From an uncultured Pelagibacteraceae bacterium (GTDB taxonomy: Bacteria > Pseudomonadota > Alphaproteobacteria > Pelagibacterales > Pelagibacteraceae): 64,000 nt of DNA. The notes under the pieces were generated by a model. The model was not told the DNA's origin. It was given only the letters and a program-made list of their open reading frames with translations, and did not search any database. The position numbers and the translations under genes are program-made. How positions within the stretch are numbered: the first letter of the stretch is position 1; each line of letters starts with the position of its first letter. Positions 1 through 64,000 of this stretch are shown here, one piece after another. The stretch is taken from positions 1,014 through 65,013 of the forward strand of contig CACIML010000001.1 of the NCBI GenBank assembly GCA_902587735.1. Reading direction: 5' to 3'.

Positions 1-298
1 CAAAGCAAAATAAAATGAAATTTTGACCCAGTATCGAATAAGCTGCTAAAATTGAAACTAATGAGTTTCCTATTGATGCTAAGATAAAACCATATTTTCT
101 ACCAATTTTACTCATAACTTTAGTGGCCACTATCGCTCCGACTGCAATACCAACAACAGAAATTGACATTGGTAAAGTTGATAAAGATTTGATTGGACTA
201 ATGTGGGAACCAATAATTCCACTTAAAAATACAGTCACTGGAGCTGCTGTAAAACTGAAAATTTGACTTAATGTTAATATAAAAAGATTTTTATTCAT
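1..298 (-). CDS. MFS transporter, N-terminal part (truncated by window edge)
   Basis: Manual translation from ATG at 298: MNKNLFILTLSQIFSFTAAPVTVFLSGIIG...KVMSKIGRKYGF; hydrophobic helices and motif-A-like 'SKIGRK'; start overlaps stop of upstream gene. Confidence 0.75.
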   Translation of the reverse strand, partial: MNKNLFILTLSQIFSFTAAPVTVFLSGIIGSHISPIKSLSTLPMSISVVGIAVGAIVATKVMSKIGRKYGFILASIGNSLVSILAAYSILGQNFILFCF

Positions 299-1064
299 TA
301 ATGAACTCAATTAGATTTTCTGCTACTTCATTCGGTGCTTCAATTAAAAAAGAATGTTTGTATTTTGGTAAAATCACTAATTTAGAATCTTTTATTTCAT
401 TGGCCATAATTTCATTATGCTTTGGACTACAGCCACTATCATTTTCTCCTGTCAAAAGCAAACATGGTTTAGAAATATTCTTTAACCATGGAAGCATCTC
501 CGTTTTTGCATATATTTTAAAAACATTAAGAAAGACCTCAAGATCAGTATCTGCAACTTGTTTTAGTCTTCTCTGAACTAACTCAGGATTGCTTTTAATA
601 AATTCATCGGTAAACCACCTATTGGTTAAAGTTTGTAATGTTTTCTTTACTCCATTTTTTTCTATTTCATAAATTACATTCCATACTTTTTTAGAATCCT
701 CTTCTGATCTTCCAGCGACAGTTGATAATAAACCTACTGAAATTGTATGCTTAGGAAACTTTAGAGCATAAGCTGGCGCAATCATTCCTCCTAAAGAATG
801 TCCTGCAAAATGTGCTTTTTCAAATTTTGTTTTTTTTCTAATTCTTTCAAGATCAAAAACTAGTTCGTCTAGGGTAAAATTTTTATGTGTTACCGGAGAT
901 TTGCCATGACCTCTAAGATCATAAGTTACTACAGTAAAATGTTTTGATAATTTTGGTAACATATATCTCCAGGCATCTTCTGCTGCACCTATTCCATGTG
1001 TTAAAAACAAAGGTGGCCCTGATCCTATTATTGAATAGTGACAATCAACAGCTGACGATGTCAC
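291..1064 (-). CDS. Alpha/beta hydrolase (3-oxoadipate enol-lactonase-like)
   Basis: HG oxyanion motif, DLRGHG, GHSLGG nucleophile elbow, C-terminal His. Confidence 0.85.
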   Translation of the reverse strand: MTSSAVDCHYSIIGSGPPLFLTHGIGAAEDAWRYMLPKLSKHFTVVTYDLRGHGKSPVTHKNFTLDELVFDLERIRKKTKFEKAHFAGHSLGGMIAPAYALKFPKHTISVGLLSTVAGRSEEDSKKVWNVIYEIEKNGVKKTLQTLTNRWFTDEFIKSNPELVQRRLKQVADTDLEVFLNVFKIYAKTEMLPWLKNISKPCLLLTGENDSGCSPKHNEIMANEIKDSKLVILPKYKHSFLIEAPNEVAENLIEFINE

Positions 1065-1067
1065 TGT

Positions 1068-2102
1068 TTATGCTACCTGGCTGCTTGATTTTTTAAAATA
1101 AGGTATTATCTCTTCACTTATACGGTGCATTGATTCAATCATTTCATTTTGACTTTGTCCAAAGCCAGCACTTACTATTATTTCGTCAACTCCAGCTTCT
1201 GCATAAATACTTAATTTATCAATCATTTCATTTGTTGGACATATTAATAAATTTTCTGTCATTTCTTCTAAGCTTTGTTTTCTATGCAATGGTTCTATTT
1301 TGCCTTTTGTAACTACTCCTGGTCCAGTAAACATATTATCAAAGCGTTTATAATATCCGTATGCTAATTTATTTTTTTCTTGTGCGTCTTTTGAATCTTT
1401 TGCGGCAAAAGCCATTCTTTGCATAGAAAGTTTTAATAATTTTCCTTCTTCACCTAATTCAGCGCAACCTTCTTTAAATGCATTTACTCTTTCTTTTAAT
1501 AATTCTTTAGTCCCAGATAGAACTGTCGATTGTACATGAAAACCTCTTGAGGCTGCATTTTTTATACTATTAAGATCCATTGCAGCAATCATAATTGGTA
1601 CTGGATTACTTATAGGTCTAGGCATAATTGTGATTGGTTCAAAGTTATAGTATTTACCTTTATATGAAACTTCTTCTTCTTTTAATAACAACTGCAGAAC
1701 ATCTAAAGACTCAATAAATTTTTCTCTAGATAAGTCTTTTGGTGTTCCTAGCCTTTTCATTTCCCATGCAAAGGCTCCACGACCTACTCCAAGAATTAAT
1801 CTTCCCTCTGTTAAAATATCAGCAGTAGCAACTTCACCAGCATAGGTTCTCATGTCATGCAAAGGAAGAACAACAACACCAGTTGTAATTTTAATATCTT
1901 TTGTCAAAGTTGAAATCTTAACAGCCATCTGTAATGGAGAAGGCATCATTAAAAGATTTACTAAATGATGTTCGGGAATTGAAACTGTTTTGTAACCAAG
2001 TTTTTCTGCTAAGACTGCTTGATCAATCATATTTTGAAAATGAACTTTTGATCCAATTGATGGATCAGGCATATAGCTTGTCAAAAAATGGTTAAAATCC
2101 AT
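1068..2102 (-). CDS. Luciferase-like (LLM class) flavin-dependent monooxygenase
   Basis: AEKLGY..PEHH, 'AGEVATADILTEGRLILGVGRG', PRP motif. Confidence 0.9.
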   Translation of the reverse strand: MDFNHFLTSYMPDPSIGSKVHFQNMIDQAVLAEKLGYKTVSIPEHHLVNLLMMPSPLQMAVKISTLTKDIKITTGVVVLPLHDMRTYAGEVATADILTEGRLILGVGRGAFAWEMKRLGTPKDLSREKFIESLDVLQLLLKEEEVSYKGKYYNFEPITIMPRPISNPVPIMIAAMDLNSIKNAASRGFHVQSTVLSGTKELLKERVNAFKEGCAELGEEGKLLKLSMQRMAFAAKDSKDAQEKNKLAYGYYKRFDNMFTGPGVVTKGKIEPLHRKQSLEEMTENLLICPTNEMIDKLSIYAEAGVDEIIVSAGFGQSQNEMIESMHRISEEIIPYFKKSSSQVA

Positions 2103-2114
2103 AACTTAATTACA

Positions 2115-3485
2115 CTATTTTATATTAATTTTTTCTGGGAGTATACCTTTGGGTCTGTATCTCATGATTAATAATAGGCCTATTCCCATCATTAAAAATC
2201 TAAAATAAGGAACACTGTCAATCAAATGTAATTTAAATGCATTTGTATCAGCAAGGCCAGATGTAAATAAATTAATTAAAAATAATGCAATTGGTGCTGC
2301 TTCGATCCATAAAAACCAAACGGCGAAGCCACCTAAAATTGCACCAAAATTATTTCCACTTCCTCCTACAATAACCATGACCCATATTAAAAATGTATAT
2401 CTCATTGGCCTGTAACTACCAGGTGTAAACAAACCATCGTGCGTAACCATCATTGCGCCAGCAATTCCAACTATTGCTGAGCCTAAAATAAAAATTAACA
2501 AATGCTGTTTAACAACATTTTTTCCCATAGCATTCGCAGCTTCTTCGTTGTCTCTTATAGCTCGCATCATTCTACCCCATGGAGAATAAAGTGCTTTTTG
2601 TGTAATAATTAATAAAATTACTACTACAGTTAAAAAAAGTCCGGAGTAACAAATTTTTACGAATACGGAAGATGACTCAATTACTAATTGAGATAATGCA
2701 GCCTGCTTTCCTTCTGCTGTTGAAATTAAATCTAAAACTCCTCTATTCCACTTTGCAACTAAATCAATAAACCATTGTTCACTTTGAAGATTAACTTCGT
2801 ATGGAACTGGTCTCTTTAAACCGATTACATTTTTAACACCTCTAGCTAACCAATCTTCATGTTTAATAACGGCTATTACAATTTCAGAAATTAACAAAGT
2901 TGCTATTGCTAAGTAATCGGCTCTTAGCCCTAGTGCAACTTTTCCAATAATATATGCTAATCCTCCAGCAAAAAATGCTCCTACAATCCATGAAAATATA
3001 ATTGGTAATCCTAAACCTCCTAAAAAACCAGTTTTAGCAGGTTCTACTGCCTCGATTGAATGAATTGCTGGACCAGAAACTATTCTTAAAATAATTAAAC
3101 CTATAACTATTATAGAAGCTATATAAATATTTTTTTTTTTTGATTTTTGAAAATTTTTTAAAACATAACGAATGCTAAAAACAATAAGTACAATTATAAA
3201 AATACAAAAGAGCATACTTAAGCCCCCTACTTGCCAAGCTTCTCTAACTGGCGGAACTGAAACTAAAACAGCTGCTAATCCACCAAGAGCTGTATAACCC
3301 ATAATTCCAAAGTTAATTAAACCAGCATACCCCCACTGAATATTCGCTCCCATAGTCATAACGGCAGAAATTAAACATAAATTAAATATAGAAAATGCTA
3401 TGTTCCATGACTGAAAGATTCCAACCAATATGATTAAACCTATCATAATTGCGTAAGCAGTTATTACATTGGCATATTGCTTCAT
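2115..3485 (-). CDS. livM: Branched-chain amino acid-type ABC permease (LivM-like)
   Basis: GYAGLINFG, LRADYLAIATL, MRAIRDNEEAA, VIVGGSGN. Confidence 0.85.
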   Translation of the reverse strand: MKQYANVITAYAIMIGLIILVGIFQSWNIAFSIFNLCLISAVMTMGANIQWGYAGLINFGIMGYTALGGLAAVLVSVPPVREAWQVGGLSMLFCIFIIVLIVFSIRYVLKNFQKSKKKNIYIASIIVIGLIILRIVSGPAIHSIEAVEPAKTGFLGGLGLPIIFSWIVGAFFAGGLAYIIGKVALGLRADYLAIATLLISEIVIAVIKHEDWLARGVKNVIGLKRPVPYEVNLQSEQWFIDLVAKWNRGVLDLISTAEGKQAALSQLVIESSSVFVKICYSGLFLTVVVILLIITQKALYSPWGRMMRAIRDNEEAANAMGKNVVKQHLLIFILGSAIVGIAGAMMVTHDGLFTPGSYRPMRYTFLIWVMVIVGGSGNNFGAILGGFAVWFLWIEAAPIALFLINLFTSGLADTNAFKLHLIDSVPYFRFLMMGIGLLLIMRYRPKGILPEKINIK

Positions 3486-4492
3486 AAAATTTTTCCTTTA
3501 AAAATACCCGAAGGTCTAAATAATAAGACGATTACCAAAATTGAGAAGGAAACAGCAAATTTGTAATCAGTAGACAACAACTGTATTAAAGAATTGGGTT
3601 CCATGCTCTCTGGAAGAACATACATAAAAAACTTTTTGTAAGCATATGTTAAAAATATTTCTGAAAAAGCTATTACATAACCTCCTAAAAAAGCACCAAA
3701 AGGGTTTCCAATTCCTCCAACAATTGCCGCTGCAAATATTGGCAACATATTATTAAAGTAAGTGAATGGTTTAAAACTTTTATCTAAACCATACAAAACA
3801 CCTCCTATAGTTGCTAAAATTCCTGCAATCATCCAAGTAATCATTACTACTCTTTTTGGATCAATTCCGGATAATAAAGCTAAATCCTCATTATCTGAAT
3901 ATGCGCGCATACTTTTTCCTGTTTTGGTTTTGTTTAAAAACCAAAATAATATTGAAACAACTATTATGGTTAAAAATATTGTTAATACTTGCGTTGATTT
4001 GATTGTTAATCCCTCATTTAATCCTGTCATTTCTTTAAATTGATTAGCTTTGATTATAAATTTTTCACCATCAAAAAATCTTCTATCAAATGGACCGATA
4101 ATTATTCTGACTATTGCTTGTGTCACAAACATCACGCCAATGCTAACCATAGCAAGTTGAACAGGAGGGCTTTTCTTAATTCTATAATAGCTAAAAACAA
4201 ATTTATCGATAGTTAGCATATATAAAATCATAAAGACAACAGCTAAAGGAATTGCAAGTAAAGCTGTGGGCAAAACACCTAAGCTTATTCCAAGTGATTG
4301 GAAATACCATGTAAACAAAATTGCTACCATAGTGCCAAAAGACATCATGTCTCCAGTAGCAAAATTTGCAAATCTTAGAATTCCATAAATTAATGTTACA
4401 AAAATAGCTCCAAGTGCTAGTTGTGATCCATAAGCTAAAGCAGGAACAAATATATAATTTAATAATAAAATTATTGCATTTAAATAATCCAC
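3482..4492 (-). CDS. livH: Branched-chain amino acid-type ABC permease (LivH-like)
   Basis: LIYGILRFANFA, GKSMRAYSDN, IVGGIG, RPSGIF. Confidence 0.85.
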   Translation of the reverse strand: MDYLNAIILLLNYIFVPALAYGSQLALGAIFVTLIYGILRFANFATGDMMSFGTMVAILFTWYFQSLGISLGVLPTALLAIPLAVVFMILYMLTIDKFVFSYYRIKKSPPVQLAMVSIGVMFVTQAIVRIIIGPFDRRFFDGEKFIIKANQFKEMTGLNEGLTIKSTQVLTIFLTIIVVSILFWFLNKTKTGKSMRAYSDNEDLALLSGIDPKRVVMITWMIAGILATIGGVLYGLDKSFKPFTYFNNMLPIFAAAIVGGIGNPFGAFLGGYVIAFSEIFLTYAYKKFFMYVLPESMEPNSLIQLLSTDYKFAVSFSILVIVLLFRPSGIFKGKIL

Positions 4493-4493
4493 A

Positions 4494-5201
4494 TTAAGCT
4501 CCTAAAAAAGATCTTCTCACCTCTGGATCATTTAACAATTCTTTTCCTGTTCCAGAAAATTTATTTTCCCCAGTTACCAAAATATACCCTCGGTCTGAAA
4601 TATTTAATGCTTGTTTTGCATTTTGTTCGACCATTAAAATTGCAACATTTGTTTTTTTTACTTTTAAAATATGATCAAATAACTCATCCATTACTATTGG
4701 TGAAACTCCTGCAGTTGGTTCATCCAACATAAGTACAGAAGGTTTAATCATTAGTGCTCTACCTAAGGCTACTTGTTGTCTTTGGCCTCCAGACAGTTCT
4801 CCAACTAACTGAGTTTTTTTTTCACTTAATATTGGAAACAATTCATAAACTTCTTCTACAACTTTATCTAAATCTTCATTCCTTAAAAATGCACCCATTT
4901 CTAAGTTTTCTCTAACGCTTAATCCTGTAAAAACATTTCTAGTTTGAGGAACAAAAGAAATACCTTGTTTAACTCTATCTTGAGGAGATAGTTTTGAAAT
5001 ATCTATTCCATCAATTTTAACTGTACCGGATTTTAAATTAAGCAAACCCAGCATTGCTCTCATTGCTGTCGACTTGCCAGCTCCGTTAGGACCTAGGATT
5101 GCAACTATTTCACCTTTGTTAACATTGACCGAGCAAGAACTAATTATATCCGGGCCATTTCCATAACCACCAGTCATTTGATTACCTTCAAAAAAAGCCA
5201 T
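4494..5201 (-). CDS. livF: ABC ATP-binding protein (LivF-like)
   Basis: GPNGAGKST, LSGGQRQ, LDEPT, VEQN. Confidence 0.9.
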   Translation of the reverse strand: MAFFEGNQMTGGYGNGPDIISSCSVNVNKGEIVAILGPNGAGKSTAMRAMLGLLNLKSGTVKIDGIDISKLSPQDRVKQGISFVPQTRNVFTGLSVRENLEMGAFLRNEDLDKVVEEVYELFPILSEKKTQLVGELSGGQRQQVALGRALMIKPSVLMLDEPTAGVSPIVMDELFDHILKVKKTNVAILMVEQNAKQALNISDRGYILVTGENKFSGTGKELLNDPEVRRSFLGA

Positions 5202-5998
5202 TAGCTATCCTCTTTCTTTGATTTTGAACCACGACCTAAATAACTTTCAATTACTTTTTCATTTTTTTTAACTTCATCAGATGTCCCTTCAAACAAAACT
5301 GAACCTTCGGCCATCACAATTACAGGGTCACATAAGCGACTTATAAAATCCATATCATGTTCAATCATACAGAAAGTGTAACCTTGTTCTTTATTAAGTC
5401 TTAAAATTGCTGTTCCTATATCTTTTAACAACGTTCGATTAACTCCGGCCCCTACTTCGTCTAATAAAACCAATTTTGCATCAACCATCATGGTTCTTCC
5501 AAGTTCAAGTAATTTTTTTTGTCCACCTGATAAATTTCCTGCAAGTTCATTTGCTAAATGTTTAAGACTTAAAAATTCTATTACTTTAAGAGCCTTTTGT
5601 TTAATTTCTTCTTCTTCTTTTTTAATTAACTTTGGTTTAAGCAAAGCATTCGCAAGATTTTCTCCAGATTGATTTCCGGGTACCATCATTAAGTTTTCAA
5701 GTACTGTTAAGTTAGTAAATTCATGTGCAATTTGAAAAGTTCTTAGCAAACCTTTTGAAAATAGTTCGTAAGAAGGAACATCGGTAATATTTTCATTATT
5801 GAACATAACACTTCCTTTAGAAGTTTTTAAATTTCCAGCAATTAAATTAAATAATGTTGTTTTTCCTGAACCATTAGGACCAATTATTCCAGTAATAGAT
5901 CCTCTTTTAATCTTTAAAGAACAATCAGATACAGCCGCTAAACCTCCAAAATATTTAGAAAGATTATTTATTTGCAGAATATTTGAATCTGACTGCAT
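5201..5998 (-). CDS. livG: ABC ATP-binding protein (LivG-like)
   Basis: FGGLAAV, GPNGSGKTT, LSGGQ, IEHDM, ESYLG. Confidence 0.9.
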   Translation of the reverse strand: MQSDSNILQINNLSKYFGGLAAVSDCSLKIKRGSITGIIGPNGSGKTTLFNLIAGNLKTSKGSVMFNNENITDVPSYELFSKGLLRTFQIAHEFTNLTVLENLMMVPGNQSGENLANALLKPKLIKKEEEEIKQKALKVIEFLSLKHLANELAGNLSGGQKKLLELGRTMMVDAKLVLLDEVGAGVNRTLLKDIGTAILRLNKEQGYTFCMIEHDMDFISRLCDPVIVMAEGSVLFEGTSDEVKKNEKVIESYLGRGSKSKKEDS

Positions 5999-6005
5999 AG
6001 AAAAA

Positions 6006-6776
6006 CTATACTTTGTTTAATCTTTTAAGAATACTACTTAATGTTTTATTAGTTGCTTTATAGAATCCGGCTTTTCTTAGTTCTTTAACTCCTTGTTCGT
6101 TAAGACCTTTTGGAGTTTGAGAATCTTTAACTAAATATTTTAAATTTTTTTTAGAATTTACAACTGCATCTTCAGATAAAGCGACAAAAAGAGAAGTAAT
6201 ATATTTTTGAGCTTTATCTCTTTTAACTCCACGTTTAACTAACCAGTTAGACATTGTATTTAACAATTCGTAAAAAGGTGCCATCATTCCAGATGTAGAC
6301 CAAAAGTTTTTTGAAAGTTTTTCATTTGTAATTTCAACAGTTGTTCCAAGTTTATTAAAAAAATTTTTCACTTTTTTATTTGGTGGAAAAATTGGAACGG
6401 GTCCTTTTTTTAAAGAAATTGGTGGTAATGGTATGGCTCTTATTATTTTTACATTTACTTTAATAGCTTGTTTAAGTTGAGCCAAAGTCATTGTCGAAAT
6501 AAAACTAATAACAGTTTGACTTGATTTAAATTTTAAATGTTTAATAATTTTTTCACCAACATTTGGGGTAACAGCTAAAAAAATCCAATTACAAGAATTG
6601 ATTATTTCCTGGTTATTTTTTGCAATAGCTACTTTTTTAAATTTTCTTTTAAGATTTCTAGCTACGTTTCTATTTCTTGGTGATAAAATTATTTTTTTGA
6701 AAGATATTTTTGATCCACATATGCCGGTAACTACCGATGATGTTATTTTTCCTGTTCCTATAAAACCTAATTTCAT
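6006..6776 (-). CDS. proC: Pyrroline-5-carboxylate reductase-like
   Basis: GFIGTGKI Rossmann motif, LAV.P, SQTPKGLNEQG. Confidence 0.75.
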   Translation of the reverse strand: MKLGFIGTGKITSSVVTGICGSKISFKKIILSPRNRNVARNLKRKFKKVAIAKNNQEIINSCNWIFLAVTPNVGEKIIKHLKFKSSQTVISFISTMTLAQLKQAIKVNVKIIRAIPLPPISLKKGPVPIFPPNKKVKNFFNKLGTTVEITNEKLSKNFWSTSGMMAPFYELLNTMSNWLVKRGVKRDKAQKYITSLFVALSEDAVVNSKKNLKYLVKDSQTPKGLNEQGVKELRKAGFYKATNKTLSSILKRLNKV

Positions 6777-6813
6777 TATTAAGTGATATATTTAGAATTT
6801 TTTTGTGAGAAAG

Positions 6814-6860
6814 GATAGTCCTAAAAAACCGAGAGCTAAAGATGGCTAGATAGGACTATC
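6814..6860. repeat. Perfect 10-bp inverted repeat (hairpin) in divergent intergenic region
   Basis: GATAGTCCTA (6814-6823) and TAGGACTATC (6851-6860), 27-nt loop. Confidence 0.7.
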
Positions 6861-6929
6861 TATTGACTATGTTATCATCTTGATTAAAAAAAAGCATTAA
6901 TCAATTTTTTTAAAAATATCAAAAAATCT

Positions 6930-7220
6930 ATGAAAAAAGGTCACAGTCCAGTAACTAGAGTTAAAAATCCAGAGCCAAACATCAAAAGTCCAGATTGGGT
7001 TATATGGGCAGCTTGGGCTGATAGAATTACTTTTGAAGAAATTAAAAAAAAGACTGGGATGTCAGAATCTGAAGTTATTAAAGTTATGAGAAAAACTTTA
7101 AAACCTAATTCTTTTAAACTGTGGAGAAAAAGAGTTCGTACAAAGAGTCTTAAACATAGAAAAAAATTTGAATATGAAAGAAAAAAAGTTAGTAATAACA
7201 AAATTAATGATTATAAATAA
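6930..7220 (+). CDS. TIGR03643/DUF2805-like protein
   Basis: AWADRITFEEI...SESEVIKVMR..LKPNSFKLWRKRV. Confidence 0.8.
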   Translation: MKKGHSPVTRVKNPEPNIKSPDWVIWAAWADRITFEEIKKKTGMSESEVIKVMRKTLKPNSFKLWRKRVRTKSLKHRKKFEYERKKVSNNKINDYK

Positions 7221-7223
7221 ATT

Positions 7224-7478
7224 ATGAAAAATGTAACTGTCTACATGGGTCCAAGATGTGCTTTTTGTGATGCTGCTAAAAGATTATTAACTAGAAATAG
7301 TATCACCTACAAAGAAATAAATATTGCACTTGAAGAGGGCAAAATGGATGAGATGTTAAAAAAATCCAACGGTAAAAGAACTATTCCACAAATATTTTTT
7401 GATGATTACCATGTAGGTGGTTTTGAAGAGTTAAGAGCTTTAGAAAAAGAAAATAAGTTACTAAAATTATTAAAATAA
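7224..7478 (+). CDS. grxC: Glutaredoxin 3
   Basis: CAFC active site, TIPQIF, VGGF. Confidence 0.9.
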   Translation: MKNVTVYMGPRCAFCDAAKRLLTRNSITYKEINIALEEGKMDEMLKKSNGKRTIPQIFFDDYHVGGFEELRALEKENKLLKLLK

Positions 7479-7483
7479 ACTTA

Positions 7484-7852
7484 TTAAATTTTTTCTTTAA
7501 AAATTAAGCATACACCATTATTACAATATCTTTTTCCAGTAGGTTGTGGTCCATCATCAAATATATGCCCATGGTGGCCACCACAATTTTTACAATGATA
7601 TTCTGTTCTTGGGTAACCTAAATGATGATCTGTTTTTGTTTCAAAAACCCCAGGCAAAGATTTAAAAAAAGATGGCCAGCCTGAACCACTTTCATACTTA
7701 GTATTTGAATTAAAAAGTTTTATTCCACAGTTTACACAATGATAGCTTCCTTCACGTTTTTCATTATTTAATTTACTAGAACCAGGTGCTTCAGTTTCTT
7801 CTTTGAATAAAATTAATTTTTGTTCAGAGGTTAAATTTTTATTATTTGACAT
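7484..7852 (-). CDS. msrB: Methionine-R-sulfoxide reductase
   Basis: KYESGSGWPSF, GHIFDDGP, RYCNN, two CxxC. Confidence 0.95.
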   Translation of the reverse strand: MSNNKNLTSEQKLILFKEETEAPGSSKLNNEKREGSYHCVNCGIKLFNSNTKYESGSGWPSFFKSLPGVFETKTDHHLGYPRTEYHCKNCGGHHGHIFDDGPQPTGKRYCNNGVCLIFKEKI

Positions 7853-8750
7853 TGTTAATATTTTTTTTGTTTGAAAGAGTTATTCCAGAAATTATAAATA
7901 TTGCTCCAAGAAAATGGTAAAACATAAATTTTTCATCAAATATTATCATTGCCATTATTGCTCCAAAGATTGGCATTAAATGTAAAAAAATTCCAGCCCT
8001 GTTAGCTCCAATTAAAGCAATACCTTTGATCCAAAAAAAGAAAGAAGCAAGTCCCGGAAAAATCACTACGTAAGTTAAAGTTAAATAAAATGGTTTTTCT
8101 AATTTAATCATGTGTCCCATATTCATTTCGATAAAATAAATAGGTATTAAAAATATTAATCCACAGATTATCACAATTTGAAGTAACGTAATTTGAGATA
8201 CTTCATAACTTTTTTTCTTTAAAAGGGCTGAATAAATTGCCCAAGAAAACATTGCAACTATCATTGTTAAGTCACCTCTGTTGAATTCTAAATTTTTTAA
8301 TATGTCTATGTTTGCTTTACTAATGATAAAAACCACTCCAATTAATGATAAAATTACACCAAAAATTTGAAAAACATTTGTTTTTTCAATATTTAATAAT
8401 GACGAAATAAATATAATCCACACAGGAATTGTTGAAATCATTAAAACTCCACTAATCACTTGTGTATAATATAAAGAGTAATAAACAATTGAATTAAAGA
8501 TTGTAATACTTGTTATTCCTAAAATTATAAAAAAACCAACATTAGCAAAGATATAATTTTTTTTTCTAATTAATTCTTTAATTGTAAATGGCATTAAAAT
8601 TAAACAAGCAAAAAACCATCTATAAAAATTAAGAGAAAAAGGTGGAATTTCATAAATACTCGCGGCCTTACCAACAATAAAATTTCCTGACCAAAAAATT
8701 GTTGTTAAAATTAGCAATAAATATGCTAAACTATTTTTGCTTTTCTGCAT
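7842..8750 (-). CDS. DMT/EamA family transporter
   Basis: FWSGNFIVGK, ten hydrophobic segments, duplicated EamA pattern. Confidence 0.85.
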   Translation of the reverse strand: MQKSKNSLAYLLLILTTIFWSGNFIVGKAASIYEIPPFSLNFYRWFFACLILMPFTIKELIRKKNYIFANVGFFIILGITSITIFNSIVYYSLYYTQVISGVLMISTIPVWIIFISSLLNIEKTNVFQIFGVILSLIGVVFIISKANIDILKNLEFNRGDLTMIVAMFSWAIYSALLKKKSYEVSQITLLQIVIICGLIFLIPIYFIEMNMGHMIKLEKPFYLTLTYVVIFPGLASFFFWIKGIALIGANRAGIFLHLMPIFGAIMAMIIFDEKFMFYHFLGAIFIISGITLSNKKNINNVK

Positions 8751-8760
8751 TTGTTATTAT

Positions 8761-11064
8761 TTATTTTCCAATACCAATTATTGTTAAATCATCATCTAGG
8801 ATATCATTTTGTTCTTTAATGCCTTTTTCTAAATAATCTTTTTTTAAAGTCATTTTTTGGATTTCTTCTGTAGCTCTTTCTAATTCTTCCTTTAAATTTG
8901 GATGTTTATGTCTTAAGATTAAATTTTTTACCCCTTTAATTCCTATTTGATTATTATTATCATCAACACTCTCCGAAAAACCGTCTGTAAAACAATAAAT
9001 TCTTCCTGAATCAAGTTTAAAGTTTTTTAAATCATAAACATTTTCATTTTTTTGTTTTTCTACAGCCAGTGGCGTAGAAGAAGAAGGATATTCCTCAAAA
9101 TTTTCTCCTCTTAATAATAAAGCAGGTTGATGGCCAGCATTTGCAATTTCAACGATATCTGTTTTTAAATTATAGCTTCCAATTATTGATGTTACAAAGG
9201 TTCCGGGTGGATTACTTTCGTTCAAATCGTTATTCATTTCAAACAAAATTTCATTTGGTTTATATTTTTGTCTTGCAAATATCTTAAATAATGTAATTGC
9301 TTTAGCCATGACCATTCCAGCATTTACACCTTTCCCAGAAACATCTGATAAAGTAAAATAGACTTCATCGTCGTGCAAATAAAAATCATAAAAATCTCCT
9401 GATATTTCTCTTGCTGGTATATTTAGTCCATATATAGGATAATTTTTAAAATCTCTTCTCGGCATCAAACGTTTCTGAACATTCATGGCTAATTTTATTT
9501 CTTGCGAAACTCTATCTTTCCATTTATTTTTTTGTTTTTCTGTTTGTTCAAGCTTATCCATTAAAACATTATATTGGGTTCCAATAATTCCACTGTCTGT
9601 AAATGGGTCTTGCGGTGCTCTCATGCTATAATTATCTGATTTTACTTGTTTGGTTAAAACATCTAATAACTCATGAGTATCTGTTGATGCATTGTGTTCA
9701 GAAATATTTAGTCCAAGTTCTTCTTCTATTTTACTAACTCTAAGAGGAAATATAAAATTTATAGATTTAAAAATTATATAAGAGGAAAAAAAACAAAACC
9801 CTCCAATACTTAATATACCAATAAATTGAATGATTAATTGTTCAATTCTTGTTTTTTCAACTCCCATCATTTCAAAATCACCAAAAAACGCAACTGATAA
9901 TGCTCCCCACAAACCACATACTAAATGAACAGGAATTGCGCTAACCACATCGTCAATTTTTATTTTTTCTAATAAAACTATTGTTGAGCCAGAAATAATT
10001 CCTCCAATGCTTCCAATTAAAATTGCCTTTGAAGGTTCAACATAAGCACAACTTGCTGTAATTGAAACTAAGCCTGCAAGTGGTCCTGTAATCATAAACA
10101 AGGGCTCAGGTTTTTTTAAAACTATGATGCCCATTATACTTGAAAAAATTAAGCCAAAAGATGCAGATAAAAATGTATTAATTAAAATTAATGGAATTTT
10201 TAAATCCATGGCACCATTAGCTCCTCCATTGAAACCAAACCAGCCAAACCACAAAATTAATGCACCTAGCGCTGCCATAGGAGTATTGCTTCCTTGAAAG
10301 GTTTTTTTAGATTTTCCTTCTCTAAACCTTCCAGTTCTATTTCCTATAACTAGTAAAACAGCTAAAGCTACCCACCCACCCACAGAGTGTACAACTGTTG
10401 CTCCTGCAAAATCTAAATAACCCATTTTTCCTAACCAGCCAAATTTCACTGCTGGATTATCAAAATTAAAAGCCCAAGCCCAGTGACCTACTATTGGATA
10501 AAGAAAGCCAGAAGTAATAAAAGTAATTATTATATAAGATAAAAATTTTAATCTTTCGGCTACCGCTCCTGAAATAATGGTAGCAGCTGTAGCAACAAAC
10601 ATTGCTTGAAATACAAAGTAAGTTTGATATCCAGCTACATGAGTTGTAAAGAAATAAAATTTATTACCAAACAAACCCATAACACTTGTTCCGTACATGA
10701 GAGCAAAACCAAAAGCCCAAAAAGTAACAACTGCTATTCCAAAATCTGCTACGTTCTTTAATGCAACATTAATACTATTTTTATTTCTTGATAATCCAGT
10801 TTCTAAACACATAAATCCTGCTTGCATTAAAAAAACTAGAATTGCACAAATCAATAACCAAAAAGTATCTAAGTTTGCTTGTAGGATTGCATCCAAACGG
10901 AACTCTAATGCATTTAAAGCTCCTTTATTTATAAGTCCTAATTGATCTATTTGCGACTGAAGCTTATCAACAGATCCTTGAATTATAGCTCTTGAATTTG
11001 TTTCTAATTGTGCGACTGCTGACTGAAGCCTATTAATAGCTATTTGAATTTCAGCTTCATTCAT
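8761..11064 (-). CDS. Ammonium transporter-PP2C/SpoIIE phosphatase fusion (copy 1)
   Basis: Amt: MQAGF, FQAMF, DFAGATVVH, WFGWFGFNGG, DDVVSAIPVH; PP2C: SGDFYD, DVSGKG, NAGH, TDG, DDLT. Confidence 0.9.
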   Translation of the reverse strand: MNEAEIQIAINRLQSAVAQLETNSRAIIQGSVDKLQSQIDQLGLINKGALNALEFRLDAILQANLDTFWLLICAILVFLMQAGFMCLETGLSRNKNSINVALKNVADFGIAVVTFWAFGFALMYGTSVMGLFGNKFYFFTTHVAGYQTYFVFQAMFVATAATIISGAVAERLKFLSYIIITFITSGFLYPIVGHWAWAFNFDNPAVKFGWLGKMGYLDFAGATVVHSVGGWVALAVLLVIGNRTGRFREGKSKKTFQGSNTPMAALGALILWFGWFGFNGGANGAMDLKIPLILINTFLSASFGLIFSSIMGIIVLKKPEPLFMITGPLAGLVSITASCAYVEPSKAILIGSIGGIISGSTIVLLEKIKIDDVVSAIPVHLVCGLWGALSVAFFGDFEMMGVEKTRIEQLIIQFIGILSIGGFCFFSSYIIFKSINFIFPLRVSKIEEELGLNISEHNASTDTHELLDVLTKQVKSDNYSMRAPQDPFTDSGIIGTQYNVLMDKLEQTEKQKNKWKDRVSQEIKLAMNVQKRLMPRRDFKNYPIYGLNIPAREISGDFYDFYLHDDEVYFTLSDVSGKGVNAGMVMAKAITLFKIFARQKYKPNEILFEMNNDLNESNPPGTFVTSIIGSYNLKTDIVEIANAGHQPALLLRGENFEEYPSSSTPLAVEKQKNENVYDLKNFKLDSGRIYCFTDGFSESVDDNNNQIGIKGVKNLILRHKHPNLKEELERATEEIQKMTLKKDYLEKGIKEQNDILDDDLTIIGIGK

Positions 11065-11081
11065 AATTTAAAATAAATATT

Positions 11082-11417
11082 TTAATCTAAAAGCTTTCTT
11101 GCTTCCCCAGCATCTTCAATAAACTTGTTGGACTTAAGAACTTTTACTACTTCAAAACCTGTTCCTAAAATTGCATTCTTAAAGTCTTCTTCAGTTAAAT
11201 TTGATTTGTCTTCAAATGCCGAAACAGCAACTCCTTCTGGCCATGAAACTTTTACATGCGCAGTGGGACTTACTTCAATTAATTTCTCAGTGACCATATT
11301 TTGACATTTAATGCACATCATGCCGTTAACTTGACCGATCATAGACTCCGCTGCGAATGAATGTCCGCTAATTAATAAAAAAAATGTAATTAAGAATGAT
11401 ATAATTTTTTTTTTCAT
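11082..11417 (-). CDS. Secreted heavy-metal-associated (HMA) domain protein
   Basis: AGGAG RBS before MKKKIIS; signal peptide; GMMCIKC metal motif. Confidence 0.75.
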   Translation of the reverse strand: MKKKIISFLITFFLLISGHSFAAESMIGQVNGMMCIKCQNMVTEKLIEVSPTAHVKVSWPEGVAVSAFEDKSNLTEEDFKNAILGTGFEVVKVLKSNKFIEDAGEARKLLD

Positions 11418-11502
11418 ATTGAATTCTCCTATTTTTTTAGTCAATATACTATTGCTATTATAAAATATATCTACACAATAATCATAATGGATTAATTTAC
11501 TA

Positions 11503-12024
11503 TTAATTCCTAACATTACTTAAAAGCCAGTTTATAAAGTCAGTATTAGAAAAATCAATATCTCCAATTATTCTTGCAATTTCTTCTCTATTTTTGTTTA
11601 AAATTACAGAGGTTGGAACTCCCCTAATACCCAATAATTTTACAAGTTTTAAATCAGAGTCATAAAAAATTGATAAATTTTTTATATTTAAATCTGCAAA
11701 AAATTTTGCTGTTCTTTTTTTGTTTTTTTTCTCTAAATTAATGGCAAATACTTCAATATCATTGTTTTCTTGTAATTTGTCTAATGAGGGCATTTCTTTC
11801 TTGCAAGGGTCGCACCAAGTAGCCCAAAAATTTAAAATATAAATTTTATTACTATAATTCTTAAGATTTACTTGTTTTTTATTAAAATCTTCAAATACAA
11901 TATTGCTATATTGTATTGGTTTTTCATGAACGTTTATATTTTTAAAGGGAAGTATAATGTTCGCATTTAAATTAATACAAATTAAATAAAATATACTAAA
12001 GTAAATTATTGATTTTTTTTTCAT
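11503..12024 (-). CDS. TlpA-family thiol:disulfide oxidoreductase
   Basis: LNFWATWCDPCKKEMPSL, GVPT. Confidence 0.9.
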   Translation of the reverse strand: MKKKSIIYFSIFYLICINLNANIILPFKNINVHEKPIQYSNIVFEDFNKKQVNLKNYSNKIYILNFWATWCDPCKKEMPSLDKLQENNDIEVFAINLEKKNKKRTAKFFADLNIKNLSIFYDSDLKLVKLLGIRGVPTSVILNKNREEIARIIGDIDFSNTDFINWLLSNVRN

Positions 12025-12031
12025 TAATTTA

Positions 12032-13270
12032 TTAAAATCTTTTAGAACTATAAGGCTCTAAATTTAGATTAGTATTTTTATTCATAATCATGTTTGAAAT
12101 AATTTTCCCTGAAATAGCCGCTAAAGTCCATCCTAAATGATGGTGTCCAAATGAATAAAATACATTTTTATAATTTTTTGATGGGCCGATAACTGGTAGA
12201 TAGTCTGGCAATGTTGGCCTAAAACCTAACCATTCATCTTCATGTTCTGGTAAATCATCTAACAAGTATTTTGCATTATTTATTAAATTTTTTATTCTTC
12301 CTTTGCTTACTGGATTTTTTAAACCACCAAATTCTACAGTTCCTACAACTCTTAATCCTTGTTCCATTGGTGTCATACCAAACCCTCTGTTCTGAAATAC
12401 AACGGGACGTGAAATTAGATTTTCACAACCTTTAAAGTGAACATGATAACCTCTTTCAGTGTCTAAAGGAATTTTTTCATCTAATTTATCAGTCAACTTT
12501 TTTGAAAAAGCACCACAAGCAATTACAACTCTATCAAACATAAATCGCTGAGCTTCAGATTTTAAAGTTGGTTTTTCATTGTCAAATACAATGTCTTGAA
12601 TATTTAATTTTAGAAACTTCCCATCTTTTTTTAGGAAAAGATCAAATAATTTTAAAAGTATTTTCTTTGGGTTTTTTGCATGTCTGGCCTTTTTGTAAAA
12701 AACTCCAGCATGGTAAATTTTTTTGATATTTGGCTCTAAATCATGAATTTCTTTTTGGTTTAACAATTGTTGTTCTGCGCCTATTTCATTTCTAATATTA
12801 ATTTCTAACTCTCTGCTTTTGAGGTTTTTATTATTCCAAATATACATAATTCCTTTATTTTCTACTAAACCAGATAAGTTAATCTGGTCAAATAATTCAT
12901 CATATGCTGGTAAAGCTAAATCTAATATCTGGTGCATATATTTAGCAGTGTGCATCATGTTTTTTGTACTACAGTTTTTTAAAAATTTTAAAAACCATGG
13001 AATCATTTTAGGAACATAATTCCATTTTAATGCAAGTGGTCCTGATGAGCTTAATAGCATCGCAGGAACATCGAATAAAATATCAGGTCTATTTAATGGA
13101 ATGGAAGCATAAGGAGAAAAGTGACCAGCATTTCCATAAGATGCTGAAAGATTGCCTGGTTCATCTTTGTCAAATAGAGTTACTTCATATCCTTTTTTTT
13201 GCAAAAACAATGCATTACAAACACCTTGTATACCTGCTCCAATTATTCCAATTTTTAATTTTTTTTCCAT
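12032..13270 (-). CDS. FAD-dependent D-amino acid dehydrogenase (DadA family)
   Basis: IIGAGIQG, ASYGNAG, ERGYH, WLGFRPTLPD, GHHHLGWT. Confidence 0.85.
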   Translation of the reverse strand: MEKKLKIGIIGAGIQGVCNALFLQKKGYEVTLFDKDEPGNLSASYGNAGHFSPYASIPLNRPDILFDVPAMLLSSSGPLALKWNYVPKMIPWFLKFLKNCSTKNMMHTAKYMHQILDLALPAYDELFDQINLSGLVENKGIMYIWNNKNLKSRELEINIRNEIGAEQQLLNQKEIHDLEPNIKKIYHAGVFYKKARHAKNPKKILLKLFDLFLKKDGKFLKLNIQDIVFDNEKPTLKSEAQRFMFDRVVIACGAFSKKLTDKLDEKIPLDTERGYHVHFKGCENLISRPVVFQNRGFGMTPMEQGLRVVGTVEFGGLKNPVSKGRIKNLINNAKYLLDDLPEHEDEWLGFRPTLPDYLPVIGPSKNYKNVFYSFGHHHLGWTLAAISGKIISNMIMNKNTNLNLEPYSSKRF

Positions 13271-13370
13271 TTTAAGTATTGTAATGATTAAATCATCTAA
13301 GTTGATGTTTCTATAAACAAGTTAAGCACACACAATTTAAAATTGTATTTAACTATTTTTTACGATGATT

Positions 13371-13715
13371 TTATTCAAGAGTACTAAATGGGTCTCTAAT
13401 ACAATCAATCTCGTCTAAAGTTTCAAAGAAAATCTCACTTAAAGAAGAACTATGCGTTGTTTCACATTTTCTAGTATTATTATTTTGTACCAAAAGAGTA
13501 TCAAGTTTATGATTTTTTTTAACTAAAGATAGTGCATATTCGCCTGGAGATTGCCCCATTGCTTTCTTAAATCCATATGATGTAGCAAGTGAAGTACCTG
13601 ATTGCAAAACGCTACCTGATTTAGCCATGGTTAAGCTTGGACCAACTAGTGCACTGTACTCAGCACAAGCATTTAAAAATGCCAAAGTAATTATTAATAA
13701 AATACTTTTTTTCAT
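13371..13715 (-). CDS. Hypothetical lipoprotein
   Basis: Lipobox LNAC after hydrophobic leader; GGGAG RBS. Confidence 0.7.
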   Translation of the reverse strand: MKKSILLIITLAFLNACAEYSALVGPSLTMAKSGSVLQSGTSLATSYGFKKAMGQSPGEYALSLVKKNHKLDTLLVQNNNTRKCETTHSSSLSEIFFETLDEIDCIRDPFSTLE

Positions 13716-13848
13716 ATCTCCCTTAATACGAGTATTAGTATATTTTTAATTAAAACAAAATAAATAAACCACTTAAAGCTAGTTTATGACCATTTTAGGC
13801 TATTTTAGATGGTTATAATTGATGAAATCGTAAAGTTAAGAATATTAT

Positions 13849-16011
13849 TTATCTTCCAATAGTCAAAACTGTTAGATCATCATTGAGTTTATCTTTATAA
13901 GAATTGCTTAAAACTTCTTTTGATATATTGTCTAATTCGTCTGTTAAGTTAGAATTAAAATTATTATTTATTATTTTTTTTGTTCCTTCAATTCCTATCT
14001 CTTCATTGTTTTTATTTAAACTTTCAGATAGACCATCTGTAAAAGAATAAAATCGATGTCCATTTAAATTTTTTTTATTAACTTGATAAACTGATTTATT
14101 TTTTTGAAAAATAACTCCTAAAGGAAGAGACTTAGATTCAAACTCTTCAAAATTACCATTTGTATGTCTAATCAAGGCTGGTTGGTGACCTGCATTTACC
14201 CATTTTACTTCTTCAGAAATTATGTCGTAGTTTCCAATAATTCCAGTTACAAACATACCAGCAGTTTTGGTATTAAATAAATCATTATTCATATGAAAAG
14301 CCATTTCATCTAAATCCACTTTTCCTTGAGACAACACTTCAAACAAAGTTGAGGCTTTTGCCATTACCATTCCAGCGTGAATACCTTTTCCAGCAACATC
14401 TGCAATTATAAAATAAATATTTTCGTTATTGGGGTAAAAACTAAAAAAATCTCCTGACATTTCTCTTGCTGAAATATTTATACCTTTTACTGGATAATTT
14501 CTTAAATTTCTTTTAGGGATAAAATTTTCTTGAACTTTTACAGCTAAATCTACTTCTTTAGAAATTCTATCTCTCCATTTATTTTTTTCAGCTTCGCTCG
14601 ACTCTAATTTGTCCATCATTTTATTATAATAAAGACCAATAACACCTCCTGCGGTAAATGGATCTTGTGGTCCTCTAATTTTGAGATCACCGGTAGTTGA
14701 TTGTCCGTCTAAAACTTTAATTAAATCATGTTCAACGGAAACTGCACCATGTTCTGCAATATTTAAACCTAATTCTTCATGAACAGGACTAACTCTTAAC
14801 GGATAAAATTTATTTAAAAATTTTAAAAAAGTAAATGAAATAATAAATGAAAACATTCCAATTGAAATTACTCCAATTGCTTGTACTTTAAATTGTTCTA
14901 TTCTTGATAACCCAGTATTTAGAGTTTCTAAGTCAGAAAAAATTGCTACCGCAAGAGTACCCCAAATACCAGCAACCAAATGAACTGGTATCGCTCCTAC
15001 CACATCATCTATTTCAAATTTTTCTAATAATTCAGATGCCAAAATTGCTACCACACACCCAATTGTTCCAATTATAATTGCTGAAACAGAGTCAACAGAA
15101 TTGCATGATGCCGTGATTGCTACTAAGCCAGCTAATGGACCGAGAACTATATACATAGGAACTGGTTTTTTTTTAGTTATATATGAAATAACTAAACCAG
15201 TTAATAAACCAAAAGCAGCAGCAAGAAAAGTATTTATCAAAATCAGTGGAACTGTTTCATCCATTGCACCATTGCTACCACCGTTAAATCCAAACCAACC
15301 AAACCAAAGAATTAATGTTCCTAAAATTGCTAAAGGAAAACTCGAGCCAGTAAATTTTCCTTTGTTTGCTTCAGAATATTTTCCTATTCTTGCACCCAAA
15401 ACTAAAACCCCCGCTAAAGCAATCCATCCACCTACAGAATGAACTATTGTGCTACCTGCAAAGTCAATAAATCCTAATTTTGAAAGCCACCCTCTGTTGA
15501 TTGTATCTCCAATAAGATATTTTGCCTCTTCGGACAAGCTTACTTTCATAAGGTAGCTAGAAGACCATGCCCAGTGCCCAATTATTGGGTATATTATTGC
15601 TGTTGATAAAACTGTAACAATTAAATATCCGGCAAATTTCATCCTTTCTGCTACAGCGCCAGAAATAATAGTTGCCGCAGTTGCAACAAACATTGCTTGG
15701 AAAACAAAATAGGTTTGGTATTCAGAAACATCAGTTTTAAAAAAAAATAAATCAGTTCCTATAACCCCATTATAAGAAGTTCCAAACATAATACCAAAAC
15801 CTATTATCCAAAACATCACAACAGAAACACCAAAGTCTGCTGCATTTTTTAGTGCAACATTAATACTGTTTTTATGTCTTGATAATCCACTTTCCATGCA
15901 CATAAATCCTGCTTGCATTATAAAAACCAATATAGCGCAGTCTATTACCCAAAGAGTATCTATATTCAGTGATAAGCTTGATACAATTTTATCCATCTTA
16001 TTCATGTCCAT
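13849..16011 (-). CDS. Ammonium transporter-PP2C/SpoIIE phosphatase fusion (copy 2)
   Basis: Amt: DFAGSTIVH, WFGWFGFNGGS, DDVVGAIPVH; PP2C: SGDFF, DVAGKG, NAGH, TDG, DDLT. Confidence 0.9.
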   Translation of the reverse strand: MDMNKMDKIVSSLSLNIDTLWVIDCAILVFIMQAGFMCMESGLSRHKNSINVALKNAADFGVSVVMFWIIGFGIMFGTSYNGVIGTDLFFFKTDVSEYQTYFVFQAMFVATAATIISGAVAERMKFAGYLIVTVLSTAIIYPIIGHWAWSSSYLMKVSLSEEAKYLIGDTINRGWLSKLGFIDFAGSTIVHSVGGWIALAGVLVLGARIGKYSEANKGKFTGSSFPLAILGTLILWFGWFGFNGGSNGAMDETVPLILINTFLAAAFGLLTGLVISYITKKKPVPMYIVLGPLAGLVAITASCNSVDSVSAIIIGTIGCVVAILASELLEKFEIDDVVGAIPVHLVAGIWGTLAVAIFSDLETLNTGLSRIEQFKVQAIGVISIGMFSFIISFTFLKFLNKFYPLRVSPVHEELGLNIAEHGAVSVEHDLIKVLDGQSTTGDLKIRGPQDPFTAGGVIGLYYNKMMDKLESSEAEKNKWRDRISKEVDLAVKVQENFIPKRNLRNYPVKGINISAREMSGDFFSFYPNNENIYFIIADVAGKGIHAGMVMAKASTLFEVLSQGKVDLDEMAFHMNNDLFNTKTAGMFVTGIIGNYDIISEEVKWVNAGHQPALIRHTNGNFEEFESKSLPLGVIFQKNKSVYQVNKKNLNGHRFYSFTDGLSESLNKNNEEIGIEGTKKIINNNFNSNLTDELDNISKEVLSNSYKDKLNDDLTVLTIGR

Positions 16012-16115
16012 GTTTTTCTTTTTTATTTCTATTTGTTTTTTTACTATCGATTTTATTCTTTTTTCATAAAATAAGAAGGTTTTGATTTAAAACTAAATGA
16101 ACTTTTTCAGTTTTT

Positions 16116-16361
16116 TTATTCTTTTTTTTTCCAAATAAAGTAAAATACATATGGAGTTATAGCAGGCACTACTCCAAACCAAATCCATTCGTCCCATTTA
16201 AAACTTTTATCAAATGCAATACTATTAATACCATTCCACCAAGTGAGATAGCCAATAAATAATATCCAGCCAATGCTGATTGATAACATTATTTTTTCTT
16301 TTTTAGAAAGTTCTCCATTAAAAATTCTACACATATAATTTTTAATATTTACCCCAGTCAT
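16116..16361 (-). CDS. Small membrane protein
   Basis: Two Trp-rich hydrophobic segments; co-oriented downstream of pilins; start uncertain. Confidence 0.6.
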   Translation of the reverse strand: MTGVNIKNYMCRIFNGELSKKEKIMLSISIGWILFIGYLTWWNGINSIAFDKSFKWDEWIWFGVVPAITPYVFYFIWKKKE

Positions 16362-16370
16362 AAATATAAA

Positions 16371-16787
16371 TTAGCAATCGGTGGAGCGAGTGAGTTTTGT
16401 AGATTTATTCATTGTCAATTTACATTTTTTTGAAGATTTTGAGTCCTCCAGTGCCACTATTGTAAAATCAGATCCGCTTTTGACTGTGCACATAAAATAC
16501 CCCAAATCATCATTAATACTATCTGCCCCACCTAAAAGTTTTTTTTCTACAAGGTTTGATGACGCGTCATTAGCTGTACAATCACTACCTGTGGAGCCAT
16601 AATACTCGCCTTCATCTGAAAAATATTCTACTTGGCCTAAGGATACTTGTAACATTATATTTTGTGCAGATTTTCTTTTTGCAGATTTAACATAGCCACT
16701 ATAAGAAACCAACCCTGCTGCAGCCAAAATACCAATGATGGCCACAACAACCAAAAGCTCTATTAATGTGAATCCTCTTCTATTCAC
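16371..16787 (-). CDS. Type IV minor pilin (PilE-like)
   Basis: G|FTLIELLVVVAIIGIL; YSGYV..AKR; EYFSD.GEY. Confidence 0.8.
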   Translation of the reverse strand: MNRRGFTLIELLVVVAIIGILAAAGLVSYSGYVKSAKRKSAQNIMLQVSLGQVEYFSDEGEYYGSTGSDCTANDASSNLVEKKLLGGADSINDDLGYFMCTVKSGSDFTIVALEDSKSSKKCKLTMNKSTKLTRSTDC

Positions 16788-16814
16788 TTTAATGAATTTA
16801 TTTTTTTTCAGCTA

Positions 16815-17294
16815 TTATTCTATAGTAACAGTATTTTTTTCTGGTGTTCCTGTAGATGCTGCACAAGTTGCTATAGTAACAAGCGTTTTAGTGTTCTTAA
16901 CGAATGTTTTTCCTTCGTTACTTGTTGTACAACTAGTCATAGCTGCTGCTTTAGATACTGCTGCCTTAGTTGTATCGTAAGGATTTTTAAAACTTATTAG
17001 AGCTGCTACTGCACCATCTGCAACTTTGTCTGCTGTTTTTCTGTCACTACATGCTAGTTTTTTAGATCCATCTAAATCCATAACATTAGTTTCGCCCATG
17101 TTACATTTTTGAAGTTCTGCTGCTATATACTTTGTGGCTGTTGCATGGTTGGACTTTGCAGATGATTTTTTTGCTCCTTGTGTATACCCACTATAAGCAA
17201 CAACACCTACTGCTGCCAAAATACCTATGATTGCTACTACAACCAACAATTCGATCAGTGTAAAGCCTTTTGAATTTTTGTTTTTTTTATTCAT
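16815..17294 (-). CDS. pilA: Type IVa major pilin (probable expression locus)
   Basis: G|FTLIELL, C-terminal Cys pair; AGAGG RBS and own upstream intergenic region. Confidence 0.8.
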   Translation of the reverse strand: MNKKNKNSKGFTLIELLVVVAIIGILAAVGVVAYSGYTQGAKKSSAKSNHATATKYIAAELQKCNMGETNVMDLDGSKKLACSDRKTADKVADGAVAALISFKNPYDTTKAAVSKAAAMTSCTTSNEGKTFVKNTKTLVTIATCAASTGTPEKNTVTIE

Positions 17295-17531
17295 ATTTTT
17301 TCCTCTTTAATATATTAAAGTTTTTTATACCCTTATTCTCTTTAAATTTAGTGTTAAAGTCTACTCTAATTTGCTCTTATATCAATTCTAAAAAGTCTAA
17401 AATAAACAGTAAATACACGAATTTTTATATATATATGTTTAATTTGAGCTAAATTCATGCCGTTTTTAGAATTTTATTGATTTTATGGTATTTTTACTAA
17501 TATTAAGAGATTTAATTAATAGCATTTATAT

Positions 17532-17831
17532 ATGACTTATAAAGTTACTGAAAAAGGAAACATTTCAACTGTATTTTTGCAAGGTGAAATTGACATGGAT
17601 GTCACTGATAAAGCAAAAGAAGTAATAATGCCATTAGTTGAAGCTAAAAAAGAAGTTCATCTGAATTTAAAAGATGTTCAATACATGGACTCATCTGGAA
17701 TATCTGTATTGATTGAAAGTCATCAAAAAGCAAATGAACTTGGAACAAAAGTAATTCTTAAAGAAATTAGCAAATCAGTTCTTAAAGTTATTATGATGGC
17801 TAAATTAGAACAGGTTTTAAATTTAGATTAG
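17532..17831 (+). CDS. STAS anti-sigma factor antagonist (RsbV/SpoIIAA-like)
   Basis: GEID, LKDVQYMDSSGISVL with phospho-acceptor Ser. Confidence 0.9.
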   Translation: MTYKVTEKGNISTVFLQGEIDMDVTDKAKEVIMPLVEAKKEVHLNLKDVQYMDSSGISVLIESHQKANELGTKVILKEISKSVLKVIMMAKLEQVLNLD

Positions 17832-17834
17832 TTA

Positions 17835-18248
17835 ATGAATATATCAGAATCAAAAGATTTTTTAGTCAGTTCTGCGAGTTTGAAAGAAGTTAGAGCCTTT
17901 TCAAGAGAAATATTAGAAAAAATTAATATCAATGAAGATCTCAAAGATGAGTTGGTTTTAGCAATTGCTGAGGCTGCACAAAATATTGTTAAACATGCTT
18001 ATAAAAATATAGATAGCACAACAGATAAAATGGAGATTAAAATATCTCTTAAAGATTCTGAACTTGAAATAGGTTTTTTTGACAAAGGAAGAGCTGTTGA
18101 TCCTGCTCATGTAAGACATAGAAAAATTGATGATATAAAACCTGGAGGACTAGGAACTTTTTTTATTCAACAAATCATGGATGCGATAGTTTTTAAAAAA
18201 GGTGAAAAACCTTGGATAAATCATCTTGTGTTAACAAAAAGAATATAG
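17835..18248 (+). CDS. RsbW/SpoIIAB-like anti-sigma factor Ser kinase
   Basis: LAIAEAAQNIVKHAY (N box), DKG, PGGLGTFFI. Confidence 0.9.
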   Translation: MNISESKDFLVSSASLKEVRAFSREILEKININEDLKDELVLAIAEAAQNIVKHAYKNIDSTTDKMEIKISLKDSELEIGFFDKGRAVDPAHVRHRKIDDIKPGGLGTFFIQQIMDAIVFKKGEKPWINHLVLTKRI

Positions 18249-18303
18249 TTAACCTTTACTTTACTATTTGACAAAGCCATTTCGCTTTAACAAAAAAAAT
18301 TTA

Positions 18304-19545
18304 TTAACCACCAATAATAGATCCAACATTAAATATTGGAGAGTACATTGCAATCATAAGTCCGCCTATCATGGTACCCATAAATACAATCATAATTGGC
18401 TCTATCATGCTAGACATGTTTTCAACTGATGTATCAAACTCTTCTTCATAATAACCTGACACAGAAGTAAACATTTCATCTAGATTACCTGTTTGTTCTC
18501 CAACTGAAATTAGCTGGCTGAATGTTGGTGGAAAAACCGGTTCTTTTAAAAATAATTTTGTTAAAGTATCTCCAGAGAAAACTCCTTTTTTAACATTTTC
18601 TAAAGCTTGAGTTACAACATCGTTGTTGCTAACTGATTTTGCAATTTCTATAGCTTCTAATAAGTTTACGCCTGCGGCACTTAAGTTACCCATAATTAAA
18701 GCAATTCTTGCTAGCAAGGATTTTAAAATCATGTCTCCAAAAATTGGCATACCAATAACATACTTGTGCCATTTGTATCTAACTGCAGGAATTTTAGTTG
18801 TTGTATATTTAAATACTATAAAAGCTATCAAAGTAATTATACCTAAAGTAGCGCCTCCACTACCCCTCATAAAATTACTTGCTGTCATGATTACTGCAGT
18901 TGGTGTTGGAAGAGCAACTCCCATACCTTCATACATTTTAGCGAAAACTGGAACTACTTTAATTAACATGAACACCATTACAGTAATTGCAGTAGTAAAC
19001 ATTACAGCTGGATACATTAGAGCACCTTTAATTTTCTTTTTTACCTTTTCCCTTTTTTCTAAAGAATCTACTAATTTCAGTAAGAAAACATCCAGTTTAC
19101 CGCTAGCTTCACCAGCTTTTATTAAGTTAATATAAATATTATCAAAAATTTTTGGATATTTTTCAAAGCATTTAGAAAGTGTAACACCACCCTCAAGGCT
19201 TTTTCTAACATCTTCTATAATTTCCTTCATAGTTGGGTGTTCAATTTGATCTCTTAACATTGTTAAAACATTTAGAATTGGAAGACCTGCTTTGACCATA
19301 GTGGCAAATTGTTTGGAAAAAAGCATTACATCTTGTGGCGAAACCTTTTTTTTACCAAAAGAAAATCCACCACCTTTTTTCTTTTCTTTTGAGGTTTTTT
19401 TCTTCTTAGATTTAACTAAGTTTGTAATGATTATCTTTTGTTCTTTAAGTTTAAATGAAGCTTCTTCTTGATTTATGGCTTCAATGTCTCCTTCAACATA
19501 TTTTCCAGCCGAAATACCCTTATAAGTAAAAGTTTCAGATGACAT
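18304..19545 (-). CDS. pilC: Type IV pilus platform protein PilC
   Basis: T2SSF repeats: AGEASGKLD, ALMYP, VGEQTGNLD, IEP. Confidence 0.92.
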   Translation of the reverse strand: MSSETFTYKGISAGKYVEGDIEAINQEEASFKLKEQKIIITNLVKSKKKKTSKEKKKGGGFSFGKKKVSPQDVMLFSKQFATMVKAGLPILNVLTMLRDQIEHPTMKEIIEDVRKSLEGGVTLSKCFEKYPKIFDNIYINLIKAGEASGKLDVFLLKLVDSLEKREKVKKKIKGALMYPAVMFTTAITVMVFMLIKVVPVFAKMYEGMGVALPTPTAVIMTASNFMRGSGGATLGIITLIAFIVFKYTTTKIPAVRYKWHKYVIGMPIFGDMILKSLLARIALIMGNLSAAGVNLLEAIEIAKSVSNNDVVTQALENVKKGVFSGDTLTKLFLKEPVFPPTFSQLISVGEQTGNLDEMFTSVSGYYEEEFDTSVENMSSMIEPIMIVFMGTMIGGLMIAMYSPIFNVGSIIGG

Positions 19546-21314
19546 TATTGTTCCAGAGATAAGACACGTTCATACTCTCTGAAATTTAAATCTCCAGTTA
19601 ATATTAATTCACGTCCCATATCTTGCATAGTCCTAAAACCTTCAGCAAGGGCAATTTTTTTTAATTCTGGTGTTGTTGCTTTTCTAAGTATTGCTTCCTT
19701 AATTTGTTTTGTAACACTTAAAATTTCGTAAATACCCATTCTACCTTTATAACCTGAGTCTTTGCATTTTGGACATCCTTTGCCTCTTTGAACTTTTGCT
19801 CTTGAAGCCTGTTCAACAGTAAAACCAAATTCTGCTAACGCTTTAGGGCTTACATCTGGATCTGGTTCTCTGCACTCTATGCAGGTTTTTCTTGCTAATC
19901 TTTGGGCTAATACCAAACTTACAGCAGCACTTATTAAATAGTCAGGTGTTCCCATATTTTGTAATCTAGTAATTGTACTCGGAGCATCATTTGTGTGGAG
20001 TGTACTAAAAACTAAGTGACCAGTAAGTGCAGCTTTTAATCCTATATCAACAGTTTCTTTATCTCTCATCTCTCCAACTAAAATTATTTCTGGGTCTTGC
20101 CTTAAAAAAGATCGAAGTGCTCTTGCAAAATCATAACCAATATCATCTTTTATTTGTACTTGGCCCACACCATCTAATTCATACTCAACTGGATCCTCAG
20201 CAGTTAAAATATTTAAGTGTGGTTTGGATACTTCTTTAAGAATACTATAAAGAGTGGTTGTTTTACCTGATCCTGTTGGACCTGTGACCAGTACTAAACC
20301 TTGTGTTCCATGGATTGCTTTTCTTAAATTTTTTAAATCTGTTTCTTCAAAATTTAATTGTTCTAAACTAATATCACCTGCATCTTTATTTAGAATCCTC
20401 ATTACTATTCTTTCATTGGTAGCTGTTGGTAAAATAGAAAGTCGAAGATCGACTACTTTTCCTTCTATTTTAAAAGGAATGGCACCATCTTGAGGTAGTC
20501 TTCTCTCTGCAATATCAAGTTTTCCCATGATTTTAAATCTTGTTACTACTGCACCATAATTATCATGTAAAAATTTATTAAATTTTTCCTGTGATGTAAG
20601 CATACCATCTAATCTATAACGAACTCTGGATGAAAATCTGAATGGCTCAATATGAATATCTGAAACCCCTAGTTTAATTGCTTCAGCAACAACGGCTGTT
20701 GAAAATTTTATAACTTCCGATTCATTTTCAAGTGCTTCTATATCTTCTTCTGGTTTATTTTCTAGTACTTCGCCAGCTTCAGCAAGATCAGAATCAAAAG
20801 TTTTTGTTTTTTCTTTTTGTTCTTTTGCATTTTTTTCTTTTATAGACTTAATTGTTGTTTTGTTATCTTTTAATAACTTGTCAATAAAGTCTGAAATTTG
20901 AGAAACTTTGGCCGCGTGAAGTTCAATGTTTTTTTTTGTAATTGTTTTAAGATTTCTCATTAAACTTAATTTCGAAATATCAGAAATTGCAATATGAAGA
21001 GTTTTTCCATCAGGTTCAATTTTAAAAGGCGCAATAAAATTCATATTTATGTAATTTGCGGGTAAAATTTTTTGTAAATCTTTAGAGGCTTCCATTCCTG
21101 TTAAGTCAACAGTTTCTAATGATTGATCTTTAACCAATAAATCTAAAATTTTATCTTCATCAGTTAATTTAAGTTCAAAAACAGCTTCTAATTGTGATTT
21201 TTCTCCCTCATTGGATAATTTTTTGATATTTGGTAAATCTTTTCCTGAGATAACATCTTTATCAATTAAGATGTTAATTAGATTAACCTCAGACTCTCTA
21301 CTAATTTTTAGCAT
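19545..21314 (-). CDS. pilB: Type IV pilus extension ATPase PilB
   Basis: SDIHIEP, DIAERRLPQDG, GPTGSGKTTT, RQDP, STLHTN, two CxxC. Confidence 0.93.
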   Translation of the reverse strand: MLKISRESEVNLINILIDKDVISGKDLPNIKKLSNEGEKSQLEAVFELKLTDEDKILDLLVKDQSLETVDLTGMEASKDLQKILPANYINMNFIAPFKIEPDGKTLHIAISDISKLSLMRNLKTITKKNIELHAAKVSQISDFIDKLLKDNKTTIKSIKEKNAKEQKEKTKTFDSDLAEAGEVLENKPEEDIEALENESEVIKFSTAVVAEAIKLGVSDIHIEPFRFSSRVRYRLDGMLTSQEKFNKFLHDNYGAVVTRFKIMGKLDIAERRLPQDGAIPFKIEGKVVDLRLSILPTATNERIVMRILNKDAGDISLEQLNFEETDLKNLRKAIHGTQGLVLVTGPTGSGKTTTLYSILKEVSKPHLNILTAEDPVEYELDGVGQVQIKDDIGYDFARALRSFLRQDPEIILVGEMRDKETVDIGLKAALTGHLVFSTLHTNDAPSTITRLQNMGTPDYLISAAVSLVLAQRLARKTCIECREPDPDVSPKALAEFGFTVEQASRAKVQRGKGCPKCKDSGYKGRMGIYEILSVTKQIKEAILRKATTPELKKIALAEGFRTMQDMGRELILTGDLNFREYERVLSLEQ

Positions 21315-21315
21315 T

Positions 21316-22851
21316 TTATAAAATTCTTGGAGCTATAAACACCAATAATTCATTTAGGTTATCAGAATTTGACTTACCTTTAAAGAGATTACCTATTATA
21401 GGAACATTGCCAAGTCCTGGAGTTTGGTTCTTACTATTAGATAATTCATTCTTTTTAATTCCGCCAATTACAACAATATCACCATCTGCAACTAGTAATT
21501 TAGTAACTATTTCCATTTTGTTTATCGGTGGTTCATCAGATGCAGCTGCTCTATTAGGAGTGTCATTATTAACCTTTATATTTAACAAGACATTTCCATC
21601 TCCGATTATACTTGGTGTAACTTCTAACTTTAAAGCTGCTTCTTTAAATGAAGTTGATGTTGTTCCTTCAGACGTGGTTTGATACGGTATTTCTTCTCCT
21701 TGGGTAACTGTTGCTACTTGGTTGTCTAAAGTAAATACTTTTGGATTAGATATTGTTTTAGCCATACCTATGCTTTCAAGTGCTGTAATTTCTAATTTAA
21801 GTGCTGCTGAACCTGTTTGTCTTAAAATTCCAATACCACTTGTTGCGCCAATAGCTGGAAAACTTGTAATCGAGTCTGTGGAAGAACCTATAGCAGCTGA
21901 ATCAGTGTCCAAAGTTGCTTCTGAACTTGATCCTGTAATACCGCCCACTCTTTTTCCATTTCTAGTATAAAATCCACCCAATCTTGATCCAAGAGCTCTT
22001 TCAAATAGTGAGTTAGCTTCAACAATAAAAGCTTCTATTAAAACTTGTTTGGTTCTTACATCTATCTCTTTAATTACCTTATCAACAACATCTAAATCTT
22101 TTTCTTTACCTCTTACAATAATTGATCGTGTTGTTGATTCTTCTGTAACTTGTATGGGTGAATAAGATCCTTCACCGGTAGATGTAAATAATTCATCAAT
22201 AGTCGCTTTTGCTTGTGCAGGAGAAATATAATATAATCTAAATATTTCTGAATATATTGGTTCAACACTATCCTCCAACTCAACTTTATTCTTAACAGCA
22301 GCCGCTCTTTCAGATTTATATGATTCTTGCGAAGTCAATGTTTCAGGTGAGTGAATTCTAATCAAATTACTAGTAACATCTATGTCAGATGCATAATTTT
22401 TCATATCCAGCAAAGCTTGGAATGCTTTATCCCATGGAACATCTATTAACTCAGCGCTAATCGCTCCTGCTACTTCATCTCCAACCAAAACATTTATTTC
22501 TCCTATTTTACCCATCAATTTCATTGTTTCCTTAAAGTCTAAATTCTTAAACTTCAAAGTAATTCTTTGTTTTAATAATGGGAACGTGTCAGGAATTAAT
22601 AGATAATTTTTCTGAGCTTCAGATGATATTTTTTTTCTTTTTTTCAATTTTCTTGTGTCACCTTCTACAGGTTTAGGACCCATATCAAGAGTTTTTGAAA
22701 TTTCAGTTTTGCCTGTTTTTCTAATATCGTCTTTAATTAATGGTGTATTATGCTTAAATGGTTTATTCACATTTTTTAAATTTTGACAACCATTTAAAAA
22801 TGAAATCAAAAGTAATAAAACAAATAAATTAATAAATTTTTTAATATTCAT
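21316..22851 (-). CDS. pilQ: Type IV pilus secretin PilQ (lipoprotein-type leader)
   Basis: VPWDKAF, QVLIEAFIVE, QGEEIPY, PGLGNVPIIGNLFK, LLVFIAPRI; lipobox LNGC. Confidence 0.92.
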   Translation of the reverse strand: MNIKKFINLFVLLLLISFLNGCQNLKNVNKPFKHNTPLIKDDIRKTGKTEISKTLDMGPKPVEGDTRKLKKRKKISSEAQKNYLLIPDTFPLLKQRITLKFKNLDFKETMKLMGKIGEINVLVGDEVAGAISAELIDVPWDKAFQALLDMKNYASDIDVTSNLIRIHSPETLTSQESYKSERAAAVKNKVELEDSVEPIYSEIFRLYYISPAQAKATIDELFTSTGEGSYSPIQVTEESTTRSIIVRGKEKDLDVVDKVIKEIDVRTKQVLIEAFIVEANSLFERALGSRLGGFYTRNGKRVGGITGSSSEATLDTDSAAIGSSTDSITSFPAIGATSGIGILRQTGSAALKLEITALESIGMAKTISNPKVFTLDNQVATVTQGEEIPYQTTSEGTTSTSFKEAALKLEVTPSIIGDGNVLLNIKVNNDTPNRAAASDEPPINKMEIVTKLLVADGDIVVIGGIKKNELSNSKNQTPGLGNVPIIGNLFKGKSNSDNLNELLVFIAPRIL

Positions 22852-23290
22852 TTGTTTCCCTTATCTGATTATTAAAATCTATAATCATAAAAGTTTTATC
22901 TTCTTTTTGAAAAATGGCTTCAGTCAATCTTAAATCAACTAATTTTATATCGCCTAAATATTGAAAAAGTGAAAGTGTAATAACATCTCCTGAAGCATTA
23001 ACCAGTGAAATGTAGCTTTCATAGTTTCCAGAAATTAAACCTGCTAATTTATATTTATATAAACTCATTTCATTTTCCAATTCCTCTGGTTCTAAATCAG
23101 TTGTTGTATTGGAAAATGTAGTTGTGCCCTCATTTCCAGCAAAAGGATCATTCAGCGGAACTTCTTCTTCAAATTCAACAGTTGTATTTGTATTTTCAGT
23201 TCCAGAATCTGTGTCATGATTATCTGCAAATGTTATATTGCAAAATAAAAGTACAAATAAAATTATTATAAAATTTTTAAAAAAATTCAT
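22841..23290 (-). CDS. PilP-like protein
   Basis: Position between pilO and pilQ; DPF motif, YKLAGLI. Confidence 0.6.
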   Translation of the reverse strand: MNFFKNFIIILFVLLFCNITFADNHDTDSGTENTNTTVEFEEEVPLNDPFAGNEGTTTFSNTTTDLEPEELENEMSLYKYKLAGLISGNYESYISLVNASGDVITLSLFQYLGDIKLVDLRLTEAIFQKEDKTFMIIDFNNQIRETNEY

Positions 23291-23930
23291 CTGGTAATCC
23301 CACTATTGTTAACTCACCTGTTGCTATTATAGCTCCAGTTGAATCGTTTTGCACTATACTTATTGTTTCTTTATCAAAATTAAGCATTTTTTTAGATTTT
23401 GCTAAGGCTCTTTTGAACTTAATATAGCCTAAAAAATTCCCTTTTATTTCATATGTTACTGGAATTTTGTAATAAGAAACATTTTGCATTTCGGTCATAT
23501 TTTCAGCTTGTTCAGCAACACCTTCTTTTAATACGGCTTTTGGTTTTTTCTTCTCAATTTTTGATATAACAAGTCCGTTTACTCCAGCATATCTACTTAA
23601 ACTTTTATATAAACCTTCAACCTCAGCTTTTGAATGGAATAGCTTAGAACTCTCATTAAATTCTGGCTGTTTGTTCTTAATAGTTTTTTTATAAGTAGTT
23701 ATTTCTGTGTTCATCTGATTAATTTCTTCTTGTTTTAATACTTTGTCCTGAAATGTTTCTTTCTTTTTTTGAACTATAGGATTTAAGATAGAATAATAAC
23801 CAATTAAAAATATAAGAACTGCAAAAAAACCAGCTCCATATTTAATTAAAGTCTTTTTATCAATTGATTCTAATTTTGCTTTAATATCTTCTAGTTTTAT
23901 ATTTTTTAAATCTATGTTTTTTAAATCCAT
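23277..23930 (-). CDS. pilO: PilO-like alignment protein
   Basis: Single TM plus coiled coil; YYKIPV..EIKGNF. Confidence 0.75.
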   Translation of the reverse strand: MDLKNIDLKNIKLEDIKAKLESIDKKTLIKYGAGFFAVLIFLIGYYSILNPIVQKKKETFQDKVLKQEEINQMNTEITTYKKTIKNKQPEFNESSKLFHSKAEVEGLYKSLSRYAGVNGLVISKIEKKKPKAVLKEGVAEQAENMTEMQNVSYYKIPVTYEIKGNFLGYIKFKRALAKSKKMLNFDKETISIVQNDSTGAIIATGELTIVGLPDEFF

Positions 23931-26255
23931 TTAAATATCCTCCACAACACAGGCTATCCTGAAGCCTTTCATTTTTGGTTTTCCCGCTTCTTCGCCTTCA
24001 GGCAACATCATGCTTGCAAGGGAAGCTTGTAAAATTAATTTTTTAGAATTTAAATTATTTATAAGTTTTAAAATATCTTGGTCTGTAGATGCTATGCCTA
24101 CAATTACAATTTGATTTGATCCATCATAGTCAATTGAGTTAAATTTAACTCTTTTAGGCACTGCAGAAGCTATCTGTGCTAGTATTCTAAAGCTAAATTT
24201 TTTATTCGATTGAATTGATTGGCTCAGTTTTAAAGACTTAATTATAATTGCAACTTCTTTTGCATATTTATTTTTTTCTAAAGTTTTTAATTCGTGCTCT
24301 TGAACTACCTGGTCATAATCTGTTATTTTTTTATTTAAAGTTTGAATTTGCCAAAATGAAAAAGCAAATAAAATTACATAGATAGCTACGACTGCTCCAA
24401 CTACTCCTTTAAAAGCAAAGTTAGAAAAAATCTTTGCTTTCTTTTGTGCTATCATACTATGTCTATTAGGTAGCAAGTTAATATTTTTTACTGCAGTTAC
24501 AAATTTGTAGTAGCCAAACACATCAAGTTTTCTAAATGCTAATCCTATTACTGTTGAAAGATATGATCTGTTTTCTATATTAACTCTTTCTTCAATCTGA
24601 GCTGGAACTTTAATTTCTTTAATAGGATCAAATAAATTAAAACCAGTATTAACTAAATTTTTTCTAAAGCTTCCTAGATATGTATTGACGTTTTTTAAGT
24701 TTGAAACAACTCTTAAGCTACGAATTCTTTTTTCATATTTTGTTTCAAAATCTTGAATAGCTTGTTTTACTTGTGTGGTATATCTTCTAACTAAAGCATC
24801 CATCTCTTCTTGGTTATCTGAATTTAACAATGTAGTTCTATCCTGACCTCTAATAAAAATATCTGTAATGATTGGATTGTTTTCATATAATATCATTACA
24901 TAATTTTCATCTAATCCAAATTCTAATACTGCTGTTAAATTACTTTCTTCAATGGATCCACCGATTTGATTAATTTGGTCCACTGCAGATTTAAGTGCGA
25001 AACATTTAACATCAATTATCACTGCATTTAATCCACCTTTTTTAATTATAGATGTATAACTATTTATGTCTGATAATTTTGATGCAACAAATAAAATATC
25101 CATTGTGTTTGCAGTTTTATTTTTATTAATCACTTGATGAAAAATAGAATAGTCATTTAAATTATCTGTTAACTGTACTAAATTTTCCCAAAGTGAATCT
25201 GTATCAATTGCTTTTTTTAACTCCTCTTCATTCATTAAAGGTGCTGTAACCACTCTAATAATTGCACTAGTAACCGGAATTGCTATTGCCGCGTTAGTTG
25301 TGGTGATTTTTGATTTTTGTAATGCTACTTGAAGTTCTCCGGCAATTTTATCTGGATTTTCTAAAACAGTGGAATTATCAGGCAATCCTTCTACTGGATG
25401 AATAAAAAATTTATCTAAAACCCATTGATTGTTTTTATTATTAGATAATTGAGCTAATCTTATCTCTGTTGCAGCTAGTTCAACACCAACTATTTCTTCT
25501 CCTTGAACAGCAGATTTTCCAAGTTTTGCCTTAAAGAAACTTTCAAGTTTTTTTCTAATACCTTTTTTTCCTGATGATGAATTTTTTGCTACTGAATCTT
25601 GTTTCCCAAAACTTGGTTTTTTAAATTTAATATTTTTAAATTTTTCGAGAATGTTTGAAGCGGATTTTGTTTCTAAAGACTCTTTTTTAGGTTCTGCTTG
25701 AGTTGAAACAACATCTTCAGTGGCAAGTTCTGGTTTTTTTTCTGCTTCAGTAACAGATTCTGTTTGTTCAGATGTTTCTATTACTGGTGGCGTTGTCTGT
25801 TTTGGCGCGATAGAAGGTTGTTCACTTGTTGTTTGCGCTGTTTCTTGAGAAATTTTTTCTTCTTTTTCTTTACTTGCATGAACAAAATCAAACCACTTCT
25901 CTAATATCGGTATTGCATCATCTAGATTAGGAGTACCTGATGAAGAAATCTTTTGCTTTCCATCAATATATAGTCTGCCAACCCAATTTTTTGATTTTAG
26001 TTCACCTTTGTACTTATCTTGCCTTACATATATATGTAATCTTCCATCTTTTTTGTGAATTACTTCGTTTTCTTTTTTTTCTTCTACTTTAGATTGAACT
26101 TCAGTTTTATTTTCATCGTCAACGGTAGCAGAATCAGAAGATTCAGTAGTCTGACTTTCAGGTTTAGCAGATTCTCCTTCAAGTTGATCTTTTTCATTAA
26201 CAACTTCTTCTACTTTATCTTCTAAATTAATTTTATCTTTTTCTTCGTCGCTCAT
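23931..26255 (-). CDS. PilM-PilN fusion with acidic N-terminal extension and small integrase-arm-like domain
   Basis: Actin-like PilM (VGVEL, AIAIP, IIDV, IGLA) running into PilN (NINLLP, TM, coiled coil, IAS.VP..V). Confidence 0.85.
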   Translation of the reverse strand: MSDEEKDKINLEDKVEEVVNEKDQLEGESAKPESQTTESSDSATVDDENKTEVQSKVEEKKENEVIHKKDGRLHIYVRQDKYKGELKSKNWVGRLYIDGKQKISSSGTPNLDDAIPILEKWFDFVHASKEKEEKISQETAQTTSEQPSIAPKQTTPPVIETSEQTESVTEAEKKPELATEDVVSTQAEPKKESLETKSASNILEKFKNIKFKKPSFGKQDSVAKNSSSGKKGIRKKLESFFKAKLGKSAVQGEEIVGVELAATEIRLAQLSNNKNNQWVLDKFFIHPVEGLPDNSTVLENPDKIAGELQVALQKSKITTTNAAIAIPVTSAIIRVVTAPLMNEEELKKAIDTDSLWENLVQLTDNLNDYSIFHQVINKNKTANTMDILFVASKLSDINSYTSIIKKGGLNAVIIDVKCFALKSAVDQINQIGGSIEESNLTAVLEFGLDENYVMILYENNPIITDIFIRGQDRTTLLNSDNQEEMDALVRRYTTQVKQAIQDFETKYEKRIRSLRVVSNLKNVNTYLGSFRKNLVNTGFNLFDPIKEIKVPAQIEERVNIENRSYLSTVIGLAFRKLDVFGYYKFVTAVKNINLLPNRHSMIAQKKAKIFSNFAFKGVVGAVVAIYVILFAFSFWQIQTLNKKITDYDQVVQEHELKTLEKNKYAKEVAIIIKSLKLSQSIQSNKKFSFRILAQIASAVPKRVKFNSIDYDGSNQIVIVGIASTDQDILKLINNLNSKKLILQASLASMMLPEGEEAGKPKMKGFRIACVVEDI

Positions 26256-26277
26256 AAATTTTTAAAAATATAATTTT

Positions 26278-26635
26278 CTCTAACACAAATCATATGAATC
26301 TCTAACACAAATTAGAAGAATGTCTAACACAAAATTAAAAGTTGTATGCTCATATTGGGTCAAAATTAAAAAAAAGTGCAAATTAGATAATAAAATCAAC
26401 GTTTTTTTAAATTTTACAAAAAATATATATTTTTTGAATATTTTATAATTTTTTTGTTAACTCTAACACAAAAAGCAAAAACTCTAACACAATGTTAGTT
26501 TTTCAAAGAAAAATATTTTGTGTTAGAGTAAAAATAATTTTTAAAAAATTAAAAAACATAATAAAATCAACGTTTTTAGATTTTTCAACTTAAAATATAT
26601 TTTTTGTGTTAGAGTTAAATATCATTGTGTTAGAG
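26278..26635. repeat. Eight copies of 11-bp CTCTAACACAA, five forward and three reverse
   Basis: Forward at 26278, 26300, 26322 (GTCT variant), 26461, 26482; reverse at 26518, 26604, 26625; 21-22 bp spacing within clusters. Confidence 0.95.
26387..26577 (+). promoter_or_regulatory. 20-bp direct repeat with IHF-like site
   Basis: ATAATAAAATCAACGTTTTT at 26387-26406 and 26558-26577; one mismatch to WATCAANNNNTTR, A-tracts upstream. Confidence 0.55.
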
Positions 26636-26816
26636 TTTAATAATTTTTTTTAAATTTCAAAATATTAGAGTTTAAATTGTAAAATTATTTTTTTTTAAAA
26701 GTAAAAACTATCAAAATACCTTAGGTTGTAATTTGAAAACCTAAAAAATGGTAAATTTTTTTATAAAATTTCAATTATTAGTAGAAATTTAATTAAAAAC
26801 TACTTTTTTTTTATAA

Positions 26817-28046
26817 TTATACATTTTTAACAGTTGTCATCAGTATAAATCCTAAAATAAAAAAAATAGAAACTGAAAGGAAGCCAATCCTTTGAGAATA
26901 TAGATATGTTAAAGTTCCAACTGTTAATGGTCCAGCAAAGGCAGTTACACGTCCTGAAAAACTAAACAAACCAAAACCTTTTCCTAAATCATTTCTATTT
27001 AGCAAATTTGTCATCATTACTCTACTTGCACTTTGTATAGAACCAATAAAAAAAGAAATGACCATAACATTATAAAAAAATTCATTTTTTGTTTGTGCAA
27101 TCATAGATCCATAAAAGACTGTACCTGTTAAGACTGCGATACAAACTAAAATAATTATTTTGGAAGAAATTTTATCATTTAAATATCCACCAAGCAAAAC
27201 TCCAACGAAAGCAATTATGTTTCCAACGATTGCCAGTTTTAATAACTCACTTGGAGTAAAACCAAAAACACCTGAAGCATAAACACCACCACCTGCTATG
27301 AGTACAATTAAAGCATCAGAGTAAATCATTCTTGCTAAAAGAAATTTTCCAGTAGAAGTAAATTTATTTTGCCAAATTATTTCTATAATTTTTTTAAATA
27401 CTGGAACTGAGGTATAAGTTTCATCATAAAATATTTTTTTTTTGAAATAATAAATCATTGGTAAAGAAAAAAACAAAAACCAAAGCGCAACAACAATGGG
27501 AATGAATCTTATGTGTTCAAAATTATTTTTATCTAATCCGAAGGGAACTCTTTCAGGTAAAACAAATAAATATAATGTTAATAATATTATTGGAACAGAT
27601 CCAATGTAACCTAAAGCAAAACCAAAGCCAGAAGTTTTTCCAATATTATTTTCATTAGAACATTTTTTTAATAATGAATTATAAAATATAGATCCAACTT
27701 CGTAACAATAGTTTGAAATAAAAAAAATAATTAAAGTAAATAAAATATAATTTTGGTTTGGCTTCGCAAACCAGAAGAGGCAAGTTGTTAAGATACAAAG
27801 TAAAGTAAATATTTGTAAGAAATTTATTTTACCTTTAGGTTTTCTGTCAGCCAGAGCTCCAAGGAAAGGTCCGCTCAATGCAATTATGATTCCACAAATG
27901 CCAGCAGTCCATTGCCAATAAGCTGCTCCTATTTGTGGGTCACCAACAATTTGATTTGCGAAGTAAGCTGATGTTACAAATGTAATAATAATCATGGTAT
28001 AAGCTGAATTTGCTAGATCATACAGTGCGTAAAAAAATTTACTCAT
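26817..28046 (-). CDS. MFS transporter (UMF1/Atg22-like)
   Basis: YDLANSAY, LGALAD, FYNSLL, SGFGFALGYIG, QSASR. Confidence 0.85.
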   Translation of the reverse strand: MSKFFYALYDLANSAYTMIIITFVTSAYFANQIVGDPQIGAAYWQWTAGICGIIIALSGPFLGALADRKPKGKINFLQIFTLLCILTTCLFWFAKPNQNYILFTLIIFFISNYCYEVGSIFYNSLLKKCSNENNIGKTSGFGFALGYIGSVPIILLTLYLFVLPERVPFGLDKNNFEHIRFIPIVVALWFLFFSLPMIYYFKKKIFYDETYTSVPVFKKIIEIIWQNKFTSTGKFLLARMIYSDALIVLIAGGGVYASGVFGFTPSELLKLAIVGNIIAFVGVLLGGYLNDKISSKIIILVCIAVLTGTVFYGSMIAQTKNEFFYNVMVISFFIGSIQSASRVMMTNLLNRNDLGKGFGLFSFSGRVTAFAGPLTVGTLTYLYSQRIGFLSVSIFFILGFILMTTVKNV

Positions 28047-28048
28047 GA

Positions 28049-28594
28049 TTATTTTTTTATCTCCAATAAATATTCAAGCGCTCCACTCTTTTTCCATTTT
28101 TTAAGCAAAATACTTAAGTCTAAAGTAGTTTCTGTAACAAATTCTTTATAGATTGTTTTATACGCTGTACCAAGTTTAATTCCATCCTCAGTGTTATTAA
28201 GTAAAATATTTTTTTTACCTAGATTTAATACTTTTCTTCTAACTGTTTCTCTTGGAAGCTGAAGAACATCTGCAATACTCGCAAAAGTTAACTTGTTATT
28301 CTTTGCTTTTTTGTTTTTTCCAATCTCTGTCATTTGTTGTTCAAGTTCTGCAAATGTTTTAGTTCCTGATTTATTTATTTCATATAAAGAATGGCTAACA
28401 ACAACCTGAAGTATAACGAAGGATTCATAGTCTATCTTTAAATTTTCACGTACTCTTGTATATAAAGAGAGAATAAACATGACCCAATTGTAAAGTCCTT
28501 GAGAAAAAATAGGCTCTTTTTGACCTTTTTCTTTAACAGCTTCTTTAAAAGAAACCACTTTGTCTATGTTCATTGTAGCTTTTTCTAAACTCAT
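28049..28594 (-). CDS. Putative winged-HTH DNA-binding protein
   Basis: LTFASIADVLQLPRETVRRKV HTH; GGGGAG RBS before MSLEK. Confidence 0.65.
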   Translation of the reverse strand: MSLEKATMNIDKVVSFKEAVKEKGQKEPIFSQGLYNWVMFILSLYTRVRENLKIDYESFVILQVVVSHSLYEINKSGTKTFAELEQQMTEIGKNKKAKNNKLTFASIADVLQLPRETVRRKVLNLGKKNILLNNTEDGIKLGTAYKTIYKEFVTETTLDLSILLKKWKKSGALEYLLEIKK

Positions 28595-28776
28595 TTTAGT
28601 TTTTATTCTCCCCTTAATGGGTATGGTACAGCCTAAAATAGGCACAATCAATCCTTTATTAAAATCTGAATTTTAAGCTATGTTTATGAAAAATTCTCAA
28701 AAAATTGAAGTTTATAGTTGTTTTTTTTTCATTTAAAACAGTGAAAGTAATAAATATAAAGAGTAAAATATTAATT

Positions 28777-29793
28777 ATGTTTGAAAAACTAGAAGATTTA
28801 GCAAAAAATAATAAAAAAATTTCTGATTTCCATATTAGGGCAGGATCTCCATTGGCTTATAGACAAACCGGCGAAATTATAATGGTCAAAGAAGTGGAAG
28901 TTAAAGAACAAGATTTAAAAGATTTAATGTCAATGAATTGCAATGAAGTTGAAACACAAAGATTTGAAACTACTCACGAATTAGATTCGGCGGTGATGTT
29001 AGGCGGTCTTAGATTCAGAGCAAATTTTTACAAAACAATTAATGGACCGGCCGCTGTTCTTAGAAGAGTTGAAAGCAAAATTCCTGAAATGGATCAATTT
29101 AATTTACCACAATCACTTTATGATGTTGTAGATTTTCATAAAGGTTTGGTTTTAGTCACAGGACCAACAGGTTCAGGAAAATCAACAACACTTGCTGCAA
29201 TTATAAATGAAATAAATAAAACTAGATCAGCAAATATTGTAACTGTAGAAGATCCTGTAGAATTCATTCATAAAGATAATAGAAGTATAATTTCTCATAG
29301 AGAAGTTGGAAAACAAACAAAGACTTTTGCTTCAGCTTTAAAGGCAGCGCTAAGAGAAGATCCTGATGTAATTCTTGTTGGAGAAATGAGAGATCTTGAA
29401 ACAATTAGTCTAGCACTAACAGCAGCTGAGACTGGTCACTTGGTTTTTGGAACTTTACATACTAGTGGTGCTCCAAGCACCATAAATAGAATAATTGATG
29501 TGTTCCCACCAGAACAACAAGAACAAATTCGTGCACAAATTTCTACATCTTTAAAAATGGTAATAACACAAATGTTATTAAAAACAAAAGATGGACAAGG
29601 AAGAGTTGGTGCATTTGAAGTAATGAAATGTACTCCTCCAATTCAAAACTTAATCAGAGAAGCCAAGATTCACCAAATACCGAGCATAATGCAAACTGCA
29701 GTTAGAGATGGTATGATCACTATGGAAAAATCCCTAGAAGAATTAGTTAAATCAGGAAAAATAGATCAAGGTGCCGCAAGATCAGGACATTAA
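28777..29793 (+). CDS. pilT: Type IV pilus retraction ATPase PilT
   Basis: SDFHI, RFRAN, GPTGSGKSTT, ALREDPD, AAETGHLVFGTLHT, IQNLIRE. Confidence 0.95.
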   Translation: MFEKLEDLAKNNKKISDFHIRAGSPLAYRQTGEIIMVKEVEVKEQDLKDLMSMNCNEVETQRFETTHELDSAVMLGGLRFRANFYKTINGPAAVLRRVESKIPEMDQFNLPQSLYDVVDFHKGLVLVTGPTGSGKSTTLAAIINEINKTRSANIVTVEDPVEFIHKDNRSIISHREVGKQTKTFASALKAALREDPDVILVGEMRDLETISLALTAAETGHLVFGTLHTSGAPSTINRIIDVFPPEQQEQIRAQISTSLKMVITQMLLKTKDGQGRVGAFEVMKCTPPIQNLIREAKIHQIPSIMQTAVRDGMITMEKSLEELVKSGKIDQGAARSGH

Positions 29794-30433
29794 AGGCTTT
29801 ACACTTTTAGAATTGCTTGTTGTCATAGTAATTGTATCAGTTGTTTCCGCTGTTGCTTATCCAGGCTTTACATCATGGAAAAAAGATAGAGAGGTTGGCA
29901 ATGTAGCAATTAAAGTTGCAAATTTTATAACAACCATAAACACTCAAGCACAAAGAGGCTCATTTCCTTTTGTACAAATTTATATAAAGCCATCTACATC
30001 AAAAGTTGAATTTATAACAAAAGGCCAAAGGCCTGAAAAATATAATACTAACTTAAATAATGGAATTAGCCCTGAGTGTTCGACCGCAACTACTTCAAAT
30101 TTTTTTGATGTGAATGAAATTGATCAATATGAAAGTGATGAAAAAACAATTGCCATACAAATAGATAGTATTGGTACAGTTTGTTTTTCACAAAATGGTA
30201 AATATTTTCAAAAAGACGGAAGTATGTCGAGTAATTTAAATGTAAATATAGAAGGAAGATTATCAGACAATTATATAATAATTTGCTCATGGGATAATGC
30301 ACAAATAACAGGAAAAAAATGTGCTACAACAGAAGGAGATGGTTTAGAAAAACCTGCATACTTGGTAGAATGGTCAAGATTTGGTAACATAAGTAAATTT
30401 AAATGGAGTGGAAGTGCTTGGACTAGACAGTAA
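29771..30433 (+). CDS. Minor pilin FimU/FimT-like
   Basis: G|FTLLELLVV; first gene of the minor pilin cluster. Confidence 0.75.
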   Translation: MPQDQDIKGFTLLELLVVIVIVSVVSAVAYPGFTSWKKDREVGNVAIKVANFITTINTQAQRGSFPFVQIYIKPSTSKVEFITKGQRPEKYNTNLNNGISPECSTATTSNFFDVNEIDQYESDEKTIAIQIDSIGTVCFSQNGKYFQKDGSMSSNLNVNIEGRLSDNYIIICSWDNAQITGKKCATTEGDGLEKPAYLVEWSRFGNISKFKWSGSAWTRQ

Positions 30434-31031
30434 TAGATTAAAAGAAAAAGGAATAACACTTATTGAAGCTTTAATTTCTACAGTGATAGTAGGGATTGGA
30501 TTTGTAGCAGTGTTTCAAATGGTGAATTACTCTGTGCAATCAGTTGACGTTTCTGGAGAAAGAACCAAAACAAACTACTTGGTTAGCATGGTAGCTGAAG
30601 ATGTAATTAGTGACAAATTATCAGAAAATGCTGGAGTAAGATTGTATGATTATTTAGTTACTCAAAGAAAAACCGACTTTACCTCATGGAAAATGGGATC
30701 ATGTTCGTCGGGAACTTCATCCAGCGGAACACATAATAATGCACAGGAAAATAAATTTCAAAAATGGGAAAACCGTTTTTCAACAAAAAGAATTAAATGT
30801 AAAGGAGGAAATGCAACGCAAGATATAAAATTTTTAAAAATTTATGATATTTGCAAAAACGGTTGTAGATACACTAATAATACAGAGGAGTTCAAATTAG
30901 CTCATGGTCCAGAAAAAATTATTATAGGGAAAATGGAAGCAAATATACCAACTACAGGAACAAAAATAGATGCTACAGGTAAAGAAGTAGCAAAAACAAA
31001 GAAGAGCTATCTTTATTTTCAAATTTATTAA
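30408..31031 (+). CDS. Minor pilin PilV-like
   Basis: G|ITLIEALIS; gene order. Confidence 0.7.
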   Translation: MEVLGLDSNRLKEKGITLIEALISTVIVGIGFVAVFQMVNYSVQSVDVSGERTKTNYLVSMVAEDVISDKLSENAGVRLYDYLVTQRKTDFTSWKMGSCSSGTSSSGTHNNAQENKFQKWENRFSTKRIKCKGGNATQDIKFLKIYDICKNGCRYTNNTEEFKLAHGPEKIIIGKMEANIPTTGTKIDATGKEVAKTKKSYLYFQIY

Positions 31032-31858
31032 TGAAAAAAAAATTAAAAAACATAGCTGGCGTTACATTAATTGAAATTTTAATTGGAATTGTAATTTCAG
31101 TTGTAATGATGGCTGCAATGTTTTCATCTTATAATGCAGTAAATAGTGTCTTTCAACAAGTTACTGATAAAGCAAAAATTAGTCAGTCTGGAAGAGATAT
31201 CCTAGGAATGTTGTTAAGAGATGTTAGGATCGCAGGATTTAAACATTTTGGAGATACTGTTCAAGCATCAGATGAATTTCAACCAATTTTAATAACTAAA
31301 ACTTCTAGATTTGGACTTGAATGTGACAAAATTGATATTGTTTATGGAGATGCTGACTATGACAAAACAAAAGCAGAAGGTAAAAGATACACTTACACAA
31401 GATACAAAGTTACCTATGAATGTGCAAAATCTAAAATAATTGATAAAGAAAAATCTGGTGGCAAAACTATAGATGCATTTGCAATCTTTAAAACAAAAAA
31501 AAAATGGAATTTAACTTCAAAAACTTGGGATAATCCTGCTACAGATGGTAATGCAGAAACTTATTTTAAAGAAAAAATAATTGACCATGTGCAAGATTTT
31601 ATTTTTAATGCAGTTGATGCAAATGGAAAACTCATTAATCCACCACCTGGACCAAGCAATGCAAATAAAGACAAAATCTACGATATAAGAACTGTTGATA
31701 TTGCCTTAACCGTAAGATCAACACAAAAGTTTTATAGAGAAAAAAAAGAAAGAGATATTTTTGCTCTTAATGATAGCACTAGGAACTTTAAAAAAATTGA
31801 TAAATATTTACGAGATACAATTATAGTTACAGCGCATGCAAGAAATTTAGGATTATAA
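31031..31858 (+). CDS. Minor pilin PilW-like
   Basis: G|VTLIEILIG; RDVRIAGF; C-terminal RN. Confidence 0.8.
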   Translation: MKKKLKNIAGVTLIEILIGIVISVVMMAAMFSSYNAVNSVFQQVTDKAKISQSGRDILGMLLRDVRIAGFKHFGDTVQASDEFQPILITKTSRFGLECDKIDIVYGDADYDKTKAEGKRYTYTRYKVTYECAKSKIIDKEKSGGKTIDAFAIFKTKKKWNLTSKTWDNPATDGNAETYFKEKIIDHVQDFIFNAVDANGKLINPPPGPSNANKDKIYDIRTVDIALTVRSTQKFYREKKERDIFALNDSTRNFKKIDKYLRDTIIVTAHARNLGL

Positions 31859-32553
31859 TGAATAGAAAAAATGAAAAAGGATTTGCTTTAGTTTTATCAC
31901 TTGTGCTTTTACTTGTAATGTCATTGATGGGTGGATCATTGATCTTGATTTCTTCAGGAGATCATCAAAGCAACAATACAAGCGATGATTTTCAACAAAC
32001 CTTTTATGTTGCTGAAACAGCTTTGTTCCAAGGAGAAAAATATGTTTTAAATCTAGCTGAAGGACCATGGAAAGCTAACGGAGTAGACAGAGATAAATCA
32101 AAAGCGAAATTACCACTTAATGAGTGGCAATCAGGTAAATGGGAAGGTGAAATGGTTAAAAAAAATTACGACAATTCTGATGCTAATTTTAAGAAACTAT
32201 CCAATAATATTTGTTATAATAGTTTTCCTGATTTGGATCGTGCAAAGCTAAAAAAAGATGGAATTGTTGGTGCAGAAAGTTGGAATTTTGGAGAATTAAT
32301 TTTAGATAGTTTTGGTAGTAATACAGACGACCAAGAAAAAAAAGAAGCTGAAGCGTTAAAAGCATTTTTTTTTGAATATTTTGTCATAAGACTTGGTGAT
32401 GCAACGTATAGAGGCAGTGGTTCTAGTATTAAAAAACAACAACAAGAAAGTGGTAAAAATGGTATGGCCTATAGAGTTTATGGTTGTGGAATAAATTCTA
32501 ACGTGAAACGTATGGTTGTAGCCTTAGAAAGTACAATTATTCTCCCAAAATGA
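31858..32553 (+). CDS. Minor pilin PilX-like
   Basis: G|FALVLSL without Glu5; FYVAETAL. Confidence 0.8.
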   Translation: MNRKNEKGFALVLSLVLLLVMSLMGGSLILISSGDHQSNNTSDDFQQTFYVAETALFQGEKYVLNLAEGPWKANGVDRDKSKAKLPLNEWQSGKWEGEMVKKNYDNSDANFKKLSNNICYNSFPDLDRAKLKKDGIVGAESWNFGELILDSFGSNTDDQEKKEAEALKAFFFEYFVIRLGDATYRGSGSSIKKQQQESGKNGMAYRVYGCGINSNVKRMVVALESTIILPK

Positions 32554-32618
32554 TAAATCATTATGGTTATAAAACCACTTTAATTATTGCTGATTAAAAA
32601 GTACATTATTGAAAAATT

Positions 32619-33161
32619 ATGAAAATAATTGCCAAAATATTACTTTTGTTTTTTATTTTTAGTTCCTCTGCTTATTCAGCATGTAACTTTAAAGCTCGAT
32701 TTGGAGACAGTAAAATTGGTTTTGAGGAAAAAATTGGAGGAAGATCTTTTCCTTTACAATATCCTGGACTAGAAGTTTTTCCTATACTTGCAAACGATAT
32801 CTGCCCAAATGAAAAATTAGATGACATTGGTATTGAGTATAAGTTTTTAAATGATTCTCTTATAGCAATTAATTTTGTGGCTTTAAATGATGAAAAAAAT
32901 CATGTCTCAGAAAAATTAACATTAATGAAGTATACTAAAAAAGTTTATGGAAAATTCGACACAACTGAAAACCCAAAGTCTTACATTGGGTTTGAAGTAA
33001 TTGAAAAAACTAATGAATTTATTGTTTATCGAAGACTCCTGAATGATGATGGAACTTTAGATGAACAACTTTATATCTCTACTCCAGCGTTTGATAAAAA
33101 ACTAATGGAATTTTATGCAAAGATGGAAATGGAACTATTAGAAAGTAGTAATGAAAATTAA
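32619..33161 (+). CDS. Secreted hypothetical protein
   Basis: Signal peptide; overlaps pilY1 start. Confidence 0.65.
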   Translation: MKIIAKILLLFFIFSSSAYSACNFKARFGDSKIGFEEKIGGRSFPLQYPGLEVFPILANDICPNEKLDDIGIEYKFLNDSLIAINFVALNDEKNHVSEKLTLMKYTKKVYGKFDTTENPKSYIGFEVIEKTNEFIVYRRLLNDDGTLDEQLYISTPAFDKKLMEFYAKMEMELLESSNEN

Positions 33162-36100
33162 AAAATTAATTTTAGCTGTTTTTTTATTTACTTTTACTTT
33201 AAGTGAAAGCTTATTTGCAAAAGCCTTACCTCCTGGAAGTGGACCTGGAGATGTTCCGGCAAACGTATTAATCTTGTTGGATAAATCAGGAAGTATGGGT
33301 TGGCGTATGAGTGGTGGTACGACTGCAATGAGATACCCTTACGATGCTGATGCCGATAGCAATGGTGATATTTTAGTTTCACAATATAACAGGGATGGAG
33401 TTAAAAAATTTGTTTATGACACAGCAACACTTGACAGTGGTTTTGGTAATAACGGTATATCTGGTAAAGGTAATGTTCAGCATGAAGGTAGTAACCAATG
33501 TAAAACCTCCTACTCTTATAGTGGAGAAGTTTATAACGATGTTTATTACACCACAGCTTATTATGAAAGGTCTGTTGTAGCTATTAATGCAATGACTGGA
33601 AAATGTGTAAGAAAATATTATTTAGGTTTTTATCCATATAATATGACGATCGATCAAACCACAGGTTATTTATATGTGGGAGGAGCTAATGGATTTAAAA
33701 CAATTAATTTGTCAAATCACTCTATGAATAACTGTAGTCTTAATACTAATTTTAAATATAATTATGGTTCGACTGTAAGTGGAGGTTATTTTTATTTTTA
33801 TAGAAGCCCTAGAATATATAGATCTACGTTGAGTACTTCTGGTAGCAGATGTCCACAAAATTCATACACCCAATTTAATTATAATGTAGGTTATTATGTT
33901 GGTCTAGAGGCCAATCCTAATAACCCAAATAACTTATTCGCATTATCTTGGATTATGAGCAACTTGAGGAGTATTACTGTAAATAGTAACGGTACTGGAT
34001 ATTCGTCAAATTGGGATAGGGGTTCAAGAAGCGCTAACAGTAGTAGTGCAACTGCAACTTATTTTTATTACCCTTGGGGTTTGGGTTGGGACTCAACTAA
34101 CAACAGATTAATAGCAGCTGATCTGAACAAAGGATCTGTGCAGATTTTTGATAACAATGGTGGATGGCTTAAAAATTTTGGTGGCGCACCAACAACTCGA
34201 ATGCAAGCAGCAGCAGCGGCAATTAAATCTATAGTAACTGATGCATCCTTAACATCTGGGGTTAATTTTGGATTTGCTTATTGGGCTCACGGTTCAGCAG
34301 GTTTTACTAGATGGAATGGTAATCACAAAACAGGAACAGGAAATGCATCTCCTTGCAACAACTACAATTGTTTAAAAGTTCCAATCTTTAAAGGAGGGGC
34401 AGCAAAAATTGCTGGAATGATACATACAGTAAATCCAGGAGGTGGAACTGACGCTAATGCTTTTATGAAAATTGCTCAGCAATATTATACTAACGGAACC
34501 TACTCTCCGGTTGATACAAAATCACCTTGTCAAAATAGTTATGTTATGGTTATTGGTGATGGAGATTGGTACAATCATTCAGCCGCTGAAAGTAAAGTAA
34601 AAAGCTTATATAAAGGAAATTTAAAAATAAAAACTTTTGCTGTAGCGTTTGGAACAGGAATTAGTTCTAATGGTTTAAAAAACTTTCAAAAAATAGCAAA
34701 AGCTGGTGGAACAAAAAATGCAATAGAAGCAAAAACTGCTGAGAAACTAAAATCAGAATTAAAAGCCGCAATATCACAAATTATTGCAACAAAACTATCA
34801 TTTACAGCACCCGCAATAACAGCAACGATTACAGAGGGAGGTTCATTATACCAAGCTAGTTTTGACTACATGCAGAATAAGGAGTGGACAGGAACAATTG
34901 CTAAAATCAGAATAAATCGAAACGGTAGTCTTGATGAAAAACATTCTAGCAACTGGTCTGCTAAAGAAAAGCTACCATCGCCAGCAAGTAGAAAAATATG
35001 GACTGTATTAGACGGAGTAGATTACAAAACAAACTATAATAACTTTGTGGATACAAATTCTACTGCAATAGGAAATCTATTTAATTTGTTCGGACATGAA
35101 GTTTTAGACTACCATAAAGATAGCACTAATGCTGATGGAACTACGCATAATAAAAGGTGTGCTTCATCACCTGGAGTAGTTGATGGAATAGCTGATGATA
35201 CAAAAGGATTAATTAATTTTGTAAGAGGAACAGATTATTTTACTTATAAGAAGGGTTGCAATATGACCGCAACAAGAGATAGTCCGATGGGAGATATCTA
35301 TCACTCTCAACTTGTTGTGGTTGGTCCACCAGTAGCAGACACTGCTTTTACTAATACTCGTCAAGAATCATACTGGAGATCAAAAAATAATTACAGTACA
35401 TGGGCTAGATCTGGGAATTTAGCAAATAGAGATGAAGTGCTTTATGCTGGATCTAATAGCGGAATGCTTCATGCAATTGATACGAAAACAGGTGTAGAAA
35501 AATGGGCATTTATACCACCATTAATTGCTCCAAATTTACCATTAGTAATGAATACAAATTTAAATCAACCAGAAGGAGGAGGATCAAACGCAATCTTTGG
35601 TGTGGATGGATCAATTGTCCAACATGATGTGTATCTTAAAGCTCCTGGAGCAACGAAGCACGATTGGCATACAATTTTATTTGTGCCTTACGGTAGAGGC
35701 GGTTCTGGTTTTAGTGTATTAGATGTAACAGATCCAGACAAACCTCTTCACTGGTACTCAATTTATAATGATATAATTAATAACAAAGTTTACAGGGTAG
35801 ATCACAATGGAGGTGTTCACAATTATGATTACATTGCAACTTCATATTCATTGGCTTCATTTAGTGAATCCATTGAAGTAACAAGTGCATGGAATATGAA
35901 CAACAGCATCTCTAGTACTTGTCAGGAAACAAGGGATGGCAGCGGTGACTTAACAACATCATGTTATAAAAGTAAAAAATGGACATTGCCTGTGCAAGGA
36001 TTAAGCAAAAATGATTTAAAAATAATAAAAGATGATAAAGAGTATACTAGATTTACTGTATCAGCAGATGGAAATGGAGATACTGTTATAACTTTTGTTC

Positions 36101-37335
36101 ATGAAATGACTTATTCTGCTGATACTGGAGACACTAACACAAGTTCGGAACTTGGAGTTATAATCAAACCAGGGTCTAAAGCAACTGGGGTTCTAACACA
36201 CCCTGAATACGACTATAGTACATTAGGCCAAACCTGGTCTGATCCTAGAATCTTTAGAATACCTGATAAAGGAGCTGGAGATAATACTATTATAGATGAT
36301 ATTTATGTTGCTGTAATGGGTGGTGGATTTGGAACACAGTTTGAAGGTGTTGGTTCAAACTTAACAATTGTTGATTTAGAAGACACACTAAACCCTGGAA
36401 GATTATACGCTGGTGTTTACGATTATAATAAGAATAAAGGTACACCAAGTGAATCTAAAGTATTAGATATAGAAGATTTAGCAGCAGGTGAAATTGTAAA
36501 TTCAACACCGGGATCGCCAATGTTGATTACTCCAGAACAAGACAATGTTAATTGGTCTGGTGCAATGTTATATATAAACGATCTTGAAGGAAAAATTACA
36601 AAATTTAATTTAACAAATCAGACTACTGATGACCTTAATAATACGATTAAAATGTTCGATAGCACAACTTTATTTACTGCAGGATCGTCAAAAGCAAATG
36701 GAAGATACATGTATCACTCAATGGATGTAGCAAAAGATGAAAGAGGAAGAATATGGTTGTTTGGAGGTACGGGTGATTATGATAGGATAAATGACACTAC
36801 TCCTGGAGTTTCAAATTATCTATTAGGTATCAAAGACCCTCACTATCCATATTATAGAGATGTTGCAGTTCCTACAAAAGCTGACGACATTACAAAATGT
36901 AAAAATACTACTAATGACACTAATGGCGTTCACTGTCCTAAAACTGCTGACAAAGGCTGGTACGCTATTTTACCAAATTTTGCTAAAACAACTGCTGAAC
37001 CAACCGCAAAATCCGGAAATGTATTTTTCCCAGTTTATGAACCAACAACAGGGCTTAATAGATGCTTTTTAGGAGATGCGTACATATGTGCTAGAGATGG
37101 AGTTTGTGGTACAGATGTATCAAGAAGATCACTTGGAAAAAGTAGTGGAAATAAGAGTATGCAAAACTGCTTATTTGTTGGAAGTGGAGTATTGTCTAAA
37201 ATTGTTTTCTTTGGAAACACTTTCTTTGCCAACATCGCTGGTGAAGCACAAAGTGGGAAGAAAGACTTAGTAACTGGTAAAGCTTCATCATCAGGATCTG
37301 CAACTTATAGAAGTTCTTGGAAGAGTAATTACTAA
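33151..37335 (+). CDS. pilY1: PilY1 tip adhesin (vWA with inserted NHL-like propeller, plus PilY1 propeller)
   Basis: LDKSGSM MIDAS; MGDIYHS, GMLHAID..G.EKWAFIP, FGVDGS, LGQTWSDP, FGGTG. Confidence 0.88.
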   Translation: MKIKKLILAVFLFTFTLSESLFAKALPPGSGPGDVPANVLILLDKSGSMGWRMSGGTTAMRYPYDADADSNGDILVSQYNRDGVKKFVYDTATLDSGFGNNGISGKGNVQHEGSNQCKTSYSYSGEVYNDVYYTTAYYERSVVAINAMTGKCVRKYYLGFYPYNMTIDQTTGYLYVGGANGFKTINLSNHSMNNCSLNTNFKYNYGSTVSGGYFYFYRSPRIYRSTLSTSGSRCPQNSYTQFNYNVGYYVGLEANPNNPNNLFALSWIMSNLRSITVNSNGTGYSSNWDRGSRSANSSSATATYFYYPWGLGWDSTNNRLIAADLNKGSVQIFDNNGGWLKNFGGAPTTRMQAAAAAIKSIVTDASLTSGVNFGFAYWAHGSAGFTRWNGNHKTGTGNASPCNNYNCLKVPIFKGGAAKIAGMIHTVNPGGGTDANAFMKIAQQYYTNGTYSPVDTKSPCQNSYVMVIGDGDWYNHSAAESKVKSLYKGNLKIKTFAVAFGTGISSNGLKNFQKIAKAGGTKNAIEAKTAEKLKSELKAAISQIIATKLSFTAPAITATITEGGSLYQASFDYMQNKEWTGTIAKIRINRNGSLDEKHSSNWSAKEKLPSPASRKIWTVLDGVDYKTNYNNFVDTNSTAIGNLFNLFGHEVLDYHKDSTNADGTTHNKRCASSPGVVDGIADDTKGLINFVRGTDYFTYKKGCNMTATRDSPMGDIYHSQLVVVGPPVADTAFTNTRQESYWRSKNNYSTWARSGNLANRDEVLYAGSNSGMLHAIDTKTGVEKWAFIPPLIAPNLPLVMNTNLNQPEGGGSNAIFGVDGSIVQHDVYLKAPGATKHDWHTILFVPYGRGGSGFSVLDVTDPDKPLHWYSIYNDIINNKVYRVDHNGGVHNYDYIATSYSLASFSESIEVTSAWNMNNSISSTCQETRDGSGDLTTSCYKSKKWTLPVQGLSKNDLKIIKDDKEYTRFTVSADGNGDTVITFVHEMTYSADTGDTNTSSELGVIIKPGSKATGVLTHPEYDYSTLGQTWSDPRIFRIPDKGAGDNTIIDDIYVAVMGGGFGTQFEGVGSNLTIVDLEDTLNPGRLYAGVYDYNKNKGTPSESKVLDIEDLAAGEIVNSTPGSPMLITPEQDNVNWSGAMLYINDLEGKITKFNLTNQTTDDLNNTIKMFDSTTLFTAGSSKANGRYMYHSMDVAKDERGRIWLFGGTGDYDRINDTTPGVSNYLLGIKDPHYPYYRDVAVPTKADDITKCKNTTNDTNGVHCPKTADKGWYAILPNFAKTTAEPTAKSGNVFFPVYEPTTGLNRCFLGDAYICARDGVCGTDVSRRSLGKSSGNKSMQNCLFVGSGVLSKIVFFGNTFFANIAGEAQSGKKDLVTGKASSSGSATYRSSWKSNY

Positions 37336-37532
37336 AATAGTTTATAGTAAAAAAAAATTACCCAGGCAAACATCGTTAACATTGTAGAAAATATTAAAGC
37401 TAATCCAACAATGGTATCTTGGTTTACTTTCTTTCGCCATTTTTGTGGAAAAAAATTAAGTGAATAAGCATAAACAATAATAAAAGTATTTAAGGCTGAA
37501 ATTATAATATTTATAAATAAAAATTTTTCCAT
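37332..37532 (-). CDS. Small two-TM membrane protein
   Basis: MEKFLFINII..., two hydrophobic helices around WRKK. Confidence 0.6.
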   Translation of the reverse strand: MEKFLFINIIISALNTFIIVYAYSLNFFPQKWRKKVNQDTIVGLALIFSTMLTMFAWVIFFYYKLF

Positions 37533-37554
37533 TAGAAGTTTTATGTAATTATGA

Positions 37555-38097
37555 TTAGCACCAACCCGGCATTTCAAATACTATTCCACCGTATGATCCA
37601 ACATCTCCAGGATTTACTTGTGACTTTCTTAATGAAGATGAAGTGTCCCAAAGATCTGGGTTTAATTCTTTGTCAACATAAGTTCTTATATAAATTTTAC
37701 ACTTATTAAGACCTGTGTTTATATCAACGGCAATAGCTTCTTCAATATAACCACCCGTGAGCACCATGCATCCTCTCGTTGGTCTATAAACATTTGTACA
37801 AACATTATTATTCACATGAGCTAGTACTTTATTGGCAAAATCTGATTTACTGTTCGAACTGCAGCTATAAGTAACATTATTTCCTGAAGCGTCTTTAAAC
37901 ATTGCTTCACTACCAATTTCACAATCCATAGATTTGGTTACTAAAAACTTTACAACCAAATCATGATTAGATTTAATAGTTACATCTTTGGCTCTTGCTG
38001 TATACCCACTATACGCAACTACTCCTACAGCAGCTAATATTCCAATGATGGCAACAACGACCAATAACTCTATTAGTGTAAAGCCTTTTTGTTTCAT
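37555..38097 (-). CDS. Type IV pilin, array copy 1
   Basis: G|FTLIELLVVVAIIGILAAVGVVAYSGYT. Confidence 0.9.
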   Translation of the reverse strand: MKQKGFTLIELLVVVAIIGILAAVGVVAYSGYTARAKDVTIKSNHDLVVKFLVTKSMDCEIGSEAMFKDASGNNVTYSCSSNSKSDFANKVLAHVNNNVCTNVYRPTRGCMVLTGGYIEEAIAVDINTGLNKCKIYIRTYVDKELNPDLWDTSSSLRKSQVNPGDVGSYGGIVFEMPGWC

Positions 38098-38119
38098 AAA
38101 TTATTTATGAAAAATTTTT

Positions 38120-38890
38120 TTAACTTTTTGTAGAAACTGTAAATTTAACTTTTTTATCAGAATAATCTCTTCCAATTCCAGTTACACCGCCATCTTTGAT
38201 CCATTTAAGAGTTCCCGCTGCTCCCATACTGTTTGTGCAAGAAATCTGCCAAGTACCTTTGCCATCTGCTTGTAGAGAATATGAACCTTCACAAGTTCCA
38301 TCATTATTAGGTAGAGCTAAATTTAATGTGCCTTTATAATCTGCTTCACTAAACTCTACAGTTCCAGCAATTAAATCTGAATAACCTTCCCAGCTTAATG
38401 CTAAAGATCTTTCACCCTCTAGTGAATATTTTTTTACAACCTTCTCTTCCTTTTTCTTTTCTATTTTTTTAGTTTCTCCTCCCAAAAACCCTAGTTCTGT
38501 CAATTTAGCTTTAATTTCTGCATCGCTCCACTTGCTATTAATTCTGGATGCTTTACCTTTGGCAGGATTAATTCCATTTTTCCATTTTATTGACCTTCCT
38601 CTTGCAAACGTACCACATTCAGTATTGGTTTCTCTTTCGCATTGCTTAATTCCTTGGCTATCACTGCCTCTGCAGTTGCCAGCCCCATCTGGGCAATAAT
38701 AATAAATTGCCCACGATGAATCATTTGAAATTATAAATAACTCAGGAGCTTCAGAATGTTTTCCTCTTATATACTTCATAAAATAATCTACTGCCCAAGG
38801 TTCAAGTTTAAGCTCACCTTTTCCAGGTTTGCTAAAAGCATTACTGCTTAACAGTAAACCCAGAACCACGATCCCTAAAAGCTTTTTCAT
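38120..38890 (-). CDS. Secreted Cys-containing protein with MKKLLG leader
   Basis: Signal peptide MKKLLGIVVLGLLL; YYYCP...C...C...C..FA..R.I.W domain shared with 46520..47158. Confidence 0.7.
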   Translation of the reverse strand: MKKLLGIVVLGLLLSSNAFSKPGKGELKLEPWAVDYFMKYIRGKHSEAPELFIISNDSSWAIYYYCPDGAGNCRGSDSQGIKQCERETNTECGTFARGRSIKWKNGINPAKGKASRINSKWSDAEIKAKLTELGFLGGETKKIEKKKEEKVVKKYSLEGERSLALSWEGYSDLIAGTVEFSEADYKGTLNLALPNNDGTCEGSYSLQADGKGTWQISCTNSMGAAGTLKWIKDGGVTGIGRDYSDKKVKFTVSTKS

Positions 38891-39004
38891 CATCCAAGAT
38901 CTTAGCACAAAAAATCTGCTCACACTATATCCATGCTTGAACTGCAAATACTCACTTTTTAATTCGAATTAAGATTGTATTATAAGGATAAATAACCGGG
39001 GGCT

Positions 39005-39045
39005 TCGGGCTTATGAGTACCGCCCTCTAACCAACTGAATTATCC
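39005..39045 (-). pseudogene. Degenerate 5' half of a tRNA(CAT)
   Basis: Minus strand ...TCAGTTGGTTAGAG (D arm) ...ACTCATAAGCCCGA (anticodon arm); no T arm. Confidence 0.7.
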
Positions 39046-39117
39046 ATTAAACTATCATCTCTTTATAATAGAAAAGTTGTTTAGCATAAAACTTTAAGAA
39101 AATAGCTAACTAAAAAC

Positions 39118-39126
39118 TTATCCACA
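39118..39126 (+). promoter_or_regulatory. Consensus DnaA box upstream of guaC
   Basis: TTATCCACA, single copy. Confidence 0.35.
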
Positions 39127-39177
39127 GGCAATTTATTAATTTGAAATTAATTTTTATAATAATACCTTACGATTTAA

Positions 39178-40212
39178 ATGAGAATTGAAGAAGACCTAAA
39201 AATTGATTATTCGGATGTACTTTTTAGACCCAAGAGAAGCACTTTATCAAGTCGTAAAGATGTAGATTTAAAAAGAACTTACAAATTTAAATATAGCAAT
39301 AGCGAATGGTCAGGAATTCCAATCATGGCTGCAAATATGGATGGTGTAGGTGAATTAGGTGTTGCAGAAAAAATGTCTGAGTTTGACATGATTACCTGCC
39401 TAACTAAACAGCATGATATTAAAAAATTAAATCAATACAAAAAAATTAAAACAATTTACAAAAATATTGCTTTAAGTGTTGGTATTAAAAAAGAAGACTT
39501 CAATATGCTTGATAAATTATTGAAAGAATTTAATTTTATCAATTTTATTTGTATAGATGTTGCAAATGGATATTCAGAACGCTTCAGTAAGTTTATAAAA
39601 TCAGTTAGAGAAAAATATCCAACAAAAACAATAATAGCTGGAAATGTTGTTACCGCAGATATGACCCAAGAACTAATATTAAGCGGTGCCGATATAGTAA
39701 AAGTTGGTATCGGACCTGGAAGCGTTTGTACAACAAGAATTCAAACTGGTGTTGGCTATCCACAGTTAAGTGCTGTTATAGAATGTGCTGATGCAGCACA
39801 CGGTTTAGGGGCACATATTATTGCCGATGGTGGTTGTACATGTCCAGGAGATGTTGCAAAAGGTTTTGGTGCTGGTGCAGATTTTGTAATGCTTGGAGGA
39901 ATGCTTGCAGGTCATGATGAAGGTAAAGGTAAAGTTGTAAAAAGTAATGGAAGTAAATATATAGAATTTTATGGATCAAGTTCTGTCACAGCTAACAAAA
40001 AACATTATGGTGGTTTGTCTAATTACAGAAGTAGCGAAGGTAGAATTGTCAGAGTTAAGTACAGGGGAAAAATAAAAAATACTATTTCAAATATTCTTGG
40101 GGGAATCAGAAGTAGTTGTACATATGTTGGTGCACCTTCACTTAAACAATTAAGTAAATGTACTACATTTGTGAGAGTATCTAACCAATTTAACGATACT
40201 TTTGTAAAATAA
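39178..40212 (+). CDS. guaC: GMP reductase
   Basis: MRIEEDLK, RPKRSTLSSR, IDVANGYS, KVGIGPGSVCTTR, YRSSEG. Confidence 0.95.
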   Translation: MRIEEDLKIDYSDVLFRPKRSTLSSRKDVDLKRTYKFKYSNSEWSGIPIMAANMDGVGELGVAEKMSEFDMITCLTKQHDIKKLNQYKKIKTIYKNIALSVGIKKEDFNMLDKLLKEFNFINFICIDVANGYSERFSKFIKSVREKYPTKTIIAGNVVTADMTQELILSGADIVKVGIGPGSVCTTRIQTGVGYPQLSAVIECADAAHGLGAHIIADGGCTCPGDVAKGFGAGADFVMLGGMLAGHDEGKGKVVKSNGSKYIEFYGSSSVTANKKHYGGLSNYRSSEGRIVRVKYRGKIKNTISNILGGIRSSCTYVGAPSLKQLSKCTTFVRVSNQFNDTFVK

Positions 40213-40294
40213 TTAAAATCCTAACGCTGTGTGTCATATGTGAGTCAAGAATTTTCCAATTTTAGTATGCCAAATATTCTGATAACCTTTGGAT

Positions 40295-40567
40295 ATGAAA
40301 AAACTTTTAGGGATCTTGGTTCTGGGTTTGTTGTTTAGTGGGAATGTTTATGCAGAATGGTTAGTTGTTGTTAAAAACAAAATAGATGAAAATATTTTTA
40401 TAAAAAGAACCAAAATAACTGAAGATGAAGCTGTTGAAGCAGCTTTAAAAGGTTGTAGGATTTTATATCTACATAGAGTAGAGGGAAGTTCGATGAAACC
40501 TGCTAAAAAAAAAAAGATGCTAGAGCTGATGGAAGCTTGCTATGTTCATTCAGTTATAGAGCAATGA
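40295..40567 (+). CDS. Small secreted protein with MKKLLG leader
   Basis: Signal peptide MKKLLGILVLGLLFSGNVYA; two Cys. Confidence 0.65.
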   Translation: MKKLLGILVLGLLFSGNVYAEWLVVVKNKIDENIFIKRTKITEDEAVEAALKGCRILYLHRVEGSSMKPAKKKKMLELMEACYVHSVIEQ

Positions 40568-41052
40568 ACCAAAAAGCCTTCACCCTAATAGAACTCCTAG
40601 TCGTTGTTGCTATCATCGGCATTCTAGCTGCTGTAGGTGTGGTTGCTTATAATGGGTATACGTCTAGTGCCAAGAAAAAAGTTGCAACATCAAACCATTA
40701 TACTGTCGTAAAATACATTACCACAGAAATAAACAGATGCGACATTGGTGAATCTGAAGCAATGAATGGTAATCTTGTATGTTCTGGTATGACGACAGAC
40801 TCTATTGCGAAAGCAGCTGTTAAAACTTTATCTGATTTTAAAAATCCTTATGGCAAGGGTAAAGCAGATATAAATGAGAACGCTGTCACAAATAATAATG
40901 AAGATGTCAAAGATACATGGGATATGGGTTATGTTCGTCTAGAACCAACTACTGGTAGGATTTATATCCATACCTGTCCTTATTTTGACACTAGTCAATA
41001 TGGACAATGTCCGAACAATAATATTTTGCAAAGTATTATACTTGTAGATTAA
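40564..41052 (+). CDS. Type IV pilin, array copy 2
   Basis: MNQKA|FTLIELL...AYNGYT. Confidence 0.9.
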   Translation: MNQKAFTLIELLVVVAIIGILAAVGVVAYNGYTSSAKKKVATSNHYTVVKYITTEINRCDIGESEAMNGNLVCSGMTTDSIAKAAVKTLSDFKNPYGKGKADINENAVTNNNEDVKDTWDMGYVRLEPTTGRIYIHTCPYFDTSQYGQCPNNNILQSIILVD

Positions 41053-41618
41053 TGAACCAAAAAGCCTTCACCCTAATAGAACTCCTAGTCGTAGTAGCCA
41101 TCATAGGTATTTTGGCTGCCGTAGGGGTAGTTGCTTATAGTGGGTATACGAGTGCAGCTAAAGAGAGAATAGTAAAAAATAATTTTTCATTTGCTAAAAA
41201 ATTCATGCAACAACAAATAATGCAATGTGAAATTAATGGTAGTTTTTCTTGGTTAGATTACGATACCAGCAATAAAAAGCCATTAGGTCCAAAAATAATA
41301 AATTGTAGAAGTAGCGGATTAGATTATATGACATGGCAAAAGCATTTTATGTCTTCAGGCTATATGAACCCTTATGGCGAACAAACAAAAACTTTTACAG
41401 GAGGCAATGTGCAGAATTCTTGGATGGGAACGGGAAAATTTGGCATTATTGGAGTTTCAACTTTTTCCAATATGCAGACTTTAACACCAGTAGGAGCAGT
41501 TGTTCTTGGAGTAAAAGGTCAGTGGAATAATAAAAATTGCGAGGTAGAACTCCATTTTTTAGCGGCGATTAATGACAAGGAAATCTTGGGTCCAGAAAAG
41601 ATTTGTTGGGATAGATGA
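41052..41618 (+). CDS. Type IV pilin, array copy 3
   Basis: MNQKA|FTLIELL...AYSGYT. Confidence 0.9.
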   Translation: MNQKAFTLIELLVVVAIIGILAAVGVVAYSGYTSAAKERIVKNNFSFAKKFMQQQIMQCEINGSFSWLDYDTSNKKPLGPKIINCRSSGLDYMTWQKHFMSSGYMNPYGEQTKTFTGGNVQNSWMGTGKFGIIGVSTFSNMQTLTPVGAVVLGVKGQWNNKNCEVELHFLAAINDKEILGPEKICWDR

Positions 41619-41687
41619 AGATTGTTGTAACTTATTCAAGATTTCTAAATTATTGATCACACATTGGGCACAGTGGTAAAATGTTTT

Positions 41688-42245
41688 ATGAAACAAAAAG
41701 GCTTCACCCTAATAGAACTCTTAGTTGTCGTAGCCATCATCGGTATTCTAGCTGCAGTAGGGGTTGTTGCTTATAGTGGGTATACAAGTGCTGCCAAAAT
41801 TAGAGTCATTAAATCCCAACATGCTCAGGTTGTCAAATTTATGAATGCCGAATTAGCTAAATGTGAAATTACAGATAAAGCAATGAGTGGCTATTTAAAT
41901 TGTTCAGATAAAAAAAATGGTAGTAAAGTTATTCAAGCTACGACAATGGCGATGAAAGATTTGAAAAACCCTTTTAAAAACTCTTGTCATACTGTTAGAC
42001 CTAACAATCATAGTGGTCAAAATACTTCAGGATCTCAATCAGTAAATTGTTATCAAAGTAGAAATTATATTCGTAATGAATTAGAAGATGGAGGTTTTGT
42101 AAGTTTAAGAACTCAAAGAGAAACCATAGGAAAATATAAATATTGGACCATACATGTAAATACTTGTTATTCTCAAAAAGATTGTGGCCCAAATAAAATT
42201 AGTGATGAAGTTAGGATTACAGAGAATACTTTGTTAAATCCTTAA
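41688..42245 (+). CDS. Type IV pilin, array copy 4
   Basis: MKQKG|FTLIELL...AYSGYT. Confidence 0.9.
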   Translation: MKQKGFTLIELLVVVAIIGILAAVGVVAYSGYTSAAKIRVIKSQHAQVVKFMNAELAKCEITDKAMSGYLNCSDKKNGSKVIQATTMAMKDLKNPFKNSCHTVRPNNHSGQNTSGSQSVNCYQSRNYIRNELEDGGFVSLRTQRETIGKYKYWTIHVNTCYSQKDCGPNKISDEVRITENTLLNP

Positions 42246-42282
42246 TATAACAACCTAAGATACAATGTTAATATAATTTGGT

Positions 42283-42786
42283 ATGAAAAAAAATTTTAAC
42301 ACAAAAAAAGGATTCACATTAATAGAGCTACTAGTCGTTGTTGCAATCATCGGTATTTTAGCTGCAGTAGGGGTTGTTGCTTATAATGGGTATACGAGTT
42401 CTGCTAAAGTATCAACGCATAAATCAAATCATACTTTAGTTGTGAAATATATTTCTGCAGAGATTATGAAATGTGTCATAGGTGAAGAAAAGGCAATGGA
42501 TGGAAACCTTAAATGTTCAGAAAGATTAGATGTCCATGAAGGAAAACCAGGATTAAAAACTGTTAATGCAGCAATTACAGCTCTTTCAGATATGAAGAAT
42601 CCAGATGCAACACCAGGATATAAAAATAATGCGCCAAGAAATAGTAAGGATGCAACAAGTAATTATGATCTAGGTTTTGTAAATATTGATGTATCATCAA
42701 ACACTATTAGCGTTGTAACTTGTTATCAATTAGACTGTAAATCAGGTACTGATAATAAACTTATCAGTAATATTAATTTAGAATAG
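42283..42786 (+). CDS. Type IV pilin, array copy 5
   Basis: KKG|FTLIELL...AYNGYT. Confidence 0.9.
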   Translation: MKKNFNTKKGFTLIELLVVVAIIGILAAVGVVAYNGYTSSAKVSTHKSNHTLVVKYISAEIMKCVIGEEKAMDGNLKCSERLDVHEGKPGLKTVNAAITALSDMKNPDATPGYKNNAPRNSKDATSNYDLGFVNIDVSSNTISVVTCYQLDCKSGTDNKLISNINLE

Positions 42787-42810
42787 ACCTCGGGCTTATG
42801 AGTCCCGTGC
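42786..42810 (-). other. tRNA(CAT) anticodon-arm fragment (att-like)
   Basis: Minus strand GCACGGGACTCATAAGCCCGAGGTC; shares TCGGGCTTATGAGT with 39005-39018. Confidence 0.7.
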
Positions 42811-43320
42811 CTAATCTAAATAAACCTTATTTTCTAGTCTGTTTTTACTATCACTGCAGGGTAATTTAAAACAAGTACAAAAAGTTACATGGTCCATACT
42901 ATCATGGCCTTTTATCCAAACATACCCTAGGTACACATCACTATAAGACCCTGAACAAACACCAGGTTGAGATGCGGTTTGGCTGTGCAAATGTGTCTTA
43001 AAAGGATTTATAAATTGATTGTTGTCCCAATGAGTGCGTAAATGAAATGCAAAAAAATCCCATTTGTTAGGAGAATAACAAGCTATGTTGTATACAGTCT
43101 TATCGTTCCCTTTTTTCATTAAGTTTACACTTCCATTCAAATTACATTCTTGATTTATTAAGCTAACTTTTTTTACAAATGCAGCATGATTTGATTTAAC
43201 AACATTAGTTTTAGCACTAGCCGTATACCCATTATAAGCAACCACTCCTACTGCAGCTAGAATGCCGATGATAGCAACAACGACTAGGAGTTCTATTAGA
43301 GTGAAGGCTTTACGGTTCAT
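42811..43320 (-). CDS. Type IV pilin, array copy 6
   Basis: MNRKA|FTLIELL...AYNGYT. Confidence 0.9.
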   Translation of the reverse strand: MNRKAFTLIELLVVVAIIGILAAVGVVAYNGYTASAKTNVVKSNHAAFVKKVSLINQECNLNGSVNLMKKGNDKTVYNIACYSPNKWDFFAFHLRTHWDNNQFINPFKTHLHSQTASQPGVCSGSYSDVYLGYVWIKGHDSMDHVTFCTCFKLPCSDSKNRLENKVYLD

Positions 43321-43838
43321 CTAACGGTAATTGTAGTTTCGAGTCTATTTGAATCTTGTGAACAAGGTGTTTTAAAACATGAGCAAAATTCTATATTATT
43401 TGTTCCCGATGGGTAAACAGCATAAACTTTACCCACTCTATAATCTGTTTTACATTCTGGTGCATAACCGGAACTTGTTTTGCCATTTCTCTGCCAAACA
43501 CCTTCGTTATTATATGGATCTTTAACTACAGCGCCTGAATTATATAAATCATTACTTACACTTGCTTGGAAAAAATTCATCAAACTTATATCATAACAAG
43601 GAACATCGTAGATAGTTTGATTGCCCCATACTTTTTTTAACTTAACAGTATTTGATATGTTGCACATAGCTGCTACCTCTGCTGATTTTTTTGTTATTAT
43701 TTTAAAATGGGTCTTTGCAACACTAACTTTAGCGCTAGCCGTATACCCATTATAAGCAACCACACCTACAGCAGCCAAAATACCGATGATGGCTACTACG
43801 ACTAGGAGTTCTATTAGGGTGAAGGCTTTTTGGTTCAT
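43317..43838 (-). CDS. Type IV pilin, array copy 7
   Basis: MNQKA|FTLIELL...AYNGYT. Confidence 0.9.
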   Translation of the reverse strand: MNQKAFTLIELLVVVAIIGILAAVGVVAYNGYTASAKVSVAKTHFKIITKKSAEVAAMCNISNTVKLKKVWGNQTIYDVPCYDISLMNFFQASVSNDLYNSGAVVKDPYNNEGVWQRNGKTSSGYAPECKTDYRVGKVYAVYPSGTNNIEFCSCFKTPCSQDSNRLETTITVR

Positions 43839-43846
43839 GGTTTACA

Positions 43847-44323
43847 TTAATCAATTAAAAAAGTTTCATATAAAGCTGTGGTTTCTCCATAACACGTGGA
43901 CACTCTTACTAAAGTACTATTGCCAGATTTAATATTGCTAACCATAATACCTCCACTGTTGTACTGAAGATCGCAATGTTGTTTTGGATGCGGACCATTT
44001 AAAGCAACAGAATTTTCTTGCCAAGATTTATATGGATTATTAAATTTTTTATCAAAAGCTTTGACTGCTGCTTTTCCTATTTCATTGGTAGTTTTTCTAT
44101 CAGAACATTTAAGGTTGCCATCCATGACATATTCGTGTCCCAAACTGCATTTTATAAGTTCCGATGTAATATAATTAATAGTTTCTCTATGCTGTTTTTT
44201 TACTACTTGTTTTTTGGCACCACTCGTATACCCACTATAAGCAACTACTCCTACTGCAGCTAGAATACCTATGATGGCTACGACAACTAAGAGTTCTATT
44301 AGGGTGAAACCCCCTTGTTTCAT
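43847..44323 (-). CDS. Type IV pilin, array copy 8
   Basis: MKQGG|FTLIELL...AYSGYT. Confidence 0.9.
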   Translation of the reverse strand: MKQGGFTLIELLVVVAIIGILAAVGVVAYSGYTSGAKKQVVKKQHRETINYITSELIKCSLGHEYVMDGNLKCSDRKTTNEIGKAAVKAFDKKFNNPYKSWQENSVALNGPHPKQHCDLQYNSGGIMVSNIKSGNSTLVRVSTCYGETTALYETFLID

Positions 44324-44788
44324 AGAAACATCTTACCATTTAACCTCATCATATACTAATGTATTTAAATCTATGTAAGTTGAAAATGTACAGTACCCTC
44401 CTGCTTTTTCCCAAATGTATGTTCTTCCTTCTTTACCATAATTACAACAAACTCCAGCCCAAGCTTGGTTGTCTTGATCTTTAGCTTTAGCAGTTGAGTC
44501 TGCATAAGGTGTTTTAATATCTTTAAAGTGATGTTGAAAAGATGGGCAATCAAATGCAGAACTTTTTTTTGTAAAATTTTGAATTGCACCACCATTAACT
44601 TTTTTGTTTATGCTCCCATTTATTTCATACTCTGCAACCATAGTTGCAAATTGTCTCACCATCATTTTGTGATTTTGTTTAGAAACAGTTTTTTTCGCAC
44701 CACTCGTATACCCACTATAAGCAACTACTCCTACTGCAGCTAGAATACCTATGATGGCTACGACAACTAAGAGTTCTATTAGGGTGAA
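44217..44788 (+). repeat. 92-bp identical direct repeat (pilin constant regions)
   Basis: 44217-44308 equals 44697-44788. Confidence 0.9.
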
Positions 44789-44812
44789 GGCTTTAGTTTT
44801 TAAATCAATCAT
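44333..44812 (-). CDS. Type IV pilin, array copy 9
   Basis: MIDLKTKA|FTLIELL...AYSGYT. Confidence 0.9.
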   Translation of the reverse strand: MIDLKTKAFTLIELLVVVAIIGILAAVGVVAYSGYTSGAKKTVSKQNHKMMVRQFATMVAEYEINGSINKKVNGGAIQNFTKKSSAFDCPSFQHHFKDIKTPYADSTAKAKDQDNQAWAGVCCNYGKEGRTYIWEKAGGYCTFSTYIDLNTLVYDEVKW

Positions 44813-45287
44813 CTGAAAGTGTATCTTGATATGTTTTACCATCACACATTGTGGTCAATCTTACATCATAATAAGTTGTATCCTCAAAAACGTAAGTTCC
44901 ATCTCCATTTTTGGAAGGGGTTCCACTATTTCCTGTTATAGGGTATCCGCCCGAAAAATTTGTATTATAAGGATCTTTAAAAAAGTTTGTAAAGTGCCAA
45001 GCAATTGCGAATCCAAATCTATCAAATCTGCTACTACATGAATATTTAAACTCTGCACCTTGAACATTATTAACCATTGCTTTCCTAAGAGTAATTTCAT
45101 CATGTAGTAAACAATAAGCTCGTTTTTCCATAATCATTTTCTTTAAAGTATTATGATTATTAATACATGCAACTTTCTTTGCATTCTTCGTATACCCACT
45201 ATAAGCAACCACTCCTACTGCAGCTAGAATACCTATGATTGCAACGACAACTAAGAGTTCTATTAGGGTGAAACCATTTCGTTTCAT
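44805..45287 (-). CDS. Type IV pilin, array copy 10
   Basis: MKRNG|FTLIELL...AYSGYT. Confidence 0.9.
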   Translation of the reverse strand: MKRNGFTLIELLVVVAIIGILAAVGVVAYSGYTKNAKKVACINNHNTLKKMIMEKRAYCLLHDEITLRKAMVNNVQGAEFKYSCSSRFDRFGFAIAWHFTNFFKDPYNTNFSGGYPITGNSGTPSKNGDGTYVFEDTTYYDVRLTTMCDGKTYQDTLSDD

Positions 45288-45289
45288 AT

Positions 45290-45922
45290 TTATTTAATAA
45301 GTTTTAGTATACTTTTTTTTACTGTTTCTGAAATAATCAATATACCATTCTCATTTGGGTGCAGCCCATCACTTAGATTTAACTCTGGTTTAAGATATAC
45401 TTCATCAAGTAAAAAAGGAATTAATAAAATGTCATATTTTTTTGCTAATTTAGGAAATATTTTATCGAATTTTTTTTTATAACTTAGTCCATTTGAAGGT
45501 GTTGCAAGCATTCCCGCTAAAATTATATTAATTTTTTTATCATGTATAATTTTAATCATTTTGTCTAGATTTTGCTCTGTTTGTTCAGGATCAATTCTCC
45601 TCAACATATCATTTGCTCCTAAACCTAAAATAATTAAATCTACATTTAGTTCAGATAAAATTTTTTCTAATCTAGTTAAACCATCTAATGAAGTATTTCC
45701 TGAAATACTTCCATTAATAACTTCAAAGTTATAACCTTTAGATTTAAGATTTTCTTCTAAAACAACAGATAAATGATGCTCTTTAGATAAACCATATCCT
45801 GACATTAAGCTGTCACCAAATAACAAAATTTTTTCTATAGTAATTTTTTTACTATCATCGCTACAACTAAAAAGTATCAGGCTGAAAAAGCTAAAAAAAA
45901 AAATCTTTAAAATGTTTTTCAT
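45290..45922 (-). CDS. SGNH/GDSL arylesterase (TesA-like), probable lipoprotein
   Basis: FGDSL, ISGNTS, LGAND, DGLHPN; LFSC lipobox-like. Confidence 0.9.
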   Translation of the reverse strand: MKNILKIFFFSFFSLILFSCSDDSKKITIEKILLFGDSLMSGYGLSKEHHLSVVLEENLKSKGYNFEVINGSISGNTSLDGLTRLEKILSELNVDLIILGLGANDMLRRIDPEQTEQNLDKMIKIIHDKKINIILAGMLATPSNGLSYKKKFDKIFPKLAKKYDILLIPFLLDEVYLKPELNLSDGLHPNENGILIISETVKKSILKLIK

Positions 45923-45926
45923 TTTT

Positions 45927-46430
45927 TTATTTTAAACTCACATCGATATCTTTGCTTTCTGTGTCGCCAGCTGCACATCCATCTTTGAAACAAGCTCTAA
46001 TCTGAAGTTTTGTACCATTTACGCTTATACTTACTTGGCCAGGTGTAAAACCTGTTCTTGATCTTATACAAGGCAGTGTTGTGTCATATGGATTTCTTAA
46101 AGATTTTAAAACTCCTTCATCTATACCTGCTGTAACAGATCCTCTCAAAGATCTTACATTAGCCAGTGCTTGCATTGTATTAAACGCACCTGTTGCAGTA
46201 TTGTATTTAGAACAACTTAGTTCGTTATCCATTACACTAGAGTTTCCTGTGCTGCATAGTAAAAGTTCGCTCTCAATATATTTAATAGTTTTTTTATAAC
46301 AAGCTTTAGCTGAACTTGCCTTGGCACCACTCGTATACCCACTATAAGCAACTACTCCTACTGCAGCTAGAATTCCGATGATTGCTACGACAACTAATAA
46401 TTCTATAAGAGTAAAGCCTTTTGTTTTCAT
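45927..46430 (-). CDS. Type IV pilin, array copy 11
   Basis: MKTKG|FTLIELL...AYSGYT. Confidence 0.9.
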   Translation of the reverse strand: MKTKGFTLIELLVVVAIIGILAAVGVVAYSGYTSGAKASSAKACYKKTIKYIESELLLCSTGNSSVMDNELSCSKYNTATGAFNTMQALANVRSLRGSVTAGIDEGVLKSLRNPYDTTLPCIRSRTGFTPGQVSISVNGTKLQIRACFKDGCAAGDTESKDIDVSLK

Positions 46431-46519
46431 AACAATATCATATTATCTTATCACCCTATAATTGTATCAAATTTTTTTATTTATATTTATTTTATCAAAA
46501 TTTTGTTACCATTCTACTT

Positions 46520-47158
46520 GTGGAAAGATGTTTAAAAATATTTCTTATGTTTTTAAGTTTAACACTATGTAGTAGTGTTTTTGCAAAAGATGGATCTGGT
46601 AAAATAAAATTCACAGAAAGAACTTTAAATAATTTTCTGTCCTATTTAGGTGGTGAAGGAGTAACAGATCAAGGTAATTGGTTTAAAAGTGGAGAGCCAA
46701 TGGTATTTGCTGTTAGCTCATCTGGAAAACATTCTTACTATTACTATTGTCCGAAACAATACATTATTCAATATGGAGGTTGTATGCCTGTAGGAACAGT
46801 TATTGGTAAAGCACAGAATGCATGTAAAAAAAATGCAAAAAAAGGAGGCAGCTCTGAAAGATGTTTTATTTTTGCAAAAAAAAGAAAGATTGTTTGGGAC
46901 TCAATCGATTACAAATTTCCTAAAACACTTAGTACTGAATTTGTAAAAAATAAACTAAAAGAACTAGGTTTTTATGGTCAACAAGCTTTAAAAAAAGAAG
47001 AAAAGAAAAAAGAACCTGAGGAAAAAAAGAAGAAAAAACCTAAAAAAAAAACAAATGAAGATATTGTAAAAAAATTAAAAGATTTAAACGAATTGTACGA
47101 ATCTGGTGTTTTAACTAAAGAAGAATTTGAAAAAGCTAAGAATAAACTTTTAGATTAA
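46520..47158 (+). CDS. Secreted Cys-containing protein with C-terminal SHOCT domain
   Basis: Signal peptide; YYYYCP domain; LKDLNELYESGVLTKEEFEKAKNKLL. Confidence 0.75.
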   Translation: MERCLKIFLMFLSLTLCSSVFAKDGSGKIKFTERTLNNFLSYLGGEGVTDQGNWFKSGEPMVFAVSSSGKHSYYYYCPKQYIIQYGGCMPVGTVIGKAQNACKKNAKKGGSSERCFIFAKKRKIVWDSIDYKFPKTLSTEFVKNKLKELGFYGQQALKKEEKKKEPEEKKKKKPKKKTNEDIVKKLKDLNELYESGVLTKEEFEKAKNKLLD

Positions 47159-47174
47159 CAGTATACCGAGTAAT

Positions 47175-47612
47175 TTATTTTTTTGCCAACCTTTGTAGTA
47201 AGTATATTTCTTTTTCAGTTAATTTTTCTTTTTCTTCTTTAATTTTTTTTATCAAGTCTTTTGACGATAAAAAACTTATTATAGATGCTAATATTGTTAA
47301 TATGATAAAATAAATAGAGTTAGGTACAACAATTATTAAAGTAAGACAAACACTTGTCCATCCGATAAAAATTCCTTTAAGTATAGTTCTTTGGCTTTTT
47401 AAATCTTTTATTTGTATAAATAGAAAAAATAAACACGCAAAAATAAACATTGCTGTTCCTAATCCCCACCTTGAAGCAACTAATGCGTCCACACCACCAC
47501 CAAGTTCTTTAAGAATAAAATACGCCAAAGAACCTTTGTAAAAAAAATATATTGCAAGAATTAATGAAATGACTGCAGATAAGATATGTGAGAGTTTGGG
47601 TGAGATAATCAT
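47175..47612 (-). CDS. Four-TM hypothetical membrane protein
   Basis: Hydrophobic helices; coupled to pilD. Confidence 0.65.
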   Translation of the reverse strand: MIISPKLSHILSAVISLILAIYFFYKGSLAYFILKELGGGVDALVASRWGLGTAMFIFACLFFLFIQIKDLKSQRTILKGIFIGWTSVCLTLIIVVPNSIYFIILTILASIISFLSSKDLIKKIKEEKEKLTEKEIYLLQRLAKK

Positions 47613-48376
47613 TGTAAAAAAATTAAACCTTCTAAATTGTTTTTAAATAATAAGTAAAAAATTGTTGCTAGGATAATATATGGTCCAAATGGAATTTGTG
47701 AACTCATTTTTTTATTTTTTTTAATCAAATCAGGAATAACAAAAACTAACGCAAAAATTGAAGACAAAAATATAACAAAAGGTATGGAAATCCATCCAAA
47801 CCAAAAACCTATTACAGCTAGTAATTTTGCATCTCCTAACCCCATTCCTTCTTTTTTTCTAATTTGTCTATAAAAAAATATAATACTAAAAATAACTCCA
47901 TAGCCAAAAAGTCCGCCTATTAAAGAATTTATATAGTTTGGAAAAATAGAATTTAAATTTGGATCAAATGACTTAATGAAACCTAATATCATCATTGAAA
48001 AAGTTAAAGAATTTGGAATTATAAAATATTTTAGATCAATGAAGAAAATTATTAAAAAAGATAAACCTAAAACCATTAAAAATATAGTTGTTAGTGAAAT
48101 GCCAAATAAAAAATAAATTATTAAAAATGATAAAATATTTATCATCTCAACTATTGGGTATTGTAAAGAAATTTTGCTTTTACAATTTCTGCACTTTCCA
48201 CTAAGAATTAAAAAAGAAATTATTGGAATATTGTCATACCAAATAATTTTTTTTTTACATTTTGGACAATATGATCTGCCTGAAACTATTCCTTTGTCTT
48301 TAGGCAATCTGTGAATACAAACATTAGCGAAACTACCCCAAAGACCACCCAAGATAGCAACAAATATTAAATTCAC
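47609..48376 (-). CDS. pilD: Prepilin peptidase/N-methyltransferase
   Basis: GSFANV.I.RLP, RSYCPKC, NIP, GKCRNC, IDL, GMGLGDAKL, IPFGPY. Confidence 0.95.
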   Translation of the reverse strand: MNLIFVAILGGLWGSFANVCIHRLPKDKGIVSGRSYCPKCKKKIIWYDNIPIISFLILSGKCRNCKSKISLQYPIVEMINILSFLIIYFLFGISLTTIFLMVLGLSFLIIFFIDLKYFIIPNSLTFSMMILGFIKSFDPNLNSIFPNYINSLIGGLFGYGVIFSIIFFYRQIRKKEGMGLGDAKLLAVIGFWFGWISIPFVIFLSSIFALVFVIPDLIKKNKKMSSQIPFGPYIILATIFYLLFKNNLEGLIFLQ

Positions 48377-48385
48377 TAATATATA

Positions 48386-48499
48386 TTAAAGTTTTATACT
48401 CGATGTAATTTCAATAAAACCATCGATAAAATATTGAACTATCATGATTGCATCATGAAGATGAATGTATAAATTTGGTGTATTAATGATGATTTCCAT
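48386..48499 (-). CDS. Possible 37-aa small protein upstream of pilD
   Basis: Manual translation MEIIINTPNLYIHLHDAIMIVQYFIDGFIEITSSIKL; ends 9 nt before pilD start. Confidence 0.35.
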   Translation of the reverse strand: MEIIINTPNLYIHLHDAIMIVQYFIDGFIEITSSIKL

Positions 48500-48544
48500 T
48501 GTTGTAAAATTTATCAAAAATTGTTTAAAATACTAGTTAAATAA

Positions 48545-49837
48545 ATGATTTTTTTTAAACCGAACAAACCTCAAAAAGACCCAAAAGAAGAAGATTTAAA
48601 AATTAATGTAGATTTAGAAATAATTACAAAAATGAATCAAGAGTTTGCATTATCTCTTGACCTAAATGAAACATTAAAAACTGCCCTTCAAGTAATAATT
48701 GCCAGAATTAACGCGCAAGCTGCTAATATATTTTTAATTAATGAAAAAAAGAAAAAGTTTGAATGTATTGCTTCGCTTCATCAAGATTATTTAGATGAAT
48801 ACGAGCTTGATTTAAAAGATGGTGTAATGGGGAGAGCAGTTGAGTCGAAAAAATGTATAAGAGTTGGTAATGTAAGAAAAGATGTTAGAGAAATAGCAGA
48901 ATTTTATTTTGATTTAGATAATAAAACAAATTTTACAACATATTCAGTTTTATGCTCTCCGCTAATTGCAGCAAACAAGTGTATTGGAGTAATTCATTGT
49001 TTAAACAAAAAAACTAACGATAAATTATTTATAGAAGATGATCGAAAATTATTAGAAACTCTTTCAGCCCCTGCAGCTCTTGCAATTAGAAATGCTAAAA
49101 TGGCCCAGGAAATGATAGAGAAAAACAAAATCCAAAAAGAAGTTGAAATAGTTGGAGAAATACAAAAATCATTGTTGTCACAAAATAAAAAAGATTCTTT
49201 TCCAATTGCAGGCATCAATATTCCTGCAAAAATAGTATCTGGAGATTTTTATAATTTTTCTGATCTAGGAAATGGTAAATATGGTTTTGGAGTTGCAGAT
49301 GTATCAGGCAAAGGAATTAAATCTTCACTTTTAATGTCTAAAGCATCAAGTCTTTATAGATGCCTTAGCAAAACTATGTTTTCAGCATCTGAACTTTTAA
49401 TTTTATTAAATAATGAAATTTGTGAAACTATATCTAGAGGCATGTTTGTAACAATGTTAATTGGAATTTATGATAGTAATAAAAAAGAATTATTGTTATC
49501 AAGCGCAGGTCATGAACCACCTTTGATTTTAAATAAAGATGGAACTTTTGAAAATTTTAATGAGGCTGGCCCTCCTTTGGGTGTCATGCCTAAAACAAAA
49601 TATACTGAAGCGACTATTCCTTTTAAAGAAAGCTCAATGTATATTTTTACAGATGGTATAACTGAAATAAAAAACCCTAGTGGTGAAATGCTAGGTTCAG
49701 AAGGTTTCCAAGATTATATTAAAAAATATCAATCCACACCAAACAATGAAAGACTAAAAAAGATAATCGATGATATCATCAAATCTGGTAAAATTCAGAA
49801 GGATGATTTAACTATTGTAGTCGTGGACGGGAAATAA
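48545..49837 (+). CDS. GAF-PP2C/SpoIIE phosphatase (RsbU/RsbP-like)
   Basis: GAF (SVLCSPL..CIGVIHCLNK...F...D..LL); SGDFY, DVSGKG, AGH, TDG, DDLT. Confidence 0.92.
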   Translation: MIFFKPNKPQKDPKEEDLKINVDLEIITKMNQEFALSLDLNETLKTALQVIIARINAQAANIFLINEKKKKFECIASLHQDYLDEYELDLKDGVMGRAVESKKCIRVGNVRKDVREIAEFYFDLDNKTNFTTYSVLCSPLIAANKCIGVIHCLNKKTNDKLFIEDDRKLLETLSAPAALAIRNAKMAQEMIEKNKIQKEVEIVGEIQKSLLSQNKKDSFPIAGINIPAKIVSGDFYNFSDLGNGKYGFGVADVSGKGIKSSLLMSKASSLYRCLSKTMFSASELLILLNNEICETISRGMFVTMLIGIYDSNKKELLLSSAGHEPPLILNKDGTFENFNEAGPPLGVMPKTKYTEATIPFKESSMYIFTDGITEIKNPSGEMLGSEGFQDYIKKYQSTPNNERLKKIIDDIIKSGKIQKDDLTIVVVDGK

Positions 49838-52375
49838 CTAAATTATACTTTTTTTAAATACGCTTTTAAAGATAGACACAATAAAAGAAGATATTCCGTA
49901 AGCAAACAATGCTAAAATTGTAACAAACAATAATAATAAAAATTTATTAACTCCATCTTCAGTAGTTGCTTTTAGCAATTTATCTTTTATTTCCTTATTT
50001 TCTTTTTCTAAAATTTTATTTTTAAAAATTTCTTTTTCTAATTTTAATTTTTCATTTTCTTTAAGTAATTCAACAATTAACTGTTTGCTAGCTTTATTTT
50101 CTTTAAGTGTTTTAGTGTTTAGTAATTTTAATTTTTCATTTTCAGCTTTTAATTTTGCGTTTTGGCTCTTTAATTGCTCATTTAATATTTTAAGTTCACC
50201 AAACTCAATTAAATCTTTGTCGAGTATAGCTTTTGAAATCTTCATATCTTTATCAGCTTTTTTTTCTAATATTTGGCTTTGTAAGTTTCCAAAAGATTTA
50301 GTAAGAGAAATAGATGCAATTTGATTAATTAAACCATCTTCATTTCCGTACATTAAGTCTAAATCTAAATTAGTACCTTTAACTTCTTTTGATAAATTAA
50401 CACCTGCATAATAACCCGACCAGCTTTCTTTATCAGAATTTGTTACATTTTTATTTTCATTATCTGCAACAATTTTTATTTGATCATTCAGGTTTCTATT
50501 TAAAGTTAAACCATAATAAGGTTTGATAACAAAATTTCCAGGAAGGCTTTCTAAATATGATACCTCGAATCCTCCACTTAATAGCTGTTCAATAGACTCA
50601 TCAACGCTCAAGTCGCCATCTGTAAATTTTGATATATAATCAGGAAATCTTTGAATGCCAAAAGTACCTTCAACGCTTATATTTAAAGATCTATCTTTGC
50701 CTGTCATAATTTTATTTTTTATTTTTCCGTTAATTGCAGCAAATTCACTTAAAAAATCGGTTGATATTTTTTGACCTCCATCACTTTCGTGATCAGTAAC
50801 ATCCAAATTATTAACTCCTATCATGGGAGTAAAAGAAGCTTTAAATCCTTTTTTTTCATATGTATTTTTCAATCCTAAAACATAATTATCTCCACCCAAA
50901 TATTCACCATTATTGAAATCTCCTTCTTGTTTAGAGTAACCAACAAAAATATTGCTGACGATTGGAAAACCCTTCCAATCAATTGGACTTAACATGCCTA
51001 CAAAGCCAGAGGATATTCCATCATATACTCCATCTCTTTTTTGATAACTATGAAATAGTTTAAAAAATCTTTTATTACAGATTTCATTAAGTTTAGAATC
51101 AATTTTTTCTGGATCAATTGTTGTACAATAATCTGGTAATTTCCCTCCTACATAGTTTGAAGCAGAAAATAAACCTCTTAATTTAGTCAAAGTATTCTCA
51201 GCCCTATACTTTTGATTATTGTTTGTTGATTCAAGAGCTTGATTAAACAAAATTGTTAAAATTCCATCTGTGCCAGCATTATATTTTTCAATTGTACAAG
51301 AGTCGGATTGTCCAACAAAAGTTCTGCTAGTGCAATCTCTCGTGTCAAAAGAATTACCTACCAAGTTATCACTACCATCACCGAAGGTTAAAGTTTCCGA
51401 GGATATTGAATAAGTGTGATTACCTTCATTGGTAATTGTTAAATAATCTCCACTTTCCTCCACGTAATCCCAAATATTTATAGTAAGATTTTTTTTTAAA
51501 TTTTTTTTTAAAACAATGTTAACCTTGGTTCCATTCAAGTCCAATCCCTTGCTAAAAGTTGGTTGACCATCCAAATTTATAGTTGTTGTTTCATCTTTTC
51601 CTGAACAGTGATTATAATTAGTTGTGCTGGTACATTTTTCCACAACAATATCCATTCCAGCGTAAGTATTAGATTGTTCAGGTCCTCCGCTTATAGTTCC
51701 TGAGGTAGTTATTATATTTGCATATGCATTGTTAACACGAATTGCTGGTAATGCTTTATTGCCTAAAACCTCAATAGTTCCAGTATTAACTAATGTAAAA
51801 CTTCCCGTAAAACTGCTGTCGCCCTCTATTGCAACTGAAGCAAGATGTCTACCAGTGTGACCGTTACCTACATCTACATTAGTTGTTTTAATTGTTCCTG
51901 AATTCTCTATATAGATATCTCCCGCTACAGCATTAGCATAATTATGAATGGCTCCATGTCCATTTGCATGGATCGTTCCTTCGTTATAAATACTAACATC
52001 TCCATCGCTTCCTGCTAGATTAATTGTTCCACTCTTCTGCGAGTACATTGATGCACCACTTCTATTATAAATAGTTATGTTTGATGAATTACGAATATCG
52101 ATTGGAGTATTTCCTCTGCCAGTTGCTGTTCCAGGGTTTGTTATAGTCCCATAATTATCTATGGTTACATTGTCTTCGTCATTTGCGTCTATAGGTTGAT
52201 AATTTGTAGTATGTGATACGGTTACTCCCGAATTTACAATTAAAGAATCATTGTCTGCACAAGTATAAACTGTACTTGAACTGTCCGAAGCTACAGTTCC
52301 ATCGCAATCAGCGGCCCAGACTGAAGTACTATAAAAAAACAGAAATCCTATTATCAGTAATACTTTTTTTTTCAC
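49838..52375 (-). CDS. Autotransporter-like protein with C-terminal coiled coil and TM tail (copy A)
   Basis: Signal peptide; I.N.GTI beta-helix repeats; amphipathic barrel strands; Lys/Glu heptads then hydrophobic helix. Confidence 0.7.
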   Translation of the reverse strand: MKKKVLLIIGFLFFYSTSVWAADCDGTVASDSSSTVYTCADNDSLIVNSGVTVSHTTNYQPIDANDEDNVTIDNYGTITNPGTATGRGNTPIDIRNSSNITIYNRSGASMYSQKSGTINLAGSDGDVSIYNEGTIHANGHGAIHNYANAVAGDIYIENSGTIKTTNVDVGNGHTGRHLASVAIEGDSSFTGSFTLVNTGTIEVLGNKALPAIRVNNAYANIITTSGTISGGPEQSNTYAGMDIVVEKCTSTTNYNHCSGKDETTTINLDGQPTFSKGLDLNGTKVNIVLKKNLKKNLTINIWDYVEESGDYLTITNEGNHTYSISSETLTFGDGSDNLVGNSFDTRDCTSRTFVGQSDSCTIEKYNAGTDGILTILFNQALESTNNNQKYRAENTLTKLRGLFSASNYVGGKLPDYCTTIDPEKIDSKLNEICNKRFFKLFHSYQKRDGVYDGISSGFVGMLSPIDWKGFPIVSNIFVGYSKQEGDFNNGEYLGGDNYVLGLKNTYEKKGFKASFTPMIGVNNLDVTDHESDGGQKISTDFLSEFAAINGKIKNKIMTGKDRSLNISVEGTFGIQRFPDYISKFTDGDLSVDESIEQLLSGGFEVSYLESLPGNFVIKPYYGLTLNRNLNDQIKIVADNENKNVTNSDKESWSGYYAGVNLSKEVKGTNLDLDLMYGNEDGLINQIASISLTKSFGNLQSQILEKKADKDMKISKAILDKDLIEFGELKILNEQLKSQNAKLKAENEKLKLLNTKTLKENKASKQLIVELLKENEKLKLEKEIFKNKILEKENKEIKDKLLKATTEDGVNKFLLLLFVTILALFAYGISSFIVSIFKSVFKKSII

Positions 52376-52435
52376 ATGATAAATATCACATTGTAAAAGA
52401 AATTAAGCAATGACCAGTTTTGATAGGTTTTAAAG
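52367..52435 (-). repeat. 69-bp duplicated promoter/start region (copy 1)
   Basis: Matches 55143-55211 with 2 mismatches; TTGCTT-N17-GATATT. Confidence 0.85.
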
Positions 52436-52445
52436 GTTTAAAATT

Positions 52446-55151
52446 CTAGTTCGCTAATTTAAATACAATTTTTTTATAAGTCGAAGCAATAAAAATTAAA
52501 AATCCGTATAATGCAAAAGCCATAACAAGTAAAAATCCTATTAAAACAGCTTTATTAATTTCGGTATAATCAATTTCAAATATTTTATTTTTAAAACTTC
52601 TTGTTTCATTTTCTATAATCTTATTTTTAAAAATTTTATTTGTTAACGTTAGTCTTTCTACTTCTTTAATCAGTTCTTTAATCAAATGCTTACTAACTAG
52701 GTTTTCTTGAATAGTTTTTTTAATAATTACATTTAATTTTTCTTCCTTATTATCATTTTGAGCAGTTAAATTTTTATCAATCTTTTCTAAATCAAGTTTT
52801 TTTCTTATATCTCTTACATCGAGCTTTGGAATTTGGTTTTTTGGCTTATCTCTAAAGTATTTAACCAATGAAACTGAGGCAACTTCATTTATCAATCCGT
52901 CTTCATTACTGTAGGATAATTCAAAATCAAAATTTAAGTCTTTATCTAAATTTTTTGTTATTGATAGTCCTGCAAAATAACCTGTGGCTGAAGAAGATGC
53001 AGGAGATACATTTTTATTTTCTCCGTCTGCAGTAATCTTTATAGAATTGTTAAGATTATTATTTATATTAATTCCTGCATAAGGCTGAACAATAAAACCT
53101 TCGGCAACTTCGTCTATATATTTGACTTCAAAACCTAGGCTCAGCACTTGTTCAATAGCTTCATCAACAGATAAATCACCATCGCCAAATTTTGCAAGGT
53201 AATCCGGAAATCTTTGTAGGCCAAGGGTTGATTGAATGCTTAAATTTAAGGAACCTTCTTCGCTTAACTCAATATCTTTTCCAAGCTTAGTATTAATGCC
53301 AGCAAATTCACTGAATAAATTAGTGCTAATTGAAGTTTTGGTATCTGTATCGTAATCGGTAACTGTTAAATCATTCACTCCAACCATGGGAGTAAAGCTA
53401 GCTTTAAATCCATTATTTTCATAAACACTTTTTAAGCCCAGTGCAAAATTATCTCCCCCTAAGAACTCGCCATTATCAAAATCTCCATTTTGTTGTGTAT
53501 AGCCTACAAAAAAATTATTTCTAATATCTCCTAAAATAAAAGGACTCAGTTGGCCAACCACACCTGACATTGTTCCTTTATAAGTTCCTTCCCTTTTTTG
53601 TTCGCTATGAAATATTTTAAACATTTTATCTTCTGGAGCATGCCAATTGATATAATTTGCGGCATCAAACAAGCCTCTAAGTTTAGTTAAAACATTTTCG
53701 CTTCGATATTTTGGATTGTTTTGTGCTATCTCAAGATCTTCTCCGTATATCCTTATATAACCGTTGGTTTCTGAATTATCAGCATCTGCATTTAAAGATG
53801 CATCAAGTATTTCATAAGTATCATTTCCACAAAGATTGTTTGTAACAGTCATGCTAGTTTTGTTGTGAATTTCAATATCTAAATCTTTTGTTAAGGTACA
53901 AGATAAAGTTACTGTAGTTGCTGTGCTGTTCATTTCAATTTCTCCTGTAAATGTAGCTTCCTCATCTACGACAATATTTGTTCCTGTTGTAGCTTCAGAA
54001 ATTATTATAGAATTGTCTGTAGCTGAAATTGTTCCTTTATTTGTTATGGTTGCATTGTTATGTGTTCTGCTATCATCTGCCGTTTCTGTTCCAATTGCTA
54101 TAGCGTCTCCAGCAGTTGCAGTAATCGTTCCCGAATTAATTACAGTAGCTCCCGAACCATTATCAACAGATCCGCTTGTGTATGCATTTCGCAAATCTAA
54201 TGTTGCATCGGCCGCGGTAAGTGTTCCTGAATTAGTGAAAGTTAAATCAATATGATTACTGGCTTCAAGAGCGCCTTCGTCATCAGCGGTTATAGTTCCA
54301 GTGTTTGTTACAACAGCATTGCTATTTTTGCTTAAATTTATTGCGCCATCTTCAGCGGTCTCTATGGTTCCAGAATTTGTGATAGTAGCTACTCCACTTG
54401 CATCTAGAAAAGATATGGTATCTCCCACACCATCTGTTGTATTTTTAATTGTGCCAGAATTTGTAAGAGTTGTATCAGCGCATTCTGATTCTATAGCATA
54501 TAGGTTTACAACTTGTATTGTGCCTGCATTATCAATAACACAATCACTCCCAGTAGCGTGAAATCCCCACTTCCAACCTTTAATTTCTCCCCCGCTGTAA
54601 TTATAAAGTTTAGGACCTTGGTTTGCATCAGTTCCTCCCGCAATTGTTATAACTAATTGTTTTTCTACACCAGTTTCACCCCCATAAATTTTTCCGTAAT
54701 TATGTATTACTATACCATCAGTCGCTTCTTGCGATTTAATGGTATTTGCATAAGTTGTATAAATTTTTCCTGTAGATTCATTGGTAAGAGTAAAGTTATT
54801 TGCATCACGGAGATAGATAACAGAAACTTGACCAAATATTGTTCCACTATTTATCATAGTACTATTGTCTGAGCTACGAAAACTTACTGGATAATTACCA
54901 TTACCAGAAATAGTTCCAGCATTATTTATAGTTAAATTATCTTTAAAGGGATATCCGTCGATGGCAGTAGTAGTAGTCCCTGCGGTACCTCCAACTTCAA
55001 TAGTTCCGCTAGAAGTAATTGTTAATTCGTCATTAGCAGAACATGTAAGCTTTGAGGTAGTTGAAGTAGAAATTGTAGTGTTACAATCTCCAGCCCAAGC
55101 AGAACTGCTGTACAAAAATAAACAAAGAATTATAAATAATCCTTTTTTCAC
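52446..55151 (-). CDS. Autotransporter-like protein with C-terminal coiled coil and TM tail (copy B)
   Basis: Many NSGTI repeats; barrel region paralogous to copy A (KYR.EN.LTKLRGLF, QRFPDY..KF.DGDLSVDE). Confidence 0.7.
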   Translation of the reverse strand: MKKGLFIILCLFLYSSSAWAGDCNTTISTSTTSKLTCSANDELTITSSGTIEVGGTAGTTTTAIDGYPFKDNLTINNAGTISGNGNYPVSFRSSDNSTMINSGTIFGQVSVIYLRDANNFTLTNESTGKIYTTYANTIKSQEATDGIVIHNYGKIYGGETGVEKQLVITIAGGTDANQGPKLYNYSGGEIKGWKWGFHATGSDCVIDNAGTIQVVNLYAIESECADTTLTNSGTIKNTTDGVGDTISFLDASGVATITNSGTIETAEDGAINLSKNSNAVVTNTGTITADDEGALEASNHIDLTFTNSGTLTAADATLDLRNAYTSGSVDNGSGATVINSGTITATAGDAIAIGTETADDSRTHNNATITNKGTISATDNSIIISEATTGTNIVVDEEATFTGEIEMNSTATTVTLSCTLTKDLDIEIHNKTSMTVTNNLCGNDTYEILDASLNADADNSETNGYIRIYGEDLEIAQNNPKYRSENVLTKLRGLFDAANYINWHAPEDKMFKIFHSEQKREGTYKGTMSGVVGQLSPFILGDIRNNFFVGYTQQNGDFDNGEFLGGDNFALGLKSVYENNGFKASFTPMVGVNDLTVTDYDTDTKTSISTNLFSEFAGINTKLGKDIELSEEGSLNLSIQSTLGLQRFPDYLAKFGDGDLSVDEAIEQVLSLGFEVKYIDEVAEGFIVQPYAGININNNLNNSIKITADGENKNVSPASSSATGYFAGLSITKNLDKDLNFDFELSYSNEDGLINEVASVSLVKYFRDKPKNQIPKLDVRDIRKKLDLEKIDKNLTAQNDNKEEKLNVIIKKTIQENLVSKHLIKELIKEVERLTLTNKIFKNKIIENETRSFKNKIFEIDYTEINKAVLIGFLLVMAFALYGFLIFIASTYKKIVFKLAN

Positions 55152-55211
55152 ATGATAAATATCACATTGTAAAAGAAATTAAGCAATAACAAGTTTTGAT
55201 AGGTTTTAAAG
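55143..55211 (-). repeat. 69-bp duplicated promoter/start region (copy 2)
   Basis: Matches 52367-52435. Confidence 0.85.
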
Positions 55212-55212
55212 C

Positions 55213-57036
55213 TTAAAAAATGGCTTTAAATGCTAAATCTAAACTATAGGTTTCTTGATCTTCTGTTGTTTTTTTAGCTGAAGTATTAAAAAAAAAATTT
55301 GTATTATTCGAAAAAGAGTAACTAGTATTTAAACTAAATTTTGCAGAAAAGTCTTCTTTGGTCCCCCCATCAAAATTTTTTTTATTTCCATTAAAAGTAT
55401 ATTTTTGGTTCTTTCCATCAATAACAGTTCTATACCCTAATGTTAATTCAGGATTAAATTTAAATTTATTTTTTGGTAAAGTATTCCAACCATAAGTCAC
55501 ATCTCCTATAACTTGACTTAAAATACGACTTTGCCATTTTACATGACTAGATTCTTCATGATTAAAAAAACCTTCAATGTTTGTATCTAATTTGTACTTT
55601 ATATATTCATTGTTGTTAAGTTTATTTGAAAACTGAGTTCCAATAATTGATGAAAATGATTTGTGATCTTGTTTAATATATTGTTCGCCTCCAGCAACAG
55701 TATTATTCAGACGAGTACGATCACCTGTGTAATTATGATAACCAAAAATTATCTTGAAATTCTCATGAAATAAACCAGCTTGATATGTTTCGTCCTTAAC
55801 ATTTTGATTAAACATATCAATATTATTTGTTAAAAGATTAAAAACTAAATGGCCTTTAATTTTATCGTTTTCGCTTGGAAAACCAAAAGCAAAACCACTA
55901 GCATTGCTGGCAAAATTATTTATGGATTTTCCTTTTTCTCTTTTTGTATAAAATTTTAATGGTAAGCCAAAACTTTCATCATTTTCTATCTTATCTTTTG
56001 CAAAATCATAAACATCGTTAATTAAATCTGTTCTTAACACTCCTATTTCATCTGCGACTGACTGGAACAATGGTGACACTGACTGAGCAAAGCCTCCACT
56101 ATAAACTAACTCGCCACACCCAGAAGTATTGTTTACGGTCCATGTTCCTATTACTTTAAAATAATAAGAAGAGCAAAGATCTAAATTAAGTGTACTGCCT
56201 GTAGCACTGTTGAAGTCAGCATCAATTATACCTACTAAAACAGTGCCATCGAATAAATTCACTGTGTTATTATCGTTTTGTAATTGTATAGATGCTTTAG
56301 TACTATAGCTCGTGTTATTAACGATGATTTTTCCATAGTTGTTTAGAGTAGAATTTTTTCCCATTTCTATTGAATCCCATTCCGCCTTAACTGTTCCCCA
56401 GTTATTTATTGTGGCGCGATTACTAGCTTGTGCATCGGCTGTTTTTGTTGCTATTGCTCCAGAACCATTTGCAGAAATTAACCCCCCAGCATAATTATTT
56501 ATTATGCTGTCATTATCTTCATAAATCATTATTGCATGAGGACTGCTATCGGCAATTATATCTCCATAGTTATCAATTTTAGTTTTATCTGATGCATGAG
56601 ATCTTATAGTCCATTGATCGGAAGATTTAATTGTTCCTTCATTGTAAATATAAGGACCAATACCATCGCCATCATTATCTTTGTCATTGGTAGGAGTAAA
56701 AATGGCTGAATTACCAGGAGTGTAAATTGTTCCATAGTTATATATTTTTATATCATAAGCCCCATCACTGCCGGTTCCAGTTATTGTTTGGTTTGTACTA
56801 GACTCTCCATCATCCTCCTTACTTTCTAAAGTACCTCTATTTATAATTGTAATGTCGCCGGACTTAACTCTTAAACCTTTTTGATGATTAAGAAAGTAAA
56901 GAGTAACATCTTTATTAATAGTAAGATCTTCTGTTACATTTTTGCTGCTAGTTCTTGTTGTAGATGAAGAAATAGTTTCAGCACTTAGTTTCATTGAAAC
57001 TATAAAAAAAACTATAAAAAAAAAAATTTTTTTCAT
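55213..57036 (-). CDS. Autotransporter (beta-helix passenger, barrel ending in Phe)
   Basis: Signal peptide, NYGTI repeats, C-terminus YSLDLAFKAIF. Confidence 0.75.
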   Translation of the reverse strand: MKKIFFFIVFFIVSMKLSAETISSSTTRTSSKNVTEDLTINKDVTLYFLNHQKGLRVKSGDITIINRGTLESKEDDGESSTNQTITGTGSDGAYDIKIYNYGTIYTPGNSAIFTPTNDKDNDGDGIGPYIYNEGTIKSSDQWTIRSHASDKTKIDNYGDIIADSSPHAIMIYEDNDSIINNYAGGLISANGSGAIATKTADAQASNRATINNWGTVKAEWDSIEMGKNSTLNNYGKIIVNNTSYSTKASIQLQNDNNTVNLFDGTVLVGIIDADFNSATGSTLNLDLCSSYYFKVIGTWTVNNTSGCGELVYSGGFAQSVSPLFQSVADEIGVLRTDLINDVYDFAKDKIENDESFGLPLKFYTKREKGKSINNFASNASGFAFGFPSENDKIKGHLVFNLLTNNIDMFNQNVKDETYQAGLFHENFKIIFGYHNYTGDRTRLNNTVAGGEQYIKQDHKSFSSIIGTQFSNKLNNNEYIKYKLDTNIEGFFNHEESSHVKWQSRILSQVIGDVTYGWNTLPKNKFKFNPELTLGYRTVIDGKNQKYTFNGNKKNFDGGTKEDFSAKFSLNTSYSFSNNTNFFFNTSAKKTTEDQETYSLDLAFKAIF

Positions 57037-57054
57037 AAAAAATATATTAAAAAA

Positions 57055-58179
57055 CTAAGAGATTACTTGTCGATGATATATTTTAGAACTCATTACTACA
57101 CTAAATCCTATCATTGTTGCAAGCATTGAAGATCCGCCATAAGACATAATTGGCAAAGGAGAACCAACTATAGGTAGTAATCCTAAAACCATGCTCATAT
57201 TAACTGTTATATAAATAAAAATTGCTGAAGCAAAACTGTAACAAAAAAGTTTTGCAAAAAAACTTCTAACAATCGATCCAATTCTTATAATTCTAAAAAC
57301 CATAACAGCATAAACCAATAAAAGAATAACTGAGCCAGTAAATCCATGCTCTTCTGAAAACAATGTAAATATAAAATCGGTATGTTTTTCGGGTAAAAAT
57401 TCTAAATAACTTTGTGTTCCTTTCAAAAAACCTTTGCCAGTAAAGCCACCTGAACCTACAGCAATTTTTGACTGTATAATTTGATAGCCAGCACCTAAAG
57501 GATCTCTTTCAGGATTAAAAAAAGTCAAAACTCTTAATTTTTGATAAGGCTCTAAAAAAGAAATTATAAAAGGCATTGAAACAAAAAAAGCTAACAAAGA
57601 ATAAACAAAATATCTTAGATGAAGTCCAGCAAGCCATAGAACAATAAGTCCACTCAAAGCTATCAAAATAGAAGTTCCTAAGTCAGGCTGACTAGCTACC
57701 AAAAGTATTGGCACTACTAGTATTGCAAATGGAATTAATAAATTTGAAAAATTATTTACACTGTTTGCTTGCATTCGATGATAAAATTTTGCATAAAAAA
57801 GTATTATTGCAATTTTCATTAATTCAGATGGCTGTAGATTTATAAAATATAAATTTATCCATCTTTGAGATCCTGATGCAGTGACTCCATACAAAGATGC
57901 CCATATCAATAAACCTAAAACTATTACATAAAACAAATATCCTGTAGCATGCCAAAATCTAATATTAAGAAAAGATAAAAAAATCATCATAGTAAAAAAA
58001 ACTATCAATCTTATGATGTGACTTTTGCTATGATATAGTAGTTGACCTCCATCAGTTGAATACATTGAAAATGCACTTATAAATCCTATTAAAATTATAC
58101 AGATTAATAAAATATAATCAAAAGATCTCACCTTTTGAAAAAAAGTTAATTGATCAGAATATGAAGTTTGTTGAAACAT
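57055..58179 (-). CDS. rodA: Rod shape-determining protein RodA
   Basis: QRWI, LQPSE, QPDLGT, GYQIIQS, LPEKHTDFIF, SYGGSS. Confidence 0.95.
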   Translation of the reverse strand: MFQQTSYSDQLTFFQKVRSFDYILLICIILIGFISAFSMYSTDGGQLLYHSKSHIIRLIVFFTMMIFLSFLNIRFWHATGYLFYVIVLGLLIWASLYGVTASGSQRWINLYFINLQPSELMKIAIILFYAKFYHRMQANSVNNFSNLLIPFAILVVPILLVASQPDLGTSILIALSGLIVLWLAGLHLRYFVYSLLAFFVSMPFIISFLEPYQKLRVLTFFNPERDPLGAGYQIIQSKIAVGSGGFTGKGFLKGTQSYLEFLPEKHTDFIFTLFSEEHGFTGSVILLLVYAVMVFRIIRIGSIVRSFFAKLFCYSFASAIFIYITVNMSMVLGLLPIVGSPLPIMSYGGSSMLATMIGFSVVMSSKIYHRQVIS

Positions 58180-60150
58180 TTATATTTTTATTAAATCTTG
58201 ATTTTGTATTTTTTCTCTTAACTCATGCCTGTCTATGATTAATTTAAATAATTTTTTTGCAATAGGTGCGGCAGTAGTACTTCCTGATCCACCATGTTCA
58301 ACAATAATGCTAACTGCATACCTAGGATTTTTATAAGGACCATAAGCAATATAAAGAGCATGATCCCTTTCTTCATAGGGAATTTGACTTATATGTAAAT
58401 CTAGCTCTCTTGCTTTTTCTGTGATTTTTTTTACTTGAGCTGTTCCTGTTTTACCTGCAAATCGATATTTTGGATCATCTATTCTTGATCCATAAGAAGT
58501 GCCCATAACTTCATTGGTAGAAGCATACATAGATTCTAATACAAACTTAACATTTTCAGAATTTCTATAGAGAGGAAGATATTTTTTATTTCCAATATTT
58601 AATAATTCTTCAACTTTTCTTATTGGCGAACTGTATTTTTTTTCTTTTCCTTTATAAGCATTTTGCGCCATTTTATACTTAATATTTGCTAAACTTTCTT
58701 GATTTTTATCTACTGTTATTCTCGGATAAATTTTAAATCCTCCATTTGCTAGTTGTGCTGTCATTAAACATAATTGAAGAGGAGTAGTTTGGATATAGCC
58801 TTGTCCAATACCTGTAATTAATGTCTCACCCAAAACCCAGCCTACTCCAAGATTTTCTTTTTTCCATTTTGTACTAGGAACCAAGCCTTTTTTTTCATTG
58901 GCTAAAATGCCATTTAAAACTGTATTACCAAGACCAAATTTAAATGCCGTTAAATTTAATCGATCAACACCCAACTTTCTTGCTGTCTCATAAAAATATA
59001 TGTCACAGGATTGTTTTATTGCATTTCTTAGATTCATAGTTCCATGACCTTTTTCTTTCCAGCAATGATAGGTGTGTCCATACATTTCCATTTTTCCATT
59101 GCAATAAACTTTCTGATTTGGCGAAATCACATCATTTTCTAAAGCTGATAATGCCACTAATGGTTTTATTGTTGATCCTGGAGAGTATAATCCAGATACA
59201 GTTTTATTTATTAAGGGTTTTAAAGGATCTTCTCTGATTTCCTTCCAATCTTTTGTACTTATGCCGTACAAAAATAAATTAGGATCAAATGATGGTGATG
59301 AGTGCATTGCAATTATTTCGCCAGTATAAATATCCATCACACTGATTGATCCAGATTTTTCAGCTAGCAATTCATTTGATAGTTTTTGTACTTCTGTGTC
59401 TAAGGTTAGTCTTATATTTTTTCCTTTTTCTCCTTCTTTGTGATCTAATTGATTTATTCTTTTGCCATAAGCATTTACTTCATATCTTTGTATTCCATTA
59501 GTTCCTAACAAATCATTTTCAAAAGTTTTTTCTAAACCTATCTTTCCTACTCTTAATCCTGGAACATGATTTTTTTTAATTGTTTCATTTAAAATTAAAT
59601 CATTTTCACTTGCTTGGGCTACGTATCCTAATACATGGGTAAAATTTTTCTTAAAGGGATAACTTCGAGCAACAGATAAAACAGGTTTAGCTCCAACTAG
59701 CTCATGTAAATAGAAATTAATTTTAGAAAATTGATCCCAGTTTAAATTTTCAGAAATAATTAAAGTTTCCCATGGTTTTTGACTATTTTTCTTTTTAATT
59801 ATTTTTGAAAATTGCTTATCATTTAGTTCTAAAATATCTTTAAGTCTAAGCATCAAGTATTTAAAATTTTCAACTTGTTCTGGAACTACGTGTAGTTGAT
59901 AAACTTTTAAATTTCCTGCAATCACATTTCCAAAATAATCAAAAAACTGACCTCTAACAGGTGGAAGTCTCCATTCTCTTAAACGATTTTTATCTGAAAG
60001 AGTTAAATATTTTTTGTTCTCATTTATTTGTAGTGAAAAAAGTCTTGCCACTATTCCAGTAAATACTACAGCTTTAGCTGCTGAAATAATAAACATTCTT
60101 CTATTAATTGTATTAAGTTTTTTAAAAGTTGAATCCCCACCTTCAAACAT
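58180..60150 (-). CDS. mrdA: Penicillin-binding protein 2
   Basis: PGSTIK (SxxK), SCD, KTGT. Confidence 0.95.
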   Translation of the reverse strand: MFEGGDSTFKKLNTINRRMFIISAAKAVVFTGIVARLFSLQINENKKYLTLSDKNRLREWRLPPVRGQFFDYFGNVIAGNLKVYQLHVVPEQVENFKYLMLRLKDILELNDKQFSKIIKKKNSQKPWETLIISENLNWDQFSKINFYLHELVGAKPVLSVARSYPFKKNFTHVLGYVAQASENDLILNETIKKNHVPGLRVGKIGLEKTFENDLLGTNGIQRYEVNAYGKRINQLDHKEGEKGKNIRLTLDTEVQKLSNELLAEKSGSISVMDIYTGEIIAMHSSPSFDPNLFLYGISTKDWKEIREDPLKPLINKTVSGLYSPGSTIKPLVALSALENDVISPNQKVYCNGKMEMYGHTYHCWKEKGHGTMNLRNAIKQSCDIYFYETARKLGVDRLNLTAFKFGLGNTVLNGILANEKKGLVPSTKWKKENLGVGWVLGETLITGIGQGYIQTTPLQLCLMTAQLANGGFKIYPRITVDKNQESLANIKYKMAQNAYKGKEKKYSSPIRKVEELLNIGNKKYLPLYRNSENVKFVLESMYASTNEVMGTSYGSRIDDPKYRFAGKTGTAQVKKITEKARELDLHISQIPYEERDHALYIAYGPYKNPRYAVSIIVEHGGSGSTTAAPIAKKLFKLIIDRHELREKIQNQDLIKI

Positions 60151-60661
60151 TTTGACTTCCGAAAACTAATTTTTGATATATTTGAAATAGATTTGCACAA
60201 ATAATATAAATTAAAAAAGTAAATATTAAATTTACTATTAAATTATTGTAATCTAAGCTGAATGAAAAAAATAAAATTAATATTGAATATAACATTGTAT
60301 TTACTACTAATATTGTTGCTAAAAAAAACATCCAATCTTTAACTAAAGTTGGATTTAAAATAATGTTTCTAAAATAAGCAGCTGAACCACAAATGAATAA
60401 GTAAGCTAAACTGCTAATTCCCATTGGAAATCCTACAACTACATCATTTATTAATCCTGCAATAAAAATAAAACCATAACCTAAGCTTTCAGCTTTTTTT
60501 AAACTCCAGTAAAAAATTAAAACAAAAGGAAAATTAAAAGAAAAATATTTAAGTTCTAAATAATTAAAATCAAACTCATTTAATACTGATATAAAAAGCA
60601 GTAAGATTGGAGCATATCTTAATAATTTATTGCTGATTGTAATTTTTGAAAATTTTACCAT
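60143..60661 (-). CDS. mreD: Rod shape-determining protein MreD
   Basis: Hydrophobic; GLIND...G.PMG; operon position. Confidence 0.8.
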   Translation of the reverse strand: MVKFSKITISNKLLRYAPILLLFISVLNEFDFNYLELKYFSFNFPFVLIFYWSLKKAESLGYGFIFIAGLINDVVVGFPMGISSLAYLFICGSAAYFRNIILNPTLVKDWMFFLATILVVNTMLYSILILFFSFSLDYNNLIVNLIFTFLIYIICANLFQIYQKLVFGSQNV

Positions 60662-61515
60662 TAATTATTCTCTTCTTTTTTAAAAGATTTTATTTTAACA
60701 AATCGTAATTGTGAAAAATCTGAAAAAAAATTAACTTTATTTTCTTCTTTTAATTCATTTTTTTCAATTTTACCTATTGGTATTCCGGCTTTAAATAAAC
60801 CTCCGGCACCTGAAGTATAAACTGTGCTCTTACCTTCGATTAAATAATTATCTTTAAGGTACTGTAAAGTTCCATGGTTTTTACCTGTTCCTGAAAGAAT
60901 TGATTGAAAAGAACCAGGTTCAACAATAACTGGAATTTTGCTATTTAAATCAGATAATAATAGAACTCTTGAAGTTAAATAATTAACTTCAACTACTTTT
61001 CCGATTAAATAATTTTTGTCTAAAACTGCCATTCCAAGTTTTATATTATTTTTACTTCCTTTATTGACTATTAAAGATCTTAAAAAAGGACTATCCTTAT
61101 CTATTATAATTTTTGCAACTACCTCATCAGATTCTGCAACATAATCATCAATTATTTTTTTTAATCTTTTATTTTCCTCAATAATAAATTGATCAACAGT
61201 TTTTTGTGAATTTAGTTTTTCAATTTCAGATTTAATTTCGAAATAATCATTATAAATAACAAAATGACTTTGTATGTTTTGATAAGTTTTTTTTAAATAA
61301 TTTTCAGGAACTGAAACAATAAATGATGAGCGGTAAACTACCTCTCTAATTACAATTTTTACTTGGTTAATTGGTTCAAAATTTATTTTTCCTAAGAACA
61401 AAAATATTAATGATAAAAAAATTAAAAAAATTAATGAAAATCTTTGTTTATTTCCTTTTTTTAGAAAAGCTGAACGGATAGCTATTACAAAATCATCTCT
61501 GCTAGCTGTGTCCAT
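60661..61515 (-). CDS. mreC: Rod shape-determining protein MreC
   Basis: EENKRLK, NKGS, LIGKV, SKIPV, TSG.GG.F.AGIPIG. Confidence 0.92.
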   Translation of the reverse strand: MDTASRDDFVIAIRSAFLKKGNKQRFSLIFLIFLSLIFLFLGKINFEPINQVKIVIREVVYRSSFIVSVPENYLKKTYQNIQSHFVIYNDYFEIKSEIEKLNSQKTVDQFIIEENKRLKKIIDDYVAESDEVVAKIIIDKDSPFLRSLIVNKGSKNNIKLGMAVLDKNYLIGKVVEVNYLTSRVLLLSDLNSKIPVIVEPGSFQSILSGTGKNHGTLQYLKDNYLIEGKSTVYTSGAGGLFKAGIPIGKIEKNELKEENKVNFFSDFSQLRFVKIKSFKKEENN

Positions 61516-61521
61516 AGTATT

Positions 61522-62559
<1,038 letters not shown>

Positions 62560-64000
62560 CTATATTCCTTTCATTTTTTCATTTTTTAAATTCTTTTTTA
62601 TTTCTGTGCTGTCAGGAGCAAAGTTTCTTTTTCTTTTTATAATCATTTTATTCAGAGCATTAATATAGGCATTTGCTGATGCAACTAAAGTATCCGTATC
62701 AGCTGCTTGACCGACTGTAGTTTTTCCTTCTTCTTCAATTCTCACACTTACGGTTGCTTGTGCGTCCGTTCCTTCTGTTACAGCATGTACTTGATAAAGT
62801 TGTAAAGTAACATCGTGCGGATATAATTTTTTAATAGATTTAAATATTGCATCAACAGGTCCATCACCTGTCTCAGAAGTATTTTTAATTTCTCCATAAA
62901 CTTCTAAAGTCATTTCTGCTCTTTGAGGTTCGCCAGTTCCAGCAAAAACTTTTAATGATTTAAGAATAATAACATTGTCGTCTTTAATTAAACTATCATC
63001 AACTAATGCTACTATATCCTCATCATAAATATGTTTTTTCTTATCTGCTAAAACTTTAAATTTTCCAAATGCTGTTTGAATAACATCATCAGTAACGTCA
63101 ACATAACCTAGGCTAACTAACTTATCCTTAAATGCATGTCGTCCAGAATGTTTACCCATAACCAAAGAGCTTTGTTTAACTCCGACACTTTCTGGTGTCA
63201 TAATCTCATAAGTGTTTCTATTTTTAAGCATTCCATCTTGATGAATACCTGCCTCATGAGCAAAAGCATTTTTTCCAACAATTGCTTTATTGAACTGAAC
63301 AGGAAATCCTGTTGCATTTGAAACTACTTTTGAAGCTTTGCTTAGTAATTTTGTATTTATGCCTGTTGAATATGGCATTAAATCACTTCTAGTTTTCATA
63401 GCCATTACAACTTCTTCTAATGCAGCATTACCTGCTCTTTCTCCAATTCCATTAATTGTACATTCAATCTGTCTAGCTCCTGCCTGTACTCCAGCTAATG
63501 AATTTGCTACTGCTAAACCTAAATCATTATGACAATGTGTTGATAAAATTGCTTTATCAATATTTGGAACTTTATTTAGTAAAGTTTGAATAATTTTTGT
63601 AAACTCAGATGGCACTGTATAACCTACTGTGTCTGGAATATTTATTGTTTTTGCCCCACACTTAATTGCAAGCTCAACAGTTTTACACATAAAATCCATA
63701 TCAGTTCTAGTGCCATCTTCACATGACCATTCTACATTATCAGTAAATTTTCTTGCATAAGTTACATGTTCTTTAACTGACTCATAAACTTGTTCTGGTG
63801 ACATATTTAATTTATGCTTCATATGAAGTGGACTTGTTGAAATAAAAGTATGAATTCTAAATCTTGGTGCGTGTTTTAAAGCTTCATAGCATCTATCGAT
63901 ATCTTTTTTTGAGTGTCTTGAAAGACCTGCGGGAATAGAATTTTTTAAAATTTTACTTATCTCAGTTACCGCTTCAAAATCACCTGGAGAAGCAATTGGA
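62560..64000 (-). CDS. leuA: 2-isopropylmalate synthase (5' end outside window)
   Basis: FISTSPLH upstream in frame, PDTVG, HCHNDLG, GIGERAGNA, HQDG, GKHSG, GPVDA. Confidence 0.95.
   Translation of the reverse strand, partial: PIASPGDFEAVTEISKILKNSIPAGLSRHSKKDIDRCYEALKHAPRFRIHTFISTSPLHMKHKLNMSPEQVYESVKEHVTYARKFTDNVEWSCEDGTRTDMDFMCKTVELAIKCGAKTINIPDTVGYTVPSEFTKIIQTLLNKVPNIDKAILSTHCHNDLGLAVANSLAGVQAGARQIECTINGIGERAGNAALEEVVMAMKTRSDLMPYSTGINTKLLSKASKVVSNATGFPVQFNKAIVGKNAFAHEAGIHQDGMLKNRNTYEIMTPESVGVKQSSLVMGKHSGRHAFKDKLVSLGYVDVTDDVIQTAFGKFKVLADKKKHIYDEDIVALVDDSLIKDDNVIILKSLKVFAGTGEPQRAEMTLEVYGEIKNTSETGDGPVDAIFKSIKKLYPHDVTLQLYQVHAVTEGTDAQATVSVRIEEEGKTTVGQAADTDTLVASANAYINALNKMIIKRKRNFAPDSTEIKKNLKNEKMKGI

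Follow-up and report, generated by a model that had tools for sequence, protein, structure and literature searches.

What does an invariant DNA motif inside the pilin genes of a marine bacterium mark? In the 64,000-nucleotide stretch of a Pelagibacteraceae (SAR11) genome analysed here, hereafter the window, GC[T/G]TATA[A/G]TGGGTATAC lies where the constant 5′ part of 12 major-type pilin genes gives way to the variable 3′ part, the head. The initial annotation proposed that heads are swapped there at a DNA-selected site by a recombinase acting in trans, or else that the motif marks a gene-conversion boundary. The locus is arranged as follows.

16371..16787, minus strand: PilE/ComP-like minor pilin without the motif (PF07963; PF16732 at 29.5 bits, cut-off 27.3)
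16815..17294, minus strand: major pilin at the pilA position; motif 17182-17198
18304..26255, minus strand: type IV pilus machinery (PilC, PilB, PilQ, PilO-like, PilM-PilN fusion)
28705..37335, plus strand: PilT-like ATPase, minor pilins and PilX, with a 1394-aa protein occupying the PilY1 position
37555..38097, minus strand: pilin; constant block 37999-38082, motif 38000-38016
38120..38947, minus strand: exported protein with the repeated MKKLLG signal-peptide leader (ATG 38890), immediately upstream of a pilin
40289..40567, plus strand: second MKKLLG-leader gene (ATG 40295), whose stop overlaps the start of the first plus-strand array pilin
40537..41052, plus strand: array pilin (ATG 40564); constant block 40579-40662, motif 40645-40661
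41052..41618, plus strand: array pilin; constant block 41067-41150, motif 41133-41149
41664..42245, plus strand: array pilin; constant block 41703-41786, motif 41769-41785
42283..42786, plus strand: array pilin; constant block 42313-42396, motif 42379-42395
42787..42810, no strand: short G+C-rich imperfect inverted repeat, terminator-like by eye, separating the convergent half-arrays
42811..43320, minus strand: array pilin; constant block 43222-43305, motif 43223-43239
43317..43838, minus strand: array pilin; constant block 43740-43823, motif 43741-43757
43847..44323, minus strand: array pilin; constant block 44225-44308, motif 44226-44242
44333..44845, minus strand: array pilin; constant block 44705-44788, motif 44706-44722
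44805..45287, minus strand: array pilin; constant block 45189-45272, motif 45190-45206
45927..46430, minus strand: array pilin; constant block 46332-46415, motif 46333-46349
47609..48376, minus strand: prepilin peptidase PilD (PF06750, PF01478)

The 12 pilins carried the type IVa features (class III signal peptide G/A-F-x-x-x-E and hydrophobic helix), with PF07963 above its cut-off in every copy, and the one window pilin searched against solved structures gave N-terminal matches to solved pilins; a single-sequence AlphaFold model (mean pLDDT 48) was left out of the analysis. The 1394-aa protein had no Pfam match and owes its PilY1 name to position, the MKKLLG-leader protein at 38120..38947 matched nothing in Pfam or NCBIfam, and the inverted repeat was not among the terminator-scan matches. 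Each pilin copy has its own start and its own constant block. The array is convergent (four genes on the plus strand, six on the minus strand); blocks on opposite strands differ at a mere 3-5 nt, and the block of the pilin at 43847..44323 is identical over 92 nt to that of its upstream neighbour gene.

The motif was present in 12/12 copies at the annotated positions, four on the plus strand and eight on the minus strand, and no further copy with up to two mismatches was found in the 859-kb, 68% complete genome. DNA uptake sequences occur in hundreds of copies genome-wide; with 12 genome copies only, every one inside a pilin gene, this explanation was ruled out. As annotated, Gly26 was encoded by GGG in all 12 window pilins (5.2% of Gly codons genome-wide), the Gly14 and Gly20 codons varied, the PilE-like gene read GGC TAT GTT at the motif position, and pilin identity dropped beyond codon 28-32. 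The motif letters TAT, GCT and AC represent the most frequent codons or are dictated by the protein. An internal promoter built on TATAAT gained no support: 39 promoter-like matches, two of them on motif copies, compared with 43.6 in shuffles. A search of the genome for dif gave matches at the control level, so its dif site was not pinpointed; the dif arm reads ATAA, and eight of the 12 motif copies read ATAG there.

The GGG codon, which the annotation had contrasted with the AT-rich genome, proved invariant in the window without being a lone anomaly. Ile12 was ATC in 12/12 copies (6.1% in the genome), with a −log10P of 14.6 compared to 15.4 for GGG26 when copies are treated as independent, which they are not; CTC6 (8/12; 1.4% in the genome), ACG28 (9/12) and TTC1 (9/12) were also biased. 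Relatives were compared using 561 pilins (636 before duplicate removal, with non-major-type protein patterns dropped) from 137 of ~710 genome stretches and 130 of ~4000 metagenome stretches, many of them single-cell or metagenome assemblies and some genomes chosen because they bear the motif. Among these pilins the synonymous bias was highest at codons 6, 12 and 8, not at codon 26 where the annotation had expected a peak, and the upstream rare codons CTC, ATC and GTC were biased more strongly than GGG. Nor was the motif conserved across other arrays: it was absent from many (0/8 pilins in G042, 0/5 in G029, 0/4 in G012), and most arrays mixed GGG and non-GGG copies. In motif-blind samples GGG occupied codon 26 of 82/176 array pilins and 3/55 pilA genes, and pilA carried it in 2/14 genomes, though these are motif-rich.

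Rare codons characterise array pilins and not pilA. At four-fold sites, the G+C content was 0.27 in array blocks, compared with 0.15 in pilA blocks and 0.14 in heads. Codons 1-14 are rich in C at these sites and codons 15-28 rich in G, a layout that plain GC bias does not explain and that suggests pairing. The restriction of rare codons to array pilins and this layout would both fit selection of the rare codons, GGG included, acting on mRNA structure or translation (keeping array pilins scarce, for example), with head shuffling as a separate matter. However, no conserved fold was detected in the constant block on either strand (0/14 consensus pairs compensatory), RNA folding energy equalled that of third-base permutations (mean z −0.2) with DNA folding weaker still, and the predicted pairs 6-78, 18-60 and 33-63 showed no linkage. 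The same results ruled out a hairpin or cruciform in the block. Selection on translation or mRNA structure is considered quite unlikely.

We then read exchange from its finished products in different genomes, using 510 pilins for flank tests (51/561 were dropped for too little flank) and 20-24 independent pairs after clustering. Across genomes, 35 pairs of array pilins shared codons 35-74 at ≥95%; every one retained the 3′ end of the head, and 26 of these 35 (24 clusters) had unrelated DNA upstream. In 103 pairs with heads at ≥90% amino acid identity, synonymous identity was mostly 0.8-0.9 from codon 29 onward and close to the paralogue background over codons 1-28. Conversely, where upstream DNA was shared and the heads differed, excess mismatches were already present in codons 1-21 in 20 of 24 independent pairs. 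The fitted edges placed the start of head linkage at codon 29 and the end of upstream linkage in the leader; for the latter, a motif-centred model scored a log-likelihood of −674 versus −658 for a 5′-edge model. An earlier fit on the head side had favoured a motif-plus-10% mixture over a truncated geometric model by 4 log units. By these alignments, the motif is the downstream (3′) edge of a constant coding block of ~84-100 bp, made up of the leader and codons 1-28, and is not a fixed crossover site. From genome to genome, near-identical heads follow different neighbours, the likely cause being their exchange by ordinary homologous recombination at any point of the shared block, and heads appear to move between species-level genomes via a ~90-bp coding handle. 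The diversity involved is large, 293 array heads falling into 162 families at 70% identity.

Could the motif nevertheless initiate exchange? Cutting or nicking at the motif, perhaps at its palindrome GTATAC (for which GGG TAT AC is required), might trigger or accelerate homologous exchange in GGG lineages, the exchange then spreading over the block. Head linkage in GGG-bearing pairs indeed started sharply at codon 29 (decay rate 1 per codon, 10 pairs), both linkage edges were tighter than in non-GGG pairs, codons 22-28 were homogeneous in GGG-rich genomes (0.6-2.0 differences per 21 nt), and CCGG restriction sites in gonococcal pilin variation offer a precedent in the accessible text of PMC13321361. 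Yet the genome shows no avoidance of GTATAC (84 observed vs 72 expected), heads were swapped in non-GGG lineages too, codon 26 differed in 6/20 head-sharing pairs, and codons 6, 12 and 8 were biased more than codon 26, so that we regard a cut site as unlikely.

The constant block itself behaved differently from both flanks. Among array-type pairs with both flanks at ≥95%, the block alone differed at 5-13 sites in 3/5, compared with 0-3 differences in six such pilA-type pairs. Within genomes (241 pilins, 40 records), linkage inside the block decayed with distance, with a mean z of 4.7 for sites ≤3 nt apart, 0.7 for those 7-12 nt apart and 0.2-0.3 for more distant ones, corresponding to a mosaic scale of 6-12 nt. 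Blocks were no closer within than between five single-contig genomes (10.7 vs 10.8 differences of 84, p 0.36), and 305/310 were distinct. Neighbour-to-neighbour conversion fared poorly as a general rule, with 12.0 differences between adjacent blocks, 11.5 between non-adjacent blocks of the same array and 12.2 between arrays. In 14/14 genomes pilA and array blocks differed more than array blocks among themselves, and the best pilA-to-array head identity was 76%, setting aside the misclassified array gene L321; in the window pilA, codons 1-21 are pilA-type (15.2 differences to array copies) and only codons 22-28 are array-type (1.3). On comparison, the constant block proved to be a fine mosaic linked to neither flank; the moving unit, as read from the alignments, is a head with its stop and the next gene's start and leader; and pilA lies mostly outside the exchange pool.

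Such mosaics might be artefacts, the motif reflecting common ancestry under protein constraint with no ongoing exchange and the mosaics being assembly or amplification chimeras formed via repeats. Short-read assemblies of single cells or metagenomes make up most of the records, and contigs do break at repeats: contigs of four metagenome runs compared with 40300-46600 yielded head pieces, many at 99-100%, broke at the array because any repeat would break them and, with joint sides <40 nt, were not used for breakpoints. A joint at an identical stretch, however, cannot yield a block unlike both parents; the distinctness and fine mosaic scale of the blocks also count against chimeras, as do six informative pairs from single-contig genomes (four head-sharing, two upstream-sharing). 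We therefore consider this explanation very unlikely.

The gene content was examined for enzymes that might act on the motif. RecA was present in 5/5 and MutS in 0/5 single-contig genomes with motif-rich arrays; loss of mutS/mutL has been linked to promiscuous SAR11 recombination in the portion of PMC12374537 available. No recombinase gene lies in the window. The IS110/Piv invertase (PF01548) was found in 0/5 genomes, four of them single-contig (the control matched in 6/14), serine resolvase/recombinase in 0/5, and the integron integrase profile scored 20.5 bits (TIGR02249, cut-off 265). Each genome has one tyrosine recombinase, distant from the arrays, scoring below the XerC and XerD cut-offs and 65-69% conserved in G013 and in G004 and G024, which have no pilin match; no recombinase co-occurring with arrays was found. 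ComEC (PF03772) was found in 0/5 genomes, and DNA uptake via the cell's own pilus is therefore unsupported.

These data bear on a trans-acting site-specific recombinase that would swap or invert heads at the motif in the manner of a shufflon or Piv. Its appeal lies in the position of the motif at the junction in 12/12 copies, the convergent layout of the window, the single tyrosine recombinase and the few pairs that do break at codons 22-26. It is contradicted by upstream linkage ending at the block's 5′ end in 20/24 pairs, five GGG/GGG pairs included, by block-only replacement, by swapping in 10/20 head-sharing pairs with no GGG at all, by mixed strands at only 1/32 loci with ≥4 pilins, and by the recombinase survey above. 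This reading is largely refuted and most improbable. Of the original proposal, then, head swapping and head linkage from codon 29 stand, and the fixed site and its enzyme do not; the fallback of a gene-conversion boundary comes close to homologous recombination.

Taken together, our comparisons indicate that the heads behind the motif probably change places as cassettes, through homologous recombination at any point of the block and not at a fixed site. Complete pilin genes would constitute a cassette library shuffled through their own N-terminal coding region. RecA would perform the exchange, and the absence of MutS may let blocks of 85-90% identity recombine. A crossover between two blocks would add, remove or rearrange heads, and non-crossover events would convert the block alone. 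In pilins, residues 1-28 form the pilus-core helix and later residues pack on the head. We propose that the boundary falls at codon 28/29 because homology stops there and because residues 1-28 form that helix. GGG would be one of ~10 rare codons in a consensus kept by exchange, perhaps helped by GC-biased conversion, and the heads would equip the population with a large repertoire of pilus surfaces, plausibly serving adhesion or defence against phages. For turnover this fast, a target of ~90 bp with 86% identity is short, and an extra initiating step may therefore exist. A bolder and doubtful version is an integrase-free diversity generator with self-chaining cassettes, in which the handle DNA would be selected as a dedicated short-patch recombination target, the motif being its 3′ edge and the MKKLLG leader a second handle; if true, this would explain how a surface library common to several species is kept in a genome that is streamlined and nearly devoid of mobile elements.

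Few bacterial groups in the sea are as abundant as SAR11. An exchange point that can be mapped inside genes offers a PCR-testable locus for recombination, and for possible phage-receptor turnover, in wild populations; a caution also follows, that invariant rare codons in paralogue arrays may reflect homogenisation and not a recombinase site. SAR11 genomes carry 2-25 pilins and almost no mobility genes, and the renewal of their variable surface genes without mobile elements is called unresolved (10.64898/2026.10.07.757358, as far as accessible). Pilin expansions and "metaparalogs" have been reported (10.64898/2026.10.07.757358; PMC2217521), the available parts of which describe no head swapping inside pilin genes and no cassette unit; PMC5069720 and PMC13712998, in their accessible portions, contain nothing on it, and no description of SAR11 pilin head swapping was found in the open-access literature searched.

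The SAR11 array resembles integrons in unit layout, without an integrase above cut-off or a conserved hairpin, its joint being protein-coding homology. Integron arrays are tandems of single-gene units, each ~500 bp long, which an integrase acting with attC hairpins inserts, removes and rearranges. For SAR11 variable regions, the available text of 10.64898/2026.10.07.757358 gives no attC sites and suggests homologous replacement at fixed chromosomal sites. Repeats at pilin genes also mediate pilin loss at Francisella pilA, there by one deletion between two repeats (PMC2941502, in part), compared with a multi-head, cross-genome library in SAR11. In the R64 shufflon, variable 3′ ends of pilin-type genes are likewise exchanged behind a constant 5′ part, by inversion at the 12+7+12-bp sfx site with a conserved core and right arm and an adjacent invertase gene, Rci (10.1101/2024.10.25.620183, accessible portion). 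The SAR11 arrays show neither an adjacent invertase, site-confined crossovers and a fully conserved core and arm, nor inverted sites and a single constant 5′ part with headless 3′ segments. Moraxella Piv, an IS110-family invertase, requires two inverted genes and crosses over within the conserved 5′ portion of type IV pilin coding sequences. SAR11 would share this crossover region, but PF01548 was found in 0/5 genomes. The closest features are found in Neisseria pilE/pilS, where the consulted portion of PMC13321361 describes RecA-type patchwork exchange bounded by short homology with no site-specific recombinase. Silent donors lacking a 5′ end were not found in SAR11, where 523/542 distinct pilin starts are open for ≥70 codons (19 are stubs), nor was a single expression locus receiving donors, pilA blocks standing apart in 14/14 genomes. 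In SAR11, unlike Neisseria, the copies are complete genes, the constant and not the variable region is the mosaic, whole heads move, pilA is mostly outside, and the pool spans species-level genomes; RecA and short patchwork tracts, with linkage decaying within 6-12 nt, appear to be common to both.

The initial annotation had described a 17-mer, invariant in the 12 major-type pilin genes of the window, as a candidate recombinase crossover site. The motif was recovered at all 12 positions, with no further copy at up to two mismatches in the 859-kb, 68% complete genome. The 17-mer codes for Ala23-Tyr-Asn/Ser-Gly-Tyr-Thr28 of the mature pilin, and its GGG codon for Gly26 in 12/12 copies was not codon chance, because GGG represents only 5.2% of Gly codons genome-wide (17/385 when TAT follows). 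Ile12 was ATC in 12/12 copies versus 6.1% genome-wide, the codons CTC, TTC, ACC, CTA and ACG were likewise frequent, and DNA-level sharing spanned the entire 84-nt constant block (mature codons 1−28). The window contains a complete type IVa pilus locus and, among its genes, no recombinase gene; the array-type patch in its pilA, the major pilin gene at the pilA position, was confined to codons 22−28. Array blocks of the window showed 8.8 differences among themselves versus 10.7−11.4 to blocks of five single-contig genomes, two blocks were identical over 92 nt, and opposite-strand copies were only 3−5 nt apart. By these counts the window genome is unusually homogenised for blocks, which accounts for the motif in 12/12 genes. 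The array at 40537−46430 carries pilins on both strands, the sole case among 32 loci with at least four pilins, and its convergent junction near 42790 was bridged by none of the metagenome contigs listed, so that either a real inversion or an assembly artefact is possible. At 42762 and 43850, near head 3′ ends, metagenome contigs diverged from the window in 4/4 runs, indicating that some joints fall outside the constant block.

Named records of relatives belonged to Pelagibacteraceae, and a protein search matched pilins in 27/61 genomes. The motif pattern was matched in 32/401 genomes, including 31/274 others of the same genus and 0/60 of a second family. Codon-free scans, covering 137 of ~710 genome and 130 of ~4000 metagenome stretches, found GGG in 61/191 and 61/147 pilins, respectively, and motif-blind samples in 82/176 array pilins versus 3/55 pilA genes. 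The GGG content of single arrays ranged from all copies to zero, and pilA carried GGG in 2/14 genomes having both classes. The departure from genome codon use was greatest at Leu6 (2.65 bits), Ile12 (2.06) and Val8 (2.02), and lower at Gly26 (1.24). Four-fold-site G+C was 0.27 in array blocks versus 0.14 in heads (the variable parts behind the block) and 0.15 in pilA blocks, a doubling compatible with GC-biased conversion. In array blocks (e.g. 40579−40662) these sites were C-rich in codons 1−14 (C 0.27, G 0.03) and G-rich in codons 15−28 (G 0.19, C 0.045), a split absent from heads and pilA. Folding and linkage tests gave no support to a hairpin in the block. For the five single-contig genomes, comparing the 84-nt blocks gave 10.7 differences inside a genome and 10.8 across genomes (p 0.36); pilA lay mostly outside this pool. 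One truncated pilin stub (FTLIEL, then F/L-RYRI) closes four different loci (L021, L065, L180 and L189).

The final set comprised 561 pilins from 239 records, 510 of them with sufficient flank. Among 44 cross-genome pairs with head DNA at least 95% identical, the upstream DNA was unrelated in 25, kept in 12 and intermediate in 7. As a window-matched control, array pairs with codons 35−74 in common (n = 35) were compared; the head 3′ end was homologous in 35/35 and the upstream window unrelated in 26/35. By eye, the stop, the spacer and the next gene's leader downstream of a common head, often overlapping, were mostly common too, and differences restarted in the next constant block; the moving unit is therefore a head plus the next start. 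Single-contig genomes supplied four head-sharing and two upstream-sharing pairs. These comparisons showed cassette-like movement of heads and upheld the head swapping proposed earlier; the recombinase site was not supported.

A fixed site predicts that pairs with common upstream DNA stay identical as far as codon 22. Excess mismatches were already present at codons 1−21 in 20/24 independent upstream-sharing pairs (71 pairs total), five of them GGG/GGG, and a late break was compatible with 4/24. The fitted end of upstream linkage was the leader (62% of mass) and the fitted start of head linkage codon 29. Upstream-side log-likelihoods were −658 for a 5′-edge geometric, −667 for a uniform and −674 for a motif-centred model. 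On the head side they were −524 (edge-29 geometric), −528 (motif-centred) and −544 (uniform); taken alone, this side therefore does not tell whether linkage starts at a crossover site or simply where homology stops, and an earlier fit slightly preferred a motif mixture there. The upstream side is what decides against a crossover fixed at the motif. Among head-sharing pairs, GGG was absent in 10/20 and codon 26 differed in 6/20. Linkage inside the block was lost within 6−12 nt, 305/310 blocks were distinct, and in 3/5 array-type pairs that retained both flanks, differences were confined to the block (5−13 sites). Differences in codons 1−24 were synonymous in 852 cases versus 1 non-synonymous, in part built in by the protein pattern. 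The block is a mosaic without linkage to either flank.

Each of five single-contig motif-rich genomes gave one tyrosine recombinase match. The copy in the window genome is:

Locus L319, 1057−2007 (contig G000:C26): only tyrosine recombinase of the window genome, under all NCBIfam Xer cut-offs (XerC, XerD) and that for integron integrase

This protein looks Cre-like by its motifs; no dif site was found in the window genome. Its relatives at 65−69% occur in G004, G024 and G013, with zero, zero and one pilin matches, and array-bearing G042 and G052 gave matches of only 26−31%. In five genomes (G229, G169, G179, G097 and the window's G000), four of them single-contig, the families IS110/Piv, serine resolvase and MutS were matched in 0/5 each (controls 6/14, 12/14 and 11/14) and RecA in 5/5. 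ComEC (PF03772) was matched in 0/5, even though a complete type IV pilus and a ComP-like pilin are present. These searches showed no recombinase linked to the arrays. In two genomes (G229:C1:193024-193809 and G179:C1:226020-226805) recA and a pilin array are no more than ~1 kb apart, with recA pointing towards the array; this is not so in G169, G097 or G000.

A second repeated 5′ handle was the MKKLLG signal-peptide leader, inside or adjoining pilin arrays:

38120−38947, minus strand: MKKLLG-leader gene
40289−40567, plus strand: MKKLLG-leader gene
L069, L220, L285, L296, L300 and L176: further loci with such genes

With that base left free in the pattern, GGG occurred in 27/30 leader copies. 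The leader was present in 2−6 copies in 4/5 genomes, was shortened to 12−13 codons and overlapped a pilin start in five loci, and reached a contig depth of 3000−4000 in four metagenomes. Around the window pilus locus lie STAS and kinase genes (17532−18248) and a GAF-SpoIIE gene (48545−49837); two ammonium transporter-SpoIIE phosphatase fusions are at 8761−11064 and 13849−16011. Adjoining the locus, 49838−57036 encodes three large proteins (845, 901 and 607 aa) with no Pfam hits, possibly autotransporters.

In pilins, the pilus-core helix is made up of residues 1−28, and those beyond it pack against the head; this division would set the boundary after residue 28. The comparative data support head swapping that would proceed through homology. 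RecA may carry out the exchange, and the absence of MutS may make it tolerant; crossovers would reorder, add or remove heads, and conversions would make blocks alike. PMC12374537 proposes tolerant recombination through lack of MutS for SAR11 genomes in general.

SAR11 pilin expansions are already published (10.64898/2026.10.07.757358; PMC2217521), and neither searches of the openly accessible literature nor the parts of these papers that were covered yielded an account of head swapping via the constant region in SAR11. The SAR11 outcome resembles that of the shufflon (10.1101/2024.10.25.620183), with neither sfx sites nor an invertase, and the closest system in its working is gonococcal pilin variation, with its patchwork pilin exchange, whose silent donors and expression locus are absent from the SAR11 arrays (PMC13321361).

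Follow-up and report, generated by a model that had tools for sequence, protein, structure and literature searches.

The PilM-PilN fusion protein of an uncultured Pelagibacteraceae bacterium carries near its N-terminus a predicted DNA-binding domain related to domains of mobile-element integrases, and an array of short repeated sites lies directly upstream of its gene. This domain/site pair is real, conserved and widespread, its mobile-element origin is traceable, and no described counterpart was found. Binding of the eight-site CTCTAACACAA array by the arm domain is very probable. The reading favoured here, with moderate confidence, is that PilMN would bind the array of its own operon, thereby anchor the pil locus at the membrane and likely limit transcription. 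The window is the whole stretch of DNA that was analysed (64,000 nucleotides), and positions are given within it.

The pilM-pilN fusion gene (23931-26255, minus strand, as are all parts of the protein given below) encodes 774 residues and is the first of a pilMN-O-P-Q-B-C run, near which pilT, minor pilins and pilY1 were identified. The protein comprises Pfam matches to PilM_2 (aa 257-462, 24870-25487) and PilN (aa 691-769, 23949-24185) and a transmembrane helix predicted by hydropathy scan at about aa 614-635 (24351-24416), and together with the pilO-P-Q-B-C context these identify it as the alignment subunit of a type IVa pilus. In the window the PilO match was under the Pfam cut-off and the gene at the pilP position had no Pfam match. 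The integrase-type arm-binding domain, delimited by homology, an AlphaFold model and conservation, occupies aa 64-127 (25875-26066) and is exactly the ordered segment of about 64 residues that the initial annotation had quoted between two acidic linkers. It is preceded by an acidic linker (aa 1-63, 26067-26255), little conserved and missing from some relatives, and is followed by a linker to PilM (aa 128-256, 25488-25874), first acidic and then lysine-rich, which varies in sequence and length. Acidic residues number 22 in aa 1-63 and 16 in aa 127-200.

The domain belongs to the N-terminus of PilM-PilN, as had been claimed: the first internal Met of the protein does not occur before aa 341, and of 96 distinct loci, 91 keep the reading frame open for at least 330 aa beyond the domain. 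Three of the others run off the end of the locus, and in two an early stop follows the domain at an apparent homopolymer frameshift. A programmed frameshift freeing the domain was rejected, the two stops being at differing homopolymer positions. A true start 3' of the domain is not supported, since in several relatives the protein begins at the domain itself. The predicted topology is that of a transmembrane regulator, with a cytoplasmic DNA-binding domain that precedes both PilM and the membrane helix in the chain.

A phmmer search with the domain against 1.84 billion representative sequences gave 126 matches, among them the N-termini of proteins of 411-436 aa (P0214, E 2.9e-12, 54%). PF00589 was identified in 7 of the 26 matches scanned, always with the domain N-terminal to it, and was above the curated cut-off in one (P0214). 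A profile built only from the PF00589-bearing relatives matched the domain of the window at E 6e-24 and identified four full integrases and a partial one in 301 genomes of the order. The closest integrase domain (that of L146) is identical to the pilus domain at 40 of 62 positions. The integrase arm-domain identity, which the initial annotation had recognised by eye, is therefore upheld by sequence homology. AlphaFold with a 40-row alignment modelled the domain at a pLDDT of 85.8 (the single-sequence model was poor, 48.8) with strands at residues 5-8, 13-22, 25-37 and 40-45 and a helix at 51-72, that is, a three-stranded beta-sheet and a C-terminal helix with one extra short strand at the N-terminus. 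Sheet plus helix is the topology given for arm-binding (AB) domains in PMC8138268, where AB domains are also said to be often missed by Pfam.

The fold check that had been suggested came out divided: the AlphaFold model has the sheet and helix, but Foldseek returned nothing at E<=0.001 and Pfam gave no arm-domain match. The highest Foldseek probability (0.60) did fall on arm domains, 3jtz and 3rmp, at a weak E of 0.67 and TM of 0.51, and a VIA comparison of 3jtz with the domain model gave Z 5.7 and rmsd 2.7 over 59 aligned residues, level with unrelated folds. Pfam assigned the domain to 0 families, and among 40 members tried of the Pfam arm-domain clan CL0081 the best was DUF6538 at E 0.013. 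The PDB sequence search gave no match, the PHROGs scan named no family, and the domain was not found in the ESM Atlas, in which an integrase homologue gave integrase clusters only. The fold searches are thus only suggestive, and the domain is classed by direct sequence homology without being placed in any named Pfam family.

No part of PilM-PilN is better conserved than the domain, which is under strong purifying selection. Among 75 fusion proteins (700 random pairs; L055 is absent from this set and from the tree rows) it shows 90.6% identity and pN/pS of 0.089, against 76.6% and 0.236 for PilM, and the linkers, which align poorly, have pN/pS of about 0.9.

The same arm domain was also identified in a second fusion, a protein of 115-116 aa with a hydrophobic C-terminal peptide, in five IMG/VR contigs; the other 22 of 27 loci were partial matches, nearly all to the region of the C-terminal peptide alone. 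This arm-peptide protein is recorded from 359 contigs of up to 173 kb, and the neighbours of its gene, judged by eye, are presumably genes of large phages. Four partial phage records showed no array, and the viral contigs no tandem 21-bp pair; a GenBank phage search with the integrase and with the arm-peptide protein gave no match.

The array comprises eight sites of the 11-mer CTCTAACACAA, seven of them exact, at 26278-26635 directly upstream of pilMN. Over the whole window, 10 matches with at most one mismatch were identified versus 1.65 expected, and none of 100 shuffles reached 10. The proximal cluster (26278-26332, plus strand) is formed by three sites at 26278, 26300 and 26322, 22 bp apart and 23-77 bp before the ATG. 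Motif scans place the middle cluster at 26461-26528 (26461 and 26482 on the plus strand, 26518 on the minus strand) and the distal pair at 26604 and 26625 (26604-26635, minus strand). Two IHF-like motifs, both on the plus strand and scored against the IHF consensus, lie between the clusters: one with a single mismatch between the proximal and middle clusters (26391-26408), the other halfway along the conserved 86-bp gap between the middle and distal ones (26562-26579). A conserved short quasi-palindrome with a CA-3 bases-TG core is found just upstream of the proximal sites (26348-26361).

Arrays of relatives comprise 6-11 sites in both orientations, some strains having expanded to 11 by duplication of a unit. 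The array keeps to the pilMN start irrespective of the upstream gene. In 66 distinct upstream regions, neighbouring sites of the same orientation are spaced by 20-23, 84-87, 96-97, 115-119, 126-132, 139, 148-153 or 161 bp, the commonest values being 21, 86, 22, 23, 20, 85, 127 and 128 bp. The sites are helically phased: at a period of 10.7 bp the mean cosine is 0.82 when spacings above 40 bp are considered, and 0.62 over the 25 distinct spacing values. A TTGATTTTA-type motif is kept at the centre of the 86-bp gap. The strict IHF-like pattern is present in only 35 of the 66 regions, at a mean of 0.77 versus 0.28 when shuffled. Complete genomes contain three PF00216 genes, consistent with HU plus IHF.

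The array had no Rfam match. A CRISPR-like nature was considered and rejected, its units being of 11 bp and of mixed orientation. A promoter scan of the array found 7 sites versus 5.7 in shuffled sequence, not above chance, and the candidate TTGACC-18-TTTAAT, seen by eye, was discarded as not conserved across loci. With no above-chance promoter in the array, the sign of the proposed regulation is a guess from position.

The motif is shared with integrases of the same family. Related integrases were identified in small elements inserted in tRNA-Leu genes, about 5 kb long in G182 and G310, whose two ends each carry tandem 11-bp repeats close to the core, and direct repeats of about 11 bp accompany the att core in G182, G310, G135, G084, L284 and L320. 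CTCTTACACAA-type repeats accompany the two integrases whose domains are nearest to the pilus domain (40/62 and 38/60 identical), and CTCGTACAC-type repeats accompany two that lack a 5-residue loop (33/59 and 29/58). In L284, which has a full integrase (domain 35/55 identical), an exact CTCTAACACAA tandem follows the tRNA 5' half and core; in L320, attP-like and with an integrase fragment (34/56), CTCTAACACAA tandems flank the core on both sides, ahead of the integrase start. These two were chosen by motif, being 2 of 149 loci scanned, most of which are unrelated DNA; their sites are placed as in the elements found through protein search. The 149 comprise 120 loci, mostly unrelated, from a metagenome scan for adjacent 11-mer pairs and 29 viral loci that contain a tandem pair of 11 bp, and the six-frame screen of them recovered the L284 integrase, the L320 fragment and nine pilMN or probable pilMN loci, with no member of the arm-domain family in the viral 29. 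By this sequence comparison the CTCTAACACAA repeat is the predicted arm-type site of the domain's integrase family.

Domain and array occur together across SAR11, as the initial annotation had anticipated. In a first sample the array was present in 9 of 9 loci with the domain and in 0 of 10 without. In the reverse direction, 120 of about 190 GTDB loci with the tandem motif were covered, 40 of them with short flanks; the domain was adjacent in 79 of the 80 long-flank loci scored (L020 and L086 among the loci are one and the same contig). The sole exception, L045, is a contig of chimeric appearance, broken off ahead of the domain. Pelagibacteraceae account for 78 of the 80 GTDB motif matches listed. 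Among 301 genomes of the order, pilMN was identified in 107, the fusion in 52 (56 domain matches, from which three genomes with an integrase only and one fragment were subtracted) and the tandem motif in 51, all of them within the 52; the last fusion genome has nine variant sites. An array or variant array is thus present in 52 of 52 fusion genomes, and the tandem motif in 0 of the 55 genomes with domain-less pilMN, counts to be read knowing that the genomes are kin, that the tree implies about three independent gain/loss events and that linkage of adjacent domain and array alone predicts co-inheritance. About half of the type IV pilus-bearing SAR11 genomes surveyed have the domain on PilM-PilN, and both parts being missing from 55 of the 107 pilMN genomes, the module is dispensable for the pilus system.

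The history of the locus can be followed in part. A quick tree of 51 representative rows requires three domain/array changes. A history consistent with it is that one pilus lineage gained the pair at its base, that one clade lost both parts jointly and that the present genome regained them. The PilMN core of the window nests within the domain-less clade with a support of 98. Nine 300-base tiles over 25800-28499 have as best match the domain-bearing locus L087 (226-271 identical), whereas over 22500-25499 the best match is a domain-less locus in 9 of 10 tiles. The recombined block, approximately 25500-28700, comprises the arm domain, the array, an MFS gene (26817-28046) and an HTH-like gene (28049-28651); it ends in pilM and near pilT, the pilT-side comparison being weak as most domain-bearing loci have no pilT in the compared flank. 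The junction is spanned by independent contigs, including one of 544 bases with 3 differences from another run. These sequence comparisons indicate that a domain-less pilus system received domain and array jointly, through recombination. The arrangement of arm sites directly 5' of an arm domain is that of att and int, which probably explains the origin of the module.

In the favoured reading, the arm domain on PilMN would bind the 11-mer sites upstream of its own operon. The PilMN chain being membrane-anchored, binding would necessarily hold the pil locus at the membrane, at the base of the pilus. Several PilMN copies of one assembled machine would jointly occupy the phased sites, as the domain is joined through a long, flexible linker to a chain anchored in the membrane. 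PilMN is presumably present in several copies per pilus machine, a stoichiometry to which the two-turn spacing and the 6-11 sites would be suited. IHF would bend the gaps between the site clusters. With three sites less than 80 bp from the start codon, full occupancy of the array would block further transcription of the operon and so provide a feedback on machine number, and an array left empty, for want of a machine or because the locus has just been replicated, would permit a new machine to be built beside its genes. Number and position of the machines would thereby be coupled to the copy number of the locus.

A bolder form of this proposal, possible if doubtful, is that the integrase/att pair has been turned into a centromere-like dock. 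A ring of PilMN would wrap the IHF-bent eight-site array, the operon would be silent while a machine is in place, and the array left vacant after replication would license it again, so that one machine would be built and inherited per chromosome copy. Large marine phages bearing the arm domain-membrane peptide might then mimic PilMN and switch off or hijack the pilus.

The main rival to tethering with repression keeps the same binding and has PilMN recruit the locus to the membrane for activation or positioning, with no repression; this is considered rather unlikely. The evidence of pairing (co-occurrence, phasing, the motif shared with att sites) applies to it equally, and membrane capture of a locus switches on expression in Vibrio VtrA/VtrB and ChiS/TfoS (PMC9977878 and PMC11856585). 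However, three sites lie less than 80 bp from the ATG in most arrays, and no activation domain is evident in PilMN. Sites that near to a start codon are more usual for repressors.

An improbable alternative is that the array is an att-like site at which an integrase acting in trans moves or rearranges the pil island, the PilMN domain being an accessory or a competitor. The motif equals that of real arm sites, IHF-like motifs lie between the clusters, the quasi-palindrome bears a loose resemblance to the core in tRNA-Leu, different genomes have different genes upstream of the array and the block in the window was itself gained through recombination. Yet that block ends in pilM and near pilT and not at the array. 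Spacing is mostly 21-23 bp versus the 11 bp of att sites. No tRNA was found in the window, and the array is a single cluster, with no second one, in 5 of 5 complete or near-complete fusion genomes tested, while 5 of 5 genomes lacking the fusion have no array. A full integrase of the family was identified in only 1 of 52 fusion genomes, elsewhere in that genome, and a cognate catalytic integrase was not found in G000 (68% complete).

Capture of incoming DNA at the pilus base, as receptor of uptake sequences or of nutrient DNA and with the array secondary, is quite unlikely. A contribution of SAR11 pili to DNA uptake has been suggested (PMC12789548), and one pilin has a weak ComP_DUS match. Against this, the motif is not spread genome-wide as an uptake sequence would be, each genome having one cluster, and two competence genes were looked for and not found: ComEC in none of 5 fusion genomes and none of 5 others, and DprA in none of 5 complete fusion-bearing genomes, while positive controls were detected. 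The tethering of incoming DNA put forward in the initial annotation is accordingly not sustained, nor is its suggested role in pilin recombination, no motif cluster being present among the pilin genes of the window. Its two other suggestions, a tethered chromosome and autoregulation of the operon, would be compatible with the anatomy.

Binding of the array by another protein, with the domain as a protein-protein or nonspecific DNA-binding module, is more doubtful still: an HTH-like gene does lie near the array in the window, but such a gene is upstream in only 11 of 78 loci analysed, and the motif matches sites that accompany the integrases to which the domain itself is related. Least probable of all, and already largely refuted by selection, is an inert scar, in which the att arm and integrase 5' end of an integrated element became fused to pilM in their natural att-int order, since the arm domain is the best-conserved part of the protein and sites and phasing are kept where spacers diverge, with arrays grown to 11 sites by duplication.

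The proposed autoregulatory tethering by PilMN resembles several known systems in part. As in the AB domains of tyrosine integrases (lambda Int, Tn916 Int and HPI/P4-like Int; 3jtz, 3rmp), a beta-sheet is combined with a helix; in integrases of RKHRH type the domain is likewise N-terminal and is accompanied by direct repeats of about 11 bp beside the att core, and in att regions IHF-like motifs also lie between sites (AB-domain classification in PMC8138268). PilMN differs in lacking the core-binding and catalytic domains and in carrying the arm domain on a membrane-anchored pilus subunit. Its array differs from att sites in having 6-11 copies of the site, oriented either way and for the most part separated by two helical turns, without a recognised core or partner site. 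Proteins of ParB/parS type and LacI/GalR looped operator arrays occupy clustered phased sites near their own gene and give locus positioning or autorepression; there the fold and site are different, and the predicted binder here, PilMN, is a pilus component. With VtrA/VtrC-VtrB of T3SS2 (PMC9977878) and with ChiS/TfoS (PMC11856585), the PilMN system shares a membrane-anchored DNA-binding protein, here predicted, that would keep a nanomachine-related locus at the inner membrane; those are dedicated sensor-regulators, while PilMN is a structural machine subunit with a mobile-element integrase domain.

The PilM-PilN fusion and two versions of the pilus were reported for SAR11 in Arctic Pelagibacterales (bioRxiv 10.64898/2026.10.07.757358). 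The main text of that preprint, on the same gene, does not describe an N-terminal DNA-binding domain, and the words 'arm', 'promoter' and 'intergenic' are absent from it; its supplements may bear on the domain. In the full-text literature searched, mostly without subscription papers, neither an arm domain on PilM nor the array was found described.

If the reading is correct, a structural subunit of a bacterial nanomachine would read a dedicated chromosomal site, and bacteria would offer here a clear example of how an integrase DNA-binding domain is domesticated along with its site. The domain/11-mer pair would also be a compact orthogonal tool for locus tethering. The role of the type IV pilus of SAR11 is called unclear in PMC12789548. 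Given a defined protein of 64 residues, a site of 11 bp and naturally occurring strains that have or lack the pair, the control of this pilus becomes directly testable, as does the question whether the genes of an envelope machine are physically held at the site of its assembly.

The conserved quasi-palindrome at 26348-26361 of the window (CA and TG separated by three bases) lies immediately upstream of the proximal sites of the array of arm-type sites that precedes the pilMN fusion gene. Its centre is either AAA or TTT, both forms being found, and it bears a loose likeness to the tRNA-Leu att core. In three loci (L216, L218 and L219) the array has grown to 11 sites, with tandem duplication of a unit formed by a site, an IHF-like motif and a second site. 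One further contig, filed as Cryomorphaceae (L045), opens with a SAR11 array and the 5' end of pilMN followed by unrelated genes, and is probably chimeric.

The integrase-type arm domain of pilMN was also identified in the phage protein P0248 (IMG/VR phage contigs L140-L143 and L184-L188), fused to a hydrophobic 40-aa peptide, and proteins of this type are recorded from 359 contigs. The peptide is found on further phage contigs lacking the arm domain. The fusion is possibly a membrane-anchored mimic.

Integrase elements of about 5 kb were identified in L174 (G182:C3), L175 (G310:C1) and L284, inserted within the anticodon loop of the host tRNA-Leu(CAA). Each carries its own tRNA-Leu, complete and different from that of the host, directly after the integrase; this tRNA-Leu is followed by more arm-like sites and, as judged by eye, by a gene resembling a resolvase.

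ComEC was found in none of the 10 near-complete genomes searched (G066, G073, G081, G142, G252, G082, G085, G105, G013 and G064), 9 of which contain pilMN, and DprA was not found in the five of this set searched for it. In the window, no fewer than 13 genes resemble pilins and have N-methyl motifs (16371-17294 and 37555-46430), one of them (16371-16787) with a ComP_DUS match above cut-off. Also near the pil genes are an ammonium transporter-SpoIIE fusion (13849-16011), an RsbW-like kinase (17835-18248) and a GAF-SpoIIE phosphatase (48545-49837).

The block from pilT to GAF/SpoIIE (28705-49837) appears reversed relative to pilMN when compared with most domain-bearing loci. The segment 25500-28700, comprising the MFS gene, an HTH-like gene, the array and the arm domain, was brought by recombination into a pilus system that lacked the domain, showing that versions of the pil system do swap parts.
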